In this document: positions 1-64,000 of the stretch, piece by piece
Layout: each line of letters starts with the position of its first letter
How positions within the stretch are numbered: the first letter of the stretch is position 1
Virus record (IMG/VR): IMGVR_UViG_3300036760_001400
Length of the DNA stretch: 64,000 bases
Strand: one strand, 5' to 3'
Origin: an uncultured virus (IMG/VR IMGVR_UViG_3300036760_001400)
Taxonomy: Duplodnaviria; Heunggongvirae; Uroviricota; Caudoviricetes
Notes under the pieces: model-generated
Database searches by the model: none
What the model saw: the letters and a program-made list of their open reading frames with translations, nothing else
What the model was told of the DNA's origin: nothing
Translations under genes and position numbers: made by a program

Positions 1-4
1 CGAC

Positions 5-352
5 GTGGTTATCTCTACCGAGATGCTGGAGCACGCGGAAAACTGGAGGTCATCCATCAGCAACATGAAGCGTGCCCTGAAATCCCTCGGACTTATTGTC
101 ATCACGACACGCTCTCCAGGATTCCCTTACCATGGGCACCCTGGAGATTATTGGAGGTTTACAAGGAACATCATGTCAGAAGTCTTCTCCGACATGAGTA
201 TAAAGATCCTTGTTGACGATCCCCTGAGGGGATTCCCTGGAATCTTCATGAAGGCTTGGAAGGCAAAGGGAATCAAGGAAGTAGACCTCACTTCCATCAG
301 CGCCATTCCCGCTCCACCGGATCCTGCCCGTGAAAATAAGGATCAGCGGTAA
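5..352 (+). CDS. SAM-dependent methyltransferase, C-terminal part (gene probably starts before the window)
   Basis: EMLEH...LIVITT...FPYHGHPGDYWRFT is typical of type 11 methyltransferases. Confidence 0.7.
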   Translation: MVISTEMLEHAENWRSSISNMKRALKSLGLIVITTRSPGFPYHGHPGDYWRFTRNIMSEVFSDMSIKILVDDPLRGFPGIFMKAWKAKGIKEVDLTSISAIPAPPDPARENKDQR

Positions 353-566
353 AAATCCAGACGGTAAACATCACATACTCTATACTCCAGAAGGGATGTC
401 AAACCAACTTCTTGAGGAGTTATGGAGTCTTTCTGAAGACAAGGCAATCGAGTACCCGATCTCATTGAAGCTCGGGACAACGACCGCTTATATAGAAGAC
501 AGGAGCTACCTTCTATCGTTTCTCTGTGGACTTCAGACTGGGTTTGAAATGAACCGTGTTTTTTAG
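330..566 (+). CDS. hypothetical protein
   Basis: 78-aa ORF overlapping the upstream gene. Confidence 0.5.
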   Translation: MKIRISGKNPDGKHHILYTPEGMSNQLLEELWSLSEDKAIEYPISLKLGTTTAYIEDRSYLLSFLCGLQTGFEMNRVF

Positions 567-603
567 GAGTCGGCCCTAAAGGCGGACTCCCCTCACTCTA
601 CAC

Positions 604-637
604 AGCCAGGGTGGATCCCTAGGGATCCACCCTGGCT
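604..637. repeat. perfect 34-bp palindrome, intergenic
   Basis: AGCCAGGGTGGATCCCT followed by its exact reverse complement AGGGATCCACCCTGGCT, no loop. Confidence 0.9.
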
Positions 638-658
638 CATTATTACACAGGAGACGCT

Positions 659-982
659 ATGGAAAAAGAGACTCTAGCGAATCGATGCTTCAAAATCGGT
701 GAGCAAGCAGGCCTGAAACTCATCGACACGCTCATCCGGAAGGTAAAGAAGGAACATCCCAAACCGAACCGTGTTGAAGGGCTAAGCGCCCTTCTGGCGG
801 GCATTTCCTCATGTCTCCTGTTCAGGGGACATCGGGAAATAGAGCGGATGCTGTTCGAGGAAAAGATGGAGATCAAGACTGCAGACCAATGGATGCAGGC
901 GACGATCTCGAAAGTGATCGAGGCTCTTGAAAGGGATAAGGTTCCCGTTGAAGCGAGGTTTTTTATCGGGAGGAAAAAATGA
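659..982 (+). CDS. hypothetical protein
   Basis: AGGAG Shine-Dalgarno before the ATG; 107 aa. Confidence 0.7.
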   Translation: MEKETLANRCFKIGEQAGLKLIDTLIRKVKKEHPKPNRVEGLSALLAGISSCLLFRGHREIERMLFEEKMEIKTADQWMQATISKVIEALERDKVPVEARFFIGRKK

Positions 983-1060
983 CCCGATGACTTGAAGTCA
1001 CCCCCCCCGTCACACCGACCTGTACTTCTTTTTTCACTCTTTTTATTCAAGGAGATCCCC

Positions 1061-1519
1061 ATGTCAAACCCTGTCATTGTCCCCATTTCCGAGTGGGACT
1101 CGAACTCGAAATGCCATAAGTGCGAATCTCAGGGAGACGACCTCTCGATCATCTGGATCAAGACCGGAGAGGGAAAGGTGAACGGGGTCGATTACGCCTT
1201 CGAGGACATGAGGAAGGGCGTTCCCTACGAGCACCTCATGTATTCCTGCAAGGTATGTGGTTACCAGTGGCTTTCGGAAACATCCGACTCTAGCGACCGG
1301 TCCGAAGCCATGGATAAGGAATCCGTAGCTGAGGACCTGAAAGCAAAGGACGCCGAAGCCATGACTCCCGATGAAGAAACGCCCAGCGTGTCGGAAGGTA
1401 AGGCTGAACCTTCCATCAAAGGTCATCTCAGAAGGATGATGTCCCTCCGCTCTCGGCCAGCCTTTCCTCGACCTGGAAAGGGCTCGGGTACACCAAGCAT
1501 TCCTGACATCAGCATGTAA
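1061..1519 (+). CDS. zinc-ribbon protein (CHKC...CKVC) with low-complexity tail
   Basis: AAGGAG SD before ATG 1061; two CxxC pairs. Confidence 0.6.
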   Translation: MSNPVIVPISEWDSNSKCHKCESQGDDLSIIWIKTGEGKVNGVDYAFEDMRKGVPYEHLMYSCKVCGYQWLSETSDSSDRSEAMDKESVAEDLKAKDAEAMTPDEETPSVSEGKAEPSIKGHLRRMMSLRSRPAFPRPGKGSGTPSIPDISM

Positions 1520-1550
1520 TGGCCAACCTTCCAACTTAAGGAAAGATCCA

Positions 1551-2705
1551 GTGGATGAAACTCATGTCTTCCAGTCTGAAAACGAACTGAAGTATTTCCA
1601 GCACAAGCTCTTCCTGAAGTCCATGGGGAATGACTTCTACGCCACCTCTATTGGGAGAATCCCCGGCTTCGAAATCGATCCGAAGATCCCGATCGAAGAA
1701 ATCCTCAAGCTCTTCGATAAATTGGAATCAAGCTTAGAAGTCATCTACAGGCAGGTGAGCGGACCTAAGAACTCCAGTTATTTCCTTAAGGGTTTCGATT
1801 CGACCGTCTTCGTGATGGCTGAATTAAGGGACACGCGTCTAAGCTGCGATGTCATCTCATCATCTCTGCCGGCAGGCAAGGTTGTAAATGAGATGCTGAA
1901 GACCTTGGAGCCTGTCGCCTTCAAGAACAAGAATGAGCCTGGAGTCTGGATCGATGTCACCTACTGGAATGATGAAGAGGTCTGTCATTCCAAGCAGTTC
2001 ATACGATGCCCGTACTGGAACGATATCCGTATGAATTACGCCGCTTCCTCCCAGAAGAAGGTCGAGGCCCTGATGGGGCTCAAAGAACCTTATCATCACG
2101 GGAAGATCGTCATCTGGAACGGACTTCCTGGAACCGGAAAGACCTTTGCAATCCGATCCATCATGATGCATTGGAAAGACCAGTTCCAGTATACGGTGAT
2201 TTCTGATCCAGAGATCTTCGCTCAAAACCCGGCTTACTATCATGCGATTGCCGGGGATTCCGAAGGCCAGTATGAGTACGGGGATCACGGGGAACCTACC
2301 CGTGTAAAAGCGAACAGGAAGCGAAGCGTCTTCATCATGGAGGACTCGGCTGATCTCATCATCAGCGAATCTCGTTCCAATCATTTCGACAAGATTGGGA
2401 AGCTCCTCAATATGACCGACGGCTTGATCGGACAGGGAAGAGAGGACGTGTTCTTGATCACATTCAACGAGCAGATCCAGGCTATCGACAAAGCGTTCCT
2501 TCGGCCTGGACGATGCATCATGCAGCACGAGTTCTCCCCCTTCTCGGTCAGCGAGGCCAACGAGTGGATGGCAGCAAAGAGTTCGGCGTATAGGTTCGCT
2601 CAGAGGCATGGGAACGAGATCACGCTGGCGGAAATGTATTCCAAGCTGAGCTCGGAAGACACCGGGAGGAGCGACCCAAAGGAAGCTAGGATTTCGATCA
2701 TTTGA
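1551..2705 (+). CDS. AAA+ ATPase
   Basis: Walker A GLPGTGKT, Walker B-like FIMEDS, LLNMTDG and second-region DKAFLRPGRC. Confidence 0.85.
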   Translation: MDETHVFQSENELKYFQHKLFLKSMGNDFYATSIGRIPGFEIDPKIPIEEILKLFDKLESSLEVIYRQVSGPKNSSYFLKGFDSTVFVMAELRDTRLSCDVISSSLPAGKVVNEMLKTLEPVAFKNKNEPGVWIDVTYWNDEEVCHSKQFIRCPYWNDIRMNYAASSQKKVEALMGLKEPYHHGKIVIWNGLPGTGKTFAIRSIMMHWKDQFQYTVISDPEIFAQNPAYYHAIAGDSEGQYEYGDHGEPTRVKANRKRSVFIMEDSADLIISESRSNHFDKIGKLLNMTDGLIGQGREDVFLITFNEQIQAIDKAFLRPGRCIMQHEFSPFSVSEANEWMAAKSSAYRFAQRHGNEITLAEMYSKLSSEDTGRSDPKEARISII

Positions 2706-2719
2706 CACGGAGGTTGGTT

Positions 2720-2857
2720 ATGCCTAACTGGAAAGACTGGGTGGTGAAGATACTCGCCACCCTCATCCTTCTCGCTGGAACAGGAGAGCTGTCCAAGATG
2801 TCCAGGGATGTCGTAAAGGGAAAGTTCATGAAAGCCATTGAAAGGATTCTTCCGTGA
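2720..2857 (+). CDS. small membrane protein, 45 aa (not in the ORF track)
   Basis: GGAGG SD; MPNWKDWVVKILATLILLAG...; stop overlaps the next GTG (GTGA). Confidence 0.5.
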   Translation: MPNWKDWVVKILATLILLAGTGELSKMSRDVVKGKFMKAIERILP

Positions 2858-3078
2858 CGATCGAGATACGCTACGAGGAAAAAGGTCGCAAGAAGGTGAC
2901 CTACGATCCCCTCAATCCGAGGATCTATACCGAAGAGTGGAAGTGCCATGAGTGCCAGACGTGGATCGATCAGGATGAAATAGTCTGGGCCATGGAGAAC
3001 GGAACGCTTTCGACAGACCGTGGTAATCCATACTGCGTGGAATGCTGTCCACAGGAGGAACCCAGTGCCGGAAAATGA
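2854..3078 (+). CDS. small zinc-finger protein
   Basis: CHEC...CVEC. Confidence 0.6.
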   Translation: MTIEIRYEEKGRKKVTYDPLNPRIYTEEWKCHECQTWIDQDEIVWAMENGTLSTDRGNPYCVECCPQEEPSAGK

Positions 3079-3367
3079 AGTGGTCTACACCATCACCTGG
3101 TATGACCGGACGGACGAAAGACTCCCTAAGGATCCGGTCTGCGACTACTGCAGTTCACCCCTTGAAGTATTCCCCGTCCCTGTCCTTACGGACAGGGACG
3201 GACTCGACCCTCATGCCCTCTGCGAAGTGTGCACAAACAGATCGTTTATCAAGGAGGGAGATGATGAGTATTTCGAGACCCTGGAGTACCAGATTGACCT
3301 TAAAAAGGCAGGGGAGCAGGGTGTTGATTTCGGAGGAAGGAAGCGTACAAGGAGAGAGAGCCCGTGA
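3065..3367 (+). CDS. small zinc-finger protein
   Basis: CDYC...CEVC; AGGAGG SD before GTG 3065. Confidence 0.55.
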   Translation: MPENEVVYTITWYDRTDERLPKDPVCDYCSSPLEVFPVPVLTDRDGLDPHALCEVCTNRSFIKEGDDEYFETLEYQIDLKKAGEQGVDFGGRKRTRRESP

Positions 3368-3562
3368 ACTTCACCATCTTTGGAATCCCTTTTCACATCT
3401 GCCAGGATGAGATCCAGCAGATAGCCCTCATAGGCCCGTTTCTCGCCGGCACAATTGCCATCTTGATCAGACGCTTCAAGAAAAAAAGACAGTGTTCGGG
3501 AAAGTGAAGTTCATCCGGCCATAAGGGTAGAGCTATCATCTGACTTAGAGATAGGAGGAGCA

Positions 3563-3994
3563 GTGTTACACAACAGGTTCACCGTAAACAACTTCTGCCC
3601 AGGCTTCAGAGACGATGAGGAGGGGCCAAGGTGCTTTTCCATCCTGATGTCTCAAGATACGGCGAAGCGGTACATGAAGATGATGGACCTCTTTCTGAAT
3701 ATACAGAAGGTCGATCCATCAATCAAAAGCCTTACGTTCAGCGAGAACAAAGGTTCGTACCACAGTTACTTTCCTGATGAAGCAAATATTTCCTCAGAGC
3801 CTGTAGACCCATGGGATGATAGCCAATTCGAAACGGGATGTGTTGTGGTAACAGATGGGGGCGTTTACTTCACCAGCTTTTTTTCCGATGACACTTCAGG
3901 AGCATCCGTTATCATGGAAAGTGACCTGATCACAAAATCGGAGATCGAGACTCTAGCCAATAGGGTTATCACCCTAAGTCAGGAGAACGCATGA
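3563..3994 (+). CDS. hypothetical protein
   Basis: AGGAGG SD; 143 aa; ATGA coupling to the next gene. Confidence 0.65.
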   Translation: MLHNRFTVNNFCPGFRDDEEGPRCFSILMSQDTAKRYMKMMDLFLNIQKVDPSIKSLTFSENKGSYHSYFPDEANISSEPVDPWDDSQFETGCVVVTDGGVYFTSFFSDDTSGASVIMESDLITKSEIETLANRVITLSQENA

Positions 3995-4278
3995 ACCATT
4001 CGTTGGATGTGAAGAAGCGAGCCATTCGAATGTCGAGGGCTTTCAGCCAGGCGGTGACCTTCAAGCTGAGGGTTCTGGGGAAATCATTCTCCTGGCTGGC
4101 TAAAAAATCAAACGTCTCAAGAGCCAACGTCTCCTTTCATATGTCCGGAAAGAAGCCGGTGACAATGACGACGATGGCGAAGTATGAGAAGGCTCTAGGG
4201 GTTACGTGGCTTATCGTAGCCTTTAGTCCCGAAGGAGAAAAAACCCGAGGATCACCAGCCCGACGCCTCCGGCGATGA
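3991..4278 (+). CDS. XRE/Cro-like helix-turn-helix protein
   Basis: SFSWLAKKSNVSRANVSFHMSGKKPVTMTTMAKYEKALGV fits the XRE HTH pattern. Confidence 0.75.
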   Translation: MNHSLDVKKRAIRMSRAFSQAVTFKLRVLGKSFSWLAKKSNVSRANVSFHMSGKKPVTMTTMAKYEKALGVTWLIVAFSPEGEKTRGSPARRLRR

Positions 4279-5062
4279 ACAAAGGGTTGATGCTGCTGGA
4301 GGTTTCAAAGGGGGCGATTGTACCGGAGCTCGTAATCACGCCAGAATTGTCCGGTACATAAGGACCTGGAGACCCCGGAAGAGTCGATGCCACTTTGGCC
4401 AGCGTATCCTGCTGCTGAGGAATCGTCATGGCAACGAAGCTGTCGCGGCTGACCCCGTGCTCTTCCATGCTGGGTTTATTCTTATCGTAAATGACGATGT
4501 TCAGAAACCGCGTCTTGTCCTCGATCGACAGCTTCCCCCACTTATCCGGAGTCATCTGGTATGCGGAAGTGAAGTAGACTTCCCCGCTCTTGTAAGCCTT
4601 GTCGAGGGCTTTATTGGCTTCAGCATTCGCGACGACTTCTTCTTTGGCTATCTCAGCTTCTTCACTGGCGGAGACCTTCTTCATCTTCCTCTTTGCATCC
4701 TTGGCCTGCTTCATGGCAATAGCCGTAGCAGCCGCGCTGATGGCCAGGCTCACGAGAACTCCAAGTCCTGGAACGAGAAGGTTGAGGACCTGGGCTGCGA
4801 TGGAAAGGAAGGGGGCAGCCTTCAGGAAGAACTTCGTTGTCATGTACCTGCGGATGGGAGGAGGCAGCTTCTTTACGATTCTCCGGTGAAGCTGCATGGT
4901 AGGTTGGAAGGCCTGCTTGAGCCTGTCTTTGAACGATATCCCAAGGCCATCGATATCAGACAGCCCGGAGAACAAGGCAGGGCGGGAGACAATGAGGCTC
5001 AGGACATCATGATCGCTGAGCCACTCGAGATTCTCGAACCCCTTGTTCTCAAGGACAATCAA
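4223..5062 (-). CDS. putative virion membrane protein
   Basis: likely TTG start coupled to the upstream TGA; internal hydrophobic segment; C-terminal TM (FIAGGVGLVILGFFLL); DGLG motif. Confidence 0.6.
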   Translation of the reverse strand: MIVLENKGFENLEWLSDHDVLSLIVSRPALFSGLSDIDGLGISFKDRLKQAFQPTMQLHRRIVKKLPPPIRRYMTTKFFLKAAPFLSIAAQVLNLLVPGLGVLVSLAISAAATAIAMKQAKDAKRKMKKVSASEEAEIAKEEVVANAEANKALDKAYKSGEVYFTSAYQMTPDKWGKLSIEDKTRFLNIVIYDKNKPSMEEHGVSRDSFVAMTIPQQQDTLAKVASTLPGSPGPYVPDNSGVITSSGTIAPFETSSSINPLFIAGGVGLVILGFFLLRD

Positions 5063-5607
5063 GCCTTGGCCTTCCTCTTCTTCCAGTAGATGTATCCACC
5101 GATGGCAATGGCAACCGCGCCTCCAACCCACAAGGTCCAGTTCGACCCGGTCATTTCCGTAGGGGCAAGAGTGGGGGAACCTTTCTTCTTTGGCGTGGGA
5201 CCGGTATCAGCGGCAGGAGCCTGACCGCCCTCTTCCCCTTCCTCGCCCTCCTCGGGAGCTCCCTCTTCTTCAGAGGCTTCTGGGTAGGAATCGGGAGCGC
5301 TGCCGCCTCCTTTAGAACCTCCGCCACCCCCAGAAGGCCCAGACGGATCGTAGTAAGGCTCTGGAGCGGGATTCAGAGTCTCGTCCACTGCGACCGATGC
5401 TCCGCCACCACTATGCTTCTTCTTCTGTGGGCGGATCAGCCTGTGAAGAGGGTTTATCTTTCTGTGCATCTTCGAGAGCATGCGAAGAGGGGAAAGTTTC
5501 TTGAGCTTCTTGAAGAAGCTCTTCTTCCCAAGTCCTTCCGCCTCTCCAGCCTCGCCGAGACTGTAGAGGGCGAACTGTTCGAGTCCCATGTCTTCCCGGA
5601 TGACCAT
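5059..5607 (-). CDS. putative virion membrane protein
   Basis: EGLG then a basic amphipathic segment, acidic/Gly linker, C-terminal TM and basic tail. Confidence 0.65.
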   Translation of the reverse strand: MVIREDMGLEQFALYSLGEAGEAEGLGKKSFFKKLKKLSPLRMLSKMHRKINPLHRLIRPQKKKHSGGGASVAVDETLNPAPEPYYDPSGPSGGGGGSKGGGSAPDSYPEASEEEGAPEEGEEGEEGGQAPAADTGPTPKKKGSPTLAPTEMTGSNWTLWVGGAVAIAIGGYIYWKKRKAKA

Positions 5608-5615
5608 GACGCCTC

Positions 5616-6452
5616 CTAGATGACGTTAACCCTGATCTTTTCTGGACGGATGATCTTACCACGCCTGGCTCTTGCCCCAACCTGGGCCAGCACAAAAAGA
5701 AGCTCGTCGGCAAGGTCGTGAGCCGTACGCTCGTTGACCGATCCTTCCAAAGCCTTCTTCCTGAACTTCTCTATAACGGAGGAAAGAATGATCCGGGCAC
5801 CCTGAGGAATGTCCCCAGCCGTGGCCGCAAGGGCGATATTTTCAAGGAGGGTCAGAAGATCGCGCTTCATGCCTTCCTTGAAAAGGCGTTCACTCTCGGA
5901 CCTCTCGACCGCGATCCCGAAATCGATGATCACCGCGCCTGTCGGGGTGAGGAGGATGTTCCTGGCTTCCAGATCTCGGTGGGCAATGCCCTCCGTGTGG
6001 ATCTTAGAAACCATGAGTGCCGTCGCGACGACGACGGAAAGGATTTCCCTTGCCTCAAGCCCTTTCTTGGAGAGGATCTTAAGCATCGATTCCCCAAGAG
6101 CATCCTCTTGGACAAAATAGTCCGATCCCACCTCGATCAGGCGCGGGATGAAAGGAAAAGCCTGAAGCTTGCCAAGAATGACGAATTCCCTGTAAAGCGC
6201 CTCGTAAGCCTCTCTCATCGAGACAACGCCCCGCTCCCCGTGGGCTGTCTTGACAATGACCTTATCCCTTCCGAGGATCGCCGAATAGGCTTTTCCGAAG
6301 GACCCCTGTCCAAGGAACTTGATGTCCTTGAATCTTCTCTTGGACTTCTCCCAGGGATACTCCGCCCTTTCCACCTTGGGCAGATTGATCCTCATCCTGG
6401 GCATGGCCTGCCCAAGGAGCGGTATAGCGGTAATGGCGGCCATATCAGGCAT
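5616..6452 (-). CDS. Hanks-type Ser/Thr protein kinase
   Basis: LGQGSFG loop, VIVK, HRDLEARNILL catalytic loop, DFG. Confidence 0.9.
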   Translation of the reverse strand: MPDMAAITAIPLLGQAMPRMRINLPKVERAEYPWEKSKRRFKDIKFLGQGSFGKAYSAILGRDKVIVKTAHGERGVVSMREAYEALYREFVILGKLQAFPFIPRLIEVGSDYFVQEDALGESMLKILSKKGLEAREILSVVVATALMVSKIHTEGIAHRDLEARNILLTPTGAVIIDFGIAVERSESERLFKEGMKRDLLTLLENIALAATAGDIPQGARIILSSVIEKFRKKALEGSVNERTAHDLADELLFVLAQVGARARRGKIIRPEKIRVNVI

Positions 6453-6711
6453 CGGATACCGTCCGCTTCTTACGAATGCTGACGATGACTACGATGCCGA
6501 TGAGCACGACCCCGGATCCAATGATGTATGGAAGGTAGCTCATCCACCCGTCAGCTTCTCCCGCAGGAGCGATTCCGGGAATCGAGCCGTCTTTTGCAAC
6601 TCCCCCGGGAGCCGGGATTGAGAAGGGCGACTTGATAGACAGGGGGAGAGCCGACTTCTTTTTCTTCTTCCCGAAGAGATTCTTGAGCGAGAACCCAAGG
6701 TCGTCCATCAC
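6445..6711 (-). CDS. small membrane protein
   Basis: DDLG-FSLK N-terminus; C-terminal TM followed by RKKR. Confidence 0.65.
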   Translation of the reverse strand: MMDDLGFSLKNLFGKKKKKSALPLSIKSPFSIPAPGGVAKDGSIPGIAPAGEADGWMSYLPYIIGSGVVLIGIVVIVSIRKKRTVSDA

Positions 6712-6716
6712 CTCTC

Positions 6717-7193
6717 CTAGTCGCCGAAGAGAAGCCAGGTACCCACAAGAAGGATTATAGCTCCCCCGATGATAAGATACTCCTTCGGAATGGGCTCAGT
6801 GACCACATGAACACCGCTTCCGCAGGAAATGAGAGTTTTCCCGCTGTCATCAAAGCTCGTGGTAAGCTTCACTGACTTCATGAAGTACTCACCCACCAGC
6901 AGCTGGACATTCGGAATACTCACCGATCCAACCATGACGGGGACCGGTTTCGACGGGGACCCCAAAGAACAACCGGATACTCCTGTGATGGAAATGTTGT
7001 CCACGGTGGACTTGAATCCCACATCACTTCCGGCAATCCCGTTATAGCCTACCGCTTCACCCGTAAGCAGCCCAAGCTGACTGGCGATAGACTTATCGAT
7101 AAAGGCAAAGGTCTCCGCTCCCGTGTCATGGAGGGCGCGGGCAGATATGCTTCGACCTTTGTACGTGATCGTGACCGGAAGGGTGATCTGCAC
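6717..7193 (-). CDS. retropepsin-like aspartic protease with C-terminal membrane anchor
   Basis: ALHDTGAE catalytic motif, LLVGEYFM motif, C-terminal TM. Confidence 0.8.
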   Translation of the reverse strand: MQITLPVTITYKGRSISARALHDTGAETFAFIDKSIASQLGLLTGEAVGYNGIAGSDVGFKSTVDNISITGVSGCSLGSPSKPVPVMVGSVSIPNVQLLVGEYFMKSVKLTTSFDDSGKTLISCGSGVHVVTEPIPKEYLIIGGAIILLVGTWLLFGD

Positions 7194-7196
7194 GCT

Positions 7197-7421
7197 TTAG
7201 AAGAGGCTTGCCTCTTCTTCAGCAGCTCCAAAACCCTTCATTTCATTCGCCTTCATCTTGGGACTTCCGGAAGCCATCAAGGCTGCCTGACGCCCCTTCG
7301 GAACATACCGGAACTCGGAATTCACGATCTTCACATGCCCCCAAACGTGAGCGACCACCTGCCCATTTCCGTTGAGGATGACTCCGGGATGACGACCCCT
7401 GCCTTCAAGACCGATAGCCAT
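7197..7421 (-). CDS. hypothetical protein
   Basis: AAAGGAG SD; KGFG motif near the C-terminus. Confidence 0.55.
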   Translation of the reverse strand: MAIGLEGRGRHPGVILNGNGQVVAHVWGHVKIVNSEFRYVPKGRQAALMASGSPKMKANEMKGFGAAEEEASLF

Positions 7422-7436
7422 GGTGCAATCTCCTTT

Positions 7437-7799
7437 CTATTTCTTAACCCTAAGCATCTTGATCTGTTTCTTGATCGAATGAAGACCTTCTGTTCCATGA
7501 TTCATGGCCGTCATGATGGCCAGCATCTCATCGCACTTCATAAGAGGGAGGATCTTCCCGATCTCCATCATGGCGATCTTACCATCAAAAGATCTCTTTC
7601 CGTGACGGTTTACGATGAGCGCCATCTGAACCGCCTTCTGACCGGCCCATGAGAACTTCGGAAAGAGCATGTAGATGTTCTTTTCATCCTGATGCGAGGA
7701 GCACCCAACCAGTGATTTCATGGCCTTGCCGCTGATGACGGTCCCCTTGGAAAGCTCAACCAAGGCTCCAACCAGCTCAAGTTTCCTGAGTGCTTTCAT
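7437..7799 (-). CDS. hypothetical protein
   Basis: ATGA-coupled ORF in the operon. Confidence 0.55.
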   Translation of the reverse strand: MKALRKLELVGALVELSKGTVISGKAMKSLVGCSSHQDEKNIYMLFPKFSWAGQKAVQMALIVNRHGKRSFDGKIAMMEIGKILPLMKCDEMLAIMTAMNHGTEGLHSIKKQIKMLRVKK

Positions 7800-8032
7800 G
7801 GACGTTTCCAGATGTCGTAGAACATCTTGACGGTCGTGACTCCGAAGAAAACAAGAAATCCAACCGTCAGACCCTGCTGCAGGCCTTCTTTACGAAAGAC
7901 CGAGTATCCGGCAATCGTACCTGAAATGACACCGGACGAAAGAAGGCCAAAAGCATCGCCTGGATTAGAAGATACGGAAGTAGCCTTAACGGCGGGGTCA
8001 CCCTGGGAAAGACCCGCCTTGAACATACTCAT
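7796..8032 (-). CDS. small membrane protein
   Basis: two hydrophobic segments. Confidence 0.55.
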   Translation of the reverse strand: MSMFKAGLSQGDPAVKATSVSSNPGDAFGLLSSGVISGTIAGYSVFRKEGLQQGLTVGFLVFFGVTTVKMFYDIWKRP

Positions 8033-8647
8033 CTATCCACGCTTCCTCATCTGAATCGCGCGCTCCTGTCGGATGGCCTTCCGCTTGGACGAGTGCCGGC
8101 CCAGGACCTTCTTTCCCTTGGAATCCATGAGACACCACTTCTGAGAGCGCCTGGGACGGCTTTTCCTGATCTGCTTGGAGTCACATGGCTCGATAATGCC
8201 AAGCCATCCCAAGCCATCCATGATGTTGTTCTGGTACTTCTTCCAGATGATCCACCCCACGACTCCTGCGATCCCAAGTGGAATAGCCCACTTCAGGACC
8301 GTGTCCACGCTGGTTGAGGCAATCGAAGGTCCTCCGCCAGCCGGAAGATTAAGGGTGACCATGTTGTCCCGGGCTTCATTGGTCGATGAAACCGTAAGCC
8401 CATGAGCTGTCACCACATTTTCCATTCCGGGAACGGCGACCGTGATCGAGCTGACCTTTGGAATCAGGAACGAAGCTACGATGATCCCGTTTCCATCGGC
8501 AGTGCCCCCTTTGACCTTCTTTCCGTCATCATCCAGGAAGGAGACGGGCCCGGAGTAGGGAGCTCCTCCACGGGTGATCCTGGCCGCGAGGAAGGACGTG
8601 TAGCCCTCCCCCTGGTCAAGGCCTGAGATTTCCATGATTTCACCCAT
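8033..8647 (-). CDS. membrane protein: beta-rich ectodomain, TM, basic C-terminal domain
   Basis: TM WAIPLGIAGVVGWIIW; DGLG; basic tail KWCLMDSKGKKVLGRHSSKRKAIRQERAI. Confidence 0.6.
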   Translation of the reverse strand: MGEIMEISGLDQGEGYTSFLAARITRGGAPYSGPVSFLDDDGKKVKGGTADGNGIIVASFLIPKVSSITVAVPGMENVVTAHGLTVSSTNEARDNMVTLNLPAGGGPSIASTSVDTVLKWAIPLGIAGVVGWIIWKKYQNNIMDGLGWLGIIEPCDSKQIRKSRPRRSQKWCLMDSKGKKVLGRHSSKRKAIRQERAIQMRKRG

Positions 8648-9242
8648 TAGGCGTTCTCCTTGCCTTCCAGTAGTTCATGATAACGGGTATGAGAAAGTAC
8701 GCAGCTACGAATGTCCCGACTCCAGTCAAGGCAAGAATCCATGACGGATCGATACCTTTATCCACGCCAGACGAGACGGGTGTTTTCTGTGGGTTGGCTG
8801 GAAAAGATTGAGAAGGGGGAGGGGCTACAGCAGAAGGTTGCTCATTAAGACCTCCGCCCGGCTTCAGAACGATATCAACAACGCTTGATCTATTTGAACT
8901 GAAGGTAAAGGGTACCTGCCAGATGATGGCCCGGTTAACCGGGCCATCTGGATACTGAAGGAGCGGTGTTATTGATACCTTTCGTTCCTTGAATTCAGAG
9001 CTTGGAACATTGACTTCAAGAAGGCCTTGATCGTCTGTCGTTACCCTATAGGAATATTCATAGGATGCGTTATACCCAGGAGGGGCGTAAACGTCAATCC
9101 AGAATGGAGCATTGGAGACAACGGCCCCCCTTGGATCCTTGACCCGGAACATGACGTACATGTACGACGTGTCCCTGAGTCCAAGAACCCTCTCGGAACG
9201 ATCAAAGGCCGTCTTCACTACTTCCTCAGGAAGAGGGCCCAC
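8640..9242 (-). CDS. membrane-anchored beta-sandwich protein
   Basis: FRVKDPRGAVVSNA...TTDDQG resembles a prealbumin-like fold; C-terminal TM. Confidence 0.55.
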   Translation of the reverse strand: MGPLPEEVVKTAFDRSERVLGLRDTSYMYVMFRVKDPRGAVVSNAPFWIDVYAPPGYNASYEYSYRVTTDDQGLLEVNVPSSEFKERKVSITPLLQYPDGPVNRAIIWQVPFTFSSNRSSVVDIVLKPGGGLNEQPSAVAPPPSQSFPANPQKTPVSSGVDKGIDPSWILALTGVGTFVAAYFLIPVIMNYWKARRTPNG

Positions 9243-9457
9243 GCCAGGATTCCAACCCCAAGCACCCCCACCGTAATGGGAACCCAGTCGATCGTAGTCG
9301 ATGTTGGGGCAAGGGTGGCGGGCATCAGGGGCCCAGATGGCGTTGAATCAGGCTTCCTAAGCGTCAGCAAGGCTTCCTTTACCTTGGAGAAAGCGTTTCC
9401 AACTCTATCGGAAACCCCTAGGCCCGAGAACTCGAATGTATCGTTGACCCGGAGCAT
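9218..9457 (-). CDS. small membrane protein
   Basis: FSGLG motif; C-terminal TM. Confidence 0.6.
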   Translation of the reverse strand: MLRVNDTFEFSGLGVSDRVGNAFSKVKEALLTLRKPDSTPSGPLMPATLAPTSTTIDWVPITVGVLGVGILAWALFLRK

Positions 9458-9469
9458 GGCATCCCCTTG

Positions 9470-9775
9470 CTAAGAAACAGCCGCGGGAGCAATCGCGACA
9501 TACACTCTCCTCGCACGCTCCACCTCTTGGGCCATGCCTGCCCCGAACTCTATTTCAAGTACTCCAAGTATCTTTGAGGCCTCGCGAGCCTCCTTCTTGG
9601 CGTGTTTATAGTAGTTCCTCGCCCACTGGTCTTTCCCGGCCCCTCTGGCTTCCCTGTATAAGGAAGCTAGTTTCTCCGCTTTCGTAAGAGTGGCAACAAG
9701 CCTTGCCTTCCACACGTCAATGGCGCGGACTTCCTCTCCAAAGTCAGAATCCGAGACTCGAGGAATCCGAGCCAA
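9470..9775 (-). CDS. hypothetical helical protein
   Basis: GAGGAG SD; starts MARIPRVSDSDFG. Confidence 0.55.
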   Translation of the reverse strand: MARIPRVSDSDFGEEVRAIDVWKARLVATLTKAEKLASLYREARGAGKDQWARNYYKHAKKEAREASKILGVLEIEFGAGMAQEVERARRVYVAIAPAAVS

Positions 9776-9789
9776 TTACCCGCTCCTCG

Positions 9790-10260
9790 TTACGCGAGGA
9801 CCCGGTTGGCAAAGCCAACGATCGCCATTCCGCCGGCCACAACGCCCATCCCGTTGGCAAGGTTCTTCAGGTTGCCCTTCAGGAAGTAGGCGCCGCCGAG
9901 GAGGGCAGCCGCCGCAATGAAGCTGCTCCATTGCGCCATGGGCGAATCACCGAAGTATCCCATGCTCTCGGTGTCGGGGATCCGGACCGTGCCCATGCTC
10001 TCGGTGTCGGGGATGCGAACGGTCCCGAAATCGGAGAGGGGGTTCGAAGCGTAGTCTCCGCGCACGACGCCGGGGAACATGACATTGTCCATACCGAAAA
10101 GCTCCTCAGAACTCCCACCATAGGGATTGTTAGGATCCTGGCACGACTCCTCAAACGCATCCGACGGGCAATACGTCATGCGTGCTCCGGGCACGCGACC
10201 TCCCCTGGGGTGCGTCTGACCCAGGTTCGACCACACGGGGGTTACATCGTTGACAACCAT
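9790..10260 (-). CDS. putative virion membrane protein with tandem TVRIPDTESMG repeat
   Basis: 33-nt tandem repeat at about 9960-10026; two C-terminal hydrophobic helices. Confidence 0.65.
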   Translation of the reverse strand: MVVNDVTPVWSNLGQTHPRGGRVPGARMTYCPSDAFEESCQDPNNPYGGSSEELFGMDNVMFPGVVRGDYASNPLSDFGTVRIPDTESMGTVRIPDTESMGYFGDSPMAQWSSFIAAAALLGGAYFLKGNLKNLANGMGVVAGGMAIVGFANRVLA

Positions 10261-10289
10261 GACGCTTCTCCTAGAAAACAGAAATACAG

Positions 10290-10493
10290 TCAATAACCGC
10301 AACAAGACTCATTTTCGTCATGCTTCTTCTTGGTCTCCGCGATCAGGAGATCAATGTACTTCTTCAGCGCGCTTTCCTGCTCCCCGCTGAGCTTCCCGCT
10401 CTTGAGAAGGAGGAAAAGCTCGCTGATCTCAGTTCGGATCTTGTCTTCAGCCTCCACGCTTGCCTGAACCGTACGCCTGAGTGCGGTAGCCAT
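10290..10493 (-). CDS. hypothetical protein
   Basis: TAATG coupling to the upstream gene. Confidence 0.5.
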   Translation of the reverse strand: MATALRRTVQASVEAEDKIRTEISELFLLLKSGKLSGEQESALKKYIDLLIAETKKKHDENESCCGY

Positions 10494-10747
10494 TAGCGGC
10501 CCCCTTCCTTATCCTTGTCAAACTCGTTACGGAGTGTCCGTAGAAGCGCCAACTGAGCCTCCGTAAACTGTTTTCGGTCTTCCTGACATTTCTGAAGATC
10601 CTTGTACAGTTTCGCGATCACCCCTCCAAGGGTAAGGATGAAACCAGCCATGGCCGTAATAATGATCCACGAGTAGTTATTAAGGTCAGGCTTCTTAGAC
10701 TCCCCATCTACAATGAAAGCAAATATCGTACCAAAGATGTAAGACAT
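10493..10747 (-). CDS. small membrane protein with coiled-coil tail
   Basis: TM WIIITAMAGFILTLGGVIAKL followed by a heptad-like helix. Confidence 0.55.
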   Translation of the reverse strand: MSYIFGTIFAFIVDGESKKPDLNNYSWIIITAMAGFILTLGGVIAKLYKDLQKCQEDRKQFTEAQLALLRTLRNEFDKDKEGGR

Positions 10748-10749
10748 TG

Positions 10750-11112
10750 TTATTCCTCATCTTCCTCTTCCCCGGCGTCATCCTCTAGATCCTCATCCTC
10801 GACGCCTTCTTCAGCATCATCAAGATCACCATCCTGACCGTCATCATCTTCATCGAAATCATCTTCCTCTTCATCATCGATATCGTCGAGATCATCGAAA
10901 TCCCTGCTCTTATTCGAAGAGGCAGAAGAGAGTGCCCAAGCCAGGATCCCAAGCCCCCCAAGGCCAAGAATGATGGCAAGGGGCATGGGCACCCCAAAAA
11001 CATTGGGGGGCTGAGGAGCCTGCTGGAGCGATGAAAGCGGAAGGGCTTGGATCGGGAGATTGATTCCGGACTCATCTTCCATGCTGTTACCGTAGTCCCT
11101 GAACATAGTCAT
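10750..11112 (-). CDS. membrane protein with poly-acidic tail
   Basis: single TM then about 45 mostly D/E residues. Confidence 0.65.
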   Translation of the reverse strand: MTMFRDYGNSMEDESGINLPIQALPLSSLQQAPQPPNVFGVPMPLAIILGLGGLGILAWALSSASSNKSRDFDDLDDIDDEEEDDFDEDDDGQDGDLDDAEEGVEDEDLEDDAGEEEDEE

Positions 11113-11154
11113 CTTTCGTCCCCAAAAAAAATGGGACCTATGGAATTATACACG

Positions 11155-11856
11155 CTAAGGCTTAGAAAGGGCACTTCCAGCTGAGTGAACAAGGCCGATG
11201 GTTCCGATACCGCCCATGATGAGGGCAATGACGCCAAGCCCCTGCCTGAGCATCTTATCCTTCACCATGGGAGCCCCAAAAAATCCAAGCGCAGCCCCGA
11301 TACCGGTCATGAGAACGGAATCGATGAGCATCTCCTTGGGGCTGCATGGAAGAGCGGGTGCAGCCTGCCCCATGAACGGTCCAGGGTACGCCTGGTAAGC
11401 CACTTCAGAAGGATCTCTGTAGAACATCAGGGGGTCATCACCCGACATCCCACCATACTTCCAATACTGGGCGGGACCACGATAACCAGAACGGGAACGG
11501 AGAATCTGGTCTCCACGATCCTGGATCCTGGGGATCCGGTCTTCAAAATCGATGTTCTGAGTGTCTGCGGGAGCGGGATAGACTCCAGGAAAGACGTTTG
11601 TCGCTTCGGGCCCAAGGGGTGTAAGGGGCGTGATTTCCCCCTCATTCATGAGAACCTGCTCCCCGGGGTTAACCCAGGAAGTCTTGATTCCCATAGGCAG
11701 CCCGTCATAGGGCGCCAACGAAGGCCGCATCCCAGCTTTTCTAAGTGCCGCTTCCGTTGAATACTGGTTAACATCATTCTCAACTCTAAGCTGTCCGAAT
11801 GATGCCGTGCCTTCAGAAATACGAATCATTTGATCATGTTCCTTTCGTGAGGGCAC
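11155..11856 (-). CDS. putative virion membrane protein
   Basis: SFGQ and FMGQ motifs; two C-terminal TMs. Confidence 0.6.
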   Translation of the reverse strand: MPSRKEHDQMIRISEGTASFGQLRVENDVNQYSTEAALRKAGMRPSLAPYDGLPMGIKTSWVNPGEQVLMNEGEITPLTPLGPEATNVFPGVYPAPADTQNIDFEDRIPRIQDRGDQILRSRSGYRGPAQYWKYGGMSGDDPLMFYRDPSEVAYQAYPGPFMGQAAPALPCSPKEMLIDSVLMTGIGAALGFFGAPMVKDKMLRQGLGVIALIMGGIGTIGLVHSAGSALSKP

Positions 11857-11961
11857 TGCCCATAGAAACCTCTAGCAAGATTGCAATTATGGCAGAGTAC
11901 CCGAAATTCACTCGGGCTGTATCAAGCCTTAAGCTCTTCTCAGACTCTGTAAGATACCAGA

Positions 11962-12231
11962 TCACGCTAACCTTCTCAGTCTTGCCTGGTGGATGACAAC
12001 GCCCATGACTAATGTACGCGCGTCCTGGATCAAATTATCCGCGTACCTCTTGATCGTCTTGTTTGACGTACGGGCCGCAACCACCGAGGCCTGCACAACC
12101 GCCGTCATCGCCCTTGAAACCCCAAGCCTGAGATCCCCTCTCAAAGCCGCGCTCTTAGCCAGTGTCATGGTCTTCCTGGCCATGGCCAGTGTCTGCCTCT
12201 CAACGAGAAGGGGAGATATCCCTAAGTTCAA
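11962..12231 (-). CDS. hypothetical basic helical protein
   Basis: TTGA-coupled ORF. Confidence 0.5.
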   Translation of the reverse strand: MNLGISPLLVERQTLAMARKTMTLAKSAALRGDLRLGVSRAMTAVVQASVVAARTSNKTIKRYADNLIQDARTLVMGVVIHQARLRRLA

Positions 12232-12737
12232 GAGACGCCACCCTTCTTGAGCTTCTTCAAGAAAGCAGCCGCACCCTTCTTACGGGTATCCTGGGCTTTA
12301 TGAAACGATTTCTCATGATGGATCATGGACTTGGCCGCTACGGCCTTCATGACGTGCTTGATCCCCTCGGTCGACTTCGAGATGACCGTATCCATATCCG
12401 CTACAACCGCCTGTGGAATCGGCAGGTGCTCGACCTTGGATGTGAAGATGACATTGGTCGCAATAGCTGCCGCCTTGAAATAGCTCTCGATCGACGAATG
12501 CCACTCCATCTTCGAGAAATGCTTCTGAGCATTCATGAGAAGCCTGCAGGCAAGCTCAGCTTCCCGGACAAGGACAAGAGGATCCGCATGACCAAGGCCG
12601 TTCATCCTGACCAAGGTCTTGGCCGCAGGCCCTCGAGACGCCGGCTTTTTAAGGGAACGAACATCCCTTCTTCCCTTGGCAAGAAGGCCGCGGGAGCGGG
12701 CAAGGTCCTGAAGCATGACAAGAGCTTTCGCGTTCAT
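12228..12737 (-). CDS. hypothetical basic protein
   Basis: MNGLG motif; ATGA coupling. Confidence 0.55.
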   Translation of the reverse strand: MNAKALVMLQDLARSRGLLAKGRRDVRSLKKPASRGPAAKTLVRMNGLGHADPLVLVREAELACRLLMNAQKHFSKMEWHSSIESYFKAAAIATNVIFTSKVEHLPIPQAVVADMDTVISKSTEGIKHVMKAVAAKSMIHHEKSFHKAQDTRKKGAAAFLKKLKKGGVS

Positions 12738-13114
12738 GCCGATCTTACCTTGAAATCACAGTCCGTGACATACTCCTCGAGACCCGCCGAGATGATCTCG
12801 CTCATGAGCCCGGAGAGCTCTTCTGAGGTCGCGTCAGCGAGGGACTCGATCTGATCGCCGTACATATTAAGGGCGACATCCTCAAGGGAGGTTTTAGGAA
12901 TCTCGACCACAAACCCCTGCTTCGAAGGGGTAACGGTAAAATCATCCGCCTCGCCCAGGTGCTCTTCCAATCCATCCATGATGACCCGCTCGAGAAGCTG
13001 CCCCAAGGCCTTCGGGCTCGTGCCCTGGATCGATTCGAAGCCGCCCAGGTTAAGGGCCAGGTCCTCCATGGTTTGACGGGGAACTTCAACCATGAAAGTA
13101 AAGGTTTCGCTCAT
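12734..13114 (-). CDS. acidic protein with an internal duplication
   Basis: FMVEVPRQTMEDLALN...GLEEH versus FVVEIPKTSLEDVALN...GLEEY. Confidence 0.6.
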   Translation of the reverse strand: MSETFTFMVEVPRQTMEDLALNLGGFESIQGTSPKALGQLLERVIMDGLEEHLGEADDFTVTPSKQGFVVEIPKTSLEDVALNMYGDQIESLADATSEELSGLMSEIISAGLEEYVTDCDFKVRSA

Positions 13115-13299
13115 ACCTCGACCTTTCCGCTAAAAAGCTTCTCCACCTGATTGATCCTGAGTTTCACCTTCTCAATCGTGCCTTGCACAAGGGGGCCCGT
13201 CATCTGAGCCATCGTGAGAAGATCGGTTATATCCTTGGAAACCTCTCCAAGGAGACATTTTGCATCCTCAACCCTGTCGTTGAAATCAGACATGTTCAC
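13111..13299 (-). CDS. hypothetical protein
   Basis: translationally coupled on both sides. Confidence 0.5.
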   Translation of the reverse strand: MNMSDFNDRVEDAKCLLGEVSKDITDLLTMAQMTGPLVQGTIEKVKLRINQVEKLFSGKVEV

Positions 13300-13901
13300 C
13301 GGCGTTTCCTTCCGGTAAAGAACTCAAACTCCTTAGGGCTTCCATCTTCTTTGGAAGCGCCTCCAGTAAAGACAGCCGCTATCGCTTTCAAAGACTCCTT
13401 CACTTCCCTCAGATGCCCTTCAAGCACCTTGATATCAAGGGACCCATTCATCGAGTCCATCGTTGAACGGACCTTGTGTGCAATCGTTTCAACATCACCC
13501 GCCATTCCCTTGGCGCGAGTAACGATTTCCTCTACATTATTAGCGATCGGAATCGCTTTGTCCATAATTGACTTTGCATTCTCAAGAAGATGGGGAGCTT
13601 TCTCCTGGGCGGTCTTAAGACCATCGACCGCATAGGAAAGACGTTCCGCCTGCTCAACTCCAAGGTAATAGCCCTTGACGGAAAGCCGGATCAGGGTCGT
13701 AAAGGCCGGGAAACTGTAGGCAAAGGCTCCTACGATGACAATGACATGGAAGAGCTTCTCTGGTGAAGGAGGGGTCAGCCTCCAATAAAGGACTGCTGAA
13801 GTAAGAGCCACGATGATTCCGAAAGCGAATGCGATCACCATGAATCTTGTCTGCTGACGAACAGCCTTCTCATAGACACTTCCAACTTGGACGCTTTCCA
13901 T
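13296..13901 (-). CDS. two-TM membrane protein with coiled coil
   Basis: two hydrophobic helices then an amphipathic helix. Confidence 0.6.
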   Translation of the reverse strand: MESVQVGSVYEKAVRQQTRFMVIAFAFGIIVALTSAVLYWRLTPPSPEKLFHVIVIVGAFAYSFPAFTTLIRLSVKGYYLGVEQAERLSYAVDGLKTAQEKAPHLLENAKSIMDKAIPIANNVEEIVTRAKGMAGDVETIAHKVRSTMDSMNGSLDIKVLEGHLREVKESLKAIAAVFTGGASKEDGSPKEFEFFTGRKRR

Positions 13902-13910
13902 CCGTCCCTC

Positions 13911-14453
13911 CTAAGCCACAGGCTTCTTTGAAAGATACTGATACAGAAAGTAGCCGCCTACAGCGACGGCCCCAAGAAGAATGATCGAGCCCATATCAAC
14001 ACCACCATCAGACATAGGCGGACCTTCTCCTGGAGCGGTCCCATGGAATATGAAAGAAGTACTCTTATTCCAGTCCCAACTGTTCTTGAAAAGGTACGCA
14101 AACGCTCCAACGGAAATCTGAAACGGAGTAACCACGGCATACGGAGGCGAGTATCCAGGAGCGGAAATAGTTATCTGGGATCCTTCTTTAAGATCAAAAT
14201 AGACTCGCCCTGCCGAATCCGTCATTTTTACAAGGCTTCCACCCTGAGGATTGGCGAGAAGAATTTTACCCGTAGCGTCATAGACGCTTACCTGAGCGCC
14301 AGCAACCGGAGTACCATCTGCCTTCTTGAGAATAGCAGATACCCGGTAAGGCAGTCCCATGACCTCGGGTGGGTTCTCAGGATACTGCATGCCTTGATCC
14401 ACCTGAGCCAGATCATCGATCTGGGCCAGCGACAGGTGCTCGGAAACCATCAT
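13911..14453 (-). CDS. membrane-anchored protein with carboxypeptidase-regulatory-like beta domain
   Basis: DGTPVAGAQVSV...TDSAGR...ISAPGY pattern; C-terminal TM. Confidence 0.6.
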   Translation of the reverse strand: MMVSEHLSLAQIDDLAQVDQGMQYPENPPEVMGLPYRVSAILKKADGTPVAGAQVSVYDATGKILLANPQGGSLVKMTDSAGRVYFDLKEGSQITISAPGYSPPYAVVTPFQISVGAFAYLFKNSWDWNKSTSFIFHGTAPGEGPPMSDGGVDMGSIILLGAVAVGGYFLYQYLSKKPVA

Positions 14454-14455
14454 GA

Positions 14456-14845
14456 TCAGTCCCTCTTGGGCAGAAGTTCACGAATGACAAAGACTCCAGC
14501 GATGACGAGAACGGCGATCGTGATCGAGATCTGCATCCAGTTCATGCCGGGCTTTTCGACAGAAGCCTGACCAAGGGTTTCCTTTCGACCCAGGTTATAG
14601 GCGCTCTTGACGGCATTCCTGGCCTTATCAAGCGCGTTATCTACATAGGTCTTAGCCTGGCCAGCCACCAAGGTCACCTGACCTTGAAGACGGGCACGCT
14701 CATCCTCCAGACGCTTTCCGATCACCTGGGAGAGATCCTGGATCTCACTCTCGATCTTCTCGAGGATAAAACCCTTGTCGTCCATTGGAATCTTGTACCG
14801 GTCCAAGATCTGGCCGATCTCTGTTTTCAGGGATTCCGTTTCCAT
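14456..14845 (-). CDS. coiled-coil membrane protein
   Basis: TLGQ motif; C-terminal TM. Confidence 0.6.
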   Translation of the reverse strand: METESLKTEIGQILDRYKIPMDDKGFILEKIESEIQDLSQVIGKRLEDERARLQGQVTLVAGQAKTYVDNALDKARNAVKSAYNLGRKETLGQASVEKPGMNWMQISITIAVLVIAGVFVIRELLPKRD

Positions 14846-14848
14846 GAC

Positions 14849-15403
14849 CTACCTCATATACGAAGGGCTGGGGACCTGGCTTGCCCCGTAGTAACGGCTG
14901 GTCAGCTGCTTCAAGAAACGCCTGGAGTAGCCGTACATGGGCTCGTCCGGATACCACTCATCAGCGGCCCCGAGAAGAAATGACCCAGGTATAGGACCTG
15001 GAATAGCAGGATGAGGAACAATCGTACCAGACGGTATCTCCTGCGGTACCGCCGCCTTCTTCTGGAACCCCTGGATGATGTCCCAAAGGCCGATCAGCCC
15101 GATTGCCCCAGCCGCCAGCTTGATCAGCACATCAGACTGTCCCTTGAATCCAAGACCCTTCCAGGCCACCAGGCTTCCAAGTCCGACCATGGAAGCGTTC
15201 TTCACGTTGATCGGAGGGCACGTGCATCCCTCATCCCCGAGACCGAAGATATCCTCGCTCTCAGCGAAAGGGTAGGCGTACCTGACATTCCCTTCCTCGT
15301 GATGCGGGACACCGAGTCCGAACAAATCACACCTCCGCTCATCCATACCCGTCACGACCGCAATGTTCCCTCGGCCGTGAGTGGGAGTCGTCTGCCCGAT
15401 CAC
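14849..15403 (-). CDS. putative virion membrane protein
   Basis: two FGLG motifs; hydrophobic hairpin. Confidence 0.55.
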   Translation of the reverse strand: MIGQTTPTHGRGNIAVVTGMDERRCDLFGLGVPHHEEGNVRYAYPFAESEDIFGLGDEGCTCPPINVKNASMVGLGSLVAWKGLGFKGQSDVLIKLAAGAIGLIGLWDIIQGFQKKAAVPQEIPSGTIVPHPAIPGPIPGSFLLGAADEWYPDEPMYGYSRRFLKQLTSRYYGASQVPSPSYMR

Positions 15404-15780
15404 TTCTTTCCCCTACACCGAAGGGCCTTCGTCCTTGTAAAAGTCGCGATCTCCATTCGCGCCTTCTGCATGAAGTCGTATCCCAAGATGGCCTTGATTC
15501 CGGTGCCCGGGAAGATGTTCCCTTTCCCGAAGATCCAGACCATCATGGGTCCGCTCTTGCAGAGCCTGGAACCGGGTACCGAGATCGAGGAAACGCGGCC
15601 CACCAGCACGACAGCGCGTCCGGCTCCTTTGACGGACACCTCCCCAAATACAGGAGTCCCGATCTTCTTGGCCACCTCTTGAGGAATGAGGCTCATCTCA
15701 GCCCCGGTATCAATCAGGGTTGCCACGGTCTGACGACCCCTGGGGCCAACGAAAGTGACCGGGACGACCAGTGAAGCCAT
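15400..15780 (-). CDS. retropepsin-like aspartic protease
   Basis: LIDTGAEMSLI catalytic motif and ILGYDFM motif. Confidence 0.88.
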   Translation of the reverse strand: MASLVVPVTFVGPRGRQTVATLIDTGAEMSLIPQEVAKKIGTPVFGEVSVKGAGRAVVLVGRVSSISVPGSRLCKSGPMMVWIFGKGNIFPGTGIKAILGYDFMQKARMEIATFTRTKALRCRGKK

Positions 15781-15782
15781 CT

Positions 15783-16061
15783 TTAGAAGACGTCTTCCTC
15801 GTCAACATCATCCCCTTCAGGCCTCGCGTTTCTTTCAACGGCTTCCGTGACCTCTTCCTCGACAGGATTATAGGCAGGAGCCACGATGGCCTCGTATCCA
15901 CCGCTGGGAGATACCGTGACGCCACGATTGCCCTTCTGACCCCTGTACCCAAGACCCTTGAGGGGAGTAGAGGGAGCAGGGGCTGCGTTACCCTTCCAGA
16001 TGAAGTAAGCGATAGTGGCTACAACACCGCCTACAGCCACCCACAACCAGTTGATCTTCAT
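15783..16061 (-). CDS. small membrane protein
   Basis: N-terminal TM; KGLG motif; acidic tail. Confidence 0.6.
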   Translation of the reverse strand: MKINWLWVAVGGVVATIAYFIWKGNAAPAPSTPLKGLGYRGQKGNRGVTVSPSGGYEAIVAPAYNPVEEEVTEAVERNARPEGDDVDEEDVF

Positions 16062-16070
16062 AGTTCCCTC

Positions 16071-16496
16071 TTACCACAGGCCGAGGTGACGGCCCATGTA
16101 GATCATCTCGATGTCGCCGAAACCGGCCGCGGTCTTGAGCACGGCCTCTCCGCGAACAGCCTTGATGATTTCATGGGCACGACGAATGACGGCCGACTTT
16201 CCGGCCGCTCTACCCTTGTTCTCAGCCTGGCGGGCCCAGGCGATGGCGAGGGGCTTCTTGCCCTCGGCCAGCATCTTCTCGGCGATCTCGAGCGCACGCT
16301 CGGCGGTCGGCCCAGGAAGGGCGCGGACGCCACGGGATACGGGAGCGTGAGTCATGCGCTTCTTCCGGTGCTTCTTGGCCTTCTTGGCTACCCCAAGAGC
16401 ATTCCTGAGATCCATGAGTCCAGCCATCTTCCTACGGCGACGCTGAATACCCCTTCTCCCGGACAGCAGCCCGGAGATTTCCATGATGGACGGCAT
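16071..16496 (-). CDS. basic (Arg/Lys-rich) protein
   Basis: RRRRK and KKAKKHRKKR tracts; GGAGG SD. Confidence 0.6.
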   Translation of the reverse strand: MPSIMEISGLLSGRRGIQRRRRKMAGLMDLRNALGVAKKAKKHRKKRMTHAPVSRGVRALPGPTAERALEIAEKMLAEGKKPLAIAWARQAENKGRAAGKSAVIRRAHEIIKAVRGEAVLKTAAGFGDIEMIYMGRHLGLW

Positions 16497-16499
16497 ATT

Positions 16500-19400
16500 C
16501 TACCTCCAGAACGAGAATCCAATGAGCCCAGGCGGGACAGACTGTCCACGCTCCCTGGCGCGCTCGATCTTCTTCTTGATACGGCTTTCAGCCTGGACAT
16601 TCCCTTCAGCCCTGGCTTTCTCGAGGTCATTAGCTGCCTGCTCAAGGTCGATGGGCGCTCCGCGACCTTTGAGCTTCCTATCACTGTCGTCACCACCACC
16701 GGCAGGACGACCCCGCTTCCCCTTACCCTTCTTTCCAACCCAGGGAGCAAGGCTTACGACAGTCTTAAAGCCGGAGGTAAAAGTTCTCATGACCTCGGTA
16801 ATGGCTGGAAAGAGCTTCCCGCCATAAAAAACCATGGCAATGGCGAGGGCTGTCCAAAAGAGACCGCCCATACCCCCGCTAGAAGCACCGCCTTCCCCAG
16901 CCTTATCTCCAATCTTTGGGGATGGAAGAAGGCCAAAAATCCACTTGAACCCGTTGGCGACCCAGGTGATCGGATTGTAATCCCTGACACTTTCCGGAAG
17001 AATATACCAAGCGAGACCTGCAGCAATCCAGAAGGGGCCGACCAAAAGGGGTCCAACCAGGATAAGGGCAATCCCCGCTCCGACAGCCCCCTTCTTTCCA
17101 AGCTCGGTGACCGTATCGATCGAGAACTTGAAGTACGCCTTGACCATTCCAGCGACCTTGATTCTTACCCGATTCAGCGTCATTTCCTGGAGAGCTGACT
17201 CGACCGCCTGCTGGGCAGACGTTACCTCGAGCGTCGCTTTCCTGACGTTCTCCATGGCATTTCGGACGATTTCCATCGAGATCTCGCCCGTCTGGATCTT
17301 GGCCTGAGCTTCAAGGGTCGTATACAACTTAAGAGTGGCTACATACCCCGTAAGAGCATCGATTGCACTCTTGAGAGTAGAGCCGAGTCCTTTGTTCTTA
17401 TCGAGCGACATGACCACAACATAGTCCAGCTTGGAATTCTGCCCGGAGATCGTGCTGTAAATATCATTAGCCCGCTTGACCGTGGATTCAGCAATCGCCT
17501 GGATACCTTTGGCTGTATCCACCTGCTCTTGGGTCACCGGAGCTGTTTCTCCACGCCCCTTAGCCGCTTTGATGACATCGTCGTAGCTGACAATAGCTCT
17601 CGAGTAGTTGCTGACCATCCGCTCAGGAGAGCCTTTGATCGCAAAGACGCCAAGCAGCGTTTCATACAGGTCCCGCTCAGCTTCTTTCCGTTTCTTTTCA
17701 GAGGGGTCAAAGGTAAAGGAGTACTCTTCGGTCCTCCCTCCCCCAATATCCCTTACCCGAGTGGTTCGGGTGTTTGAAATTTCATCATTGAGCTTGTCAA
17801 TCCTGGCCTGGAGCTTGGATGAGAAGGCATCTTCATCGACCCCAAGATGCGTGGTAAGAGCGTCTCCGATCCCGACAATGGTGCCGTCACTGAAGAGGTC
17901 AGATTCAACCGCAGACTCAAAAATATTCATCAGGATAGTATCCTGAAGCTTTGGATCATCCATCAGGCCCCTTGCCATGATGTTGGTGACGATCTCTTCG
18001 TAATCGTTTTCTCCCTTTGGACGATTTTCGATTACGGTAAAGGCTTCGGTAAAAGCCTTGGCAACAAGCTCTCCGGCATCTTCTCGCATTTTCTTGAAGG
18101 CCGGAAGGCACCACTCATTGCCCGGCTTCGACCAATCACTTGGAGGAACTACACGTCCATCAGCATCCTTGACGATGCCGGAGAACCCAAGGTCAGCCTG
18201 ATTAAGGAAGTCAACAAACTGATCAAGCCCCTTTCGAAGCCCGGTTTCAGGGGCAAAATCCACGATCCTAATCGCATTACGCCCACTCTCTCTCGAAGCC
18301 CTGTCAGTTTCAGAAATGCCGGCTACCGATCGGTGGGCTTCCATGATGGGATTTTGGATCACGTCAATCGGAGGAGCCATCTCGATTGAAGGATTATCCT
18401 TGATAATCTGAATGGCTACATTCTTTAAGGTAGACAGCTTTTTCCGAATTATCGCCGCCGCATCTCCAGTACCAAGATCCTTAGCCAACGTCTTCTGCTG
18501 GGACAGGATATCGTTCTTAAGATTATCCTGAAGCTTCTTCCGATTCCCGAATCCGGCTGCCATTATCGAAAGAAGGGATGGGGTGAGGATAGTGGGGATC
18601 TGACCAGATCCACCCATTCCTTCAATACATTCCATGTCAGAGTTCAAAAGAATGGACTTGATGTCTGAACGGATAGACAGGCACCGATCCGCGTTGACCT
18701 TGAGCATCATTCCATAGAAAGACGAGTAGGTATAGAGTGATCCAGGAGAATAATCCTTAAGATCACTCGATACCCACTGGTTCTTGAAGGTATCGTAGTT
18801 CGCCTGAACGCTGACCCTAGAAAGCTGGTAACTCGAAATGAGCGCCGCTACCTGAGAAGCTGCGCTCTCAGGAGAAGCACCTTGAGCTACGATCAGTTTG
18901 GTCATAGCCGCCTGGTTCTGGCTGAGCATACCGTAGGCGGTAGACGACCAGCTCACCACGTCATTAAAGATCTTGTTGGCCAGGAACCCGCTCACAGCAA
19001 GGTTCTGCTGGTTGTAGAGAGAGGCTCGAGCCAGCATAATCGACCAGTAAGCCCTCATGACGGAGCACTCGTCAGCCTTCTTCTGGAAGGCCTCAATCTT
19101 CGCTTCATCCGTAGATCCTTTGAAGGCCAAAAGATCGTTAAACAGGTCTACGGACTTGGAGAAAATGTCTCCTGAGATCCTGACTAGAATCTTGAGCTCC
19201 TTGATTCCGATTCTCCCAAAATCATAGGCCCAGCCGATCATGTCGATAGCATCAGCTGCTATGCCAAGAGCAACGGACGTCTGGACCAGGATATCATTGT
19301 AATTAGCGGACCAGGATCCAGCTTGACTGGCTCCATTCAGCGTGGCCAGCGAGAATCCAGCTTGGTCAATGGCTGTATAGAGCCAGGTAAAGTCCGTTCT

Positions 19401-19967
19401 CCAAAACTGCCCATCATCTACCTTTGGCGTAGGATAAGGATGGATGGAGTACTCAACGATCAGATAGTACTCGATCGGAACCATCTGAAAATCAGAGAGT
19501 AGCGCAGGGCTTCCAGATCCATCCGACTGGATCAAGACCTCGATATACGAACCCGCTCCTTTTCCTTCCATAACCGCCAAGCGAGTCATGGCAGGGTTAT
19601 TGTCTGTCGACGGCCTGTAAGCCACTCGGAACAGAGTGTCGGGGAAACGGTCCGAGATCACGAACATCCCAGGGTAGACATGACTCTTCGGGTCCCCTTC
19701 TTTACGAACGAACGTGAACCCGGAGAGAGACGTAGCGTATCTCCTGGCTTGTCGATACGCAACACCTTGAGTGGCAACAGTTTGCTGAGTAGAAGATGGA
19801 TTTGGAATCGCATCATCACCTAGCAGAAGAGAGCGGCGATGTCTCTTAGGGGTATTCTCCATCATTGGCCTATAACGGTCGATGGTCCCAACCGCCCTCT
19901 TCCCGTTGTAGGATCGGCCGTCGGCATCGATGATGCCGCCGTCCTCACCGATTGTAGCAGCTCTCAT
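16500..19967 (-). CDS. large helical membrane protein (1155 aa), probably structural
   Basis: long ORF with coiled-coil segments and several C-terminal hydrophobic helices. Confidence 0.7.
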   Translation of the reverse strand: MRAATIGEDGGIIDADGRSYNGKRAVGTIDRYRPMMENTPKRHRRSLLLGDDAIPNPSSTQQTVATQGVAYRQARRYATSLSGFTFVRKEGDPKSHVYPGMFVISDRFPDTLFRVAYRPSTDNNPAMTRLAVMEGKGAGSYIEVLIQSDGSGSPALLSDFQMVPIEYYLIVEYSIHPYPTPKVDDGQFWRTDFTWLYTAIDQAGFSLATLNGASQAGSWSANYNDILVQTSVALGIAADAIDMIGWAYDFGRIGIKELKILVRISGDIFSKSVDLFNDLLAFKGSTDEAKIEAFQKKADECSVMRAYWSIMLARASLYNQQNLAVSGFLANKIFNDVVSWSSTAYGMLSQNQAAMTKLIVAQGASPESAASQVAALISSYQLSRVSVQANYDTFKNQWVSSDLKDYSPGSLYTYSSFYGMMLKVNADRCLSIRSDIKSILLNSDMECIEGMGGSGQIPTILTPSLLSIMAAGFGNRKKLQDNLKNDILSQQKTLAKDLGTGDAAAIIRKKLSTLKNVAIQIIKDNPSIEMAPPIDVIQNPIMEAHRSVAGISETDRASRESGRNAIRIVDFAPETGLRKGLDQFVDFLNQADLGFSGIVKDADGRVVPPSDWSKPGNEWCLPAFKKMREDAGELVAKAFTEAFTVIENRPKGENDYEEIVTNIMARGLMDDPKLQDTILMNIFESAVESDLFSDGTIVGIGDALTTHLGVDEDAFSSKLQARIDKLNDEISNTRTTRVRDIGGGRTEEYSFTFDPSEKKRKEAERDLYETLLGVFAIKGSPERMVSNYSRAIVSYDDVIKAAKGRGETAPVTQEQVDTAKGIQAIAESTVKRANDIYSTISGQNSKLDYVVVMSLDKNKGLGSTLKSAIDALTGYVATLKLYTTLEAQAKIQTGEISMEIVRNAMENVRKATLEVTSAQQAVESALQEMTLNRVRIKVAGMVKAYFKFSIDTVTELGKKGAVGAGIALILVGPLLVGPFWIAAGLAWYILPESVRDYNPITWVANGFKWIFGLLPSPKIGDKAGEGGASSGGMGGLFWTALAIAMVFYGGKLFPAITEVMRTFTSGFKTVVSLAPWVGKKGKGKRGRPAGGGDDSDRKLKGRGAPIDLEQAANDLEKARAEGNVQAESRIKKKIERARERGQSVPPGLIGFSFWR

Positions 19968-21184
19968 GACTTCCCCTTACGGAAGTAGTAGACCACCCAG
20001 GCAAGGCCAGCGCCAACAAGGGAAGCAAGAAGGACATGGGCGGGATCAGGTCCCGTTGGAAGACCCCGCTTTGCCTTCTCAGCATCGAAGAATTTTTTCA
20101 GCTTATCCGCTGCACCCTCTTGTCCAGAAATCACTTTCTCAAGACCACCCACGGTATTGATCGTATTCTCTATCTGGGCGTCAATCTCTCCCTTTTGCTG
20201 TTTGGCCTTGAGTTCCGCAACAGCAGCATCAGTCACTTCCTTCTTATACAGAGCTTCAGCGACAGTTTTTTCTCTAAGATCGCGGACCATGATGGCTACC
20301 CTATCGATCTTGGCTTCAGCTTTCTCCTTTGCTTCCCTCTCCCTTTTCTCGTTAAGCCGAACGAGCCACCCAAGGCCAACGAGAGTGGCCGTAGTAGGAG
20401 CAAAGGCAGCAAAAAGCCCTATGCCGGAGATGGCAGCCAGAATAGCCCTGACAATAAGATAAATTCTCCAGACGGTCAAGCCCACAGTAAATCCGAGAAT
20501 CATCTTATCCGCCTGTCCTAGTCCAGCTTCCTTGGCTGCTGCAGCCTGAAAATTGGTTACCGAAAGACCTGTTGCCTGCATGGAAGATTCGATCTGGAGC
20601 TTCATGATCCGGACCTTATCAACCTCGATCTTGTAGGCATCGATATAAGACTGAGCGATCCCGGGTGTTCCAGAGAGGGATACGATAAGGTTATCGGCAC
20701 TCATCACATAATTCGAGATGGCCTGGTAAGCCTTGAGCGTATCCTTCCACTTGCTTGAGACAAAATTGAGCACGGGAATTATGATGCTCTCTAAGGATTT
20801 CTTGATCTTCTCCCAGTATGAAAGAAAGAAAGACTGACCTCTCTGGATGGCTTCAGCCGCCAGTCCATCCGCATCGGCTAGAGGCTTCATAACAGAATCG
20901 ACCAGGCCAGAAGCGTCATCAGCCGATATAAAGCCCTGGACCTTCGCCTGCCTGAGAAGGTCGAAAGCCTTGGCTCTTGATTCCCTGGCGCTCGAAAGTT
21001 CCTGCCGAGCTACGTCCAGGTTATAGCCTGACTGGGCCGTATCCAGAGAGAGGGAAATCTGTTCATATGTCCGATTCACTGCAGTAAAGAAGTCGACAAA
21101 AGGGCTCATCCCTTCCACAGGCGTGGCCATGGAAGGCAGTGGAAGATTCACCTGTGAAAGGAAGCCAGATGAACGCTTCCTCAT
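19964..21184 (-). CDS. coiled-coil membrane protein
   Basis: likely start MRKRSSGFLSQ; AGLGQ motif; internal and C-terminal TMs. Confidence 0.65.
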   Translation of the reverse strand: MRKRSSGFLSQVNLPLPSMATPVEGMSPFVDFFTAVNRTYEQISLSLDTAQSGYNLDVARQELSSARESRAKAFDLLRQAKVQGFISADDASGLVDSVMKPLADADGLAAEAIQRGQSFFLSYWEKIKKSLESIIIPVLNFVSSKWKDTLKAYQAISNYVMSADNLIVSLSGTPGIAQSYIDAYKIEVDKVRIMKLQIESSMQATGLSVTNFQAAAAKEAGLGQADKMILGFTVGLTVWRIYLIVRAILAAISGIGLFAAFAPTTATLVGLGWLVRLNEKREREAKEKAEAKIDRVAIMVRDLREKTVAEALYKKEVTDAAVAELKAKQQKGEIDAQIENTINTVGGLEKVISGQEGAADKLKKFFDAEKAKRGLPTGPDPAHVLLASLVGAGLAWVVYYFRKGKS

Positions 21185-21252
21185 GTGCCAGACTGCTTTC
21201 AAGGCAAGGAATCTCCTTTCCAATATTATATAGGCATGGACTAGATAGTGCA

Positions 21253-21280
21253 AGGGGGCACCCCTTACGAGGTGCCCCCT
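21253..21280. terminator. GC-rich hairpin, possible terminator
   Basis: AGGGGGCACC/GGTGCCCCCT stem, intergenic; no clear U tract. Confidence 0.4.
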
Positions 21281-21309
21281 ATCCTAACCTGGGGGAGGAA
21301 GGTACCGGT

Positions 21310-21645
21310 TCAGACTGCAGCTACGATCGCCGGAAGGACCTTGATCAAGGTGCTCATGGCTACGCCCAGGATCTGCTTGAAAAGATCCCTCGACGCAGCA
21401 GCCGCATTAACGGCAATCGTGGTAAGCTGATTTTCGGTTGCCACGAGAGCGAACTCCATGTTCTCCTTGATCTGAGCCTTATCAGAATCTGGAGCCATGG
21501 TGTACTCGTACGTCAGCCGGGCAAGCCGTTCCGCGCGCTCGTAGAGAAAGGCCTTAGCGTCCGCGTTATCCGAGAGAAAACCTTTGGCTCTCGTTTCCAC
21601 GGTATCGATCAGGGCTTTCTTGATCTCATCAAGGGTATTCGGCAT
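21310..21645 (-). CDS. hypothetical helical protein
   Basis: AGGAG SD; amphipathic C-terminus. Confidence 0.6.
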   Translation of the reverse strand: MPNTLDEIKKALIDTVETRAKGFLSDNADAKAFLYERAERLARLTYEYTMAPDSDKAQIKENMEFALVATENQLTTIAVNAAAASRDLFKQILGVAMSTLIKVLPAIVAAV

Positions 21646-21653
21646 AGGCTCTC

Positions 21654-21890
21654 CTATTTCGCAGAATTCTTGATGGCTTCCAGGAGCTGCTGACGGCTCT
21701 CCACCAGCTTGTGACGGTCCGCCTTCTCATCGGCCTTAAGGCTGGCGTCCGCATCGACGTACTTCAAATACGCCGGGATAACCAGCTTGTCATTCGCCTC
21801 AAGCTGGGCGATGGCTCTCTGTTCTACGGAGCAACAGGCTCCCATAAAGAGACCCAAACCGATCGTAGCAAGAAACGCGACCTTTTTCAT
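21654..21890 (-). CDS. putative lipoprotein
   Basis: MKK, hydrophobic core and lipobox-like MGAC. Confidence 0.65.
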   Translation of the reverse strand: MKKVAFLATIGLGLFMGACCSVEQRAIAQLEANDKLVIPAYLKYVDADASLKADEKADRHKLVESRQQLLEAIKNSAK

Positions 21891-21923
21891 ATCGCCTCCT
21901 AAAGTAATTCGGTTTGGGGTGGG

Positions 21924-22343
21924 TCAGGCCGACGGAGGATCCTTGTGGATGAAGCTCCGAACGAACCCCGTGACAGTGGGCCCGATGTTCCGCCAGGCAG
22001 CCTTTCCGAGCAGCTCAGCCAGAAGAACCGCGGTACCCGCCTGATACCAATCTTCTGGTTTTGTGAGATCGCTCTTATGGAATCCGGCGGCGCCACCCAT
22101 GACTGCTCCCACGAGGAGGGTGACCCCCGCCTGCTTGGAATCCCACTTTTTGGCCGGATCTTTGTCCTTCAGGAATCCAAGGTAGCTGACCGAAAGGCCG
22201 GCCAGAACGCCAGCACCAATGCCCTTGACGAGGCCTTTCCAGCTCTCAAAACCGCCTGGAACGGTAGCGGCAGCCTGATCCACGGCAAAGGCGATCCCGC
22301 ACAGGACAAAAACTCCCAGGAATGCAAACATGTATCTCTTCAT
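21924..22343 (-). CDS. multi-pass membrane protein (holin-like)
   Basis: signal-like N-terminus plus three hydrophobic segments; next to the lipoprotein. Confidence 0.45.
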   Translation of the reverse strand: MKRYMFAFLGVFVLCGIAFAVDQAAATVPGGFESWKGLVKGIGAGVLAGLSVSYLGFLKDKDPAKKWDSKQAGVTLLVGAVMGGAAGFHKSDLTKPEDWYQAGTAVLLAELLGKAAWRNIGPTVTGFVRSFIHKDPPSA

Positions 22344-22364
22344 CGTACTATCTCCAAAAGAACC

Positions 22365-22997
22365 CTAGATGAGCTCGGTCGGAGGTTCGGCGACAAACTG
22401 CCCGTTCTCATCCGACCAGCCATAGCCCATGTGCCTGCACCTTACCCCAGTATGGGCCATGATCCTAAGCCCCGCTTGACGGGCCTTCTTGGAAAAATTA
22501 AAGTCTTCCCCAACTCGATCCTGAGGAGGCAGATCTTCTTTATCCACCTTCCATTCGAACCAGGGATATCTTATCCGCTCAAACACTGAACGGTGACAGA
22601 GAAGGCACCCTCCCCCCGCATAGTCTACTTCAATGATGGGATTTCCACCAGTAGGGAGTATAGCGGGAGTCGGTAGAGGGTTGGATTCTCTATATATAGT
22701 CGGGGTTATTCTCCCCTGGCGCTTGAAGTAAAGTCCGGTCACGATCTCGCAGGGCACGGCAGACAGTTTCTCAAAAGCATCCACCGGAGGAAGGACATCG
22801 TCATCCAGGAATAGAAGGTACTTGGAGTTATCCCTCAGGAACATCCTGACCATCTGGTTTCTGGCGTGATCGAAAGGAAGTCCAGGCGTGGTCCTGAAAA
22901 TCGTCCCCTCTGGCAGTCTAAGACGCCTCAAGGACATCGCCCACTCGGTTGGAACGATGCCTCGGGTCAGGATTCCGACAGTCAGCGGAGCATTCAA
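22365..22997 (-). CDS. GT-A fold glycosyltransferase (GT2-like)
   Basis: ARNQMV...LLFLDDD, GGGCLL, GEDFNF motifs. Confidence 0.8.
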   Translation of the reverse strand: MNAPLTVGILTRGIVPTEWAMSLRRLRLPEGTIFRTTPGLPFDHARNQMVRMFLRDNSKYLLFLDDDVLPPVDAFEKLSAVPCEIVTGLYFKRQGRITPTIYRESNPLPTPAILPTGGNPIIEVDYAGGGCLLCHRSVFERIRYPWFEWKVDKEDLPPQDRVGEDFNFSKKARQAGLRIMAHTGVRCRHMGYGWSDENGQFVAEPPTELI

Positions 22998-23596
22998 GGA
23001 ATCTCGTGCCCTATGGTACCTACCCCTCCAACCCCTTGAATGAGAATGAGTTCCTCTCTCCACACGGGGCCTTCGGGATAGTGTTTCAGCGTGCTCTCTA
23101 CATAATCAAAGTCAGCGGAATACTTCCCGCTCCACCGACCCAGACGTTCCTTGGTATTGGGGGCAATGAACATCTGCCCACCCAAGTTCCCAAGTTTCAC
23201 TTCCCGGGTTTCCCAGATAAGCCTGTCTAAGTGCTTCATCCTGAACACGATAGGACGTCCACGGTTTACAACAACAGCTTCTTTGACCGTACGGATGGCA
23301 TCCAGCGTAGGAAGGTCATCATCGTCAACAAACATGATATGGCTTCCCTTGGCTCTAGCCATGGCCAGATTCCGCTGCGGATTCCCATAGTTCCAGATCG
23401 GCCCGTGTTCCCAGTACTGAATAATCGGACTCTTGAGCTGATCTACGATCCCCCTCGCATTAGGCTGTGGGCCATCTCCAATGATAAGCACTTCGTCATG
23501 AAGCAAGGAGAGCTGAGGAAGAAGGCATTCGAGCATTGCCCCAAGGCTGTCTCTACCGATCGTTGGGGTTATGATCGAAAGGGAGGCTACATCCAT
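22994..23596 (-). CDS. glycosyltransferase family 2
   Basis: SIITPTIGR, RNLAM...MFVDDDD. Confidence 0.85.
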   Translation of the reverse strand: MDVASLSIITPTIGRDSLGAMLECLLPQLSLLHDEVLIIGDGPQPNARGIVDQLKSPIIQYWEHGPIWNYGNPQRNLAMARAKGSHIMFVDDDDLPTLDAIRTVKEAVVVNRGRPIVFRMKHLDRLIWETREVKLGNLGGQMFIAPNTKERLGRWSGKYSADFDYVESTLKHYPEGPVWREELILIQGVGGVGTIGHEIP

Positions 23597-24672
23597 TCCG
23601 AGACCGCTACGGCAATCTTCTCGCGATCTTCTTTGGTGACCCACCAGCCTACGGGAATCGAAACCTGTTCCTTAGAAAATTCATCGACTCCAGGAAGATT
23701 TCTCCGATAGGCCGAAAAGGCCGTGTGGATATCATTACGGACATGAACCTGAGAAACCATAATGCCTTCCTTCTTCATGTATTCCTGGAAGGACTCCCTA
23801 TCATTCACCCGGATTGTATAGAGCCAATAGCTCGATAGCCTGTCTTTCTCGTACCGAAGAAGGAAGCTATCCGGAAGAGCTGAGTTATAGAAGTCCGCAT
23901 TCTCACGATGCTTGGCAATGATATCTCCCACGTACTTCAGCTGTTCAAGACCGATGACGGCACTTACGTCTGACATATGGTGCTTGTATCCGAACTCCTT
24001 GATGTCCTCTTCACAGCGGAGATCCTTCCTTGGAACTTCGCGATCGATTCCGAACCATCGGAGAAGCTTCCCTCTTTTGTAGTCATCCGCATCCTTAAGA
24101 GCCAGGAGACCCCCATCTACCGTGGTCAGATGCTTGATAGCCTGAAAGCTGAAGCAAACATAATCACTGTGACTTCCGATCGGTTTCCCTTGATAGGAAG
24201 CCCCAAACGCATGGGCTGCATCTTCGATAAGCGCGATTCCGTATTTATCGGAGATCTTCTGAAGCCTGTCAATATCACAGGGATAGCCGCCCCAGTGAAT
24301 AGCCACGATAGCCCGCGTCTTCTTCGTGATCTTCCTCTCTACATCGAGGGGATCGATGCATCCCGTCCACGGATGGATATCCGCCCAGACGATATCGGCT
24401 CCACGTTCCATGGCTGGCATGATGGTAGCGGCGCAGGTCATGGGACTGACGATCACCTCGGTATCCCTCTCCACTCCCGCGAGGCGCATGGCCAGATGGA
24501 GAGAGGACGTTCCGGAATTGACCGTAAGCACATGGGTGTTCCCGACCCAGGGAGAAAGAGCCTTCTCGAACTCCTCGACTTTAGGACCCTGGCCGATATA
24601 GCCAGACATAAGGACGGCATTCAGAGGAGCAAGAACGCTCTCGGGCATGTGAACACGGAATAATGGGATCAA
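23587..24672 (-). CDS. DegT/DnrJ/EryC1/StrS NDP-sugar aminotransferase
   Basis: NSGTSSLHLA, EDAAHAFG, FSFQAIKHLTTVDGG with PLP lysine. Confidence 0.92.
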   Translation of the reverse strand: MIPLFRVHMPESVLAPLNAVLMSGYIGQGPKVEEFEKALSPWVGNTHVLTVNSGTSSLHLAMRLAGVERDTEVIVSPMTCAATIMPAMERGADIVWADIHPWTGCIDPLDVERKITKKTRAIVAIHWGGYPCDIDRLQKISDKYGIALIEDAAHAFGASYQGKPIGSHSDYVCFSFQAIKHLTTVDGGLLALKDADDYKRGKLLRWFGIDREVPRKDLRCEEDIKEFGYKHHMSDVSAVIGLEQLKYVGDIIAKHRENADFYNSALPDSFLLRYEKDRLSSYWLYTIRVNDRESFQEYMKKEGIMVSQVHVRNDIHTAFSAYRRNLPGVDEFSKEQVSIPVGWWVTKEDREKIAVAVSEWM

Positions 24673-25190
24673 GAGTATTCCCTTTCCAGAACGGACATCA
24701 GGATGTAGTCCAGGTATTCCCCGTGCCTGAAGACGGCTTCCCTGTAGCGTCCCTCAACACAAAAGCCGACCTTCTTGTAGAGTGCCATGGCCGCCTTGTT
24801 GGACTCAAGGACAGCCAGCCAGATCCTATGGCAATTAAGGTAATCGAAACAGTACCTCTTGAGAGTCTCATAGATCTTGTGACCGTAGCCTTGGCGTCTG
24901 AGCCTGACGGCCACGTCAGCGCCGATCCGAATGCTTCTATTCTGCTTGTCCCATTCATCCATCCTGACGAGACCAATGAACGGATGTATCTCATCGCATG
25001 CGATGAGATACATCCTTCCGGTAGACCACGAAAGTCCATCCAACCACTTCTTCTCATCGAGATCGGTGAGAATCGTAGGATCGGTCAACATCGACCAGGT
25101 CGAGAACTCGTTCCTGAGAGAACGGATCTCCTTCAGGTCCCCTTCCTTGGGAAGCCTGAGATCAAGTCCACCGCATGAAAAGATGGCCAT
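24669..25190 (-). CDS. GNAT N-acetyltransferase (RimJ/RimL or PseH-like)
   Basis: RRQGYG and NKAAMALYKKVGF motifs; adjacent to the aminotransferase. Confidence 0.85.
   Translation of the reverse strand: MAIFSCGGLDLRLPKEGDLKEIRSLRNEFSTWSMLTDPTILTDLDEKKWLDGLSWSTGRMYLIACDEIHPFIGLVRMDEWDKQNRSIRIGADVAVRLRRQGYGHKIYETLKRYCFDYLNCHRIWLAVLESNKAAMALYKKVGFCVEGRYREAVFRHGEYLDYILMSVLEREYS
24982..25015. repeat. perfect 34-bp palindrome inside the GNAT gene
   Basis: GGATGTATCTCATCGCA followed by TGCGATGAGATACATCC; both strands encode MYLIACDEIHP. Confidence 0.9.
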
Positions 25191-26084
25191 TTAACCTACC
25201 AACCTGAAATCCATCAGGATCCTCTTCATACGCTCCATGTAAGTATGGTTCTCGAGGAAATAAGCGTGGCCCGCCTTTGCAATCTTCTCGCGCTCCTCGT
25301 CATGAGCCAGGTAGTACCGGAGCTTCTTCTCGAAGTCCACGTACGTGTCATCAAAGGAAACGTAGTGGATTCCGTCCTGAGCCAGCATCTCGATCCCTGA
25401 ATAGGACTTGAGACGGTTCATGAGCGTAAAGCCGCCTGATCCGATGATTTCAAAGAAGCGCGTTCCAACGGATGGGAAGACCGTCCGTTCAAACAGGACC
25501 TTCGCATCGTTATAAATTCCGTTCACTTCATGGGAGTAGATGCCTTGACCCATGTATCCACGGATTCCATCGGCTTGTCCAAGCTTCGACAGGAACGTGT
25601 TCTTAGTATCCCCATTCCTGTAAATCCACCCGTCCCTCTGTCCGATGAACGCGTAGTCATGGACCTTCTGATGGCCGAGGGGATAAAAGACCTCAGGCAG
25701 GTAGGCCGGAGGAAGCCAGGTCACCGGAAGGCCGTACGCCCTTGCTAGAACGGCCGATACGTACTCGAAGAAGTAGCATCGATCAAAGCTTTCGCAGACC
25801 TGAAGGACGATCGCCTGGCTCATATGGTGGCTGTCCCACCAGACAAAGGCCATGTTCTTAAAGTAGCCCTTCGGGATGGAATAAAGGGATGGGTGGAAGT
25901 CGACAAAGAGATAAAGGTCGTGGGTCTTCTGAATATCCTTCATCTCACTCCAGAGATAGCGGGTCATCTTGCACCCGAGCTTTTCTACCGCAGATTCCCA
26001 GTAGGAATGGTGGGTATGGAACTTTTGATCGTTCCGGTGCTCGCCCCAGATGATGGCGATATCAAGCACGGTGATCACCCCCAT
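25191..26084 (-). CDS. CgeB-like GT-B glycosyltransferase
   Basis: RFFEIIGSGGF...YYLAHDEEREKIAKAG...HTY C-terminal signature. Confidence 0.8.
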   Translation of the reverse strand: MGVITVLDIAIIWGEHRNDQKFHTHHSYWESAVEKLGCKMTRYLWSEMKDIQKTHDLYLFVDFHPSLYSIPKGYFKNMAFVWWDSHHMSQAIVLQVCESFDRCYFFEYVSAVLARAYGLPVTWLPPAYLPEVFYPLGHQKVHDYAFIGQRDGWIYRNGDTKNTFLSKLGQADGIRGYMGQGIYSHEVNGIYNDAKVLFERTVFPSVGTRFFEIIGSGGFTLMNRLKSYSGIEMLAQDGIHYVSFDDTYVDFEKKLRYYLAHDEEREKIAKAGHAYFLENHTYMERMKRILMDFRLVG

Positions 26085-26150
26085 TACCGCCGTTGGCGGT
26101 AATGGGGGTGCCTTTGATGGCAGCCAGGAACTTGAGAAACCCTCTTCTAT

Positions 26151-26939
26151 TCATCGTCTACGAAGCCTCCCAGGCATATTTTCGAGCCTCCACGGCACGG
26201 CCGTAATGGGGACGGCCCGTCTGAAGCTCTCAGGGTTCATGGGATGCAGGTTCTCCATCTCCGGCGTCCAGTTGAGCCAGACCCGGTCGATCCACTCCTC
26301 TTTGACGTCAGGAGCATGAGTGAACCACGAGAAGCGCCGGCGCATCGCGGCGGGGTCTCTGACGTAGGACATGTGATGGCAGATCAAGCTGTCCGCGTTA
26401 ATGTCGGTAAAGACACCGCCGAGAACATTGAAGTTCTTTGCCGAGACGAAAGCGACATCCCCGGGGTTCGTTGAAACGAAATGCGGCATATGGCCCGTCA
26501 GATTCTCGATCACCGTCTCCCGGTCCTTCCAATAGATCAGCTGCTGAACAACAAAAGCGGACGCGCGGCCGTTCGCGTACATGGCCTGCGAGATGTTTCC
26601 CATCATGGTCCACAGCTCGCTCCGGTTGTACATCTCGTCGTCGTCGACCAGGAGGCACCATTCGCAGCCAAGATCGTGAAGTACTCGAAGGCCCTCATTT
26701 CTCTGCTGGTGTTCACTTTCCCAGTGCTTGCTCATGATTACGAACTTGTGCTCGGGATCGTCCATGTCCATGATCTTGGATAAGGTAGCCTTCGGGAAGG
26801 CCCGGTCCCCGACACCCTTCCATGGATCGATCCCGACCATGAAAAGGATCTTGTGAACCAATGGATAGATGCGGAGAACGCTTTCAGCGAGAAAGCCAGA
26901 GTCTTCGTAAACGACGTACTGAGCTCCAAAGTGCTTCAC
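26151..26939 (-). CDS. GT-A fold glycosyltransferase
   Basis: EHQQRN...LLVDDDE; HHMSYVR. Confidence 0.7.
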   Translation of the reverse strand: MKHFGAQYVVYEDSGFLAESVLRIYPLVHKILFMVGIDPWKGVGDRAFPKATLSKIMDMDDPEHKFVIMSKHWESEHQQRNEGLRVLHDLGCEWCLLVDDDEMYNRSELWTMMGNISQAMYANGRASAFVVQQLIYWKDRETVIENLTGHMPHFVSTNPGDVAFVSAKNFNVLGGVFTDINADSLICHHMSYVRDPAAMRRRFSWFTHAPDVKEEWIDRVWLNWTPEMENLHPMNPESFRRAVPITAVPWRLENMPGRLRRR

Positions 26940-27769
26940 TTGAGATTGGCCTTTCTCCACTCATAGTGGCTCGAGATAATAGCCCTTAGATCAAAAGATG
27001 GTTTCCACCCGAAGTCCTTCGAGATTCTCGAGATATCGGCTACAAGGGACTTTGGATCCCCTTGCCTCTCTGGCATAAACTTGATGGCGATCTTCTTCCC
27101 GGTCACTTCCTCTGTCACGCTGACCACGTCAAAGACGGAATGTCCAACGCCGGTCCCGACGTCATAAATCCCCTTCTTTTCCATGGCCATGAAGGTGACT
27201 TTAGCCACATCATCAACATGGATGTAATCGCGGATCAGGTGCTGCCCATTTCCGTAGACTTCAAAGGGTTCGTCTTTAAGAGCAGCCATGACAACCCTTG
27301 GAATGATATGGGTTTCATTCTTGTGATCCTCGTCCCCTCCAGCTACATTGAAGTACCTGAGGATGGAGGCATCAGGAAAGAGATCCATGACCATCTGTTC
27401 GCAGGCATACTTGGACTGGCCATACGGGGTCATCTGATGATAGATTGCCGCGGAAGAAGCGAGCACGATCTTCTTATCCGTAGCCTCCCTGAGGAAAAGC
27501 ATTGGAGCTGCCACGTTATTCCACCAGTATGTCCACGGGACAGAACGGGATTGCGAGGCATCGATAAGTCCCGCACAATGAATAACGGTTGAAACTTTAG
27601 TCCAATCGACAGCGGAGCCAGCGGCATCTATATCCTCTTCAATTAGATCGTGGCTTCCGACCCTATCGCGGCTACCCTCCATAAGATTATCAACAGCAAC
27701 ACCCTCATGCCCCATAAGCTCAAGGACATGATGGCCGATATAACCGGCTCCACCTGTAACCAGAATCAT
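26936..27769 (-). CDS. NAD-dependent epimerase/dehydratase (GalE-like)
   Basis: start MILVTGGAGYIG at 27769; YGQSK; LRYFNVAG; RDYIHVDD. Confidence 0.9.
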   Translation of the reverse strand: MILVTGGAGYIGHHVLELMGHEGVAVDNLMEGSRDRVGSHDLIEEDIDAAGSAVDWTKVSTVIHCAGLIDASQSRSVPWTYWWNNVAAPMLFLREATDKKIVLASSAAIYHQMTPYGQSKYACEQMVMDLFPDASILRYFNVAGGDEDHKNETHIIPRVVMAALKDEPFEVYGNGQHLIRDYIHVDDVAKVTFMAMEKKGIYDVGTGVGHSVFDVVSVTEEVTGKKIAIKFMPERQGDPKSLVADISRISKDFGWKPSFDLRAIISSHYEWRKANLK

Positions 27770-30207
27770 GAAGGCACCGAAAGTCCAACCAGGTTCAGCC
27801 ACTCGTTCACAATGCCCTCCCACGAATAGGCCTTGGCTTTCTTGATGGACTTCTCGCTGTAGTACCGCCACTTGTCCTTATCCGAGAGCATCGAAACGAC
27901 TTCATCGATGAATCTCGCCTTGTATTCCGGAGTATGATTGACCCCTCCGATCAGGATGCCAGCGTCTCCGATCGTCGTCGAGAGTGCAGCGAGGTCCGAC
28001 GTGATGACAGGATTCCCGGCCGCCATCTGCTCGGCCCCCGTGATGCAGAACGTCTCCGTGAACTGCGTCGGGAAAGCGAACAGTTCCGCCTTCAGCATTT
28101 CCTTGGCAAGCTGCGTCTGGCCAACGCGCTCCCTGTAGACAACGCCGGGGTCGTCCAGCCTGGCCTTTATCGAATTCATCCACTCAAGCTCTCCGGGCCG
28201 TCCGCCGCGATGCTTGATCGCTTTTTCCCAATTTTGGAATCCATAGAACACGTGGACGTTCGCGTGCGGAACGCGCTTCCGGATCTCCGGAAGGCAGTCG
28301 AGCAGCACGTCAAGGCCCCGATCCGGAGAGCTGGAATAGACCATGCGCCCGGGCTCCTTGGGCAGCCTGCGCTCGAACCTTCCAAGATCGATGCCGTCGC
28401 GCGAGACCACCGTCTTCGAAGGGTCGGCGTTCTTGTGGTGCTTCAGGAAGAACTCTTTGTGCCACGGCGACAGGACAAAGAACTTATCGACGTTCTGGGT
28501 CCAGAGGTTCGCGTTGGGGTCCTGGGAAAGCCAGATGTCATGCACGATGATGGCCTTCTTGTCGGCCATGATCGGATGTTCAAAGATATCCGCCCTGCGG
28601 GACGACACGAAGAACTGGAACCGGTTCGCCTTCCTAAACTCGTCCCACTTCGTGTAGTGAATGTACTCGACGCCGTCGTACACCCCCTCCATCCCGTCGC
28701 AGTCGCCGATCACGACCGACCGGTACCCTCGCTTGGCAAACTCTCGTGCCGTGCAGATGGTGGCCGTTTCGCTGCCGCCAATCCCGCCTTCGTCGATCGA
28801 TTTTGGGCTCCAGCGCTCCCAGCCCTGGCCGGTGTAGATGCCGAAGAGCGGCCTGAAGTCCGTGACGATCGCACGGGTCGCGACCCTGAGGTCTGATGGA
28901 GCAGGCGTTTCAGGAGGCTTCTCGAGAGGAACAAGCTCATCCCGGAACTCAGGAGAGCCCGGCGAGATGCCCCACTTTTTCATGAAGTAGCCGTGATTCT
29001 TCAGGTCTTCTTCGTGATGCAGGGCATGGTTCTGGTCCTCGGCCTTCTTCCGGGTCTTTCCACCGAAGTGAAAAACCCAGCTGTCGAACGTCTGGACCAT
29101 CCTGTACCCGGCGTCACGGAGGCGCTTGCAGTAGTCGAGATCTTCGTCCCCGGATAGGAACCCTTCGTCAAGCAGGCCGACCTTGTCTACGGCCTCGCGC
29201 GGCATGAGCGTGCAGTAGAAGGCGAGCCACTTCCGGACGTGAGTTTCCTTCCTGTGCCAGTAGTCCCGGATCTGAGGCTCGATGCCGGCCACGTCCTCTT
29301 TGGTCATGCCGGGCCTGAGCGTGCGGCCGCCGATTACGATGTTTTCTTGATGCCGCCAACCCATGTCACAGTTACTGAACGGCCCGACGGCGCCGACGCC
29401 CGGCTTTTGGGCCTCATGCATGAGGGCCGTCAGCCAGCCTTTACCGACGATCGTATCGTCGTTCAGGAGACAGACGTACTTTTCCTTCGCGATATTGAGC
29501 CCGACGTTGTTCGCCGCCGAGAAATGGAGTCTCGCCGGAGAGCAGGCGTGAATGACATCGGGCTGCTGCTTGATCCACTCGAACGATCCGTCGCTATTGT
29601 TCGAAGCCACGATGATGATATTGTGCGGCCAGTCCGTCGCCAAGCGGATCGACTCCACGCACAGCTTCAGGTACTCAAGGTTGCCGTAGGTTGGAATGAT
29701 GATGTCTACTTTCGGGGGGCGGCAGTTCCGCAGCGCCCTGCGCTTAATGAGGTCGGACCACTGGGCGCCGATCGTGTCGATGGAAAAAGCGTCCTTGACG
29801 GACTCCTTTGCGGCCTGCCCCATGGACAGGCGAAGGCTTTCGTTTTCGTTCAGACGTCTAAGCGCCTGCTTCCAGTCTTCGTCGGACCTGCAGATGAATC
29901 CGTTCACCCCGTTCTGGATGATCTCCTCGTAGGCGGGGAGCGGAGACGCGAGGACTGGTTTCCCGAGGGACATGGCCTGGACCGCGCGGTTCGCGCTCTT
30001 CCCGGGCTGGATGTCATGCCGTGCCACGCAGACCACGACGTCGGCCTTCCTCAGCTCGTCCAGCCAGGTCTCCCTGGACCACTTGATGTCGTGGTCCTTC
30101 CATTCGCTCATGGTCCTGAAGTCCATCCCAAGCTCACGGCAGATCGGGCGTAGGAACTCGGAGATGCCGACGTTTCCGCCCATTGCGCTTGAGGTAACCT
30201 TAAGCAT
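27766..30207 (-). CDS. multidomain glycosyltransferase (GT4 part + GT2 + GT4)
   Basis: AMSLGKPV, DIIIPTY...LLNDDT, YSSSPDRGL...ETFCIT. Confidence 0.85.
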   Translation of the reverse strand: MLKVTSSAMGGNVGISEFLRPICRELGMDFRTMSEWKDHDIKWSRETWLDELRKADVVVCVARHDIQPGKSANRAVQAMSLGKPVLASPLPAYEEIIQNGVNGFICRSDEDWKQALRRLNENESLRLSMGQAAKESVKDAFSIDTIGAQWSDLIKRRALRNCRPPKVDIIIPTYGNLEYLKLCVESIRLATDWPHNIIIVASNNSDGSFEWIKQQPDVIHACSPARLHFSAANNVGLNIAKEKYVCLLNDDTIVGKGWLTALMHEAQKPGVGAVGPFSNCDMGWRHQENIVIGGRTLRPGMTKEDVAGIEPQIRDYWHRKETHVRKWLAFYCTLMPREAVDKVGLLDEGFLSGDEDLDYCKRLRDAGYRMVQTFDSWVFHFGGKTRKKAEDQNHALHHEEDLKNHGYFMKKWGISPGSPEFRDELVPLEKPPETPAPSDLRVATRAIVTDFRPLFGIYTGQGWERWSPKSIDEGGIGGSETATICTAREFAKRGYRSVVIGDCDGMEGVYDGVEYIHYTKWDEFRKANRFQFFVSSRRADIFEHPIMADKKAIIVHDIWLSQDPNANLWTQNVDKFFVLSPWHKEFFLKHHKNADPSKTVVSRDGIDLGRFERRLPKEPGRMVYSSSPDRGLDVLLDCLPEIRKRVPHANVHVFYGFQNWEKAIKHRGGRPGELEWMNSIKARLDDPGVVYRERVGQTQLAKEMLKAELFAFPTQFTETFCITGAEQMAAGNPVITSDLAALSTTIGDAGILIGGVNHTPEYKARFIDEVVSMLSDKDKWRYYSEKSIKKAKAYSWEGIVNEWLNLVGLSVPS

Positions 30208-30314
30208 GAATAAGCCAACCTTTCATGGTGAGATCCGTTCCAATACCAACAACGAGCGAGACTACCCGATCTGCAGCAAAAATGTCCTTCGCCATAATCA
30301 GCCCTCCTATACCA

Positions 30315-32345
30315 CTAGGTCGTGGTCTCGTAGGCGTCCGAGATCACGATCGTACGGCCGTACTTTGTGGCCTTCTCGGCAAGCGTCTTTGAGCAGCAGA
30401 CGATGACCTGTGCGGCCTCAAGGCACGGCGCGATCTCCGGGTGCAGGTCGACCAGGTCCTCGTTGTAGTCGACCATGGTCGTGACGCCGGTAAGATTCAG
30501 CTTCTCCATGACCCGGCGCTCGAGATCCGACAGGTACGTGAAGACGACCACGTCGAAGTGGCGCACCTGGCTCACGATACCGCCCTCGTCCTTCACATGG
30601 TAGTTCGGCACGAGCTCGCTCTGGATGCCGTGCGTGGCGAGCCATCTTGAGATGTTCGTCCTGCGGATCCGGGTCGACGGGTCGTCCTCGTTCCCGGAGC
30701 GGAGCATCCAGGCGACTCTGGGTTCTTTTGCAGTCTGGATCGCTTCAACCTCAAGGCTGGGCGTCCCGAACCCGTCGTACGTTTCGGCCTTCAGGATCTC
30801 AAACCCGCTTGTCTTAAGAAGCCTCGTGAGTCCAGGCAGCGTGAACCCCGTTCTGTGGTACTGTCCGTCATCAGGTTCGTGAGCCTGACCCACCTGGATA
30901 CCGTAAATCGTGTACTTGTACCATTCCTTCTGGGTCCAGCGTTCGCCGGCCTTGCGCGGCCGGTCCTCGCTCTCCACGAACTTTTTGCAGCATTCATCGA
31001 GGTCCGGGACCATGAGATGCAGGTGACCGCCGTAGCGGAGCGCGCGGGCCCATTCCCCAACGGTCTCCTCGGCCCTGTAGTGGCTGTCGGAGTGTTCAAG
31101 TGCGTGTTCGCTGCGGATCGCATGGACCACGCCGTCATCGTAAGGAATAAGGGACTGGTCCATCTGGAACTGGACGCCATCGCCCATGTAGAGGTCGCAG
31201 TTCCGCCATCCGGAAGCGGGCTTGCCGCCTGAACCAAGGTTCAGGCGCACCGGCCTCGGGGACAGTCTGTCGTACAAGTTGTCCCGAAGGAAGTGCCGGT
31301 TGAACAGAAGCCTTTTGTCTTCAGGACGGTACGAGAGCGACGACTCATTCCACTCGTAGGCTTTCCGGACGTTCCCGATCTCACTGTAGCATTTGCAAAG
31401 CCGGTCTCTGGGCACCCAGGTATAGTTGTCCAAAATGACCGTGCCCCAGGTCTCCGGCACCGGACACGAAGCCGCGATCTCGAACCAGCGGATCGCGGTC
31501 CCCCAGTCAGACCGATCGTAGTAGATCTGGCCGATCAGGCAGTAGAACTCGGCCCAGCGCGGGTCGAGCTTTACCCCGCGCAGGGCCGCATCGATGGCCT
31601 TATCTTCCTTTTTCTGCGTCAGGTAATCCATGGCCAGCCAGAAGTAGGCGTTGACCTGGTTCTCGTGCCAGTCGCCTTTCGTGAGATAGTCCTCGAGGAT
31701 CCGGATCGACTCTTCCTGAGAACCCTCGTTGTAAAGCTCCTTGCCAAGATAGAACTTAACCCTTTGATTATCAGGATGTTGAATGAGCGCCTTCCGAAGC
31801 ATTCGAATATTACGACCTCTGTCCGCCGTTGCCCCCTCGCCCGTTCGACGATGCGTTATGACGACATTCGTCATCGCCTCTTTAGTGCCTGGAATAATGC
31901 ATAGGTGCTCGTGAATCGGAAGTTCCCAACGAACGCGTGGATTAGTCTTAACGATTCGATGCCTGTAGAACTTGCAGATGGGCTTGTCGAACTCGTCCTG
32001 GGCATAGTCGTACATCATGAGATATGCGTCAGCCTTGCCCAGCTCAGGCTTGAGCGCAATCAAGCGCGCACGGTCCTCTGGACGGAGCTCATCATCCGCG
32101 TCCATCCACATCGTCCACTCGGAGGTGACCTTGGAGAATGAAAAGTTTCTAGCTGCCGCGAAGTCATCGATCCATTCGAAGTCATAAACCTTGGCGCCGT
32201 ATGAGATAGCGATCTCCTTGGTACGGTCAGAACTGCCCGTATCAATGATCACCATTTCATCAAAACAGCCTTTAATGCTCTCAAGAAGACGAGGAAGACT
32301 CTTTTCCTCATTCTTCGCGATCATGGCCAGGCCAAGAGTAGGCAT
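30315..32345 (-). CDS. GT2 + TPR + methyltransferase-like fusion protein
   Basis: AMIAKNEE, DTGSSDRT, DFAAARN, MDADD; TPR-like helices; LNLGSG...HALEH. Confidence 0.88.
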   Translation of the reverse strand: MPTLGLAMIAKNEEKSLPRLLESIKGCFDEMVIIDTGSSDRTKEIAISYGAKVYDFEWIDDFAAARNFSFSKVTSEWTMWMDADDELRPEDRARLIALKPELGKADAYLMMYDYAQDEFDKPICKFYRHRIVKTNPRVRWELPIHEHLCIIPGTKEAMTNVVITHRRTGEGATADRGRNIRMLRKALIQHPDNQRVKFYLGKELYNEGSQEESIRILEDYLTKGDWHENQVNAYFWLAMDYLTQKKEDKAIDAALRGVKLDPRWAEFYCLIGQIYYDRSDWGTAIRWFEIAASCPVPETWGTVILDNYTWVPRDRLCKCYSEIGNVRKAYEWNESSLSYRPEDKRLLFNRHFLRDNLYDRLSPRPVRLNLGSGGKPASGWRNCDLYMGDGVQFQMDQSLIPYDDGVVHAIRSEHALEHSDSHYRAEETVGEWARALRYGGHLHLMVPDLDECCKKFVESEDRPRKAGERWTQKEWYKYTIYGIQVGQAHEPDDGQYHRTGFTLPGLTRLLKTSGFEILKAETYDGFGTPSLEVEAIQTAKEPRVAWMLRSGNEDDPSTRIRRTNISRWLATHGIQSELVPNYHVKDEGGIVSQVRHFDVVVFTYLSDLERRVMEKLNLTGVTTMVDYNEDLVDLHPEIAPCLEAAQVIVCCSKTLAEKATKYGRTIVISDAYETTT

Positions 32346-32474
32346 TACGAAACCTCGATTACCTTGAAAGGCCACATAAAGATGCGAAGGAAGGTTTCTT
32401 CAAGAGTCTTCTGTTCGCGATGAGCGACAGATCAAGCGTATTCATGGGCCCTTATGTCCCCTTAAGTAAAAGGG

Positions 32475-32503
32475 ATGTTATCAGCATGAATAACGTAATG
32501 CAA
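32475..32503 (-). promoter_or_regulatory. sigma70-type promoter for the glycosylation operon
   Basis: TTGCAT-17-TAACAT with extended TG. Confidence 0.5.
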
Positions 32504-32540
32504 GAAAAATATTTAGGTATAATCTTCTAGGTAGATGATA

Positions 32541-32618
32541 ATGAACGACTTCATCCACTCGAGGGATTGTAGAAACTGGCTGTGCCGGCTGATCTGGTGG
32601 ATCTGCGGCCGTAGGTAA
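32541..32618 (+). CDS. 25-aa Cys/Trp-rich peptide (not in the ORF track)
   Basis: MNDFIHSRDCRNWLCRLIWWICGRR exactly fills the gap between repeat copies 1 and 2. Confidence 0.4.
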   Translation: MNDFIHSRDCRNWLCRLIWWICGRR

Positions 32619-32650
32619 TCTTTCTGACCGAAGATTATAGGAGAACCAAA

Positions 32651-32857
32651 ATGAGTGACCGGAAGATCCTTGGCTTTGTTGACCGAGAGGTCATGGGCGA
32701 TCCGAATTCATTCGGCACCTTCTTGGTAGGGTTAAAACATTCTGCCGAGGATCTTGCGATCTATGCGAACGAAAGAGACAACGATAAAAAAGCCGCTAGA
32801 TACTGGAATTCTCTCGCAACTGACATCGAAAAATTGAAAACAAAGTACAATCTCTAG
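32651..32857 (+). CDS. hypothetical protein (array unit)
   Basis: AGGAG SD directly after the repeat. Confidence 0.65.
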   Translation: MSDRKILGFVDREVMGDPNSFGTFLVGLKHSAEDLAIYANERDNDKKAARYWNSLATDIEKLKTKYNL

Positions 32858-32897
32858 ATAATCGTCCAACGGAAGATAAAAAGGAGGTATTGGTACT

Positions 32898-33119
32898 ATG
32901 GAAATTCCGAAATCCTTTTACAGCTTTACCACCGACCCCGAAACTCAGAAGATCCGTAGTGTCACTTGCGACTTGTGCAAAGAGAGGATTTTTGACGTCA
33001 CGTTCTTCTCGAGAAGGTACGACGCCGCAATCGCATCACACATGCGCGGGAAACACGGGCCTTTCGTAAAGGCTCTGGCGCTTCAGAAGCTCGCGCTTCC
33101 TCCTAGCTGGATAGAGTAA
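32898..33119 (+). CDS. C2H2-type zinc-finger protein (array unit)
   Basis: CDLC...HMRGKH; AGGAGGT SD. Confidence 0.6.
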   Translation: MEIPKSFYSFTTDPETQKIRSVTCDLCKERIFDVTFFSRRYDAAIASHMRGKHGPFVKALALQKLALPPSWIE

Positions 33120-33165
33120 GACGGCTCCATGTATAATCTTCCCAACGGAAGATAAAGAGGTACGA

Positions 33166-33402
33166 ATGATTGATGCGAAGAAGGAGCTAACGACTCCTGA
33201 CCTGTGCGTGAAGATCTGCCAGGAGGCGCGAGCTTCGGGGTACCAGTCGTCTGTCTGTTACGATCTCACGTCGAACCACAAGACCGCAGTCGTTGTCATA
33301 TCCAACCCTGAACGCATGTTTGGTGGAGGCGACGTGATTGCGCCGAGGTTCTGTGTCACAAAGATTCACCTCGGGAAGATTGTGTCGGAGCAGTTTGTCT
33401 AG
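33166..33402 (+). CDS. hypothetical protein (array unit)
   Basis: GAGGT SD; stop abuts the next repeat. Confidence 0.6.
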   Translation: MIDAKKELTTPDLCVKICQEARASGYQSSVCYDLTSNHKTAVVVISNPERMFGGGDVIAPRFCVTKIHLGKIVSEQFV

Positions 33403-33437
33403 GTAATCTTCCAACGGGAAGATAATAGGAGAGAAAT

Positions 33438-33680
33438 ATGTCTACTTTACTCACAAGAGACGGCCGGGTTCCGAAGAACAAGTGGGTTGTTCTGTCGTAT
33501 TCCGGAGGCCGCCCCCTCTCGAAGCATCAGTTCAAAAGCTCAGCGATTGATAAGGCGCTCATGAAGACCTACCAGACCGGAAATCGGTATGTGGTTTGCG
33601 AGATAATGGTAGCGCCATCCGGAAAGCCATTCTTGGCAATCGCCTACGACACGAGGCGTGAGGCCGACGCTCGTAGGTAA
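33438..33680 (+). CDS. hypothetical basic protein (array unit)
   Basis: AGGAG SD; TAA stop supplied by the repeat. Confidence 0.6.
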   Translation: MSTLLTRDGRVPKNKWVVLSYSGGRPLSKHQFKSSAIDKALMKTYQTGNRYVVCEIMVAPSGKPFLAIAYDTRREADARR

Positions 33681-33702
33681 TCTTAGTGGAAGAAGATTAT
33701 AA

Positions 33703-34161
33703 ATGACCCGAAGGAACCCAGAAAAGGTCGAGTTGGAGACAGACTTCTCCGACCCTGAACTCGGTCAGGTCGGGAGCGTGGACGTCTGGCTCTCTGATGA
33801 CCGGGACCAAACATATCTTGGTGGCTGGTACGGCTACGCCGACGAACTCGCCAGAAGACTCGAGGAGGACGAATACTTCGGACTGTCATCGTATCTTCAG
33901 AAAGTCGACGGTCATCAGGTAGGCTATATCGCCGGAATGGAGGTTCGTCAGGATCTCACGGGCCGCGGAATCGGTACTGCGATGATCGAAGCGTGCCTCG
34001 ATATCATGAGGCAGAAGCAAGTAGATGTCGTCTTCCTTCATCGTAGCGCAGGGAATCGTTCCAGCGACGAACAGCTCGAGAAGCTGTATAAACGGATCGG
34101 CTTCAGAAACGTGAAGTGTTGTGCGAGAGACATATGGCCGGTGATGAGGATGGATCTTTAG
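33703..34161 (+). CDS. GNAT acetyltransferase (array unit)
   Basis: VRQDLTGRGIGT motif A and LYKRIGF. Confidence 0.8.
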   Translation: MTRRNPEKVELETDFSDPELGQVGSVDVWLSDDRDQTYLGGWYGYADELARRLEEDEYFGLSSYLQKVDGHQVGYIAGMEVRQDLTGRGIGTAMIEACLDIMRQKQVDVVFLHRSAGNRSSDEQLEKLYKRIGFRNVKCCARDIWPVMRMDL

Positions 34162-34213
34162 TCCCTAGGTAATCTTCTCGGCAGAAGATAAAAAGAGTGC
34201 TAGGAGAGGAAGA

Positions 34214-34525
34214 ATGACCCATACGCCGGGCCCGTGGACCATGAAGCCTGGAGAGCCTGAACTTCGGGAGGGCTGGAGCATCGAAGCGCCAAATGCTTCC
34301 CACCCTCTCGGAGCTAAGTATGTCCGCGAAGACAACGTGGTCGGGAAATGTTGCTCTGCTGGCGTATACCGCGAAGAGGACGCCCGGCTAATCTGCGCTG
34401 CCCCTGAACTTCTGGAGGCGCTCAAATACGTGCGTTCGGAATGGTCCGTTCACCCACCGTGCGCTCCGTTCCTGGTCGAGAAGGTAAACGCCGCCATCGC
34501 CAAGGCTGAAGCGGTCGTAGGATAA
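34214..34525 (+). CDS. conserved phage-type protein (array unit)
   Basis: MTHTPGPW...DARLICAAPELLEALK pattern familiar from phage early genes; stop inside the repeat. Confidence 0.7.
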   Translation: MTHTPGPWTMKPGEPELREGWSIEAPNASHPLGAKYVREDNVVGKCCSAGVYREEDARLICAAPELLEALKYVRSEWSVHPPCAPFLVEKVNAAIAKAEAVVG

Positions 34526-34559
34526 TCTTCCAACGGGAAAATAAAAGAGAGGTGAACTC

Positions 34560-34841
34560 GTGGATCGTAGATCCTTTTTCAGGCTGATCGGAAGGGTCGC
34601 CGCGGCCGGCGTGGCGGCAAAGGTCGCACCCGGACTCCTCGTCGCTCAGGCTTCTTCCGAGTGTCCAATCGGGCTTCCAGGAGTCACTGGGGCTCAGGGC
34701 GTCCAAGGTTCGATCGGAGTCGCTTACAACTGGACCGGATGGAACTGTCAGCCTAAGGCCATCAGGTTCCCGTGTACTCGACAATCAGCTGCACTCTCAA
34801 GTTCGATGCTCCGGTCGCCACCTGAGGAACCTGCACGCTGA
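34560..34841 (+). CDS. protein with twin-arginine-like N-terminus and short collagen-like segment
   Basis: MDRRSFF...; GLPGVTGAQGVQG; 3' end overlaps the convergent gene. Confidence 0.45.
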   Translation: MDRRSFFRLIGRVAAAGVAAKVAPGLLVAQASSECPIGLPGVTGAQGVQGSIGVAYNWTGWNCQPKAIRFPCTRQSAALSSSMLRSPPEEPAR

Positions 34842-37263
34842 AGACGTCGCCCTTCTTGAAGGCCGTGATGTCCGGCAACGCGGTGTCGCGATTCCTGTTG
34901 GTCGACGCCGCGGTCGCGCCGATCATGGGCCGGTTTCCCGCCGTCGTAAAGACGGTTCCAAAGGTGACTTCATAAGGCGTCGTGGACAGCGTGCCGGTCC
35001 CGCGCATCATGTCCACGATGGTCGTGCCTGCGGTTCCGTTCGCCTGAAGCGACATCAGGACATCCTTGATCGTTCCGAAACGGGGCATGATCGCGTGGTT
35101 GTCCATGCCGGTGATGATGGTGACCGCGCTCAAGTTCCAGTCGATGCCCAGGACATTCACCTGGGCGCCCGTCAAGCCCTGGACGCCCGTGACGGACTGC
35201 GCTCCGGTCAGGCCGTCAATGCCCGTCAGGCCCTGAATGCCTGTGGGCCGTGCTCCGGTCGGCGCAAAGCCGGTGATCCCCTGGATCCCGGTGAGGCCTT
35301 GAACCCCGGTCAGCCCTTTGATACCCGTGATCCCCTGAGTCCCCGTGGGCTGTTCGCCCGTGACGCTCTGGACTCCGGTCACGCTCTGGATTCCCGTGAA
35401 GCCGTACCCGGTGATACCTTGCACGCCGGTCAGACCATGAGCACCCGGAAGCCCCAGGATGCCGGTCGGCTGATTTCCAGTGATGCCTTGAGCGCCTGTG
35501 GATACCCCCGGAGCTCCGGTCGGCTGATTTCCCGTGATCCCCTGGACCCCGGTGAGCCCTTTGATGCCGGTGATCCCCTGGTTCATGCGGCCATCAGCGC
35601 CCGTCAGGCCTTTGACGCCGGTGATCCCCTGGCGGCCTGTGGGAGAAATTCCAGTGATACCTTGAATGCCGGTGAGCAGACCTTGGGCTCCAGTCAGACC
35701 TTTGACTCCGGTAGGTGAAGCCCCAGTCGGAGAATTACCCGTGATGCCCTGAACTCCAGTCACGCCCTGGATCCCAGTCAAACCCTGGATGCCGGTGATT
35801 CCCTGGATGCCGGTGGGCTGTTCTCCGGTGAGCCCTTTGACGCCCGTGATACCCCAAGTTCCCATGTACCCGTCGACAACCGAGTCCTGGAGCGACACGA
35901 AGTCGACGCAGATCTTCGTGTAAGGCGGAGTCTGGGTCATCCTCCACTTCGTTCCGCCCACCGTCGACGCGAGAGTCACCAGCTTGCCGGATGCGCCCAG
36001 GACCGTGAGCGTCGTTATGGTTGTCCTGGACCCCGCTGTGAACAGGATCGAGTGGACGGCTGTCGCGTCGTCAGACCTGAAATCCGTGAACGTGTTGTTG
36101 CCGGAGAGAGTGAGAGTGGCAGTCCCAGAACCGCTACGACGGAACTTTCCGAACTTCAGGCCTCCGAGCGCAAAGGTCCTACCAGTCGAGGCGGTGCTGT
36201 TGAACGTGATATCGAACACCGCAGGGATCGTTGCGCCGGCGGTAAACGTGATCCCAGACAGCTCAGCTTTAACACCAGATCCGTTGGTGATGACCCCGGT
36301 CGCACTAACGCTAAGCGACGTAGCAATAGCCGAGACAAAATCACAGGTCCCCGTGAAGTCGAGCGTGCCGTTGACGGTAAGAGCCCCGGCCATCGTGACC
36401 GTGGGGTTTGCTCCAAGCGGGATCGTCGTCCCCGAACTGATGGTCATTATGGATGACCCGGTCTTCGTGATTATCCACGTGCCCCAGGTCGTGGCCGGAC
36501 TGTCGATGATCTGACTGGGGGAACCGCCGCTTGCGAGTACAGCGATTCCGTTTGGAAATATGGCAGTCGAGCTGATCGTGACGCTGCCCGTTATCTCCAT
36601 GGTGCCAGGAGTCGTCCAGGTTACCGTGCCTGTGCTGCCGACGGTTAGATTGTTTGTCGATCCAGTCAAAGTAAACGTTCCGGTCAATGTGAGGGTTCCA
36701 TTGATAGTCAATGTCCCGTTAAGCGAGATTGCCGGGTTCGTTCCAAACGGGACCGTCGTACCTGAAGAGACGGTAAGGTTGTTCGAACTTACAACAACGG
36801 TACATAGATTGAACGACACTCCCGCGGCATCTACGATCTGCGTCGCTACCCCCTGATTAAAGGTCACCGTTCCGCTGTTATGCGTGAACGAGCCCGCTGA
36901 TATTGTGAAGTTTCCTCCAACTCCCATCGTGGCGCTCGTCGCCGTGAAGGCTCCGCCTGTCTGCGTAAACGTGCCGGTGGTCGAGGCAGTCCATGCCGCT
37001 CCGCTTGTGTCGAGCCACGTGCCTCCGGCGATCGAGAAGTTCGACGTGGTCATGGACACGGTTTTCGTGATCGTGCCGCTGTAAGCCGAGGTGATCGTGA
37101 ACGTGCCGCCGCTCCATGTGCCAAGATTGTCTATAGTGCAGTTTTTTACAGACGTTCCGTCAAACGTGATGGTATCGACCGTCAGTGGAACCGTACCGCC
37201 GTTCCAGGCTGCACCGGTAGACCAGTTGTCGTCGACCGTTGCAGACCAAGTTTTCGCAGCCAT
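34762..37263 (-). CDS. fibre protein: T/G-rich beta-repeat domain, collagen-like region, C-terminal globular domain
   Basis: G-X-T repeats; C-terminal domain paralogous to that of 41517-44330. Confidence 0.8.
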   Translation of the reverse strand: MAAKTWSATVDDNWSTGAAWNGGTVPLTVDTITFDGTSVKNCTIDNLGTWSGGTFTITSAYSGTITKTVSMTTSNFSIAGGTWLDTSGAAWTASTTGTFTQTGGAFTATSATMGVGGNFTISAGSFTHNSGTVTFNQGVATQIVDAAGVSFNLCTVVVSSNNLTVSSGTTVPFGTNPAISLNGTLTINGTLTLTGTFTLTGSTNNLTVGSTGTVTWTTPGTMEITGSVTISSTAIFPNGIAVLASGGSPSQIIDSPATTWGTWIITKTGSSIMTISSGTTIPLGANPTVTMAGALTVNGTLDFTGTCDFVSAIATSLSVSATGVITNGSGVKAELSGITFTAGATIPAVFDITFNSTASTGRTFALGGLKFGKFRRSGSGTATLTLSGNNTFTDFRSDDATAVHSILFTAGSRTTITTLTVLGASGKLVTLASTVGGTKWRMTQTPPYTKICVDFVSLQDSVVDGYMGTWGITGVKGLTGEQPTGIQGITGIQGLTGIQGVTGVQGITGNSPTGASPTGVKGLTGAQGLLTGIQGITGISPTGRQGITGVKGLTGADGRMNQGITGIKGLTGVQGITGNQPTGAPGVSTGAQGITGNQPTGILGLPGAHGLTGVQGITGYGFTGIQSVTGVQSVTGEQPTGTQGITGIKGLTGVQGLTGIQGITGFAPTGARPTGIQGLTGIDGLTGAQSVTGVQGLTGAQVNVLGIDWNLSAVTIITGMDNHAIMPRFGTIKDVLMSLQANGTAGTTIVDMMRGTGTLSTTPYEVTFGTVFTTAGNRPMIGATAASTNRNRDTALPDITAFKKGDVFSVQVPQVATGASNLRVQLIVEYTGT

Positions 37264-37266
37264 GGT

Positions 37267-37467
37267 CTATTCCAGGCCATCCTTCTTAGGCGTCATGTTC
37301 TTGATCGATCTGGAAACGGCGTTCGGGAACCGCTTTTCCGACAACCTCATCGCCTCCATGAAGTCGAAGGCCGGAATGACGATGGTCGTCTCTTTCCGGA
37401 CGGCCAGCGGTTTGCCAGGCACCCGCTCGAACCATTCCGCATGGACCTGATACTTGATGGCTTTCAT
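37267..37467 (-). CDS. hypothetical protein, 66 aa
   Basis: AAGGA SD before MKAIKYQV. Confidence 0.5.
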   Translation of the reverse strand: MKAIKYQVHAEWFERVPGKPLAVRKETTIVIPAFDFMEAMRLSEKRFPNAVSRSIKNMTPKKDGLE

Positions 37468-37475
37468 AGCGTCCT

Positions 37476-40400
37476 TTATGGCGGACAGGCCGCAAAGATC
37501 CAGTTGGCATTCCCGGAGACGTCGACCGAGTTCGCCCCGGCATACCATCCGGCGGTGGGCCCTCCCACGCCGGTGATGCCGATATCAAGCCCGGTGATCC
37601 CCATCAGTCCCGTAATACCTTTGATTCCGGTCGGCTGGAATCCAGTGATCCCCTGGACTCCGGTCAGACCCTTGATACCCGTGATACCGCGAGAGCCGGT
37701 CAGGCCAATCACGCCGGTGGGCTGGGTCCCGGTGACACCTTGGATCCCGGTGAGACCCTGGACTCCGGTCAGGCCCTTGATGCCGACGAAAACGACAGGC
37801 GCCATGGATACCGCAAAGAGCGAGCGTTCGGCCGTGCCTTGAGAACCCGTCAAGCCGCTCATCGTCAGATCGAACTGGGTAGAGGCACTTCTCCTTTTCA
37901 CGGTCATCCATTGACCGGGCAGAAGATCGCTTGTACTGAAGCTCTTTCCGCTGTTGGTCGCGTCGCCCTGGCTTACGCCCGCCATGAGCAGGTCCGGGAT
38001 CAGACTTTCATCGACCGCGCCAAAGCTCACCTGGCCGGATCCGAACGCCCAGATATCGGCCGTCCGGGTCGGAACCAGCGTCACGGTCTGGACTGTCGCC
38101 GCGGCCGTCGAGGCCTCGGTGTAGGCATTCTGGTGATCGAGGAACTTGTTGAGGTCGATCGCGAATACAGCCGAAGCTTCCCGGGTCGCCGACCCTGCCG
38201 GAGTCGTCCGGCTCTCCTCCGTGAACGACTGGGCGGCTATCGCGAGCGCCGGGAACACCCTCATGTTCACGAACGGGATGATGGGGGCCACCAGGTCCCC
38301 GGAATCCTGAGTCTCGCACTGGGTCGAAAGGAACGGCAGCGTGTCCGTGACCGTCCCCGTGCTCTCCATTCTCGACTGATTTTCGTGAGTCGTCGCGACG
38401 GCCGGAACAAGGCTGGACAAGGTGAATACGAGCCAGTCATGACCGGCCACAGAAGGCGAGAACGAGACGCTGGCATTGTTCGAAGCCGACCAGGCTCCGG
38501 AACTCAGATCCGTGCTGGCAAGAACGGCATTGTAGTACCAGTCCGTGTTCTCCTGGAGCTGCTCGCTGATCTCGATGGCCAGGAGCTTGAAGGTATAAAC
38601 CGACGTGGTCCCTCCCGGGGAATCTGAATTTATGACCGCGAGATCCACATCGCCGCCGTCTGCGGTCCAGACCGTGAAATACGTGTACTGCCTGTTGAAT
38701 CCGTTTCTTAGATTCAGGGCGTGGAACCATTCTCTTGATCCATCAAATGGAGTACCCCCTCCGTGGATCGTCTCGATCTGCGAGACATTCGGATTTAATG
38801 TCTTTCCGCCTCCGTAGACGGCGGTCGCCACGATGAGGTACCTGCGGTTCGTGATAAAGAATGAAGACGGTATATGTGCGCCCGGCACCAGGGTCAACGT
38901 GCCGTTTGTCGTACTAAACGGCGTCGTCGACTCCGCCGTATAATGAGGAATCTGGCTGGGCTCCCCGTCCACGTCGACCCCGGTGACGCCTTTGATGCCG
39001 GTGATCCCTACGGCACTCGTCAGTCCCTGAACGCCGGTGGGCTGGTTGCCTGTGATGCCCTTGACCCCCGTAACCTGGACTCCGGTGATTCCAGAAACTC
39101 CCGTCAAACCCTGAACGCCTGTCCCACGGTTTCCCGTGATCCCCTGAACGCCGGTCATGCCCTGGACTCGCGCACCGACCGGAGTCGCAAGATCGGTGGT
39201 GATGGCGATGATCTGACGAAACTCTGCGGTCGCGCTGGTTGCGGCCTGATTATTGCCGTCTACCGTAATGGTGTGGCTCGACGACCGAAGATCCCCGAAA
39301 TACTGGAACTGGACGGGACCCACCTGATTGACGTTGACGTTTTTTTCTATGGAAAGGTTGGCTGCCGTCTGACCTGCCGGTGTGTCCACCCCGTCGGTCT
39401 GAAGCCTCGCGTTGATCGGGAAGTCTGAGGCCGGCGCGGTAAAGCCAAAAGACGACAGAGCCCATGTTTTCCCGTCCCACGTTGGATTGATTGATCCCGT
39501 CTGGATATTGGTCCCAAAGCTCGGGGGATCAAGGGTCACCCCGCCGTCGGTATACGTCGCCAGGTGGTTCTTGAATTTTGAGAGGTTAAGCGCAAAGACT
39601 GCCGAGTACGTCCTTGTTCCGTCTGGGCCACCGAGATCGCACCTCGACTCTTCCGTGAACGTGTTTGAAACGTTACTGAGGTTGAACGCCCTGACATTGC
39701 TTAAAAGGTTAATCCACGGGAAAGCCACATGGTAGCCTTGCACATACTCAAGATAAGGCGTGGTCGATGAAGCCTCTCCAGAACGATTGAGCCTGGTCGT
39801 TACGAGAGAAAAGGGCGGACCTGTAAGGACAGATTCAGAAAGGACAAGCCAGTCATCCCCGGCGTTCTGCGGAGTAAAGGTGACTGAAGCATTGTTGTAG
39901 GTCGAGAATTCGGTCGGCACGAGATCCGTGGTCTCATCGACCACATTCGAATACCAGTCTTTGTTTTCCTGGAGGAACTCCGAGATCTCCATCGCAAACA
40001 TTGTGATCTGGTCAAGAGTGGCCGAGGCTCCGGCGTTCGTGGCTTTTAGCTGAAGAGTTATCGACTCCCCTGCAATGGCCGTCCAGACATTGAAGTAGGT
40101 GTAGGTGTAGGTTGACCCTGCGTTGGTCTGCTCATTTACGAACTTCCTTGATCCTTGGAAGTCCGTAGTCCCATGGACAAGTTTTGTATTGTTCCCTGTA
40201 GCGTTTGTGCTGATGCCCATGAGCGCGTTGATGACGAGGAGATACTTCCTTCCAGCCACGAAGTTCGCGGAGCTGATCGTCGCTGCCGTGACATAAGTCA
40301 GGCTGCTGGTCGCCTGCTGGGTCATCTGCTCCGTGTAGGCCGTCGGAAGCGCCGTCGGCGTGACGCCTGTCACACCCTGGACTCCGATCCCTCCGATTCC

Positions 40401-41513
40401 GGTGATGCCCTGCACACCTGTATCGATTCCCAGAGCACCGGCGGGAGAAGCTCCCGTGGGAGCTTCGCCCGTCAGACCTCTTTGGCCGGTCAGCCCCTGA
40501 ACTCCAGTCAGTCCCTGGACTCCGGTGAGTCCCTGCACGCTGAGACCGGTATTGCCGAGGATCCCCTGGGCACCCGTGATGCCCCTAGTTCCTGTCAGGC
40601 CTTTGACCCCGGTGAGCCCCTGCTCGCCGATCGGAGACGCGCCCGTGATGCCGACCGTTCCGGTCAGGCCTTTGACGCCGGTGATTCCTTGAGTTCCAGT
40701 AAGGCCCTGCACGCCCGTCAGCCCCTGGACGCCCGTGATCGCGTTTGCGCCGGTCTCACCTTTGGCGCCGGTCAGGCCTTTGATTCCCGTCAATCCCTGA
40801 ACTCCAGTCGGAGCTTCTCCAGGAACTCCCTGCGCTCCGGTGGGCTTGAATCCAAGGACTCCGCCCGCCGCGCCGGTCAGGCCCTGGACTCCGGTCGGCT
40901 GCGCTCCCGTGGGAGCAATGCCGGTCACGCCCTGGACGCCGGTCGCACCGCTCATGACACCGGTCAGGCCCACGAAGCCCTGAGCTCCCGTCAGCCCTTG
41001 ATATCCCGTGCCGATGAAGCCGGTCGCGCCTTTTACCCCGGTGATGAACTGGATTCCGGTCAGGCCCTGAACCCCGGTGAGCCCCTGAACGCCGGTCTGG
41101 CCTTTTACGCCCGGGAATCCCACGCCGGTCAGCCCTTTGATACCGGTCGGGCCGCGGATCCCGGTTGGCCCCTTGACCCCCGTCAGGCCGTCCACGCCGG
41201 TGAGTCCTGAGATGCCGGTGTCTCCGGAAAGCCCGGTGCCGCCGACGGACCCTGTGTCTGAACCTTGAGGGCCGGTCAGGCCTTTGATTCCCGTCAATCC
41301 CTGGACGCCCGTCAGGCCTTTTGTTCCAGTCAGACCTTGAGCGCCGGTCAGGCCATCCACACCGGTCAGACCTTGAACTCCAGTCAGACCTTGAGATGAG
41401 CCAGAAACGCCGGTGATCCCAACGACGCCGGTTCCACCTGGAGACGGAGCGGCAGCTCCGGTCAGGCCTTGGATGCCGGTAAGACCTCTGACGCCCGTGA
41501 TCCCTTGAGCCAT
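37476..41513 (-). CDS. collagen-like fibre protein with two paralogous globular domains
   Basis: GLTG/GITG repeats; duplicated domain (RKYLLV/RRYLIV, EISEFLQENKDWY/EISEQLQENTDWY, SAVFALNL/SAVFAIDL). Confidence 0.85.
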   Translation of the reverse strand: MAQGITGVRGLTGIQGLTGAAAPSPGGTGVVGITGVSGSSQGLTGVQGLTGVDGLTGAQGLTGTKGLTGVQGLTGIKGLTGPQGSDTGSVGGTGLSGDTGISGLTGVDGLTGVKGPTGIRGPTGIKGLTGVGFPGVKGQTGVQGLTGVQGLTGIQFITGVKGATGFIGTGYQGLTGAQGFVGLTGVMSGATGVQGVTGIAPTGAQPTGVQGLTGAAGGVLGFKPTGAQGVPGEAPTGVQGLTGIKGLTGAKGETGANAITGVQGLTGVQGLTGTQGITGVKGLTGTVGITGASPIGEQGLTGVKGLTGTRGITGAQGILGNTGLSVQGLTGVQGLTGVQGLTGQRGLTGEAPTGASPAGALGIDTGVQGITGIGGIGVQGVTGVTPTALPTAYTEQMTQQATSSLTYVTAATISSANFVAGRKYLLVINALMGISTNATGNNTKLVHGTTDFQGSRKFVNEQTNAGSTYTYTYFNVWTAIAGESITLQLKATNAGASATLDQITMFAMEISEFLQENKDWYSNVVDETTDLVPTEFSTYNNASVTFTPQNAGDDWLVLSESVLTGPPFSLVTTRLNRSGEASSTTPYLEYVQGYHVAFPWINLLSNVRAFNLSNVSNTFTEESRCDLGGPDGTRTYSAVFALNLSKFKNHLATYTDGGVTLDPPSFGTNIQTGSINPTWDGKTWALSSFGFTAPASDFPINARLQTDGVDTPAGQTAANLSIEKNVNVNQVGPVQFQYFGDLRSSSHTITVDGNNQAATSATAEFRQIIAITTDLATPVGARVQGMTGVQGITGNRGTGVQGLTGVSGITGVQVTGVKGITGNQPTGVQGLTSAVGITGIKGVTGVDVDGEPSQIPHYTAESTTPFSTTNGTLTLVPGAHIPSSFFITNRRYLIVATAVYGGGKTLNPNVSQIETIHGGGTPFDGSREWFHALNLRNGFNRQYTYFTVWTADGGDVDLAVINSDSPGGTTSVYTFKLLAIEISEQLQENTDWYYNAVLASTDLSSGAWSASNNASVSFSPSVAGHDWLVFTLSSLVPAVATTHENQSRMESTGTVTDTLPFLSTQCETQDSGDLVAPIIPFVNMRVFPALAIAAQSFTEESRTTPAGSATREASAVFAIDLNKFLDHQNAYTEASTAAATVQTVTLVPTRTADIWAFGSGQVSFGAVDESLIPDLLMAGVSQGDATNSGKSFSTSDLLPGQWMTVKRRSASTQFDLTMSGLTGSQGTAERSLFAVSMAPVVFVGIKGLTGVQGLTGIQGVTGTQPTGVIGLTGSRGITGIKGLTGVQGITGFQPTGIKGITGLMGITGLDIGITGVGGPTAGWYAGANSVDVSGNANWIFAACPP

Positions 41514-41516
41514 CGT

Positions 41517-44330
41517 CTAGGTCCCGGTGTACTGGACGATCAGTTCGACCCTCAAACCAATGGCGGCGGTTGCGATCTGAGGGACATCGACACTGAAGAC
41601 GTCCCCCTTCTTGAAAGCGGTGATATCGGGAGCAACCGCATTGCGGGCACGGTTGCCTTGAGTCACAGCAGACCCAATCATGGGACGGTTCGCAGCCGTC
41701 GTGAAGATCGTCCCGAACGTGACTTCATAGGGCGTGGTCGAGAGCGTGCCCGTGCCCAAGTTGACGTCGACGATCGTAGTGCCGGCGGTTCCCTGGGCCT
41801 GGACACTCATGAGAACGTCCACGATCGTGCCAAACCTTGGAGCGATCGTGTTCTGATCGATGCCGGAGGAGATTACGACAGTCGAAAGATTCCAGGCCAG
41901 CGTGTCAAGCGCGATGCCGGCGCCCGTGACGCCCTGGATACCCGTCGCTCCCTGGATTCCAGTGGTACCGGCTACTCCTGTAGTCCCGCGGATTCCTGTC
42001 GCACCTTGATTGCCGGTCGCTCCCTGGATTCCAGTTTCCCCTTGAACGCCCGTCCTGCCCTGGACTCCGGTCGCTCCAGCGACTCCTGTGGCACCCTGGA
42101 CGCCGGTCGCACCTTTTGCTCCAGTCGCACCCTGCACGCCGGTCGCCCCCTGAACTCCGGTCGCTCCTGCAGTTCCCGTAGCACCCTGAATGCCTGTGGC
42201 GCCATCTGTCCCGGTCTGCCCAATCGTTCCGGTGACTCCCTGGAGTCCGGTGACCCCCTGGATCCCGATGGGGCCCACTCCGGTCGTACCTTGTAGGCCA
42301 GTAGCGCCCTGAATGCCGGTTGCACCCGCCACGCCGGTCATGCCCTGGATGCCGGTGGTTCCCTGGATGCCCGTCGCCCCAGCCACACCGGTTGCGCCCT
42401 GAGCTCCGGTCGCGCCAATGACTCCGGTAGCACCCTGGATGCCGGTCGCGCCTCCTGTTCCGGTCGTGCCCTGGCCGCCGGTCGCTCCGATGACTCCAGT
42501 TGCTCCCTGAGCTCCGGTCGCGCCCTGGATGCCGGTTGCACCGTTAACGCCCGTCGCTCCAGAGACTCCCGTAGTCCCGCGGACTCCGGTGGTTCCTTGA
42601 GGGGCGGTGGCACCCGCGACTCCAGTCATGCCCTGCTGCCCGGTAGCCCCTTGAGTGCCCGTGGCCCCCTGCACGCCGGTCGCTCCGGCGACTCCCGTGG
42701 CGCCTTGCACGCCGGTGGTTCCTTGAGCCCCGGTGGCTCCCGCGACCCCCGTCGCGCCCGCCACGCCCGTGAACCCTTGGAGGCCGGTAATGCCCGCGAC
42801 TCCGGTCGCGCCTTTCGCCCCCGTCGCGCCCGCGACTCCCGTAGCGCCCGCGACTCCCGTCGAACCTTGGACGCCGGTGGTACCAAGAATTCCAGTCACG
42901 CCCTGCAGACCGGTCGCACCCTGGACGCCGGTTTCACCCTGAACCGCTACGCCCGCGACTCCTGTCGCGCCTTTTGCTCCAGTCGCACCCTGCACGCCGG
43001 TCGCGCCCGCAATACCTGTCTCGCCCGCGACTCCGGTCATGCCCCGAATACCAGTCGCGCCCTGAGTTCCGGTCGTACCCTGAATGCCTTGAGCTCCGGT
43101 CACACCCAAGAGGCCGGTCGCACCTTGAGTGCCGGTTGCTCCTTGGATGCCGGTCGCGCCTCCTGTTCCTGTTGAGCCTTGAGGGCCTGTGGGGCCGCCT
43201 GCACCAGTCGCGCCTTGAGCACCTGTGGCACCCTGCGCTCCGGTGGCACCCTGGACTCCTGTGGCACCCGCCACTCCAGTGGCACCGGCCACTCCTGTGG
43301 CTCCCTGCGGCCCGGTCACTCCTTGATTGCCGGTGGCACCCTGAACACCGGTCATTCCCCGAAGGCCCGTGATCCCGTCCACGCCGGTGGCACCTTGAAT
43401 TCCGGTCGCGCCTTGATCTCCGGTGTCTCCGATGAGGCCGGTGACTCCCGCGACCCCGGTCATGCCTTGGAGGCCGGTGATCCCACGGACTCCGGTCGCA
43501 CCCTTGATCCCGGTTGCTCCTGGATCAGGGCCCGTCTCGCCCGCGACTCCGGTTGTGCCGTCCACGCCGGTCGCACCGGCCACTCCCGTCGCTCCAACCT
43601 GTCCGGTTGCACCCTGGACTCCGGTCGTGCCTTGAAGTCCGGTAGCGCCCTGCACCCCTGTGGCGCCGGCGACTCCCGTGGCACCTTGCGGTCCAGTGAC
43701 TCCTGAGATGCCCGTGGCCCCTTGCGGCCCCGTCTGGCCCTGGCCTGATGCTCCGGTACTTCCCTGGATGCCGGTCACCCCTTGCGTGCCGGTGGGCCCT
43801 GGGATTCCAGTGGCGCCATCGATGCCGGTTGCACCCTGGACGCTTGTGGCGCCCTGCACGCCGGTCGCGCCTGAGACGCCCGTTTCACCTTGAAGTCCTG
43901 TTGAGCCGAACGTCCCCGTGATGCCCTGGACTCCGGTCGAGCCTTTCGCTCCGGTTGCGCCGTCCGTGCCGGTCGCGCCGTCCATCCCGGTCTCGCCCGC
44001 GACGCCGGTGGCCCCCACGGCTCCCGTGACGCCAATGGGGCCCGTCGCACCCTGGATGCCGGTCGCACCCCGTACGCCGGTCTCTCCACGGATTCCAGTT
44101 GAGCCGTCGATGCCGGTTGCACCATCGACGCCCGTTGCACCCTTGATTCCGGTAACACCATTAACGCCGGTAACTCCAAGAATGCCCGTCACCCCAGCAG
44201 GTCCGGTTGCACCCTGAAGGCCTGTCACACCCAGTGCTGAAGGGCCGGTTGTACCGTTGATTCCGGTAAAACCCTGAAGGCCGGTGACACCTTGAGTGCC
44301 ACCGCCCCCGCCCCCACCCATATCAGACAT
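41517..44330 (-). CDS. long collagen-like protein
   Basis: about 800 aa of [12 protein letters not shown] triplets plus a C-terminal globular domain. Confidence 0.9.
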
Positions 44331-44493
44331 ATATATTCTTCTTCGACTTTACATTGACCAGAAGCTGCCTTGACTTTTGATAGCAGGGAACACAGTAGCC
44401 GGTCGACTTCTTTCCGGGACCTCTGGGATCAATGGATCCCCAGCCCAGGAGCTTCCCGCACAGGATGCACTCGACCTTGTATCGGACATTCAC
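44323..44493 (-). CDS. 56-aa zinc-finger protein (not in the ORF track)
   Basis: AAGGA SD, GTG start, CILC...CVPC. Confidence 0.55.
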
Positions 44494-44504
44494 GACGAGT
44501 TCCT

Positions 44505-46250
44505 TTAGACGACAGCCACGACGTTATGCGAGATGCCTGCAGAGCCAGCCGTTCCATTCACACACACGATACCATTGTTGCCTGGATTCAGCCCCTTTAG
44601 CCCGCCGGCGCCTCCCGCTGCGGAAACAGTTGCCGTGCTTCCTGGAGGACCGATGAAGATGGAGAGGCCGCCGCCACCGCCACCGCCACCGCCGCCGCCA
44701 GGAGACCATAGGGTCGTACCCGGCAGATACGTATCACCGCCTGCGCCCCCGGCTCCGCCGGAAGCTAGGATACTCGGGCTGCCGGAGATCGTATTGCAGA
44801 TCACCACCGTGATGGCTCCGCCTCCGCCGCCTCCGCCTCCGCCGCCCGCACCGCCGGCGCCAGGGTTCACTCCTTGGAACCCCTCCCCGCCGCCTCCGCC
44901 GGCTCCGCCATCCCCGATCCCGCCGCCTCCGCCGCCCCCGCCTCCACTGTCCGATGAGCGGTTGACGCCGTCATTGTTGTCGTCCGTTCCAGACGATCCT
45001 CCCGCACCAGCCGATCCGGTGAAATGGAATGGGTCGTTATCGCTGAACCCGTTCGGAATGTAGATGTGATGCGGAGACCGGACAAAGCGAAGGTAATCCC
45101 TGCAGGTCCGGAGGACGTTGGTGACGGCTCCGTTTCCGATGCCCTTCGCTCCGCCGACGCTTGGCACGAATTGATATCCGGGAGCTGTAGCCGCCTTGCC
45201 TCCGGTCGTGGTGGAAATCTGGACACTCCATCCCATAAAATAATCTTCGACGCCGTCGATGTTCCCTTGTGCTCCGTTGGTAAGCCCTCCGGAGATAGCT
45301 CCGTTGGCTCCGTTCTGCCCGGCCTGGCCGCCGCCGATGTTTCCGCTGCCCACGAGGTGATTCGCAAACACGTAGAGGGCACCGGACTGGGCGCCTCCAT
45401 TCCCGCCGGCGCCAGCGCCGAATGTAGCCACACCCCCAGCGGGAGCAGTGCCGACCTTGGAGAAGATGGACCCACCGTTCAGCGTAAGCGTATCGCTGAT
45501 GTAGAGGACCATCCCCGTGTCTGAAGTGTCATGCGACAAGCTGAAACCTTGCAGATCGACGTTGGCGTAGCTCTTGATGTTGCTTCCGGCAGCCAGGACC
45601 GTGTTCGCACCCAGCGTCAGATCTCCGTCTGCACCGGACCCGAAGACCTCCCGGAACGAGTACCCGGCAATCGCCTGGCGAAGCTGGGTAGAAAGCGGCT
45701 GGGTGATGTCCCCGCCGATGTTATTGATGGTGGCACTGGATCCAGCCACGCCGGTAGCCCCCTGAGAGCCGGCAGTTCCGACGCCTGTCGCGCCTTTAGG
45801 GCCTGTAGCTCCAGCGCTTCCAACACCCGTCTGACCTTGGATTCCCGTGACTCCCTGAGTGCCTGTAGCCCCTTGAGGACCCCCTAAGGGGCCGGTACTT
45901 CCTTGGACACCGGTAGCTCCCTGAGCTCCTCCAGAAGGACCCGTAGGTCCAGCGCTTCCGATACCCGTTGATCCTTTAAGGCCTGTAATTCCTTGAACAC
46001 CCGTCGTACCTTGAGCGCCCGTGGAACCTACGAGACCCACGCCCGTCTGACCTTGAATCCCGGTTACACCCTTAGCGCCCGTAAATCCAGTGGCTCCCTG
46101 AACTCCGGTAGCTCCAACAGGCCCTCCAGAAGGGCCCGTAGGACCTTGAGTTCCGGTGGCTCCGATGGGACCTGCGGAAGGTCCAGTCAAGCCACGAAGA
46201 CCGGTAACCCCCTGGGCTCCGATTCCACCACCACCGCCGATTCTTGACAT
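44505..46250 (-). CDS. collagen-like protein with glycine-rich C-terminal domain
   Basis: G-X-T repeats, [10 protein letters not shown], poly-Gly tracts. Confidence 0.8.
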
Positions 46251-46279
46251 TCTTTTACCCTATGCCCAACTTAGAAGGC

Positions 46280-47296
46280 CTAGCTCACGACAAAGCTCAT
46301 TACGAACCCTACGGTCCAGTTCACAGAGTTAACATCATTCAAGAGGACACGGCCGGCAGCAAAGATCACATCTCCATCCCAGCCAAGATTGACTCCTGGA
46401 ACGGATGGATTGAAATAGGTCATGGATACGACCTGGGTTGGACTGTAATCAAAGAACCAGCTCATCTCCCCGGCATCGGCCTCCGCAGCCGTGACCGCAC
46501 GCATACAGAAGCTCATGGTTGGGGTGCCTGCGTTTGAACCCCCGAATGTCGACGCGCCTGCCCACGTTCCGCCGGTCAACGTATCGCTGCAAGTGACTCC
46601 GTTTGAAGCGGAGCCTACGGCATCGGCATAGATTGTGAGCTCGCCTCCAAAGATGGCTATGGCCGAGAAGGGCTCGGTCCCAACTCCATTGATGTCATCG
46701 ACAATAGCATCTACAAAGGCTGATGCCGTAAGCGTGACTACAAGGCCTACTGCGATATGACTTCCTGTGACTCCGTTACCTTTGAAGATCGTGTTTCCAT
46801 TGGCATGTGTCGCGGTGGTCGTATTACTCTGTCCACGAAGGAAGGTTACGTTATTCCCAGCGACCACGCTTACCCTAAGGATCTCATTCTCTATACGAAT
46901 AAGAACACCGACTGCAAACGTAACTCCACCGTACGTGGTGACTGCATTAACGACAGTCAGAGGATCTGTTGTATTATTGAAGTCACCCCCCGCCGTCGTA
47001 TTCCCAGAGCTGGTGTTTACAACCTCAACTTCATAGACATCGGCCCCGATGGTAACAGTCTGGCCATCACTGACGGTAGTAAGGTTTTCAAGAAAATTAG
47101 TGGCCTTCTGTCCAGGCTGAGCCATGCTACCGCTAGACCCGACACCCGTTACGCCCTGGATACCGGTGGATCCGAGAACTCCAGTAACTCCTCGAACACC
47201 GGTAGCTCCCTGAGCTCCTCCAGAAGGACCCGTAGCACCCTGAAGTCCCGTTACACCTTGGATTCCCATTCCACCACCACCACCCATATCAGCCAT
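46280..47296 (-). CDS. structural protein with short collagen-like N-terminus
   Basis: MADMGGGGG; IRIENEILRV...RGQSNTTATH beta-domain motif. Confidence 0.7.
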   Translation of the reverse strand: MADMGGGGGMGIQGVTGLQGATGPSGGAQGATGVRGVTGVLGSTGIQGVTGVGSSGSMAQPGQKATNFLENLTTVSDGQTVTIGADVYEVEVVNTSSGNTTAGGDFNNTTDPLTVVNAVTTYGGVTFAVGVLIRIENEILRVSVVAGNNVTFLRGQSNTTTATHANGNTIFKGNGVTGSHIAVGLVVTLTASAFVDAIVDDINGVGTEPFSAIAIFGGELTIYADAVGSASNGVTCSDTLTGGTWAGASTFGGSNAGTPTMSFCMRAVTAAEADAGEMSWFFDYSPTQVVSMTYFNPSVPGVNLGWDGDVIFAAGRVLLNDVNSVNWTVGFVMSFVVS

Positions 47297-47300
47297 AGCT

Positions 47301-47492
47301 TCACGAAGGATTTGTGATTGAGATCTTAAGGTCTGGATCAGAAGGAAAACGGGAAGGGCTGATGTGGAGGGTCTGGAAAACGTCCTGTTTGATATTTTCT
47401 ACAGCTACCCCGACATCATCTATAGTGTGCCCGAAAAGCCAGACAGGACCTTTAGACCTGGCCCCGCCACCCTTGATGGCAGTTCTGGACAT
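47301..47492 (-). CDS. hypothetical protein
   Basis: likely start MSRTAIKGGG right after the upstream stop. Confidence 0.45.
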   Translation of the reverse strand: MSRTAIKGGGARSKGPVWLFGHTIDDVGVAVENIKQDVFQTLHISPSRFPSDPDLKISITNPS

Positions 47493-47493
47493 G

Positions 47494-47928
47494 TTAGATC
47501 TCGACAAGCCACATGACCCCTTCGCCATTATTTGTGGCATCGATCCAAACCTCATCTACATTGGTGATGTAGAGAAGGATAAACTGTCCTGGAGCAAGAA
47601 TCGTAGCCTTGGCATGGTTTTCAGCGTCAACCTTGCTGGGGCCGACGTAGATGCTTCCGAGGTTTCCGTCAAAGGCCCTGACCGAGACTGAAAAAGAGTC
47701 CGGAATATCCTGGGACTGAAGCTGCTCCGCTGTTCCGGCGGCAGCCACGGTCTTCTGGTTTACACCAAACGAAGCCCGGTTTGGAACTCCACTTATGGTG
47801 ATCCCGCCGCTTCCGGAAACGACGATACGGACCCATTTAGTGCCGTCCCATCCATAGAGATCGGCCATGAGCCGCTCCTGGAGCTGGCCCCCAGGAAAAG
47901 TACCAGTATCAAGATCGGTTAAAGCCAC
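47494..47928 (-). CDS. small beta-sandwich structural protein
   Basis: VSVRAFDGNLGSIYVG...LAPGQFILLYITNVDEVWID alternating beta pattern; AGGAG SD. Confidence 0.55.
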   Translation of the reverse strand: MALTDLDTGTFPGGQLQERLMADLYGWDGTKWVRIVVSGSGGITISGVPNRASFGVNQKTVAAAGTAEQLQSQDIPDSFSVSVRAFDGNLGSIYVGPSKVDAENHAKATILAPGQFILLYITNVDEVWIDATNNGEGVMWLVEI

Positions 47929-47937
47929 GAGAGTCTC

Positions 47938-48723
47938 CTAGGGCTTCCGGGTCATTGCGTAAACGATCCCGACAAGAGCGGCAAGACCGCCCCCGATGAT
48001 GACCATGGTTGAGACATCCATACCGGCATTCCGTCCGGAAGGAGCGATGACCGTACCCTTGGAAGAGGCAAGTTGATCCATCTCAGCCATGATCTGACTC
48101 GCCGCATACTCGACCGTCGAGTTACCGGAAGCTGCTCCCGCATCCCGGGCACTCTCGGCCACAATCTTTGCAATGGCGGCATCCTGAGGATTCCCGGAAG
48201 CACGAGCCAGCTGAGCCTTTCCCTGAGCGAGCCGGAGAAGGCTTGCGGCACTGGTATCGACATCGTTGATCTTGATCTGAGTAGGAAGGATAATGAACCT
48301 TCCCATATAGCTCTCAAGAGCCCTCATGCCCTTCACAAAATCATTGAGCCTGTTCTCACGGATCCGGTTGACCGTGAAGTCAGGATTGAAATACACGAAC
48401 TGCTGATTAGGAAGTGCGGCATAGCCCGCGACAATGTCAGCCAGTTGAGCCAGGTTGTATTTTCCACCGAGGCCAAGGAAGGAGAGGGCTCCAACCTTGT
48501 ACCACTGGGTGTTCACGATATCCATCGCTCCCTGACGAACAGAGACATCCTGGATTCCCTGGATGAGGGGAAATAGAGTCCTGAACTGAGCGACTCTCCG
48601 TTTGGCGACTTCCACATCAGTCGCATTCGCATCGGACATGGGATCATCGCCCAGGTCATCAAACCCGAAGAGATCTCCCATGGGCCCGAAGACTCCGAGA
48701 GCGTCGCCAACATAAGAGTGCAT
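47938..48723 (-). CDS. putative virion membrane protein
   Basis: N-terminal cluster of VG/LG/MG/FG motifs; C-terminal TM. Confidence 0.6.
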   Translation of the reverse strand: MHSYVGDALGVFGPMGDLFGFDDLGDDPMSDANATDVEVAKRRVAQFRTLFPLIQGIQDVSVRQGAMDIVNTQWYKVGALSFLGLGGKYNLAQLADIVAGYAALPNQQFVYFNPDFTVNRIRENRLNDFVKGMRALESYMGRFIILPTQIKINDVDTSAASLLRLAQGKAQLARASGNPQDAAIAKIVAESARDAGAASGNSTVEYAASQIMAEMDQLASSKGTVIAPSGRNAGMDVSTMVIIGGGLAALVGIVYAMTRKP

Positions 48724-48726
48724 GGC

Positions 48727-49086
48727 CTATTTCCTCATCAGAAAGTATGCGATGGCAAGAGCAGCTACAACGCTGCCCCCGATGATAACGATGGTTCCAA
48801 TGGGAAGGCCGGCCTGAAGGGGAGCGTAGCTCCCACCGCTAGGGGGAGCGTAGCTCCCACCTCTAGGGGGAGCGTAGATCGGAACCTTTGGAGGCTTCGC
48901 CTTGATCGTGGAAGAATAGATCTGAGCCCCCTGCCCGACTACGTTCAAGAGTTTATCCCAAGCGGAGGGCTCCTTCACAGGAGCTGCCACGGGAGCCGTC
49001 ATGGGAGATACGCTGGGAGGAAGCATGACCGACGGCCCTTCCTGACCCATCGAAGCGGAAACGGGAATCCATTCAGCCATTCTCAC
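48727..49086 (-). CDS. small membrane protein with GGSYAP repeats
   Basis: SMGQ; 24-nt tandem repeat; C-terminal TM. Confidence 0.6.
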   Translation of the reverse strand: MRMAEWIPVSASMGQEGPSVMLPPSVSPMTAPVAAPVKEPSAWDKLLNVVGQGAQIYSSTIKAKPPKVPIYAPPRGGSYAPPSGGSYAPLQAGLPIGTIVIIGGSVVAALAIAYFLMRK

Positions 49087-49089
49087 GGG

Positions 49090-50043
49090 TCACCTTTTAA
49101 GAAGCATGTATCCGGCGATAACAAGAGCGAGGCCCCCGCCTCCATAGATAGCGATCTTTGTCCAATCGATTCCAGCGAAGGTGGGAGCAAGAGTATTCCC
49201 ACCTGAAGCCCTTGGAGCTACCGGAGCTTCTTGGGGGGCAAACTGATTTTGAAAGAGGGCGGCTGACTGGGCTGCCTGAGCCGCATTGGCTTGGGACGCC
49301 GCCTTACGCTCTTCCTTGGCCCTCTTGATATCGGCGTAAGCCTTAAACCCGGTAGCTCCCGCCTGGATTGCAGTCGAGGCTACAGTCAGAATAAGGTCAA
49401 ACTGACCGATCGACATTTTGTCGGGGATCCTGATCTGAGCTTCCTCGTTTCCCTCTTTATCGTAATCTTCATGGACTTCCTGACGCTCTCTCCAGGAAGG
49501 CCGCTTGGAGATAGGGTTGTCATACAACAGCTTGTCGGGAGCCTCCATCTCGGAGTTATCCGGGAAACTCTGCCAATAAGGACGGCCGGTCCTTGGACCG
49601 TGAGCCCTCCTCATCCTGGCCCTAAAGGAAGGGTTATCGTTGTAGATGGCGACTTCTCCCCTGGTCTTGACGGGTACAAGCTCGGTATCCAGGACTTTCC
49701 CCCGTACCGGGGAAAAGTCCGGGTCATCAGAAACTGGAGAGATCTGATTGTAGCCGGTGACCTTTACCGTATGCTGGGATGTGGAAACAAGACCTCCAGA
49801 CCTCGGGCGGACATACCGGTTTCTGGAAGGAACTTCATCGGCCTGGACTTCCGCTACACGAGGACGCATGGGAGACTGGCCCTCACGGGCCATAACATCA
49901 TCGTAGTCCATATTCTCAGCGGCCTGATTTCTGATCTGGCCACGGAGCACCTGATACCGACTCTTTTTCTTAGGGTAGACCGAGTCGATAACGTCAGACT
50001 GACCAAAAGCTTCTAGACCCATTCCTTCTGGAATCGTGATCAT
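49090..50043 (-). CDS. putative virion membrane protein
   Basis: AFGQ, RIPDKMSIGQ; C-terminal TM. Confidence 0.6.
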   Translation of the reverse strand: MITIPEGMGLEAFGQSDVIDSVYPKKKSRYQVLRGQIRNQAAENMDYDDVMAREGQSPMRPRVAEVQADEVPSRNRYVRPRSGGLVSTSQHTVKVTGYNQISPVSDDPDFSPVRGKVLDTELVPVKTRGEVAIYNDNPSFRARMRRAHGPRTGRPYWQSFPDNSEMEAPDKLLYDNPISKRPSWRERQEVHEDYDKEGNEEAQIRIPDKMSIGQFDLILTVASTAIQAGATGFKAYADIKRAKEERKAASQANAAQAAQSAALFQNQFAPQEAPVAPRASGGNTLAPTFAGIDWTKIAIYGGGGLALVIAGYMLLKR

Positions 50044-50651
50044 GCGTATTCCTCTCTACGACAGCCGCAGCCCAACCCTTCCTGAGTCGCTTGGGAAGAA
50101 GCTGCGGAAGCTGCCGCAGCTCCATGACCCATGAAACCAGGAAAGAAGGTCCTGATAACGAACACGGAGATAAAGGTTCCAAGGACTGCGTTTACCGTGA
50201 ACTGAAAGGCCCTTTCCGCAAGAGTCTTCCCGTCATTGGAAAAGACGCCATGAGCAACGCGGGAAAGAACCCCAAAAGAACCGTGAGCCTTCATACGCTC
50301 CACGTCCTTTCTGATCCTGTCCATTTGAGACTGACGACGTTTTCTAAGAGAGCCGTTCCGACATTCCCTGAGAAGACGCCTTGACTCCCCGCGACGATGC
50401 CATACTCGAAGGGCCCGCTGTCCGACGACACACTTCCCACGACGGGTCTTCCCACGAGGACAGGCGACAAGAAGACGGGTTCCTGGTTTACCTCCAGGAA
50501 CAATCCTGAAGTTCTCATAGAAATCCGGTTCACGGATGGTTCCCGGAGAAAGTCTTTCGTAAAGGAATCGCCCTCCGGAAGGGATCTCGAGGATTGGTCC
50601 TCCAGGGCAGGCGACCACGCGAACTCGAGAGGCACGCTTTCTCCTTGCCAC
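50040..50651 (-). CDS. basic Cys-containing membrane protein
   Basis: likely GTG start MARRKRAS; LVACPRG...KCVVG; TM; EGLGCGC. Confidence 0.55.
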   Translation of the reverse strand: MARRKRASRVRVVACPGGPILEIPSGGRFLYERLSPGTIREPDFYENFRIVPGGKPGTRLLVACPRGKTRRGKCVVGQRALRVWHRRGESRRLLRECRNGSLRKRRQSQMDRIRKDVERMKAHGSFGVLSRVAHGVFSNDGKTLAERAFQFTVNAVLGTFISVFVIRTFFPGFMGHGAAAASAASSQATQEGLGCGCRREEYA

Positions 50652-50658
50652 ATCATCT

Positions 50659-51036
50659 CTACTCGTTCGGACGAATGGACGCTCCAAACCGAAGGTCCAT
50701 GACTTCCGTCGCATCAACTCCAAACCGGGCCCTGATATAGGTAGCGACAATTCTGATCGAGAATGGAACGGCCCCTGTTGCAGGAAGCATTGAGTACGAG
50801 TTCGTAAGCTCCCAGTTGGTCGAGTCGACCGACTGCTCGATCAACAGAGTTCCGGGAACAATTCCAGGAGCTGCCGCCGTCACCCGGGCAATCCCGGATA
50901 GGACAGCGTGACCGAGACCGACTCTCGATCCCAGAAGACGCGTTTCCGCTGGAATGATAGCCCCGATTGCCGAGAAAGTGGTAACCCCGTTCCGGGTGAA
51001 CAGGACCGCGCTCTTCATGACCGAAACGTCCGACAT
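50659..51036 (-). CDS. small beta-sandwich (jelly-roll-like) protein
   Basis: GTLLIEQSVDSTNW...ATYIRARF pattern. Confidence 0.5.
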   Translation of the reverse strand: MSDVSVMKSAVLFTRNGVTTFSAIGAIIPAETRLLGSRVGLGHAVLSGIARVTAAAPGIVPGTLLIEQSVDSTNWELTNSYSMLPATGAVPFSIRIVATYIRARFGVDATEVMDLRFGASIRPNE

Positions 51037-51045
51037 ACGGTTTCC

Positions 51046-51918
51046 TTAGTGCTTGACCATCTGATCCCACATCAGGATCGACTCGATCCAGCCCAGGAGA
51101 CAAACCTCGACCTTACGGTCCACCTTGGCAAGGTTCGACGCTACGATTGAAACGTGGTGACGATCGGTGATCTCGATGAGCGTATTCCCGATCTGATCGG
51201 GGAGGCACTGAAGATCCTGGCTGTTCTGAGACTGGACCGTTCCGTAGATGATACCCCCGGACGTCACCGTAGAACCCTGGGACTGGGACATCCACTTGAT
51301 CCCGGATCCATCGACCTTGAATGTGACCCCGACCATAGAAGGACACAGGGCATCATAAACGAGCATCTTTGTCCACTTGAAGATGGTCCTCAAGTTGACA
51401 AAGGTATCGAAGGATCCGAGTTCTACTGTTCCGGGAATGACACCGTCCTCGGAAGCCGGGGCGTCCGCGCAGAAACTGTAACGAATGATCTCCGCATCAC
51501 GGGAAGGCTCGATGTGGATCTGCTTCTTGATGATCGGAAGCTGAGAGAAAGGCGGAGGGCATTCGAACGGAGCTATGGACGGACGGCAGTAAGGATTTTC
51601 AATCTGGGTCATCGCCTCAGACTCGACTCTCGGCTGGCGAAGCATCGCTTCCCCGGTCGGAATCATCTGAGCCTGAATTCCCCGACCCAGGATACGAGTC
51701 GGATCGTAGAGGATCTCGTCAGGCGTAGTATCTACATACCTGCGAGGGAATCCACGTTTGAACGATGGGTAGACTGGACTGTTGAACTTCTGGTACTGGG
51801 CCTCGGTCCGGACCCCATCATCAGGAATCTTCGCGTCATTGTCGTAGACGGAGGGACCCCTGTCTTCACTGGAATCAGAACCAGGGCGCCCAGGTTCGGG
51901 TCGCTTGAACATACTCAT
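51046..51918 (-). CDS. putative minor capsid protein with C-terminal jelly-roll-like domain
   Basis: C-terminal IEITDRHHVSIVASN...VEVCLLGW parallels the ends of the two upstream capsid-like genes. Confidence 0.45.
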   Translation of the reverse strand: MSMFKRPEPGRPGSDSSEDRGPSVYDNDAKIPDDGVRTEAQYQKFNSPVYPSFKRGFPRRYVDTTPDEILYDPTRILGRGIQAQMIPTGEAMLRQPRVESEAMTQIENPYCRPSIAPFECPPPFSQLPIIKKQIHIEPSRDAEIIRYSFCADAPASEDGVIPGTVELGSFDTFVNLRTIFKWTKMLVYDALCPSMVGVTFKVDGSGIKWMSQSQGSTVTSGGIIYGTVQSQNSQDLQCLPDQIGNTLIEITDRHHVSIVASNLAKVDRKVEVCLLGWIESILMWDQMVKH

Positions 51919-51944
51919 GACAACGCCTCCTTGAGTATGAGCGA

Positions 51945-52457
51945 CTACCGAGTAAAAACTTTAATTCCGTGAATGACCAGCTCGATCGTCAGCGTCGCGC
52001 TTGCGCTCGTGTTGGTGATCTCCACCTGGATGGCAATGTTGGCACGGAAACGCCGACGTCCCTTGATGATGTAGGGACGCTGGGCGGTACCCGCGCCGTT
52101 ATCCGCATCAATGAAGTCGCCGTCCTGGGTCAGCGTCCGACCGACCGCTTCGCCTTCCTTGATCCTGAACCTGAAGGCATTCGTCGCCACGGGAGGCGTA
52201 GCCGCATCGACCGCCGTATAGGTGATCTCGATTGCGTCATAAGGGCCGTCGCCCGAGACGGTCTTCGTGATGACCGCCGTACCTCCGGGAGCGATCGAGA
52301 GAAACCGGAACGGAAAGAGAACCCAGTCCTCTGTCACATCCTCGGCAACTTTGAGGCGGCCAAGCTGGCCGATATATTGCTCGATACCGTTGATTCTATC
52401 GGCGATCTCCCCAAGCGAAGGCTCAGCGCCGAAACCGTTTCCACGTCGTCCGTTCAT
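51945..52457 (-). CDS. putative single-jelly-roll capsid protein
   Basis: all-beta 170 aa; GTAQRPYII...IQVEITNTS...IELVIHGIK; AGGAG SD; follows the putative MCP. Confidence 0.55.
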   Translation of the reverse strand: MNGRRGNGFGAEPSLGEIADRINGIEQYIGQLGRLKVAEDVTEDWVLFPFRFLSIAPGGTAVITKTVSGDGPYDAIEITYTAVDAATPPVATNAFRFRIKEGEAVGRTLTQDGDFIDADNGAGTAQRPYIIKGRRRFRANIAIQVEITNTSASATLTIELVIHGIKVFTR

Positions 52458-52499
52458 CGTCGTCTCCTAAGCACTCACTTGGACAGGTTTAAGGGAGAG

Positions 52500-52527
52500 C
52501 CCGGCTCCCCCTTTCGGGGGAGCCGGG
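52500..52527 (-). terminator. 12-bp hairpin downstream of the putative MCP gene
   Basis: CCCGGCTCCCCC/GGGGGAGCCGGG with GAAA loop on the - strand; no U tract. Confidence 0.5.
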
Positions 52528-52591
52528 ACTTGACTCCACATGGACAGCTACTTCATGTCTCAGTCGGCCGGCAATCAAGCCGACCTGACGG

Positions 52592-54621
52592 TTACATGAT
52601 GGGCTTCGTCCGGCGTCCGAGGAAGAGCACGCGCAGGCGGACCGACTCCGTAGGAGCGATACCGCCCGACCAATCCAGCAGCACCGTGAAGGTGTCGCCC
52701 GGATCGATCGTCACCAGGAACGGCCTCGTGAACGAGAGGACGTTGGTGATGTTGCCCGGCCCGGCAACCGACCGGAACTCGGGAGCCGCCGCGGCCCCGC
52801 GGACGGACTCGAGGAGCGACGCCCCGCCCATGACGAACTCGATGGGGATCGGATCGGGGATGTCGACAGAGTTGATGACCAGCGTGAAGCTGCCGTTCTG
52901 GACCAGCTTCGCGTTGGCGGTGAGGGTCAAGTCCTCCATTTTCACTCAGCGTATCCACGTCTTCTATTATGCACGTGGGCCGGACTGTATATTCGCCGGA
53001 TCTCGGCGGCCTTGTCAGTCTCTAGCGCGTGGATCCATTGTTTTCACGCGACGGTCTCGTGCCCGCTTGGGCTTTAACCGTTATTCGGCTGTTGCATGAA
53101 GGCTTCCGCCTTCAAGGGGCAATGTTAGTTTACCCAGGACCTGATCTGGAAGGCATTGACACCTGTGAGCTGTCCACCGCAGTCTGTTACTTTAATTGAC
53201 CAGAACCAAGGTTCTGGCGGTCACCTATTTCTAAGTGACTCCCGCTGTTTCCAGCGGGTTCAGAACGTATCATCGACTCGGCTTCGAGTCGCCCTTTGTC
53301 CTGAGGAGAACCAAGTTTGTGGCGGAGAGAAGGAACAAAATATTGTTCCAAGCGAGGAGCCATCTTATCTCGCCAGTCTTTCCATCGGAAATAGATGTTG
53401 AAGTAGACGCGCAGTGTTCCATCCTTCAGATAGTTCTTGTCTTTGTAAACTACCGAAGAAATTCCATACCGCAAGTCAAGCCAACCGCTGATAAGCTTGT
53501 TCTCTTCCTCCGTATAGCCATGAGTACAAAGCTTAACATTGTGGTTGACTACCTTGAGCTTATCCTTGCGATACTTGTGGCTAGAACTCCCATCGTCCAT
53601 AAACCAGATAGCCATTCCATGATCATCAAGCTGATCAAGAATCCTCTGGTTAACAGTCTTATAGAGCTTTCTGGTACCGTTCGAGTAATGCTCTACACGA
53701 CAGTTCTCATGAAAGATAGACCACAACTTCTGCCACTCAACATCACCTGATGTTCGGAATCTCCAAGTTGGCCATTCCTTCCCATTTACGGAAGACATGA
53801 TCATTTTTGGAGCAGCACGTACCATAGGCTTCAGCAGATCATATTTGTAAAACACATACTCCTTCTGGGCTTCTGAATGACCCAGCTCCATCATTGCCTT
53901 CTTGCCACGAGGATTAATGCTGGCGTCACCAAGCATCATCCCGTACAAAATGCTTCGATGGGTGTTTACAAAACGACGAACTGTCAGCGTATCTACATGC
54001 TTAACATCAGCGTTTCCCACAAAGGTTCTCCTGGTTCGTTCGGGCGGAGTTCCCTTTGATCCAAGGGGTTTCCGCCACGGTATTGTCTCAACGCGCTCAC
54101 TACACGTCAAGAGTTCCACCGTTATTAGGGTTCTCATCCAAGGTTACCCTTGGAGAGGGCCGAAGTTGACCTGCATGTTGGTTTCGGTCGCGGTCTTTCC
54201 GCCCTGCCCTTCGGGAACAGAGAAATACCTCTGCTCCGTGGTCAGGGTCGGCGTGGCTGCAACCGTGTTGGTATCATACAACCCGCTTGTTACCAATGAC
54301 TTGCGTCATTGGGATAGATCCTTTCGGTCTACCTCTTGCAGTTCGTTTTCTGCAAGTCCAGACTGTTGCATCACCCCGAAGGGTGCCCTCTCGCTCAGTC
54401 GTTCACGGTGACCATGATTATAATCGTGATCTTCCGCCTCGTTGGCATCTCAGCGTTCGAGTCAATCAGAGAGAGTTTTACAGGCGCCAGTTGCACAAAC
54501 GCCTGGTACACGTTTTTCGCCGGATCGTAACGTGTTGAAATTCAAGGACTTATTGTCCTTGGTCCCACGGTTTCATGAGGTTTCACTCAAGAAGGGCGCG
54601 ATCACCCTTGACGCGAGACAT
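52592..54621 (-). CDS. putative major capsid protein (single-jelly-roll type), spliced from five exons, 185 aa
   Basis: exons 54604-54621, 54499-54520, 54169-54283, 53132-53179, 52592-52946 total 558 nt and read MSRVKGAKNVYQAWLYDT...YFSVPEGQGGKTATETNMQVGGQL...FQIRSWVVKMEDL...LRVLFLGRRTKPIM without stops; AGGAG SD; high GC3. Confidence 0.7.
52947..53131 (-). mobile_element. group I intron 4, 185 nt, no ORF
   Basis: exon GGGU pairs with GCCC (U-G); P10 CAUU/AGUG; P7 GACUG/CAGUC; P9 CCACGU/ACGUGG; terminal G. Confidence 0.8.
53180..54168 (-). mobile_element. group I intron 3, 989 nt, with homing endonuclease
   Basis: exon ends in U, P1 GGUC/GGCC; P4 CGGU/ACCG; P7-like GAACG/CGUUC; ends GUAACAGACUG; removal restores MQV-GGQL. 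Confidence 0.8.
53187..54020 (-). CDS. intron-encoded LAGLIDADG homing endonuclease (two motifs)
   Basis: ILYGMMLGDASI and MAIWFMDDGS; AGGAG SD before GTG 54020; AT-richer than the exons. Confidence 0.88.
   Translation of the reverse strand: MGNADVKHVDTLTVRRFVNTHRSILYGMMLGDASINPRGKKAMMELGHSEAQKEYVFYKYDLLKPMVRAAPKMIMSSVNGKEWPTWRFRTSGDVEWQKLWSIFHENCRVEHYSNGTRKLYKTVNQRILDQLDDHGMAIWFMDDGSSSHKYRKDKLKVVNHNVKLCTHGYTEEENKLISGWLDLRYGISSVVYKDKNYLKDGTLRVYFNIYFRWKDWRDKMAPRLEQYFVPSLRHKLGSPQDKGRLEAESMIRSEPAGNSGSHLEIGDRQNLGSGQLK
54284..54498 (-). mobile_element. group I intron 2, about 215 nt, no ORF
   Basis: P1 CAGGCGU/GCGCCUG; P10 UGCAACU/GGUUGUA; P7 GACUG/CAGUC; ends GUAACAAGCG; junctions uncertain by 1-2 nt. 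Confidence 0.8.
54521..54603 (-). mobile_element. 83-nt group-I-like mini-intron (intron 1) with no visible catalytic core
   Basis: P1 AAGGGU/GCCCUU; P10 UCGC/GCGA; terminal G; unspliced frame hits TGA; removal restores the frame. Confidence 0.6.
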
Positions 54622-54795
54622 ACAAAACTCCTGAAACGTTCGACGGGTTGTAAGCGGGTTATCCCGTCAATCCCGCATATACCCAATCTCCAGCTGATCA
54701 GGCTGGAGAAAGAGATCATCTTTCTTTACCAGACGAAGCCCGTTTTTCAAAGATCCATGACGATCTTTCCATCGCCATGTACAACCAATCAATAT

Positions 54796-54870
54796 TGGTA
54801 GCGAGTCTTGGAGTCGCACCAGGTCCTCCGGCTTATGAAACCGGCGAAGCACCTCGGCTTCCGACTCGCG
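54796..54870 (-). tRNA. tRNA-Met (CAT), initiator-like
   Basis: acceptor GCGAGT/ACTCGC with 1:72 mismatch, anticodon arm CCGGT-TTCATAA-GCCGG, T-loop TGCGACT, encoded CCA. Confidence 0.85.
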
Positions 54871-54890
54871 CTATCTATCACAGAGCAAAC

Positions 54891-54925
54891 AAAAAAGGCC
54901 CGGAGAGCTTTCGCTCTCGGGCCTT
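54891..54925 (-). terminator. intrinsic terminator between the promoter and the tRNA/MCP
   Basis: GGCCCGAGAGC-GAAA-GCTCTCCGGGCC followed by TTTTTT. Confidence 0.75.
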
Positions 54926-54962
54926 GTGTGCCCCGCGTTGGACCTGTTGTCCCTTGGTGATG

Positions 54963-54990
54963 ATTATACGGTATGGCCGGTTAAGATCAA
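54963..54990 (-). promoter_or_regulatory. sigma70-type promoter
   Basis: TTGATC-16-TATAAT. Confidence 0.55.
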
Positions 54991-55014
54991 GAACTAAAAT
55001 GAAAGGAGAGCGTT

Positions 55015-55428
55015 ATGCGATTCACGGTAAACTTCGACCCGAAAAACCTCAGCGTGAAAAAGCCTGAATTCGAGGTAGAGAATTTCTTCATCATTCCCGG
55101 CTCAAGGATCGAAAATCTCAAGGAAGGCTATGGTCTGAAGATCTCCAGCATGGTCTGCATCCGATGTGAACGCGATATCATCCAGATCTCCGCATGTTCA
55201 AACGGAACCGGAAGTCTCGTGTGCCAATGTTCCTACTGGTCTTCCGATATATCCCCTTTCAGTGGGACAGCCCATGTCCAGGGGAGCTTGAAACACGAGT
55301 CTATCATGAGTGTCGAACAAAAAGCAGAGATGCTTCTCAGAGAGCTTACGAACGATCGCGACAATATCTATCAGGAAAGAAAGGGATTCACCCCTGAAGT
55401 CCGCAGAGCTCTCAAGGAGCTTCTTTGA
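55015..55428 (+). CDS. Cys-containing hypothetical protein, divergent from the capsid operon
   Basis: AAAGGAG SD; CIRC...CQC. Confidence 0.6.
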   Translation: MRFTVNFDPKNLSVKKPEFEVENFFIIPGSRIENLKEGYGLKISSMVCIRCERDIIQISACSNGTGSLVCQCSYWSSDISPFSGTAHVQGSLKHESIMSVEQKAEMLLRELTNDRDNIYQERKGFTPEVRRALKELL

Positions 55429-55443
55429 TCACGGCATGAGTAG

Positions 55444-55478
55444 AAAAAGAAAGGGCCCCCCTTTCGGGGGGCCCTTCT
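55444..55478 (-). terminator. intrinsic terminator between convergent genes
   Basis: GGGCCCCCC/GGGGGGCCC stem with a U-rich tail on the - strand. Confidence 0.7.
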
Positions 55479-55498
55479 ATCTACAAGCCCTGGAGGCT

Positions 55499-56815
55499 TT
55501 AGAACATCGCCGAGTCTTCGCTCGGCTCCTCGTCCCCTACGTCACCCAGGAGCTCCTCCTCGGTCACGATCCGCTGCCCGACATCGCTGACATCCCGGAG
55601 TTCATCCTGATCCGGAATGCGGGCCTGCGAAAGGTAACCCAGGTCGCGGAGTTCATCCTGGTCGGGAATCCGTGCCTGACCCAGACCGAACCCGGAGAGA
55701 CCCGGGATCTTCGGAAGGACATACGGCTTGACGAGCTCATCCTCGATGAACCGGCCGAAAGCGTACATCGCGCCGTACTGAGCCAGATTCCCGGACCCGA
55801 CGAGCCGGCCCAGCTCCCACGAGCCGACCGCCGACAGCGCCACGGGCGCGAACCTGGACAGAAGACCCATGATCCCCGGATCAGCGGGCTTGAGGAACGT
55901 GAGCATCCCGGTCAGTTTCTTCGCCGCCGCCGTGATGATGGGCGAGAGAGAAACGCCGCCGAGAGCCTCAAGACCGGACATGGAGGCAGCCATCTGGAAG
56001 GGCCCGACGATCGGCATGGAACCGGCCACCGAAGCGTCGGCGAGGCCAGCCATCATGCTCGAGTATCCGAGACCCTTGAGACCGAAGAACGACCCCAGGC
56101 CGCCCATCTTGCGACCGCCACGACGGCTACGACGCCGGGTGGAACGAGCCCGACGACTCCCACGACGGGAACGACGGGTCCGACGGGCCGCGCGATGACG
56201 ACGACGGGTCGCCTTCGCCTTACGACGGCTCTTCCGACGCTTCTTGTGGGACCCAAGGCCAGACAGGCCCTTGAGAGCCGCAAGCGTCTGGGACAGACCG
56301 CTCATGCGACGACGACGACCGCTGGACTTCCGACGCTTGTGACGACGGACCTTCGGTGCCGAGATCTTCGCGATGGTACGGGCAGCCGACTTCCGACGCC
56401 GACGGCTCCGACGCTTGGTCTTGGGAGCCTCGACAACAACCTGGCGATGACGCCGACGGCTGCTGCGACGACGACGGCCATGGACGCGAACCCGACGCGA
56501 ACGACGGGAACGCCGACGACCATGGGCGCGAACCCGACGGGAACGCCGACGGCTCTTCGACCGACGATGGCGCCGACGGCTCTTGACCCGACGAGCGCGG
56601 CCACGCGACCGATGCTTACGGCCCTTCCGACTCTTACGGCCCTTACGAGCCTTCCGCGTGCGACCGAGGCCTACATAGCCAAGGCCGTCCTCATCGTCCC
56701 CGTAATCACCGAGGCCGGAGAGGTCCGTGTCCAGGACATCCATGGGATCCATCTCATCGAGATCGATCTCATCTTCCCAGACAGGAGCGGAATTCGACAG
56801 GAGCTTCTTGGACAT
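55499..56815 (-). CDS. Arg/Ser-rich putative DNA-condensing core protein precursor
   Basis: AGGAG SD before MSKKLL; acidic N-terminus, about 180 aa of Arg-rich tracts punctuated by GLG/GLS, hydrophobic region, QARIPDQDELRD twice. Confidence 0.7.
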   Translation of the reverse strand: MSKKLLSNSAPVWEDEIDLDEMDPMDVLDTDLSGLGDYGDDEDGLGYVGLGRTRKARKGRKSRKGRKHRSRGRARRVKSRRRHRRSKSRRRSRRVRAHGRRRSRRSRRVRVHGRRRRSSRRRHRQVVVEAPKTKRRSRRRRKSAARTIAKISAPKVRRHKRRKSSGRRRRMSGLSQTLAALKGLSGLGSHKKRRKSRRKAKATRRRHRAARRTRRSRRGSRRARSTRRRSRRGGRKMGGLGSFFGLKGLGYSSMMAGLADASVAGSMPIVGPFQMAASMSGLEALGGVSLSPIITAAAKKLTGMLTFLKPADPGIMGLLSRFAPVALSAVGSWELGRLVGSGNLAQYGAMYAFGRFIEDELVKPYVLPKIPGLSGFGLGQARIPDQDELRDLGYLSQARIPDQDELRDVSDVGQRIVTEEELLGDVGDEEPSEDSAMF

Positions 56816-56905
56816 GTGTAATTCTCCTGGAAAACCACCTGCAAAGGGCGCTAAGCCCCAGGACATCCGTTCGAAGACGGCCCCAAACAAGGGGACATCT
56901 CAACG

Positions 56906-57247
56906 CTAGATCGGGGCATGAACCCGGTGATTCTCGGCCTTGCACCTATGGCACGTCGTCAGGAATTCCCAAGGCCCTTCTGCCTTAAGCTCTCCCAGGA
57001 AATGCTCACAAGCACGGCACGTGAGTCGGGTCGAACCCTCAAGCCTGGTCTTCCGAGGTCTTTTAGGAAGAGGCCTGTCGGATGTCCTTGGTTCGGATCC
57101 GGAGCTCACATTGGCCTGAGGCGCAGGCATCTTCTCAGGCTCCGGGCCAAGTACGTCCTTCGCGTCTGCTTTCTGCGAGACCTCACCATCAACAACTGGA
57201 TCCGGCTTCACGAAGAGCCCTTTCTGGCCCATAAGAGCCACTTTCAA
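56906..57247 (-). CDS. protein with C-terminal Com-like zinc ribbon
   Basis: LTCRACEHFLG...TCHRCKAEN resembles the Mu Com pattern. Confidence 0.6.
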   Translation of the reverse strand: MKVALMGQKGLFVKPDPVVDGEVSQKADAKDVLGPEPEKMPAPQANVSSGSEPRTSDRPLPKRPRKTRLEGSTRLTCRACEHFLGELKAEGPWEFLTTCHRCKAENHRVHAPI

Positions 57248-57307
57248 CCGGGCTCAACTACAAGCCCCTCTTCGCTACCAGACCCTTTACGGTCTCTCTG
57301 GATATTG

Positions 57308-57335
57308 ATTATAGCGTGAACGGTTTTCTACGCAA
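57308..57335 (-). promoter_or_regulatory. sigma70-type promoter
   Basis: TTGCGT-16-TATAAT. Confidence 0.5.
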
Positions 57336-57341
57336 GAGGAA

Positions 57342-57878
57342 TTAAGACAACTTCGATAAAACAACCAGGAAGGAATATCGGTCTGGTCCTATATCCGGCT
57401 CAAAAAGATCGATCGAAGTCTCTTTTAGCTGCTCGAGGTACCACATGAACACTTCCATCGTCAGGAAGTGGGCGTGAGCTGGATTCCTGACCTTTGGATT
57501 CGCGGGATCGTACTTGTAATGGACCTCGCTCGGCAGGTAAAGGATCATCTTTCCACCTGGCTTTACGAATGAAAGCCAGTACCTGAGGGTTTCGAGTATA
57601 GGGTTCTTCACATGCTCCAGTGCATGGCTCGAGAAAAGGACATCGTAGAACTGAGGTCTCTTTGAAACGAAAAGCTCATGGACAAGAACACCGGAGTGAT
57701 CAGGATCGATAGGAGACGCGATATCGATAGATGGAGGCTTCTTCGACCACTCCCTGGCGTCATCCACGCCGACAGCCCACGGTACGATCTTGGTGCCCCC
57801 GCATCCCAAATCGAGAACACTCTTTCCTTTGAGATAGGAAAGAACGCGTGGAAGAATCTTCTCGCCTTCAGTGGCCAC
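57342..57878 (-). CDS. class I SAM-dependent methyltransferase
   Basis: VLDLGCG, FSSHALEH, VKPGG. Confidence 0.85.
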   Translation of the reverse strand: MATEGEKILPRVLSYLKGKSVLDLGCGGTKIVPWAVGVDDAREWSKKPPSIDIASPIDPDHSGVLVHELFVSKRPQFYDVLFSSHALEHVKNPILETLRYWLSFVKPGGKMILYLPSEVHYKYDPANPKVRNPAHAHFLTMEVFMWYLEQLKETSIDLFEPDIGPDRYSFLVVLSKLS

Positions 57879-57886
57879 TTTCCGTC

Positions 57887-59455
57887 CTACGTGTAGAATC
57901 GTCTGGGAGAAATACCTTTAAGCTGGTATTCCCGGACAGAAGTCTCGCTTTCCGAGATCACCTGAGCAGGCTCAAGCTTGTCCATACAGTAGACCTTGTC
58001 CCTGAAGCATCCTGTCGTGACTCGTGGAGCTTGAAGGTAATGGTTGCATCCGAGGCAGCCGACATTTTCCGCCATCACACCACGAAAGTATGGAGTATCC
58101 GGAGGAAGCCTGTAAGCAGGATCAATACATCCAAAGACCGCTGCGATGGGAAGGTCAGCTGCAACCGCCAAGTGCATCGGAAACGAATCGATTCCAATAT
58201 AGAGAGAAGCCCGCCTCATCAGGCATGCCAGCTGATGCATGGTTGTCCGGTTCCTGAGATCAAGGTCACAGGGTACGGAGTTGTTGAGAATGAATCCGGT
58301 GAGTACCGTGAAGTAACCCTTTTTACGCCAGTAGTTCACGACTTCCGCGAACTTTACGTTGGTCCAGTTCCTCCCGACCCAGGCCGTGGGTCCAGGATTG
58401 ATGATCAGAATCGGCCTTCCCCTTGGAACGGTGGCATCAGCCCAACGGTCATCGTCAGAAGTCGGAAAGACCTCTGGAATATAGCTATCCAACTTGACGT
58501 CACAGGCTTCTGCATAAGCCTTGACGATATGGATCATAGGCCGGCGTTCATAGGCGAAGTCAAGGTCGTAGAAGTGGTCGTAGTTGGTGATGGGAAGCCT
58601 GAAACCGTTCTCGAGACGATCGATATTGGGGTTACGGGTCACGATATCCGGGAATCCGGTGATAAGCGAAATCTTCACATCAGGCCACTTCTTCCTGAGA
58701 GACCTGAAGATCGGGGTCACCAGAAGGACATCCCCGGTAGCTGAAGTCCTTCGGATCAAGACCGTCTTTGAGAAACTTCTCCGTTCAAGATAGTTCTTCC
58801 ACTGGTTCTTGAATATGGCCGCATTCCTGGCCTTGTATCCATCGAGATCAACGGTCTTTTTGACGAGTTCGGAAGTCTTTGATCCATGATGGAGGAGCTT
58901 CACATCGGCCTGGGAGATCAAGTAACCGGCTTCCCTCATCCGAAGCGAATAGTCCGCGTCCTCGTTATAAGCGAACCGATATATATCCAGGAAGAGCCCA
59001 TGCTTCCTGGCAAGGGAAACGGGGGTCATGAGACATGAACCCTCGATATATTCGACAACAGTTCCAGGGCATCCGACCCCTTCCTTTGTCAAGGCGGAAC
59101 ACTGGCCTTTGGTTCCTACGACAGCAACCTTCGGATCACTGAAACATGCTCCCATGGTCGTGAGCCAGCTTGGAGGGACTTCGACATCATTGTTAAGGAC
59201 AACGAAATACTCCCCCTTGGCCATCAGGAGAGCGTTGTTATGGGGAACCCCAAATCCAAGATTCTTCTCGTTCCGAACAACAATGACCCTGGGATCCGCT
59301 AAAGCCAGAGCATCCAGATAATCCAGGGTATCCTTCTCCGAAGCATTGTCCGTGACAATCAGCTCGAAATCAGAGCTATGCTTGAAAATGGAATCAAAAC
59401 ATCCCCGGGTGAATCCGAGGAGATTATGAACCGCGACAGAGATGGAGTATTTCAG
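57887..59455 (-). CDS. GT2 + GT9 fusion glycosyltransferase, probable CTG start
   Basis: frame stays open upstream of ATG 59224 as KYSISVAVHN...IVTDNAS...NLGFGVPHN; GT9 motifs GDVLL, IGIDSFPMHLA. Confidence 0.85.
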   Translation of the reverse strand: MKYSISVAVHNLLGFTRGCFDSIFKHSSDFELIVTDNASEKDTLDYLDALALADPRVIVVRNEKNLGFGVPHNNALLMAKGEYFVVLNNDVEVPPSWLTTMGACFSDPKVAVVGTKGQCSALTKEGVGCPGTVVEYIEGSCLMTPVSLARKHGLFLDIYRFAYNEDADYSLRMREAGYLISQADVKLLHHGSKTSELVKKTVDLDGYKARNAAIFKNQWKNYLERRSFSKTVLIRRTSATGDVLLVTPIFRSLRKKWPDVKISLITGFPDIVTRNPNIDRLENGFRLPITNYDHFYDLDFAYERRPMIHIVKAYAEACDVKLDSYIPEVFPTSDDDRWADATVPRGRPILIINPGPTAWVGRNWTNVKFAEVVNYWRKKGYFTVLTGFILNNSVPCDLDLRNRTTMHQLACLMRRASLYIGIDSFPMHLAVAADLPIAAVFGCIDPAYRLPPDTPYFRGVMAENVGCLGCNHYLQAPRVTTGCFRDKVYCMDKLEPAQVISESETSVREYQLKGISPRRFYT

Positions 59456-59463
59456 AAAACCGT

Positions 59464-59985
59464 CTAGAGAGATTCTGGAGCAATGTCGGAGAAAGAAGAC
59501 GGAAACGACGGGCGCTCCGGATCAGCGGGATATGCTGCATGGGCAATATAGTCCCCAACACCGACGGCTCCGCGATAATATCCATCATGGATGACCGTTC
59601 CATCCTGAACGATAGCCTCGGCTTTACTCGCAGATTCTTTGGCTGCTCCGAGAACTACCAAGAGAGCCTGGTTATCCGAAACTACAATCCTCTTCATGCT
59701 CCAAACCCACTCCTCTACAGCCTTGGGCTTCAAAGATTCCATCGCCTTCTCGATTCCGTCTTTCACAAGGTTCTTACGGCTTTCCTTACGCTCGTTCCAC
59801 GCTTCACCTTCAGACCCCGGGAGATTTTCAAGAATCTGAGGGAGCATGGAAACGAGAGCCTGGGTCATCGGATCCACGCGAGCTCCACCGACCATACGGG
59901 TTCGCTTGACAGGTTCCCTGTAGGATACGATCATCCCCTGGTCAAGAAGCTCGATTGAGACTGTGGAACGCAGCTCATAGTGCAT
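59464..59985 (-). CDS. hypothetical protein
   Basis: AAGGAGGT SD; 173 aa. Confidence 0.65.
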   Translation of the reverse strand: MHYELRSTVSIELLDQGMIVSYREPVKRTRMVGGARVDPMTQALVSMLPQILENLPGSEGEAWNERKESRKNLVKDGIEKAMESLKPKAVEEWVWSMKRIVVSDNQALLVVLGAAKESASKAEAIVQDGTVIHDGYYRGAVGVGDYIAHAAYPADPERPSFPSSFSDIAPESL

Positions 59986-59994
59986 GATACCTCC

Positions 59995-61620
59995 TTAAAA
60001 CTCCAAGTCCATTTTCTTAAAAATCACCGGACTCTGCCATCCCAATTTAGCTCCAGAGACAGTTGGATCGCTGGCAATCCATGGAGACCGTTCCGTAGGT
60101 TTCGCGACCACATATACGTGGGTATACTGCTCGGGTACTTCAGGATTTGCAGCAATTGCACGCGCTCCTACACCTGGGAAGCCAACCATGAGCAGCATGG
60201 CTCCTTCAAGCATGGTCTTATCGTCGCAGTTATGCTGAACGAGACCTTCCTCGGTAACCACATTGTGATTATCAAGAACGGTGATATCGCAACACTCGGC
60301 CTCTCCAGCCTCTTCAAACTTCTTAAGAGGAGCAGGAGCAAGGTCGGTAGAAACAGGCTTGTAGCCCCTGATATTTTTCCGCTCGATCAACCTCCAGATA
60401 GGAGAATGGCCAGCTCCCATATGGTTCATCTGGAGATACGGATGGAGTGTCCGTCCCATAACCAAATGAACAAGGCAAAGCATCCTGGCCAAGTGAGAAG
60501 AAGACGTGTTATGGATCAAGTTTGCATACTTAGCCCAAGCATGTTCGTCCTTGGGTTTGTAGGCATCTCCCAAAGCATAACCATCGATCAGAGCCTCGAG
60601 TTCAGACCTGGTCTTCGAGAGATAGTCCTCAGGAATCGTCTTCTCAAAAGACCCGCGTCCAAACTTCCTGAGGATCTCTTCTCGGAAGGCGTGATTCGAG
60701 GTACGCATGACCTTGACGCCATTGGACTGATGGGTCACGTAGTAAGGAACTCCGATCCGACCCATCGCGTCCGTAAGGAACGAAAAGAGAACAGGATCCT
60801 TGATCCCGATCGAAACGCGCTCATGGTTTCTATGATTCTTTTCATACCACCCTTCGGCCAAGTACATTCCTTCGATAAAGAGCCTGTCCGAAGTGGTCGC
60901 ATCAACGGAACCAAGCTCAGGAATCTTGAGAGCAAACGGAAGACGAGGAGCTCTCTTGTCTGTGAAGGACGAGAAGATCTCGTTAGCTCTTGCCTCCCGC
61001 TTACCAGGGCTCTTCCCTGAAGCCAGGAAGTAATCCATAAGATGCTGACTCGAGACCCTGAGTTCACGCGCGTTCTTCGTCCTGAGCTTGTATGTCTCCT
61101 TCACTCCCTTGTCATACCAGGCCACGATCGGCTTGAACTCAAAGGAGCTGATACCATAGTTGTACGAAAGAGCGTCATACTCGGCAAAGGAACCTTCGAG
61201 TTCACCGAGGCGCTTCACTCGATACGTATTATCGAGCTTCCTACGAAGGATAACCTTCGTATCTTTCTGGAAAGCATCCCCTCCTCCGATCATGAGCGTC
61301 CGGGCCGGCCAGACGAGCGTCTCGTGCTTCCGAGCATCACGCGTCCAACGGATATCGTCTCGAACAAAATCATGGATAGCCTTGTACTCACCAAGAAAAT
61401 CCTTCGGACGGACGCCGGCCTTCAGGATCGTGGCAATGGCCGCCTCACGGATGACCGGTCCATGCTCAGGGTGACGGACACTTTTCCAGACGATCTCTTT
61501 CATCCGGATCAGCGTGGCTTTCGTTCCCTTGTCTCCCCCTGGAATGGGAGTCAAGGTAAGACGTGAAGGAGGAAGAACACCAAGCCGGGTGGCTTGGGCA
61601 AGATTCCACATACGTGCCAT
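59995..61620 (-). CDS. transglutaminase-like cysteine protease containing an intein (192 aa after splicing)
   Basis: exteins join as GGGD-CDDK; THVY and SDPT complete a Cys-His-Asp triad; HDFVRDDIRW...D motif. Confidence 0.8.
   Translation of the reverse strand: MARMWNLAQATRLGVLPPSRLTLTPIPGGDKGTKATLIRMKEIVWKSVRHPEHGPVIREAAIATILKAGVRPKDFLGEYKAIHDFVRDDIRWTRDARKHETLVWPARTLMIGGGDAFQKDTKVILRRKLDNTYRVKRLGELEGSFAEYDALSYNYGISSFEFKPIVAWYDKGVKETYKLRTKNARELRVSSQHLMDYFLASGKSPGKREARANEIFSSFTDKRAPRLPFALKIPELGSVDATTSDRLFIEGMYLAEGWYEKNHRNHERVSIGIKDPVLFSFLTDAMGRIGVPYYVTHQSNGVKVMRTSNHAFREEILRKFGRGSFEKTIPEDYLSKTRSELEALIDGYALGDAYKPKDEHAWAKYANLIHNTSSSHLARMLCLVHLVMGRTLHPYLQMNHMGAGHSPIWRLIERKNIRGYKPVSTDLAPAPLKKFEEAGEAECCDITVLDNHNVVTEEGLVQHNCDDKTMLEGAMLLMVGFPGVGARAIAANPEVPEQYTHVYVVAKPTERSPWIASDPTVSGAKLGWQSPVIFKKMDLEF
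60229..61275 (-). mobile_element. intein, 349 aa, with LAGLIDADG-type domain and Ala at position 1
   Basis: block A AFQKDTKV, block B LRVSSQH, GMYLAEG and GYALGD, block F CCDITV..NHN, C-terminal HN then Cys. Confidence 0.85.
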
Positions 61621-61746
61621 AAGCTACCTCAAGAGAAACTTTCTCCATGGTAGCATATCGACGACTTCATGTCTAAGACGAAAAAAGCTCTCTTGCGGGA
61701 GCATGATACTCTGTAACAATACGACACCATTCCCTGTTGGCCACGT

Positions 61747-63738
61747 CTACTCCATGGGAACTTCAGGCTGAACAGGGGCCGGAACCGGAACCGGAGCAGG
61801 AACCGGCTTCACTACAGCCTTGGCATCGACAACCTTATCGACAGCGTCGTCGATCTCCTCCTCATCCTCCTCATCCACATCATCATCATCGCCTTCCATG
61901 TCAGCCTTCAGTTCCTCGATCATCAAGGCCTTGAGTTCATCGAACCAAGGCTTATGAGCATCGATAACTGCCTTTTCGGCAGGCGTGCAGGCACTCTTCA
62001 CAGCATTCATGAGCACGGCGGACGGGATATTGGCAATCAAGGCTTCCAAAGCAGGCTGATTGACATCGAGAAGAATGGGAAGGAAGAACTTAACCCCAAG
62101 CTTACCATCGATGTTTCCAAGCATGGCATACTTCACTTCGGGAAAACGCGTCAAGAAGTTCGAGATCATTGCAGCTGCTCCTTCCACTTTCTGTCCCTTC
62201 GGTGCAGGCGACATACCTGCAGCCGGCACCTCAACCTGGGGCCTAGAGGCCGCCTGAGGCGGCCGTGCCCCTCCCTGGCCTTTAAGGCTGGCCAGGATCG
62301 CATTTAGATCAATTCCAGGAGGAAGACCGGGAATTTGGGGCATTCCGCCCATCCCGCCCCCCATCTGCCCCATCATCTGAGGGACTCCACCCATGAAGGG
62401 AGCCATCATAGGGCCGGCGATAGCTCCAAGACCCTTCATGATCGATTCGAGACCGGAGGGCTTCTCATCGGGTTCCTGGCCATCCTTCATCCGTTCGGTG
62501 ATCGAGATGATGGCATCAGCAGCCTGCTGGGCCGTCTTCATCGAGTTAAGGCCCGATGAGGACATGATTCCAAAGACATCCTTCATCATCTCGAAATTAG
62601 AGTCCTTACCGTTCTTCATGAGTTCGAAGAACTTGAGCTGCATCTGCTGTTGATCGGAGATGGAGCTCTGGGAACCTTCCTTGGCGTTCTTGAGTTCCTG
62701 CTTCCGGAGCTCCATTTCAGCCTTAAAGCGCTCATCGCGTTCCTTGAGCTCGGCCATGAACCGTTCCCGATCGAGCCTAGCCTGCTCATCAGTCCTACGG
62801 CGCTCTTCCCGACGCTCGTCCTCCTGCTTCTGCTTCTCAGCCCTGGCTTCCTCGCGTCGGGTGACTTCCTGAGTCTCCCTGGCCCTATCCCGCTCTTCCT
62901 GGGCCTTTACCTGCATGGCAAACATGGTCTGAAGGGTAGACTCCTTTTCCTTCTGGGAGTCCTTTTCGACAAGGTGTTTAAGGAGCTCCCTGACCTCGCT
63001 ATCGGGTTTAGCGACCGCGGTCTGAGCCTGCTGCTGGCTTCGGACCAGGTCCTTGATCATGTCCTTGAGGTCCGAGATCTCAGAATTACCGGCTTTTTGG
63101 AGTGCCTGAGACGCTTGAGCCTCGATCTTGGCTTCCAGCTTGGCAACGGTTGCCTTCAGGTCAGCCGAGCTATCCTTACCTTTATCCTCAAACATGCTCT
63201 TATAGAGCAGAAGGTTATCCAACCCTCCCATCGAAGAAGTAGGAGCTTCCCTCACATCATCCTCCTCATCATCACCAGCCATCTGCTTCAGGAGCTTAGC
63301 CTGAGCCTTCATGGCCTGAATTTCCATTGAGTCCTTCTGACTCTTTTTCACCATGTTCATGACGTCTTTGAGGGGGTCGGTTGCAAGGCCACCGTTGACT
63401 TCCGCTGGAACGGGCACGGGGACCTCCTTTTCAGTGTATTCGATCTTGACCATGTCGACGCCCTTAAGCTCATGCTTTCGGTCGTCGCAGGGGATAGCGT
63501 AGTATCTAGAAGGGCCATGCTGCATGGCAAACTGATCTTTTATCCTACCCCTAAGACCCTCATAGCTCTCTTTTGCATCAAAAGAGATATGCCCAAGGAT
63601 GCTTTGAATCTCGCCTCCATGAGCGTGATCTTTGCCGATTTTTACCTTCCAGAAGCCTTGGCTCACCGCTTCTTCGGGCAAGCCCTCAAAAAACTCGGTG
63701 AATTTATCCATGCCGATGTGAGCTCGTCGTCCTGCCAT
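61747..63738 (-). CDS. large coiled-coil protein with acidic tail
   Basis: E/K/R/Q-rich helical centre, Met/Gly-rich segment; function unknown. Confidence 0.7.
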   Translation of the reverse strand: MAGRRAHIGMDKFTEFFEGLPEEAVSQGFWKVKIGKDHAHGGEIQSILGHISFDAKESYEGLRGRIKDQFAMQHGPSRYYAIPCDDRKHELKGVDMVKIEYTEKEVPVPVPAEVNGGLATDPLKDVMNMVKKSQKDSMEIQAMKAQAKLLKQMAGDDEEDDVREAPTSSMGGLDNLLLYKSMFEDKGKDSSADLKATVAKLEAKIEAQASQALQKAGNSEISDLKDMIKDLVRSQQQAQTAVAKPDSEVRELLKHLVEKDSQKEKESTLQTMFAMQVKAQEERDRARETQEVTRREEARAEKQKQEDERREERRRTDEQARLDRERFMAELKERDERFKAEMELRKQELKNAKEGSQSSISDQQQMQLKFFELMKNGKDSNFEMMKDVFGIMSSSGLNSMKTAQQAADAIISITERMKDGQEPDEKPSGLESIMKGLGAIAGPMMAPFMGGVPQMMGQMGGGMGGMPQIPGLPPGIDLNAILASLKGQGGARPPQAASRPQVEVPAAGMSPAPKGQKVEGAAAMISNFLTRFPEVKYAMLGNIDGKLGVKFFLPILLDVNQPALEALIANIPSAVLMNAVKSACTPAEKAVIDAHKPWFDELKALMIEELKADMEGDDDDVDEEDEEEIDDAVDKVVDAKAVVKPVPAPVPVPAPVQPEVPME

Positions 63739-63746
63739 TGACTGAA

Positions 63747-63775
63747 TTTATAGCAGACGCGCTAGAAGATATCAA
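63747..63775 (-). promoter_or_regulatory. sigma70-type promoter, probably leaderless transcript
   Basis: TTGATA-17-TATAAA with extended TG; ATG 8 nt downstream; no SD. Confidence 0.6.
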
Positions 63776-64000
63776 GACAATTTGACCACCCTCTACAATA
63801 ACGCCATCAGAGGGTTTGCAGGGTGTGTTCCGTAGGCCCGTTTCGTTATTCGGTTTGGGACGGTTAAGGAGGCTTAAATGCACTAAAAACTTCAGTAGTT
63901 CCTATCTATTGTAGTATAAAGGAGTTATGCGTATGAAGGTGTCCTAAGCATCTAGGAAGAGGGTATACAGATGGAGACGAGAGGGTCTTTAATGACCTGT

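Follow-up and report, generated by a model that had tools for sequence, protein, structure and literature searches.

We find that the tripeptide GLG is enriched in the predicted proteins of two conserved gene blocks of the 64,000-nucleotide stretch of viral DNA analyzed here (the window), and the observed enrichment, its tie to one enzyme family, and the fold and catalytic triad of that family lead us to the view that a large uncultured virus lineage on balance probably possesses a new maturation-protease system. In the test set of 43 proteins (8,633 aa) encoded at 4223-22343 and 47494-63738, GLG occurs 29 times versus 5.9 expected, a count reached in 0/1,000 per-protein shuffles and in 0/1,000 shuffles inside blocks of 10 to 25 residues (expectation, 7.2 to 8.4). 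The same-composition permutations are 3 to 5 times rarer in this set (GGL, 10; LGG, 6), and an unbiased screen of all tripeptides places GLG first (Poisson P = 2e-11; runner-up, 2.7e-5). There is no excess in 21 enzyme and nonstructural control proteins (1 versus 2.6 expected), a comparison that an earlier note on this DNA had named as a check, nor in five collagen-like proteins (0 versus 9.2 expected). The enrichment is real and is not an effect of composition.

The earlier note had described a looser motif, [GSD][LMF]G, and all 16 of the examples it quoted are present in minus-strand open reading frame (ORF) translations. This form is enriched in the 43 proteins (59 versus 27.1 expected; 0/1,000 shuffles) and not in the 21 controls (14 versus 13.0), but it is too loose: the GLG core holds, whereas the [LMFI]GQ variants lack specificity, since the control proteins show an excess of them too (10 versus 2.4). 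A sharper form is hydrophobic-x-G-[L/F]-G, with 17 occurrences of [LMIF]xGLG versus 1.3 expected, compared to 0 versus 0.5 in the controls. Leaving out the 4/29 GLG that lie in hydrophobic stretches, we retain 25 window sites, 15 of which have M, L, I, or F two residues ahead of the first Gly (background, 0.21; P = 2.7e-5). Nonmembrane sites of the loose motif occur in 26/43 proteins, those of G[LMF]G in 20/43, and those of GLG in 15/43, so that the statement that more than 20 structural-block proteins carry the motif is true of the loose form only. The notion that sites lie mostly near N termini fared poorly, with 12/25 sites in the first 84 residues and no significant bias toward the first 30 (3/25, P = 0.74), which counts against cleavage of the motif, as does the lack of a significant charge change across sites. 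Genes were called by longest ORF and codon score, and site positions are therefore upper bounds.

Table 1. Coordinates of the two gene blocks, the enzyme gene, and other features of the window
Feature	Position	Strand	Evidence
Block A: 32 small proteins, many with membrane anchors, 18 GLG	4223..22343	-	18 versus 4.0 expected, 0/1,000 shuffles
Weaker retropepsin-like paralogue (DTGA), C-terminal membrane anchor	6717..7193	-	PF13975 E 2.4e-3, below cut-off
Retropepsin-like aspartyl protease (DTGA), rival candidate enzyme	15400..15780	-	PF13650 E 2.8e-9, 38 bits, cut-off 24.3
Block B: 11 proteins, 11 GLG	47494..63738	-	11 versus 1.8 expected, 0/1,000 shuffles
Tail-anchored protein, first nine residues (MITIPEGMG) invariant	49090..50043	-	Homologue alignment
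Conserved 170-aa protein, putative capsid component common with 15-kb relatives	51945..52457	-	Homologues
Second conserved putative capsid gene, in three fragments, each in its own frame	52592..54296	-	tblastn
Arg-rich protein, candidate core-protein precursor	55499..56890	-	7 GLG + 1 GFG
Transglutaminase-like Cys-His-Asp/Glu enzyme gene, 541 codons, intein-interrupted	59995..61620	-	Homologue alignment, PF01841, AF2
C-extein, residues 465-541; catalytic Cys (CDDK), His (THVY), Asp (SDPT)	59995..60228	-	Family conservation
Intein, residues 116-464	60229..61275	-	Insertion exact relative to 10 intein-free homologues
N-extein, residues 1-115, GGGD at end	61276..61620	-	Homologue alignment

With respect to the enzyme, the gene is as the earlier note described it, an intein included: ten intein-free homologues (189 to 207 aa; N-extein 57 to 87% identical) align on both sides of a single 349-residue insertion. 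The insertion begins with Ala, ends with His-Asn, contains a LAGLIDADG-like region, and lies immediately ahead of the catalytic Cys465, its +1 residue, although its Pfam matches are weak and below cut-off (Intein_splicing, E 9.8e-4; LAGLIDADG_3, E 5e-3). Activity of the window enzyme would require splicing, a predicted step that counts against the protease reading. Across 22 family members, C116 and H152 never vary, position 169 is always D or E, and PF01841 scores above its cut-off of 23 in homologues (P0010, 30.2; L015, 41.3). The best PDB matches of the enzyme, both by profile and by fold (AF2 model, pLDDT 90.6; Foldseek), are LapG and 3isr, a putative protease, and the window gene encodes a papain-like, transglutaminase-fold Cys-His-Asp/Glu enzyme with a genuine protease among its nearest solved relatives. 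The same fold occurs in cross-linking transglutaminases, PNGase, glycanases, phage pseudomurein endoisopeptidases, and cell wall isopeptidases as well, which weakens the case for a protease.

The motif occurs together with the enzyme family. In 10 metagenome or IMG/VR loci with the enzyme, GLG is enriched downstream of it (43 versus 15.8 expected; 0/1,000 shuffles) and not in the replication genes upstream (2 versus 5.0), and the same is seen in 9 contigs from metagenome-assembled genomes (downstream, 25 versus 11.5, 2/1,000 shuffles; upstream, 6 versus 9.3). The syntenic 58.7-kb contig C3 holds 26 GLG versus 7.8 expected (0/1,000 shuffles), with 7 GGL and 6 LGG, and in the pooled relatives GLG ranks third among tripeptides (P = 4e-8), behind RRR and AAA. 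No other protease-like gene was found in the small relatives by PHROG (57 proteins) or Pfam (94 proteins from six loci), and among the proteins scanned the enzyme gene is the only one of protease type to go with the motif in distant relatives. Furthermore, 38 of the best 150 family representatives are fusions of the enzyme to an extension, and 16 of these 38 carry [LMIF]xG[LF] within 65 residues past the enzyme domain, where motif density is 0.0069 versus 0.0012 in the remaining extension (P = 2.7e-8). One orthologue family has G[LF]G aligned where an N-terminal part of 0 to ~300 residues meets a conserved, tail-anchored part.

Several observations in relatives speak against cleavage at the motif. 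The strict junction motif is missing in 22/38 of those fusions, the position is kept as G-hydrophobic-G in C3 orthologues at only 8/25 window sites (some via gapped alignments), the relatives show no significant bias toward the first 30 residues (8/38, P = 0.26), the hydrophobic position is weaker in them (12/38, P = 0.063), and three loci have no GLG excess (L005, 1 versus 1.4; L042, 0 versus 1.7; L036, 0 versus 0.4).

Within the window, the Arg-rich protein is as rich in motif copies as had been claimed, with sites at residues 59, 69, 74, 211, 264, 273, 400, and 402 that flank two Arg-rich stretches and sit ahead of QARIPD repeats. The sites at the leader/Arg-rich border, at the Arg-rich/hydrophobic border, and at the repeat start are also present in L004 and contig C3 and thus in three genomes. 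Block B, which shares synteny with L004 and C3 (positions 22156-32974), further contains the enzyme, a pair of conserved putative capsid proteins, and tail-anchored proteins, in one of which (49090-50043) the first nine residues are identical in 4/4 homologues that are elsewhere 40 to 51% identical, the longest invariant run of the alignment. The 170-aa putative capsid protein has homologues in L004, L001, L002, L005, L015, L021, and L025 and no Pfam, PHROG, or PDB match. The second putative capsid gene is broken by a LAGLIDADG-bearing insertion (53187-54137; PF03161, E 1.9e-25) and a second insertion of ~167 nt, and tblastn with intact orthologues (L004, 197 aa; L035, 185 aa) matches 54302-54168, 53184-53131, and 52963-52595. 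Block A is syntenic with C3 positions 561-16223, and among its motif carriers are the proteins encoded at 14849-15403 (4 sites), 9218-9457, 5059-5607, 4223-5131, 12228-12737, 15783-16061, 8033-8647, 19964-21253, and 16500-19967. The motif carriers are putative virion proteins, a status taken from synteny and from the structural annotation of gp34 of SSIP-1.

SSIP-1 is a cultured, membrane-containing, tailless phage, and its gp34, annotated as a structural protein with no function given in the database record, is the only match of the enzyme in 50,697 GenBank phage records (tblastn, 6e-14; 34% identity). A 304-aa entry, probably the same protein, is the best structural match among viral models (E 5e-10, TMq 0.68). 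Like the window enzyme, gp34 has the Cys, His, and Asp, and G[LM]G is present past its enzyme domain (GMG, directly) and near the N termini of gp36, gp37, gp52, and gp53. Unlike in the window, GLG itself is not enriched (4 versus 4.0), which counts against the protease reading, and only G[LMF]G is raised (13 versus 6.6; 18/1,000 shuffles reach 13). No further gene is clearly common to both, and the two conserved putative capsid families compared with SSIP-1 gp46 and gp47 gave hhalign probabilities of 1.6% and 17%.

Among known systems, the prohead proteases of tailed phages (T4 gp21, phiKZ gp175, HK97 gp4) offer a parallel in which a single enzyme processes many head proteins at a short consensus and strips off N-terminal leaders; these are assemblin- or ClpP-type serine proteases that recognize Glu-based motifs, and none was detected in the window with PHROG, the only hint being phrog_1752 (E 9.4e-4, no significant stretch). 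ASFV pS273R and poxvirus I7 offer a further parallel: they are cysteine proteases with an Ulp1/adenain-like fold, belong to viruses of eukaryotes, and cleave virion polyproteins at GG|X or AG|X. Adenain, the adenovirus protease, has another fold and the catalytic order His-Glu-Cys, unlike the Cys-His-Asp/Glu order and transglutaminase fold of the window enzyme. The adenovirus enzyme is a cysteine protease packaged with the particle that has many substrates, basic core proteins among them, and that cleaves at a short consensus built on Gly, (M/I/L)XGX|G or (M/I/L)XGG|X, e.g., IVGL|G (PMC4246237). The window motif [MLIF]xG[LF]G, at which cuts are putative, is a subset of the first form; the host of the window virus is bacterial, unlike that of adenovirus, and no DNA or peptide cofactor is known for the window enzyme. 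LapG, the best solved match (profile 4u65_E, E 0.003; fold E 3e-5, TM ~0.5), is a transglutaminase-like cysteine protease with a Cys-His-Asp triad; it cleaves at a di-alanine and detaches an N-terminal module (PMC10990149). The proposed enzyme would likewise cut at a pair of small residues, but identity to LapG is only 14 to 17%, the window family matches PF01841 and not the BTLCP family PF06035, and LapG, a cellular enzyme of the periplasm, has a single substrate class and a di-alanine site, compared to GLG here.

The fold and triad are those of transglutaminases, and the enzyme might be a true transamidase (transglutaminase/sortase-like), the motif then marking cross-links between virion proteins or attachment to a lipid or capsid amine. 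Foldseek matches include a TGase (4xz7) and TglA (9crn), acyl-enzyme chemistry is common to transamidases and proteases, and Gln, the transglutaminase acyl-donor residue, follows 12/26 GLG in contig C3. We nevertheless regard this as unlikely: Gln follows GLG at only 2/25 window sites and is not one of the residues most often found after GLG in small relatives, the control proteins show the same enrichment of [LMFI]GQ, the parts N-terminal of the motif are unconserved and variable in length, which fits removal, and the best matches by fold and by profile are proteases. It is just as doubtful that the motif is an unprocessed structural or assembly signal (hinge, membrane/capsid docking peptide, packaging tag) and the enzyme a virion-borne cell wall endopeptidase for entry or lysis. 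The phage pseudomurein endoisopeptidases PeiP and PeiW do share the fold, gp34 is structural, as entry lysins are, and few site positions are conserved, but lysozymes or SLT transglycosylases are already present as separate genes in the relatives, the motif is found repeatedly at the junction past the enzyme domain and brackets Arg-rich segments in a polyprotein-like manner, and a hinge would work without a set order of G-L-G, yet neither GGL nor LGG is enriched.

Another protease, either of the two retropepsin-like proteins or a host enzyme, might cut the motif while the transglutaminase-like enzyme has another role. Both ORFs have DTGA (the paralogue with a hydrophobic segment at 137-158), and the gene at 15400-15780 matches PF13650 above cut-off, lies inside the motif-rich block A, and is kept in contig C3 (66% identity). 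We think this improbable, as retropepsins mostly favor hydrophobic residues around the cut and not Gly, no such gene is found in the small relatives scanned although GLG is still enriched downstream of the enzyme there, and the junction motif of the fusions points to the transglutaminase-like domain. That the enrichment is an artefact of chance, of Gly- and Leu-rich membrane segments, or of wrong gene calls has next to no likelihood, since the few sites in hydrophobic stretches and the reliance of gene calls on ORF length and codon score are outweighed by contradiction from the global and local shuffles, the tripeptide screen, the permutations, and replication in three independent genome sets.

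The maturation protease proposed by the earlier note therefore draws on fold, triad, co-occurrence, fusion junctions, and an adenovirus-type consensus, while the N-terminal bias and the [LMFI]GQ variants it had invoked drop out. The window belongs to a ~148-kb contig of an uncultured virus of bacteria, probably a membrane-containing one, and the precursors would be many small, often tail-anchored proteins and an Arg-rich protein of DNA-binding type, recognized by hydrophobic-x-Gly-[Leu/Phe]-Gly with its GLG core. The enzyme would first be activated by intein excision, joining GD to the catalytic Cys, and would then mature virion proteins as a cysteine protease, cutting at or beside the motifs; the scissile bond may be GL|G, as in adenovirus, or lie past GLG. 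Such cuts would take off N-terminal leaders of variable length, would, in fused relatives, release the enzyme from the membrane-anchored extension that it carries, and would divide the Arg-rich precursor into basic peptides of ~120 and ~50 residues and a hydrophobic domain.

The earlier note had proposed that a loose [G/S/D]-[L/M/F]-G-X motif is shared across the putative virion proteins as the target of a maturation protease. All of the examples quoted there (16/16) are found in the translations, and the enrichment, until then an uncomputed impression, is borne out by calculation: the 43 proteins of the two structural blocks (4223-22343 and 47494-63738) hold 29 GLG where 5.9 are expected, a count reached by 0/1000 shuffles, and 21 enzyme and other non-structural control proteins hold one where 2.6 are expected. 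The loose motif gives 59 versus 27.1 expected in the blocks and 14 versus 13.0 in the controls, and the collagen-like proteins hold no GLG at all (9.2 expected). In a screen over all tripeptides, GLG ranks first (P = 2e-11; runner-up, P = 2.7e-5). With the 4 of 29 GLG that lie within hydrophobic stretches excluded from the site set, the P4-like position, two residues ahead of the first Gly, is M, L, I or F in 15 of 25 sites (P = 2.7e-5), and the corresponding extended patterns are [LMIF]xGLG (17 versus 1.3 expected; controls, 0 versus 0.5) and [LMIF]xG[LF] (49 versus 19.3 expected; controls, 11 versus 11.4). The claim that more than 20 structural-block proteins carry the motif stands for the loose form (26/43) but not for GLG outside membrane segments, which is present in only 15/43, and for a location mostly near N-termini the bias is not significant, with 3/25 sites in the first 30 residues. 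The -GQ variants that had been counted as part of the motif were dropped because the control proteins are equally enriched in them.

With respect to position, G[LF]G in one orthologue family is aligned at the exact point where a conserved tail-anchored part begins, after an N-terminal part that ranges from 0 to ~300 residues, and one member has GFG in this column. Among the best 150 representatives of the enzyme family, 42 exceed 240 aa and 38 of these fusions were scorable; [LMIF]xG[LF] lies no more than 65 residues past the enzyme domain in 16 of the 38, with a junction density of 0.0069 per residue versus 0.0012 in the remaining extension (P = 2.7e-8), and many other fusions have close motif variants in this 65-residue zone. 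The Arg-rich protein (55499-56890) has sites at the border of its acidic leader with the Arg-rich part, at the border of the Arg-rich part with a hydrophobic part, and at the start of the QARIPD repeats, and these three positions recur in L004, a syntenic locus, and in C3, a syntenic MAG contig. The protein at 49090-50043 has a nine-residue N-terminus ending in GMG that is invariant in 4/4 homologues, which are 40-51% identical overall. Positional conservation in C3 extends to only 8/25 window sites; motif density is thus kept up even as individual sites turn over. A trend of acidic residues before and basic residues after the site, striking in single cases, did not reach significance (Wilcoxon, P = 0.39 and 0.79).

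We also observe repeats and recurrent architectures in these proteins. In the window, a repeat unit ending in RIPD, QARIPDQDELRD, follows GLG sites at 55499-55700 (minus strand), TVRIPDTESMG follows GLG sites in a second protein (9970-10090, minus strand), and repeats of the form GLG/GMG-Q-[AE]-RIPD number four to five in the C3 orthologue. The Arg-rich proteins of the small relatives L001, L002, L005, L015, L021 and L025 (e.g., L015:9826-10428) have a conserved N-terminus (…L[IV]NPRKRR), Asn-Pro recurring within basic stretches, a middle part that is hydrophobic, and GLG or GMG within an acidic tail.

The motif mostly accompanies the enzyme in other genomes. Across 10 loci (one near-duplicate removed), GLG occurs 43 times versus 15.8 expected from the enzyme gene onwards (0/1000 shuffles) and twice versus 5.0 expected in the upstream replication genes. 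Nine MAG contigs, pooled as a second set after exclusion of two chromosomal contigs and an archaeal one, show 25 versus 11.5 from the enzyme onwards (2/1000 shuffles) and 6 versus 9.3 upstream. C3 has 26 GLG versus 7.8 expected (0/1000 shuffles), next to 7 GGL and 6 LGG. In the pooled relatives, GLG ranks third among enriched tripeptides, behind RRR and AAA. The excess is not found in all genomes (e.g., L005, 1 versus 1.4; L042, 0 versus 1.7). The cultured membrane phage SSIP-1, whose gp34 is a homologue of the enzyme, has 4 GLG versus 4.0 expected and 13 G[LMF]G versus 6.6 (reached in 18/1000 shuffles). In SSIP-1, G-[L/M]-G stands at residues 34-36 of gp37 and 31-33 of gp53, and GMG at 211-213 of gp34.

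The enzyme is encoded by a 541-aa ORF at 59995-61620 (minus strand), and ten proteins of 189-207 aa are 57-87% identical to its first 118 residues; its exteins are 85% identical to P0001, an intein-free homologue of 192 aa. The PF01841 cut-off of 23 bits is passed by P0010 (30.2), P0009 (25.0) and the enzymes of L015 (41.3), L024 (38.5) and L021 (31.9), with sub-cut-off scores in P0001, P0004 and P0006 (16.6-21.1 bits); the window's own ORF has no PF01841 match in Pfam because the intein splits the domain. Numbered without the intein, Cys116 and His152 are invariant in 22/22 family members (identity down to 33%), and at residue 169 the window's clade has Asp and the other members have either Glu or Asp. 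An AF2 model of P0001, the 87%-identical homologue, from a 22-sequence alignment (pLDDT 90.6) replaced a poor one from a shallow 10-sequence alignment (pLDDT 55.4). Foldseek with this model returned 15 PDB chains at E <= 0.001, all of transglutaminase-like fold and including a trypanosome TGase-like domain, with LapG (4u65_E, 4fgq) and the putative protease 3isr as the best matches and PeiP, PNGase, Rad4, CPR-C4 and true transglutaminases next, all at a TM of ~0.5; LapG also came first in a PDB profile search (E = 0.003). The family thus shows the profile, the Cys-His-Asp order and the papain-like core fold of the transglutaminase-like superfamily (PF01841). PF06035 (BTLCP/LapG) was unmatched in Pfam searches of 5 homologues (E <= 0.1), which gave only PF01841 and one weak PAS_3 match. 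LapG is a transglutaminase-like cysteine protease whose cut at a di-alanine removes an N-terminal module (PMC10990149). The family comprises 805 cluster representatives at E <= 1e-30, 4,884 at <= 1e-10 and 14,200 at <= 0.001, the last of which must take in the wider superfamily.

A single in-frame insertion of 349 residues, missing in 10/10 homologues, separates GD from the catalytic CDD of the enzyme, and the homologue alignment on either side therefore places the intein at 60229-61275. Its C-terminal end is HN followed by Cys, so that precise insertion, C-terminal His-Asn and +1 nucleophile are all present, and this +1 Cys is the enzyme's active-site Cys. Pfam intein and LAGLIDADG matches in 59995-61620 are weak and sub-cut-off. 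Residue 1 of the intein is Ala, and the first splicing step would therefore be non-canonical.

Nearly all genes across 4223-63738 lie on the minus strand. Scans of 70 ORFs against PHROG and 79 against Pfam left ~43 remaining ORFs of the two blocks without a family, and the assigned features are tabulated below. A C-terminal hydrophobic segment within ~30 residues of the end, mostly followed by basic residues, is found in 13/43 block proteins, and such ends look like those of tail-anchored membrane proteins. In at least 13/43 proteins (4223-22343 and 47938-50043, minus strand) the terminal hydrophobic helix, in most cases with a short basic tail behind it, often opens with Gly-Gly (e.g., IIGG, IAGG, YGGGG); these ends look as much like sorting signals as like plain tail anchors. 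The kinase-domain gene sits amid small membrane proteins, and homing-endonuclease-type ORFs are unusually common in the conserved virion module of the clade, at sites that differ between genomes. The parent contig recorded for the window's own protein is 147,886 bp. No nucleotide match to 44505-64000 was found among GenBank phages (megablast), and an IMG/VR scan found no relatives of the 290-aa protein at 51046-51918.

Coordinates of annotated features in the window and in the syntenic locus L004
Feature	Coordinates	Strand	Basis
Ser/Thr kinase	5616-6452	-	PF00069, E 1e-16
Retropepsin-like ORF, weaker	6717-7193	-	sub-cut-off, DTGA
Retropepsin-like ORF	15400-15780	-	PF13650 38.0 bits, cut-off 24.3, DTGA
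Sugar/glycosyltransferase island	22365-32375 and 57342-59224		Pfam/PHROG
Five collagen-like fibre proteins, largest 1345 aa	34762-47296		Pfam/PHROG
Split capsid gene pieces (putative)	54302-54168, 53184-53131, 52963-52595	-	three different frames
LAGLIDADG endonuclease	53187-54137	-	Pfam/PHROG
Homing-endonuclease-type ORFs, window	53187-54137, 60229-61275		
Homing-endonuclease-type ORFs, L004	275-862, ~10450-11270		

Both window blocks are syntenic in L004 (enzyme 62% identical) and in the 58.7-kb contig C3 (enzyme 75% identical), and the sugar/collagen island is missing from both. In C3, where the glycosyltransferase, aminotransferase and epimerase genes and the five collagen-like genes (22365-47296) are missing, the two conserved blocks are adjacent, and the island has the look of an accessory insertion. 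The enzyme is 32-42% identical in more distant relatives, 14-17 kb contigs with genes for a protein-primed family B polymerase, an SSB, and lysozymes or SLT transglycosylases; the lysozymes point to bacterial hosts. One of them, L001 (15,658 bp), has a 142-bp inverted terminal repeat exactly at its ends and is probably a complete linear genome; positions 1-15658 encode a protein-primed polymerase, the transglutaminase-like enzyme and a phage lysozyme, and we found neither a Walker-A packaging ATPase nor a recognisable capsid protein in it. A Walker-A scan of the small relatives likewise found no obvious packaging ATPase.

Besides the enzyme, the window and the 14-17 kb contigs have in common two conserved neighbouring proteins (~215 and ~150 aa) that match nothing in Pfam, PHROG or PDB and that we regard as candidate capsid proteins. 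PDB profile searches with the two putative capsid families gave nothing credible, and the conserved 170-aa protein matched nothing but unnamed viral clusters in the ESM Atlas. Against gp46 and gp47 of SSIP-1, the two families gave hmmsearch E values of 0.011 and 0.0014 in a 22-protein database and hhalign probabilities of 1.6% and 17%, which do not establish a link. Reviews describe SSIP-1 as an icosahedral phage that contains a membrane and has major capsid proteins of two types (PMC6356626, PMC6260650); gp34 carries the annotation of a structural protein. The putative capsid gene at 52592-54296 (minus strand) is uninterrupted in L004 (197 aa) and L035 (185 aa) and is in three pieces here, the first split being a 983-nt insertion with a LAGLIDADG_2 endonuclease ORF and a stop codon ahead of it, and the second a ~167-nt insertion. 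This gene has no group I intron match in Rfam.

The best reading, to which we give somewhat better than even chances, is a multi-substrate maturation protease acting at the motif. Once spliced, the enzyme would cleave precursor proteins at hydrophobic-x-G-[L/F]-G and remove leaders, fused forms would free themselves from their anchored extensions, and cutting of the Arg-rich precursor would release basic peptides; the fact of cutting, the scissile bond and the timing are what we infer. It is unlikely that the enzyme is instead a transamidase or cross-linker: Gln follows 12/26 GLG in C3, but this hint is confined to C3. Equally doubtful is an unprocessed assembly signal, with the enzyme acting as a lysin. 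That another protease, notably the retropepsin-like pair, cuts the motif is likewise improbable. The ORF at 15400-15780 has both the profile match and the D-T/S-G motif, and its orthologue is kept in C3 (G001:C3 9250-9618; 66% identical), but the gene is missing from the small relatives, where PHROG and Pfam scans found no retropepsin or other protease family, leaving the enzyme as the sole recognisable candidate accompanying the motif. Under local shuffles in 10-25-residue blocks the GLG expectation in the block proteins is 7.2-8.4, with the observed count reached in 0/1000, and the same-composition words GGL and LGG occur 10 and 6 times; an artefact as the source of the enrichment is hardly credible. 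The two retropepsin-like ORFs are paralogous, one with a C-terminal membrane anchor, and are unusual in a bacterial virus.

Known maturation proteases are serine enzymes in tailed phages and adenain-like cysteine enzymes in adenovirus, poxvirus and ASFV. For a prohead serine protease of the HK97 gp4/T4 gp21/ClpP type, the PHROG (70 ORFs) and Pfam (79 ORFs) searches yielded a single marginal phrog_1752 match (13296-13901, E = 9.4e-4) with no significant stretch. The enzyme is not an adenain (clan CE), because it lacks the Ulp1/adenain fold and its residues run Cys, His, Asp/Glu rather than His-Glu/Asp-Cys; no adenain or Ulp1 chain is among the Foldseek matches listed. The adenovirus protease consensus is (M/I/L)XGX|G or (M/I/L)XGG|X, with IVGL|G among the sites, and adenovirus also processes its own basic core proteins (PMC4246237). 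The window pattern is a subset of (M/I/L)XGX|G as a sequence pattern only, and the likeness to the adenovirus system is one of function, not of family membership. Our literature search found no maturation protease described for membrane-containing or tailless bacterial viruses, and no link between transglutaminase-like enzymes and maturation in phages or SSIP-1 (the original SSIP-1 description lay outside the search); the candidate would therefore be a maturation protease with a consensus site on a fold new to such enzymes, in a new, very large virus lineage.

A wider proposal, which we consider rather unlikely, is that a lineage reaching from ~15-kb linear genomes with a protein-primed polymerase to the ~148-kb contig matures as adenovirus does, with a packaged transglutaminase-fold cysteine protease, cutting at hydrophobic-x-G-L|G, and Arg-rich core precursors converted to DNA-condensing peptides. 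This lineage may be very large and almost uncultured, with SSIP-1 as its only cultured contact. In the boldest form, the enzyme may be a transpeptidase that joins the cleaved proteins covalently to the membrane or capsid of the virus. The maturation-protease reading can be tested directly in cultured SSIP-1 and, if true, it would give a function to a family of 805 representatives (E <= 1e-30) and to the unexplained structural protein gp34, and a simple sequence rule would predict the mature virion proteins of thousands of metagenomic viruses. It would also mean that an adenovirus-type consensus and the processing of basic core proteins arose in bacterial viruses on another protease fold, with a bearing on the evolution of virion maturation.

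Follow-up and report, generated by a model that had tools for sequence, protein, structure and literature searches.

Here we describe a hypervariable, cassette-like gene array in a phage, in which gene content changes at short sites whose centres recur in one fixed order across otherwise unrelated phages; the best reading of these sites is that they are junctions for in-register cassette exchange. The array lies in the window, a 64-kb stretch of phage DNA to which all window searches were confined, and carries eight co-oriented sites of ~30 bp (ccCTAGG-TAATCTTC-N6-GAAGATWA) on the plus strand between 32520 and 34544, one per gene boundary (Table 1). Scanning the window for TAATCTTCNNNNNNGAAGATWA with up to three mismatches gave 14 matches, which are seven sites read on both strands (at 32520, 32616, 33134, 33404, 33678, 34170 and 34523), compared with an expected 0.50 and a maximum of 2 in shuffled sequence (14 was reached in 0 of 100 shuffles). 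A relaxed scan added the eighth copy (32859–32879, whose centre, CAACG, has 5 nt and whose arms have one mismatch) and, beyond 32520–34544, returned only two matches, each with three mismatches and on the minus strand (2090 and 53894). All eight sites read best on the plus strand, which is the strand of the eight small ORFs, whereas the flanking genes, encoding glycosyltransferases (27766–32375) and collagen-like tail fibres (34762–46250), are on the minus strand. An earlier note on this DNA had reported eight same-orientation copies at every boundary of an array of unrelated genes opposed to its neighbours, and these results bear it out, down to its details: TAGG or TAGA precedes seven of the eight copies, the upstream stop codon lies in or against the site at five of seven boundaries, CAACG recurs in four centres, TATAAT is present in copies 1 and 4, and the cargo includes a GNAT acetyltransferase, a phrog_1273 protein and an ORF with paired cysteines and histidines. 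No match to the array was found by blastn among 50,697 phage records, and neither Pfam nor PHROGs revealed a terminase, portal, polymerase or recombination protein among the window ORFs. Most window ORFs matched no Pfam or PHROG family.

Table 1 Junction sites and genes of the array, in window coordinates
Feature	Position	Strand	Description
Junction site 1 (array head)	32512..32541	+	tttaggTA-TAATCTTC-taggta-GATGATAA; TATAAT at 32518-32523
Cassette 1	32541..32618	+	25-aa Cys/Trp-rich peptide, MNDFIHSRDCRNWLCRLIWWICGRR; stop TAA is bases 1-3 of site 2
Junction site 2	32608..32637	+	Centre CTGACC
Cassette 2	32651..32857	+	68-aa ORF, no family match; stop TAG at -4 of site 3
Junction site 3	32851..32879	+	TAATCGTC-caacg-GAAGATAA; 5-nt centre; GATAAT at 32857-32862
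Cassette 3	32898..33119	+	73-aa ORF with C-x2-C...H-x4-H motif; no family match
Junction site 4	33126..33155	+	Centre CCAACG; TATAAT at 33132-33137
Cassette 4	33166..33402	+	78-aa ORF; stop TAG at -4 of site 5
Junction site 5	33396..33425	+	Centre CAACGG
Cassette 5	33438..33680	+	80-aa ORF; stop TAA is bases 1-3 of site 6
Junction site 6	33670..33699	+	TAATCTTA-gtggaa-GAAGATTA
Cassette 6	33703..34161	+	GNAT acetyltransferase, 152 aa; PF00583, E 8.4e-11; phrog_1249
Junction site 7	34162..34191	+	Centre TCGGCA
Cassette 7	34214..34525	+	103-aa phrog_1273 protein; stop TAA is bases 1-3 of site 8
Junction site 8	34515..34544	+	TAATCTTC-caacgg-GAAAATAA; second CAACGG, outside canonical order
Last array ORF	34560..34841	+	93 aa, GTG start, N-terminus VDRRSFFRL (twin-arginine-like by eye); converges on tail-fibre gene

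To the inverted arms around a 6-bp centre, a layout that the earlier note had recognised and that is real, comparison with other phages adds that the centres are asymmetric, exact within a slot and different between slots. The first viral scan returned 25 stretches, of which 13 were unrelated single matches, several in one conserved sequence context. A curated set of 125 sites on 20 contigs has an 8-6-8 architecture and an asymmetric centre (none of the 15 canonical centres is palindromic). Across 21 arrays the centres were slot-specific and collinear, with 334 concordant and 4 discordant ordered pairs, and at least 15 different centres share one order (...CTGACC, CCAACG, CAACGG, GTGGAA, TCGGCA, TTGGTG, TCTGCG). 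When the order was derived from group B alone, the other 17 arrays gave 91 concordant versus 3 discordant pairs, a result matched in 0 of 10,000 shuffles. The window shares just 1–3 of 85 ORFs with each of five IMG/VR relatives (G001–G005), and its alignable DNA with any one relative never exceeds 299 nt; in the relatives' genomes the sites are restricted to variable arrays (3–13 per genome, none elsewhere). The centre appears to work like a rank number, and the series looks like an address system for in-register gene swapping; we found no ordered, centre-coded junction series in phages in the literature searched.

Conservation within the site also singles out the centre. Within a slot, mismatches per position were 0.013 in the centre, 0.039 in the left arm, 0.075 in the right arm and 0.30 in the extension. 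Omitting the two centres that served as search bait, centres carried 7 mismatches in 450, compared with 30 in 150 at arm positions 8 and 15 on either side of the centre (Fisher p = 1.7 × 10−13; within-slot variation at these positions, 0.15 and 0.18) and 78 in 1,200 over all arm positions (p = 1.4 × 10−5). Judged by sequence, such an exact island between variable borders is what would be expected of an overlap region, and not of an operator spacer or a homology tract. The arms, for their part, act as sequence and not as structure: pairing at the variable arm positions was close to that under independence (0.84/0.82, 0.30/0.30, 0.87/0.88 and 0.59/0.64), with no compensatory change, only 7 of the 125 sites are perfect palindromes, and most sites (82 of 125) have A.A at arm position 2. 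Hybrid sites, such as TAATCGTA...GAAGATTA and TAATCTTC...TACGATTA in G001, mix two arm types, as would arise from exchange inside the centre.

A fixed gene order in relatives, which the earlier note had set against its recombination reading, was not observed: relatives retain the sites and replace the genes between them. Clustering of the array ORFs (n = 213) gave 188 clusters, of which 171 are singletons, and among 157 homology-block ends in arrays, 33 lie inside a site (~4 times the expectation from a background of 5.7%) and 52 within 10 bp of one (background 9.1%), the remaining 105 being farther than 10 bp away. The ORF of cassette 5 and its counterpart in G001, which fills the same CAACGG–GTGGAA slot, are 46% identical, the CTGACC centre of site 2 recurs at the equivalent rank in L064, L070 and L072, and the A at arm position 8 of site 6 is typical of the GTGGAA slot across contigs. 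The 25-aa peptide behind site 1 is 71–96% identical to peptides in G001, G003 and L067, its homologues in G001 and G003 coming after a TTGGTG site; a similar peptide start is visible by eye in L080. One G001 cassette is bounded by two TTGGTG sites, the trace that a circle would leave on integrating at a matching-centre site. Conversely, in L064 compared with L067/L068 a whole slot was lost via a crossover in the left arm, where the centres are not identical.

Cassettes strictly bound to their slots were rejected, as only 3 of 35 cross-contig protein matches keep both flanking centres. Several such matches, at 66–93% identity, occupy different slots, and the homology between these genes stops short of the sites; for example, the cassette 7 protein matches an ORF of L070 in a different slot (74% identity over 73 aa), with homology beginning at the ATG, not at the site. 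Seven DNA sequencing runs contain part of the stretch, as assembled contigs. Contigs of three other runs match 34757–35286/35407 with 4–6 differences and diverge from the window on the array side for 139–584 letters; the X2–X4 contigs have little or no cover of ~32900–34400, and the uncovered part is not a finding. Joints at site edges in X2 (32637>33675) and X3 (33706>34163) were not counted as evidence, because their sides are only 21–23 letters long and may derive from other phages with the same sites. Also set aside was an 80-bp insert beside a G001 site as a tRNA/attP-like element, ARAGORN finding no tRNA in six loci or the window. Of the cassette-shuffling locus proposed in the earlier note, the variable content, the marking of change by the sites and the breakpoint enrichment stand; membership of the dif/pdif or integron systems falls away, the sites being neither attC-like nor dif-like.

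We consider it quite possible, if tentatively so, that crossovers of a conservative, site-specific recombination system occur at the sites, whose centre would serve as the overlap region. The inverted 8-bp arms (TAATCTTC / GAAGATWA) and the left extension ccCTAGG would dock a recombinase, and the asymmetric 6-bp centre would be the strand-exchange region; we infer both the existence of this recombinase and strand exchange within the centre. Because each junction has its own centre, a site would pair solely with the junction of equal rank in another array, and the distinct centres would block deletion between direct repeats within one genome. Arrays of co-infecting phages could then exchange in register, reshuffling slot alleles and acquiring new genes. 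The Xer sites of Acinetobacter plasmids, described below, are a precedent that works on this logic. The 30 bp would also insulate expression: the site closes all three reading frames, with a start codon within a few bases after it (the upstream ORF stops at −4, +1 or +20 in 73 of 116 sites, and the next start is 0–15 nt past the site in most cases), and since it would end translation and position the next start, any cassette could be expressed from a promoter at the array head. A wider claim is slightly less probable: a natural multi-slot cassette exchanger, with at least 15 orthogonal sites that have the same arms, different 6-bp overlaps and a fixed order, through which unrelated soil and sediment phages would share an addressable accessory-gene pool.

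Several results count against site-specific recombination. As the earlier note had remarked, no recombinase is visible in the 64 kb, either by Pfam (79 ORFs) or PHROGs (77 ORFs), and tblastn of the G001, G002 and G004 integrases against the window gave a best E-value of 0.95. The tyrosine recombinase that the note had suggested looking for elsewhere turned up in part: PF00589 was found in all six IMG/VR relatives searched (G001–G006), but the enzymes (260 aa in G001, 309 aa in G003) belong to two families with no detectable mutual similarity (G001/2/4/5 versus G003), which are unlikely both to be served by the same sites, counting against a shared enzyme. The relatives' integrase lies 8–16 kb from the array, G003 excepted, and is present in all group-A genomes; an integrase is ordinary for temperate phages. 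The group-A recombinase is restricted to group-A contigs (8 loci), and two of three new partial contigs that carry it also have sites, a co-occurrence that is not independent evidence because the contigs are of the same clade. No protein family common to all carriers was found; the only families in three groups including the window are an 84–100-aa membrane-like protein and a 137–144-aa protein. At 8 bp, the arms are on the short side for a tyrosine recombinase, and a pure recombination site needs neither the co-orientation with genes nor the fusion to stop and start codons seen here. The left-arm slot loss and the homologous genes in different slots, whose homology does not reach the sites, weigh on the same side, and neither circles nor recombinant junction reads were seen in the assembled contigs.

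The junctions may instead be PeSL-like, an alternative that we rate as somewhat unlikely, in which the 30-bp block is first an expression signal (stop, restart and proto −10) that general or break-induced homologous recombination uses as a short homology, since arrays have no other DNA in common, with the centres keeping register. Homologous recombination is said to need a minimal length near ~30 bp, and the conserved block, at ~30 bp, is near it, yet because positions 8 and 15 vary the unbroken identity of two same-slot sites is often only ~14 bp, while the 6-bp centre is exact. HNH endonucleases, which make up 6 of the 40 largest G004 proteins and are encoded just upstream of the arrays in groups A and B, could supply the breaks; the left-arm slot loss and the 105 of 157 homology ends lying more than 10 bp off the sites fit a less precise process; and the ties to stops and starts are in keeping with an expression signal. 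However, inverted arms are unexplained by homologous recombination, and neither a −35 nor any other promoter block shows conservation.

Unlikely, in our view, is a purely regulatory role, in which the sites are stoperator-like operators or promoters, a host or phage factor acts on the dyad TCTTC-N6-GAAGA and recombination is incidental. The strict co-orientation with transcription and the presence of a site at every gene start fit this reading, the 5-6-5 core geometry would suit a dimeric DNA-binding protein, and stoperators are themselves reported to be oriented intergenic repressor sites (PMC9283540). However, the spacer of an operator's half-sites should be its least conserved part, whereas within a slot no part of these sites is better conserved than the centre, of which there are 15 ordered types, and the sites are confined to variable arrays. 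Operators or early promoters were also the alternative offered in the earlier note; the idea is weakened by the lack of a conserved −35 block (information content is near 0 upstream of −8 in the curated sites) and by sigma-70-like matches near shuffle level (3, at window copies 3, 4 and 8, versus 2.1 in shuffles), many sites reading GGTAAT or GAATCT where a −10 element needs key bases. It keeps some weight because the first site of an array merges with a perfect TATAAT; in group A that site lies behind a GCACA-N13-TGTGC palindrome. Very improbable is an RNA hairpin in a polycistronic transcript that couples translation, with a stop at the 5′ foot and a start at the 3′ foot, sequesters a weak ribosome site or marks processing: the placing of stops and starts around the sites and the arm hairpin folded by six of the eight window copies would suit it, but the folds are weak (−4.5 to −11 kcal/mol; z, 0.3 to −2.2), the other two copies do not fold as a site, the arms lack compensatory change and mostly carry A.A at position 2, and the array-head transcript, judging from the position of TATAAT, is predicted to begin inside the site and to lack the left arm.

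How phages take up and reshuffle small host-takeover and counter-defence genes is poorly understood, the usual answers being illegitimate recombination and PeSL-type short homologies. A ~30-bp junction that is near letter-identical in phages without other shared DNA implies frequent exchange between very different phages, and ranked centres imply that there is a way to hold such exchange in register. Should a recombinase recognise the sites, they would represent a new, naturally occurring set of orthogonal sites for recombination that could also serve as a tool, and a multi-slot exchanger, swapping without cassette loss, would be nature's equivalent of the heterospecific lox/FRT systems used in the laboratory; if homologous recombination acts instead, this would be the clearest example to date that selection can shape short homologies to serve modular exchange. 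In both cases, the centre series provides a handle for cataloguing a large shared accessory-gene pool in metagenomes.

Set beside known systems, the array resembles integrons in having one small gene per site, co-oriented promoterless genes behind one head promoter, and diverse cargo. The attC sites of integrons are 57–141 bp, are recognised as folded single strands and have little sequence conservation, whereas the sites here are 22–30 bp, conserved in sequence and without structural covariation; they are also ranked, not interchangeable, and in place of an intI/attI arrangement there is no adjacent integrase and no PF00589 in the window. Heterospecific lox/FRT sites have identical arms and different asymmetric spacers, and only like sites recombine, giving cassette exchange without deletion. 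The sites described here likewise combine the same arms with differing asymmetric spacers, and the 125 curated sites have the inverted arms around an asymmetric 6–8 bp overlap that mark lox, FRT and dif-type cores; same-slot centres are as nearly identical as overlaps should be (7 mismatches in 450), which is a conservation pattern only and not recombination. However, lox/FRT exchange is an engineered use of Cre and Flp, whereas the enzyme here is only postulated; we know of no natural multi-slot lox/FRT-like series. Cluster A mycobacteriophage stoperators and cluster K start-associated sequences are also short conserved boundary sites oriented with transcription and near starts, but stoperators are asymmetric 13-mers, identical in kind and spread genome-wide, whereas these sites are dyads with ranked centres confined to arrays.

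Two further systems are comparable. In T4-type phages, PeSLs are conserved intergenic promoter/stem-loop blocks that flank variable ORFs, lie at breakpoints of insertion, deletion and replacement and yield mini-circles (PMC4122927, PMC2839356). Like these PeSL/PmSL elements (Arbiol 2010; Comeau 2014), the junctions are composite intergenic blocks before small variable genes in hyperplastic regions, with cassette shuffling proposed, and homology ends fall inside them more often than background (33 of 157 versus 5.7%). Whereas PeSLs have a stem-loop, a full −35/−10 promoter and a looser sequence, we found no −35 and no hairpin covariation but a dyad with an exact slot-specific centre, conserved in order and near identical across otherwise unrelated phages. 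The Xer/dif site is 28 bp long, with 11-bp XerC and XerD arms bordering the centre as ATAA-centre-TTAT (PMC11705084); the arms here are 8 bp and border the centre with CTTC and GAAG. A search for a host dif-like copy found none, the matches forming no coherent host clade: two exact site variants gave 0 and 1 matches in 185,579 species genomes, the single match being a phage-like Thermoanaerobaculia MAG contig with its own array and the only hint of a host, and the centre-free palindrome gave at least 119 matches scattered among many phyla, as chance would give. The sites differ further from Acinetobacter pdif in being direct repeats co-oriented with genes, not alternating, with one site per gene, in having a fixed collinear centre series across unrelated phages and in being carried by phages. 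As in Acinetobacter pdif/xrs modules, short sites with inverted arms around a 6-bp centre bracket accessory genes, and the centres differ; plasmid Xer sites with divergent central regions undergo no deletion and recombine between plasmids only where the centres match, such that matching-centre sites exchange modules between co-resident replicons (PMC11705084).

The window carries eight co-oriented copies of TAATCTTC-N6-GAAGATWA, each lying between two small plus-strand open reading frames (ORFs), in an array opposed to the glycosyltransferase and tail-fibre genes that flank it on the minus strand, much as the earlier note had read them. The array stands far above chance: a scan of the window at ≤3 mismatches gave 14 matches (7 sites, each on both strands) against a shuffle expectation of 0.50, a count reached in 0 of 100 shuffles, and a relaxed scan added the eighth copy and found no comparable site outside the array in the 64 kb. 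The cargo, which that note had also called unrelated, does differ between genes: three ORFs have no family match, one is C2H2-like, and the others encode a 25-aa peptide, a GNAT protein (PF00583, E 8.4e-11), a member of phrog_1273 and a small protein whose N-terminus is of the RR type. The tail-fibre region includes one stretch of 69% G+C (42–44 kb), and contigs of other runs have many repeat-type joints there.

Coordinates of sites, flanking genes and other features in the window and in related contigs (G, IMG/VR relatives; L, individual loci or contigs with sites)
Feature	Sequence	Position	Strand	Basis or remark
Site starts	window	32520, 32616, 32859, 33134, 33404, 33678, 34170, 34523	+	motif scan; 32859 copy with 5-nt centre
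Glycosyltransferase genes	window	27766-32375	-	array flank
Collagen-like tail-fibre genes, four consecutive	window	34762-46250	-	array flank
Ser/Thr protein kinase domain in phage context	window	5616-6452		PF00069, E 1.1e-16
LAGLIDADG endonuclease	window	53187-54137		PF03161, E 1.9e-25
541-aa ORF	window	59995-61620		weak intein-splicing match, E 9.8e-4, below cut-off
Cys/Trp-rich peptide	window	32541-32618
Cys/Trp-rich peptide	G001	45653-45729
Cys/Trp-rich peptide	G003	after 33172
Cys/Trp-rich peptide	L067	~1030-1108
Cys/Trp-rich peptide	L080	after 9831		similar start, judged by eye
80-bp element	G001	46034-46111
80-bp element	G005	4616-4691
GCACA-N13-TGTGC	L045 (G001)	~3560-3600
GCACA-N13-TGTGC	L056 (G004)	~6100-6140
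GCACA-N13-TGTGC	L059 (G005)	~13640-13680
GCACA-N13-TGTGC	L032	~10260-10300
SAM methyltransferase-like gene	G001	34045-34593		directly upstream of recombinase
SAM methyltransferase-like gene	G004	49070-49618		directly upstream of recombinase

Pattern scans for the sites located them in six IMG/VR contigs of 38–71 kb (G001–G006, of which G004, G005 and G006 are complete with terminal repeats), in 18 metagenome loci and in one contig from a Thermoanaerobaculia MAG bin; blastn of the array against phage records found no deposited phage resembling it. Whole-genome scans of five of the IMG/VR contigs placed every site in an array (3–13 sites per genome), and a control scan with the reversed pattern gave 0 matches. 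The carriers form groups unrelated to one another; the window has 1–3 of 85 ORFs in common with each of G001–G005 and aligns to any one relative over ≤299 nt of DNA; its G+C is 55%, that of the relatives 57–63%. Neither the window nor G004 has a recognised capsid, portal or terminase family; G004, a member of a poorly known phage lineage, encodes a helicase and a primase. Across its full 4,973 nt, L066 repeats a single array in inverted form, its sites mirror-ordered; this is probably an assembly fold-back, and the mirror half was left out of the counts.

Across arrays, the centres (N6) comprise at least 15 kinds in one order: GTAATC, TCAAGG, TTCGGA, TCGGAG, TTGTTA, TGACTG, TAAAGA, CTGACC (ranks 1–8), CCAACG, CAACGG, GTGGAA, TCGGCA, TTGGTG, TCTGCG and TAGAGT (9–15). 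Ordered centre pairs in 21 arrays were concordant in 334 cases and discordant in 4, and an order taken from one carrier group (B) alone and tested on 17 other arrays scored 91 versus 3, a result reached in 0 of 10,000 shuffles. The window reads CTGACC, (CAACG), CCAACG, CAACGG, GTGGAA, TCGGCA and then a second CAACGG, and a pair of divergent arrays in G005 follows the same series of centres. Because adjoining ranks are often one-base shifts of each other (CCAACG/CAACGG, TTCGGA/TCGGAG), new ranks may have arisen through site duplication.

Within a slot (the position of a junction in this series), no part of the site is as exact as the centre. With 116 of 125 sites placed at ≤2 mismatches, a rule that caps possible centre divergence, mismatch per position against the slot consensus was 0.013 in the centre, 0.039 in the left arm, 0.075 in the right arm and 0.30 in the extension (−8 to −1), and reached 0.15 and 0.18 at the arm positions bordering the centre (8 and 15, respectively). 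TCGGCA and GTGGAA were the only centres used as bait for finding relatives; with both excluded, the centre had 7 of 450 mismatches versus 30 of 150 at positions 8 and 15 (Fisher P = 1.7e-13) and 78 of 1,200 at all arm positions (P = 1.4e-5). The nine unplaced sites, five of them in G003, are more likely further ranks; taken as drift, they would still leave centre mismatch below the border level.

In an alignment of 134 distinct site contexts, conservation is limited to −8 to +23 (ccCTAGG TAATCTTC N6 GAAGATAA a), information content being about 0 further out on both sides, and site pairs across phage groups are 84–95% identical in the arms and 26–28%, the chance level, in the flanks. Three facts need explaining: centres are exact by rank, they differ by rank, and their order is kept without other shared DNA. 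Neutral descent cannot explain them, because the flanks are saturated with change. The sites might instead be points of in-register recombination between the arrays of different phages, which, if true, would account for all three. Our tentative preference, held at less than even confidence, is conservative site-specific recombination in which the centre serves as overlap region, since the arms are inverted, an exact island lies between variable borders, hybrid sites combine the two arm types (...CTTC/GAAG... and ...CGTA/TACG...) and one G001 cassette (the gene between two sites) is bracketed by the same centre, TTGGTG.

Gene content changes at the sites. The 213 between-site ORFs of all arrays fall into 188 clusters, 171 of them singletons; flanks of group-A phages align at 70–85% up to the array head and again behind the array, with little alignable inside besides the sites; and in contigs of three other sequencing runs the tail-fibre flank agrees with the window from 34757 onwards (4–6 differences), and the adjoining 139–584 letters towards the array differ from it. 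Among 157 homology-block ends within arrays, counted from both partners and hence partly non-independent, 33 fell inside a site (background 5.7%) and 52 at ≤10 bp from one (background 9.1%), the remaining 105 lying further off. The cassette-shuffling locus proposed in the earlier note is partly supported by this turnover and breakpoint excess. The first window cassette matches G001 from site to site (32520–32617, 82.8%). In G005, a gene end, GGCTCC, runs directly into CTAGG and the site, and the 91% identical copy in the TTGGTG-bracketed G001 cassette has an 80-bp insert before its site; this element (~85% identical between the two) ends in CCCCTGTAA, and ARAGORN found no tRNA at it. Cassettes are not slot-bound: both flanking centres were kept in only 3 of 35 cross-contig protein matches, and protein pairs of 66–93% identity occur in different slots. 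The best-conserved cassette, a 25–27-aa Cys/Trp-rich peptide (M-x-DF-x-HS-x-DC-x-NWLCRLIWW-x-CGR), is 71–96% identical between phages sharing almost nothing else, again in differing slots.

A possible but doubtful alternative, put forward earlier for PeSLs (conserved intergenic blocks of T4-type phages), is recombination through short homologies at an expression signal; it draws on imprecise events, namely slot-free cassettes, homology ends off sites, a left-arm crossover and an empty slot. Homology between the window phrog_1273 gene and its L070 relative runs from the ATG and ends within the gene, not at sites. L067 and L068 share a gene end and left arm with L064 and then continue with CCAACG, whereas L064 continues with CTGACC and one more cassette, so that a slot was lost or gained by crossover in the left arm. 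At L070 6058–6107, GTAATC and TCAAGG sites lie 6 nt apart with no intervening gene, an empty slot with both sites kept.

Short homology also gains from many HNH genes (6 of 40 G004 proteins scanned; in groups A and B, one HNH family directly precedes arrays) and from the lack of a recombinase common to the carriers. As had been noticed earlier, none is visible in the window, by Pfam, PHROGs or tblastn with the G001, G002 and G004 integrases; the search elsewhere found a PF00589 tyrosine recombinase in all six IMG/VR relatives searched (G001–G006), though that of G003, located between two sites, is unrelated to the 260-aa type of G001, G002, G004 and G005. The latter are 58–83% identical, with a Cys-rich N-terminus and a catalytic domain only (residues 85–246), and their nearest solved structure is HP1 integrase (E 5.7e-4). 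This type was found in group-A contigs only, and 2 of 3 new partial contigs with it also carry sites. No relative of either recombinase was found in the window or metagenome loci, and no protein family is common to all carrier groups. A cut ORF at window 5–352, resembling a SAM methyltransferase, is 49–51% identical to the gene directly upstream of the G001 and G004 recombinases; no recombinase follows it in the window. Species genomes yielded no host dif-like copy of the site; the centre-free palindrome matches once per genome in five Vogesella species (L107, L112, L116, L124, L142), so it is conserved local sequence there, and as far as we looked it has no relation to the phage arrays.

A purely regulatory site is unlikely: a spacer between operator half-sites would not give exact, ranked centres, the 134 contexts contain no −35-like block, and the window has 3 sigma-70-like matches (copies 3, 4 and 8) versus 2.1 in shuffles. 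The sites are nonetheless tied to expression. All three reading frames are closed within −6 to +28 in 79 of 116 sites (random windows, 2 of 116), via TAG-G-TAA ... GA-TAA or GATTA-TAG/TAA; in 73 of 116 the upstream ORF ends at a stop codon supplied by the site (23 at −4, 42 at +1, 8 at +20); and the next start mostly lies 0–15 nt behind the site, directly so in 16. At the first site of an array, TATAAT ends at arm position 4, where inner sites mostly have GGTAAT. Directly upstream of this merged TATAAT, group-A arrays carry GCACA-N13-TGTGC, a likely operator for the promoter of the array; L067 and L068 have similar copies ahead of their TCGGAG sites, and G002 has one behind its last site. We take the array to be an operon whose promoter lies at the head and in which inner sites may serve as translational insulators. 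An RNA hairpin is highly improbable, and selection does not maintain the arms as a hairpin: pairing at four variable arm positions equals the independence rate (0.84/0.82, 0.30/0.30, 0.87/0.88, 0.59/0.64), position 2 is A.A in the majority of sites (82 of 125), perfect palindromes are few (7 of 125), and window copies fold weakly as RNA (−4.5 to −11 kcal/mol, z 0.3 to −2.2), 2 of 8 without forming the arm hairpin.

The literature searched held no ranked, collinear series of centres common to unrelated phages. The sites are neither Xer nor PeSL members nor integrons, because the defining site features, when tested, were absent, and the dif/pdif or integron kinship once suggested is accordingly set aside. 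Their biology agrees with that of PeSLs, and their logic with that shown for the Xer sites of Acinetobacter plasmids, where deletion is prevented when central regions diverge and exchange between replicons is allowed when they match (PMC11705084).

Follow-up and report, generated by a model that had tools for sequence, protein, structure and literature searches.

The window analysed here is the whole 64,000-nt stretch of DNA assigned to an uncultured virus of the Caudoviricetes (IMG/VR IMGVR_UViG_3300036760_001400), and the gene of interest lies on its minus strand, where five exons are separated by an 83-nt insert, referred to below as the mini-intron, and by three longer introns numbered 2 to 4 (Table 1). 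A first-pass annotation had reported that an ATG led by a Shine–Dalgarno sequence runs into a stop after 12 codons, and this is how the locus reads: the ribosome-binding motif is present, relatives carry GGAGG or GGAGA at the same place, and the unspliced frame gives MSRVKGDRALLE before reaching the TGA. Removal of the 83 nt together with introns 2, 3 and 4 joins the five exons into a clean 185-codon frame, for which the predicted N-terminus is MSRVKGAKNVYQAW.

Table 1. Features of the interrupted gene and of its introns, listed in the direction of transcription (positions are those of the window).
Feature	Position	Strand	Remarks
Shine–Dalgarno-like CAGGAG	54628..54633	-	6 nt 5' of the start codon
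Exon 1, ATG TCT CGC GTC AAG GGT (MSRVKG)	54604..54621	-	final U is the 5' splice-site U
Mini-intron, 83 nt	54521..54603	-	group I type P1, P10 and terminal G, without P3–P9 core
Internal guide, UCGC (54601-54598) then GCCCUU (54597-54592)	54592..54601	-	the two parts are contiguous
P2-like hairpin CUUGAG-UGAAAC-CUCAUG	54574..54591	-	resembles P2 of intron 4 and L016-I
In-frame TGA	54583..54585	-	closes the unspliced frame, 12 codons in
7-bp hairpin CAAGGAC-AAUAA-GUCCUUG	54543..54561	-	extended in the MFE fold with CGUGGGA/UUC..CACG
CACGUU	54529..54534	-	can pair with exon 2 AACGUG (6 bp; MFE of exon 1–mini-intron–exon 2); about chance by rough arithmetic
Terminal G of mini-intron	54521..54521	-	omega-G position
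Exon 2, 22 nt	54499..54520	-	AKNVYQA and base 1 of W
Intron 2, 215 nt	54284..54498	-	complete group I topology; starts 22 nt downstream of the mini-intron
Exon 3	54169..54283	-	
Intron 3, 989 nt	53180..54168	-	LAGLIDADG homing-endonuclease ORF at 53187-54137
Exon 4 (GGQLTGVNAFQIRSWV)	53132..53179	-	
Intron 4, 185 nt	52947..53131	-	compact group I intron; MFE recovers P2, P4, P5, P6, P7, P8 and P9
Exon 5	52592..52946	-	includes the stop codon

The boundaries of the mini-intron are fixed by 20 metagenome relatives that hold the N-terminus and have no insert after Gly6. All begin (M/V/L)SRVKG-AKNVYQ(G/A)W-LYDTN; 18 are uninterrupted through SRVKG|AKNVYQ(G/A)W|LYDTN, and the other two (L016 and L031) have another intron, inserted 13 nt beyond the mini-intron site. 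The alignment to intron-less homologues proposed in the first-pass annotation therefore returns the same N-terminus, and the in-frame product that it had deduced, MSRVKG-AKNVYQAW-LYDT, has predicted junctions identical to those of the intron-less relatives. Among the relatives, Gly6 is encoded by GGC in 13 and by GGA in seven; GGT occurs only in the window gene and provides the U required at position -1 for group I chemistry.

The host gene is under strong purifying selection, with dN/dS of 0.09-0.18 at dS 0.74-0.98 when the joined frame is compared with five relatives, and comparison of the loci shows it to be the most conserved gene there. Given this conservation the interruption must be dealt with, and the annotators' conditional statement, that the insert has to go if the gene is essential, can be strengthened on sequence grounds: removal of the 83 nt from the host-gene RNA is very likely required. 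The 64-kb window holds no second copy of the gene, and a tblastn comparison of all ORFs of the related loci with the window showed no further gene interrupted by a short insert.

By sequence, the encoded protein has no match in Pfam, PHROG or PDB, and its matches in the protein atlas are unnamed viral clusters only. A structure model of the relative L011, built from 68 sequences (pLDDT 90.3, pTM 0.82; an earlier model from 14 sequences, pLDDT 47.7, was set aside), was compared with capsid proteins of the single vertical jelly-roll class, i.e. the P23-77 VP16/VP17, HHIV-2 and SPV1 type, which is encoded by two adjacent paralogous small genes. The model aligns with SPV1 (6oj0_T; Z 8.3, rmsd 3.8, 142 aligned), HHIV-2 (6h82_b; Z 8.1, rmsd 6.1, 116 aligned) and P23-77 VP17 (3zmn_A; Z 7.0, rmsd 4.1, 121 aligned), values to be read with the proviso that Z of 7-8 is common for unmatched models, and with HCIV-1 (6h9c_D; Z 6.8, rmsd 4.7, 131 aligned); the best Foldseek hit of the L011 model in the PDB has an E of 1.8e-3. 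The next gene, at 51945-52457, encodes a weakly similar protein of 170 aa. The interrupted gene is here called, tentatively, a virus coat-type (capsid-type) gene.

The mini-intron has the splice-site geometry attributed to it in the first-pass annotation. P1 consists of 6 bp between exon 1 AAGGGU and intron GCCCUU, with a U.G pair at the splice site, and contiguous with it is a 4-bp P10 between intron UCGC and the first four bases of exon 2, GCGA; the last intron base is G. When the 83 nt were shuffled 200,000 times, P1 of at least 6 bp with a contiguous P10 of at least 4 bp arose in 84 cases, 17 of which also ended in G. The likeness of the P2-like hairpin to that of intron 4 (CUUGAAGGC-GGAA-GCCUUCAUG), also remarked on in the annotation, is borne out by a common hairpin base of C-G, U.U, U-A, G-C and A-U. 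The whole element folds more stably than expected from its composition (MFE -22.3 kcal/mol, z -2.85; equalled by 2 of 200 shuffles). Inspection and the MFE fold allowed no P3–P9 core, P7 or J8/7 to be placed in the 83 nt, and the annotators' failure to see a P7 pair is upheld, introns 2 and 4 having GACUG...CAGUC at this point. A series resembling P7/J8/7 remnants (GAC..AAUAA..GUCC) is apparent only, within chance. These observations support a description of the insert as an intervening sequence of group I type that has P1, P10 and the terminal G in exact arrangement and lacks a catalytic core.

The three other introns of the gene are of the full group I kind. Introns 2 and 4 both fold into complete cores, each with the P7 just given, a 6-nt J8/7, P8 and P4–P6. 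In intron 2 these are accompanied by a P1 and a P3 of 7 bp each, P9 hairpins and a P10 of up to 10 bp, with P8 formed by CACCC-UUCG-GGGUG and J8/7 by AUGCAA (fold z -3.05), while the fold of intron 4 has a z of -3.79, none of 200 shuffles being as good. The ORF of intron 3 matches PF03161 (Pfam, E 1.9e-25), and its own P1 and P10 are weak, at 3 bp each. Rfam gave no match in the whole window at the gathering threshold, nor in 51500-55500 at E<=10; with the introns isolated, the mini-intron was unmatched and so were full introns 2 and 4. The Rfam blank is consequently uninformative for the mini-intron, and the group I identity of introns 2 and 4 rests on helix assignment and folding. A crude P7/J8-7 descriptor scan of the window recovered introns 2 and 4 and six further matches, and gave no evidence for a free-standing core.

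The first 42 nt of the mini-intron are similar to the 5' part, guide plus P2, of full introns found in this gene family. Local scores were 14 against L016-I (0 of 2000 shuffles as good), 12 against L019-A (5 of 2000), 11 against intron 3 (17 of 2000) and 10 against intron 4 (62 of 2000); intron 2, at a score of 6 equalled by 1600 of 2000 shuffles, is unlike it. Global alignment of the mini-intron with the full introns is not significant, the best being intron 4 (z 1.83, 14 of 300 shuffles as good), and for this reason a recent origin by deletion from intron 4 in particular was dropped. The likeness of its hairpin to that of L031-I is also within chance. Duplexfold predicts no pairing between the mini-intron and intron 2, 3 or 4 that is stronger than in shuffled sequences (143, 94, 24 and 128 of 200 shuffles as good). 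A blastn-short search found no further copy in the window or in L001-L019, the exact hairpin pattern occurs nowhere in viral_contigs, and a search with the guide and P2 pattern returned 11 loci that are all antisense or coding chance matches; across these searches the mini-intron is known from one copy only. A DNA search of phage GenBank gave no match.

The allele itself recurs in independent data. A Logan contig of 38,554 nt, made with a different assembler from the probable source run at a depth of 78.7, is identical over 52500-54900 (2401 nt) and has no joints or loose ends at the insert site. In a second sample, a 151-nt contig is identical over 54599-54749, and so passes the exon 1/intron boundary by 5 nt. 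The contigs of four DNA runs contain no joint across the insert, and none of the runs recorded as RNA contains this DNA.

How, then, might such an insert be removed? We tentatively favour the proposal, plausible on sequence grounds though still short of probable, that the mini-intron is a non-autonomous derivative of a group I intron and that a co-transcribed group I core splices it. The mini-intron would keep the substrate side only, i.e. the guide that forms P1 and the contiguous P10, the P2 hairpin and the terminal G, and would lack the catalytic side, P3–P9 with the guanosine site. Its P1 helix, formed in cis, would dock into the core of one of the complete ribozymes from the same transcript, and the borrowed core would perform the two transesterification steps usual for group I introns, so that AAGGGU becomes joined to GCGAAAAAC. 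Candidate cores are those of introns 2, 3 and 4, acting either before excision or afterwards as free RNAs. The first-pass annotation had correctly pointed to the closeness of intron 2, yet nothing in the sequences singles out intron 2 as the core donor; were it to excise first, the nearest core would be lost, and the yield would then depend on the order of events or on free intron RNA. We infer all three parts of this proposal: that the insert is removed, that group I chemistry removes it, and that a neighbouring core carries this out.

The mini-intron shares with full group I introns of the kind represented by introns 2–4 the U at -1, the guide with P1 and P10 and the terminal G, as well as a location within a strongly conserved part of an essential gene, where introns with homing endonucleases also occur, and differs from them in lacking the core, known introns of that kind having 200 nt or more and a complete P3–P9. 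Euglena plastid group III introns and spliceosomal introns are regarded as group II introns that have lost their catalytic domains; they too are short and keep their splice-site signals, with catalysis thought to come from elsewhere, although they belong to another ribozyme class, form a lariat and use no guanosine cofactor. We know of no group I counterpart of such a loss. An experimental parallel is provided by the 'spliceozymes' of Amini & Muller (PMC4509937): both in vitro and in E. coli, a Tetrahymena group I ribozyme engineered to act in trans excises a coreless intron of 100 nt from a pre-mRNA by the two regular splicing steps, which makes borrowed-core chemistry feasible. The spliceozyme carries the guides and binds both splice sites, whereas in the mini-intron the guide is the intron's own, and the P1 helix, already formed, would need to fit into a core of foreign origin; the viral case is natural and hypothetical. 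Cross-talk between neighbouring group I introns has been described for a Twort gene with three introns, where it appears as exon skipping (PMC3073962). Our literature search found no natural group I core that splices another, coreless intron, and no phage mini-intron.

The strongest competing explanation, which we regard as unlikely, is that the allele is dead: the insert would be the remnant of a full intron whose core was deleted, it would stay unspliced, and the gene would be off in this genome, with a lineage that is defective or recently dead, or that is rescued by intact genomes in co-infection or by a further copy of the gene. The single known copy and the lack of any RNA-run record containing the DNA accord with this, as does a 5' part resembling a normal intron 5' domain beside a remainder that cannot be aligned, which an internal deletion predicts; the perfect P1 and P10 would be uninformative if the loss were recent. 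Against it, the allele stands at considerable depth, the contigs show no other form of it, a second sample has the same exon 1/insert boundary, all five exons are intact, in frame and under the selection described above, and the three other introns and the homing-endonuclease ORF are intact as well. The window offers no second gene copy as a rescuer, and the GGT codon, peculiar to this gene, is in keeping with a site adapted to splicing.

An autonomous minimal ribozyme, in which the 83 nt and flanking RNA would self-splice in the manner claimed for 56-81-nt introns of fungal SSU rDNA, seems improbable. In every group I ribozyme solved to our knowledge, J8/7, J4/5, the P3/P7 pseudoknot and P4–P6 build the active site, and all are absent from the mini-intron; nor, as far as we know, has self-splicing of the fungal mini-introns been widely reproduced. 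The mini-intron does have P1, P10, a fold that beats its shuffles and, in the MFE structure, a stem (35-41/65-73) with a 2-nt AA bulge between G-C pairs, the assignment of which as a fungal-type P7 is arbitrary. A possible 6-bp pairing of CACGUU with exon 2 is in its favour too, but rough arithmetic puts the 6-bp and 8-bp pairings between intron and exon at about chance level. Harris & Rogers 2011 (PMC3160393) describe nuclear SSU rDNA mini-introns from Phialophora (PaSSU, 63-75 nt), Arthonia (63 nt) and Porpidia (78 nt), interpreted as deletion products of full-length introns, and report that introns of 56-81 nt have P1, P7, P10 and an intron-middle/3'-exon pairing (PM) only; a 67-nt example is reported to splice in vitro only with some 300 nt of 3' flank. 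The fungal elements resemble ours in being under 100 nt, without a P3–P6/P8 core and with a possible intron-middle/3'-exon pairing, and differ in lying in eukaryotic rDNA (position 1516/516), in their terminal U, and in the P7 guanosine site and the self-splicing with long flanks that are claimed for them. The viral mini-intron, in contrast, belongs to a prokaryote-type virus and interrupts a protein-coding gene; it has G as its last base, possesses a P2 hairpin, stands beside three complete group I introns and, compared with the published description of the fungal introns, has no convincing P7. The premise that 83 nt are too short to splice alone is disputable in view of these fungal introns (PMC3160393).

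Removal that depends on a protein is decidedly improbable, whether the agent were a maturase-type helper such as the LAGLIDADG protein of intron 3 or a virus or host endonuclease acting with an RNA ligase. A maturase stabilises a group I core and does not replace it. Intron 3 does encode a LAGLIDADG protein, and proteins of this family from organellar group I introns can be maturases, some acting in trans on other introns (PMC3073962). RNA ligase and splicing-endonuclease families are absent among the 78 window ORFs scanned with Pfam, and the junctions misfit a bulge-helix-bulge motif. An archaeal-type bulge-helix-bulge, which would have its cut sites in two 3-nt bulges 4 bp apart between flanking helices, was rejected on inspection, as the only 4-bp central helix that can be drawn, GGGU/AUCC, places the cuts at unequal bulge positions and lacks flanking helices.

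An assembly artefact, i.e. a full-length intron collapsed or foreign sequence joined, is conceivable in that the window is metagenome-derived and the allele was judged from contigs rather than raw reads, and is very improbable in view of the identical Logan contig, the same boundary in the second sample and the exact splice-site geometry of the insert. Translational bypass in the style of phage T4 gene 60 would suit a short, structured coding gap early in a late gene with a stop soon after the gap start, and is scarcely credible, as the take-off GGU (Gly) is mismatched with the CCG before the landing GCG, landing at a nearby GGC resumes out of frame (EKRV...), an AAG to AAA hop loses G-A-K, invariant in all 20 relatives, the stop lies six codons past the gap start rather than adjacent, and the exact P1/P10/terminal-G geometry is left unexplained.

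Returning to the borrowed core, the group I intron is the textbook intron carrying its own enzyme, and if the mini-intron is removed, then either it relies on a borrowed core or catalysis takes much less RNA than has been believed. The second outcome, if true, would bear on the disputed fungal mini-introns. In practical terms, gene callers will miss the host gene entirely, with its five exons, two of them of 18 and 22 nt. Should the core be borrowed, the mini-intron may be a natural 'parasite of ribozymes', a substrate-half group I intron surviving in an essential capsid-type gene by means of the cores of introns in the same transcript; we hold to this description with the reserve already expressed for the proposal itself. 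Introns would then divide the work among themselves in nature, as has until now been realised only in laboratory constructs, the 'spliceozymes', and this would be the first natural group I case in which catalysis is supplied from outside the intron, a group I counterpart of the step thought to have turned group II introns into coreless introns served by RNAs in trans.

The 83-nt insert after the Gly6 codon of the putative capsid gene is confirmed as a real, precisely delimited, group-I-derived mini-intron. The gene opens at ATG 54621 (minus strand), with CAGGAG 6 nt upstream, in a frame that reads MSRVKGDRALLE and ends at TGA 54585-54583. The largest open piece downstream (52945-52592, 117 codons) matches a 219-aa metagenome protein (...LMSRVKGAKNVYQGWLYDTNTVAATP...DVGGQLTGVNAFQIRSWVVKMQDL...) at 74% identity. 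When searched against the window by tblastn, this protein matched four separate pieces in three frames, and these matches, together with the open frames, form the basis of the exon map below. Joined by script, the five exons (E1-E5) give 558 nt, or 185 codons, with a single, terminal stop.

Features of the capsid-type gene, its surroundings and the introns of related loci
Feature	Coordinates	Strand	Size
E1	54621-54604	-	
Mini-intron	54603-54521	-	83 nt
E2	54520-54499	-	22 nt
Intron 2	54498-54284	-	215 nt
E3	54283-54169	-	
Intron 3	54168-53180	-	989 nt
E4	53179-53132	-	
Intron 4	53131-52947	-	185 nt
E5	52946-52592	-	
Leader element	54641-54672	-	
Promoter-like region	54990-54890	-	
R/K/S/H-rich protein	55499-56890	-	463 aa
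Long ORF	59995-61620	-	541 aa
Collagen-repeat/sugar-gene regions	34762-44330, 23587-32375, 57342-59224	-	
L016 intron (L016-I)	5775-6019		245 nt
L031 intron (L031-I)	3739-4026		288 nt
L019 introns	704-1042 and 1075-end		

Relatives were drawn from 19 metagenome loci, the IMG/VR contig L031 (105,993 nt) and L032, a contig in a Nitrospiraceae MAG; L017, whose contig ends with the N-terminus missing, was left out of the N-terminal comparison, leaving 20 loci. A GGAGG-type ribosome site precedes (M/V/L)SRVKGAKNV at the start of all 20, which makes the additional N-terminal residues of P0001 an over-extension by the gene caller. AKNVYQ(G/A)W-LYDTN runs uninterrupted in 18 of them, and the introns of the other two, L016 and L031, follow GTN-T and lie 13 nt downstream of the mini-intron site and 9 nt upstream of that of intron 2. 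Since none of the 20 has an insert at the mini-intron site, the spliced product proposed in the first-pass annotation, MSRVKG-AKNVYQAW-LYDT, is exactly that encoded by the intron-less relatives. The gene is an intron hot spot: in the window and its counterparts in three relatives taken together there are six different insertion sites, and three of these sites cluster within 22 nt at the N-terminus; free-standing LAGLIDADG ORFs lie directly downstream of it in L001, L007, L016 and L017. The closest intron-less relative is L032 (58,741 nt; 91% identity to the L011 protein), whose binning with a Nitrospiraceae genome is either a host hint or an accident.

At the 5' end of the mini-intron, GCCCUU (intron positions 7-12) pairs with the exon end AAGGGU as P1, the splice-site U standing opposite G; UCGC, immediately before it, pairs as P10 with GCGA, the first four bases of E2, and the last intron base is G. 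A P1 of at least 6 with a contiguous P10 of at least 4 arose in 84 of 200,000 shuffles of the 83 nt, and in 17 of those with the terminal G too; the splice-site geometry first proposed for the insert holds. At Gly6 the window uses GGT, whereas the relatives use GGC (13) or GGA (7) and GGT in 0/20; because GGT is unique to the window, the U required at a group I 5' splice site is present there alone. Before introns 2, 3 and 4, unlike at Gly6, the preceding T is fixed by the protein sequence. A hairpin 3' of the guide (the internal pairing with the exons), CUUGAG-UGAAAC-CUCAUG, shares its base (C-G, U.U, U-A, G-C, A-U) with P2 of intron 4, a likeness that the first-pass annotation had rightly drawn. 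When the first 42 nt were compared locally with the first 70 nt of the full family introns (2000 shuffles each), the scores were 14 for L016-I (0 shuffles as good), 12 for L019-A, an intron of L019 (5), 11 for intron 3 (17), 10 for intron 4 (62), 8 for L031-I (446) and 6 for intron 2 (1600). For the final 35 nt, similarity is limited to the end of L031-I (21/2000), and no whole-length alignment with the full introns was significant. The remainder forms a 7-bp hairpin within a longer imperfect stem, the MFE of the whole 83 nt being -22.3 kcal/mol (z -2.85).

As had been suspected, the 83 nt hold no catalytic core: no P3/P7 pseudoknot, J8/7, P8 or P4-P6 could be placed. The MFE fold of intron 4 recovers P2, P4, P5, P6, P7 (GACUG/CAGUC), P8 and P9 (z -3.79), and intron 2, with a P1 of 7 bp and a P10 of up to 10 bp, has the canonical order P3 (7 bp), P4-6, P7, J7/3, P3', P8 (UUCG loop), J8/7 (AUGCAA), P7' and P9 hairpins. 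Its P8-J8/7-P7' block recurs in L016-I and L031-I, between which P2 and P8 show compensatory changes. Intron 3 carries a LAGLIDADG ORF (PF03161, E 1.9e-25), and the intron itself is of the same type as two L019 introns. Rfam matches neither the mini-intron nor introns 2-4, so the group I label of the latter rests on helix assignments. By inspection, the guide of intron 3 (GCCCU, 54168-54150, minus strand) pairs over 5 bp with the E1 end AGGGU and 4 bp with the exon 4 end, but no more than 3 bp with the GGU of its own 5' exon, and the guides of introns 3 and 4 both fit a GGGU exon end. These pairings suggest that the intron 3 guide originated at a GGGU site and that the intron now makes do with a weak P1, possibly assisted by its LAGLIDADG protein.

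Pfam, PHROG and PDB sequence searches with the encoded protein gave no match; a profile search of its family reached 86 representatives. The model of the L011 relative (68 sequences; pLDDT 90.3, pTM 0.82) is an all-beta jelly roll, and the closest solved structures are capsid chains from single-vertical-jelly-roll viruses, namely SPV1 (Z 8.3, 142 aligned, rmsd 3.8), HHIV-2 (Z 8.1), P23-77 VP17 (Z 7.0) and HCIV-1 (Z 6.8), Z values of 7-8 being common according to the tool's own warning. A weakly similar 170-aa gene lies directly 3', and these two-capsid-protein viruses are alike in having an adjacent second small gene; the model matches and this neighbour make a putative major capsid protein plausible. 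Known genomes of the single-jelly-roll type are about 16-35 kb, whereas L031 has 105,993 nt.

Just 5' of the ribosome site, and also in L002-L005, L007 and L011-L016, stands a leader element, GACGGG-(A/U)AACC(C/U)GC...AACCCGUC(G), whose GACGGG/CCCGUC stem encloses a conserved loop and is kept where the relatives' coding dS is near saturation; a role as translational operator or as late-promoter element is conceivable. Further upstream, a promoter-like TTGATC-16-TATAAT (10/12) is followed after ~40 nt by a strong GC hairpin and U run seen by eye (GGCCCGAGAGC-GAAA-GCUCUCCGGGCC-UUUUUU), a layout that recalls antitermination-controlled late promoters. Most related loci share the 463-aa protein with long R, K, S and H runs (RRRHRRSKSRRRSRR...) that is encoded upstream of the capsid-type gene; it possibly condenses DNA or forms part of an internal core. 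The 541-aa ORF aligns with its counterparts in L010, L013, L014 and L016 (212-286 aa) at the two ends alone (61584-61273 and 60231-59998). The roughly 1040 nt in between are thus an in-frame insert in the window and, by a weak match to Pfam Intein_splicing (E 0.00098), a probable intein; L002 and L005 also have the long form. The host protein of this insert contains GAGDCDD, which resembles a transglutaminase-type protease motif. The large collagen-repeat proteins, three in number with 833, 1345 and 937 aa, together with a sugar-modifying block (DegT aminotransferase, epimerase, several glycosyltransferases, GNAT, a family 9 heptosyltransferase-like enzyme) are unusual cargo beside a single-jelly-roll-like putative capsid protein.

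In the probable source run, a 38,554-nt Logan contig with a depth of 78.7 matches 52500-54900 without a difference and shows neither joints nor loose ends where the mini-intron lies. Three further sediment samples gave low-depth contigs that are identical to stretches of the locus; one of these contigs, 151 nt long and from a second sample, spans 54599-54749 and so includes E1 and the first 5 nt of the mini-intron. The joined exons show dS of 0.74-0.98 and dN/dS of 0.09-0.18 against five relatives, and the gene is by far the best conserved of the locus (65-91% protein identity versus roughly 25-60% in neighbours), with no second copy in the 64-kb window. Were the mini-intron retained, the sole candidate start for the downstream frame would be a GTG inside E2, which has no ribosome site and would cost ten invariant residues; unless it is removed, the rest of the gene thus has no start codon.

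We tentatively suggest that the mini-intron is a group I substrate half, the chemistry being left to a full group I core that would be supplied by the common transcript or by an excised intron; this is the simplest reading that uses everything seen, and P1 docking is independent of sequence. Acting in trans in E. coli, engineered group I ribozymes remove an intron of 100 nt that has no core (PMC4509937), and adjacent group I introns within a phage gene are reported to cross-react (PMC3073962). The nearest full core is intron 2, the 5' domain of the mini-intron resembles those of introns 3 and 4 and not that of intron 2, and no extended pairing with any of the three beats chance. The depth, the boundary seen in a second sample, the unbroken exons and the GGT found only here all speak against an unspliced dead allele, which we judge unlikely, though a recent loss would be compatible with each of them. 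A self-sufficient minimal ribozyme, for which the reported fungal rDNA introns of 56-81 nt (PMC3160393) would offer a precedent, is improbable, and slightly more so is protein-dependent removal, there being no RNA ligase or splicing-endonuclease family among the 78 ORFs scanned against Pfam and no bulge-helix-bulge fit. An assembly artefact is very improbable, the independent contig being identical at its depth of 78.7 and the second sample having the same boundary, and ribosomal bypass, for which the codons fail to match, is slightly more improbable still. Akin to group I introns and to the disputed fungal mini-introns, the element is the first such that we could find, in the literature searched, in a prokaryote virus or a protein-coding gene, and its point of interest is the manner of its removal.
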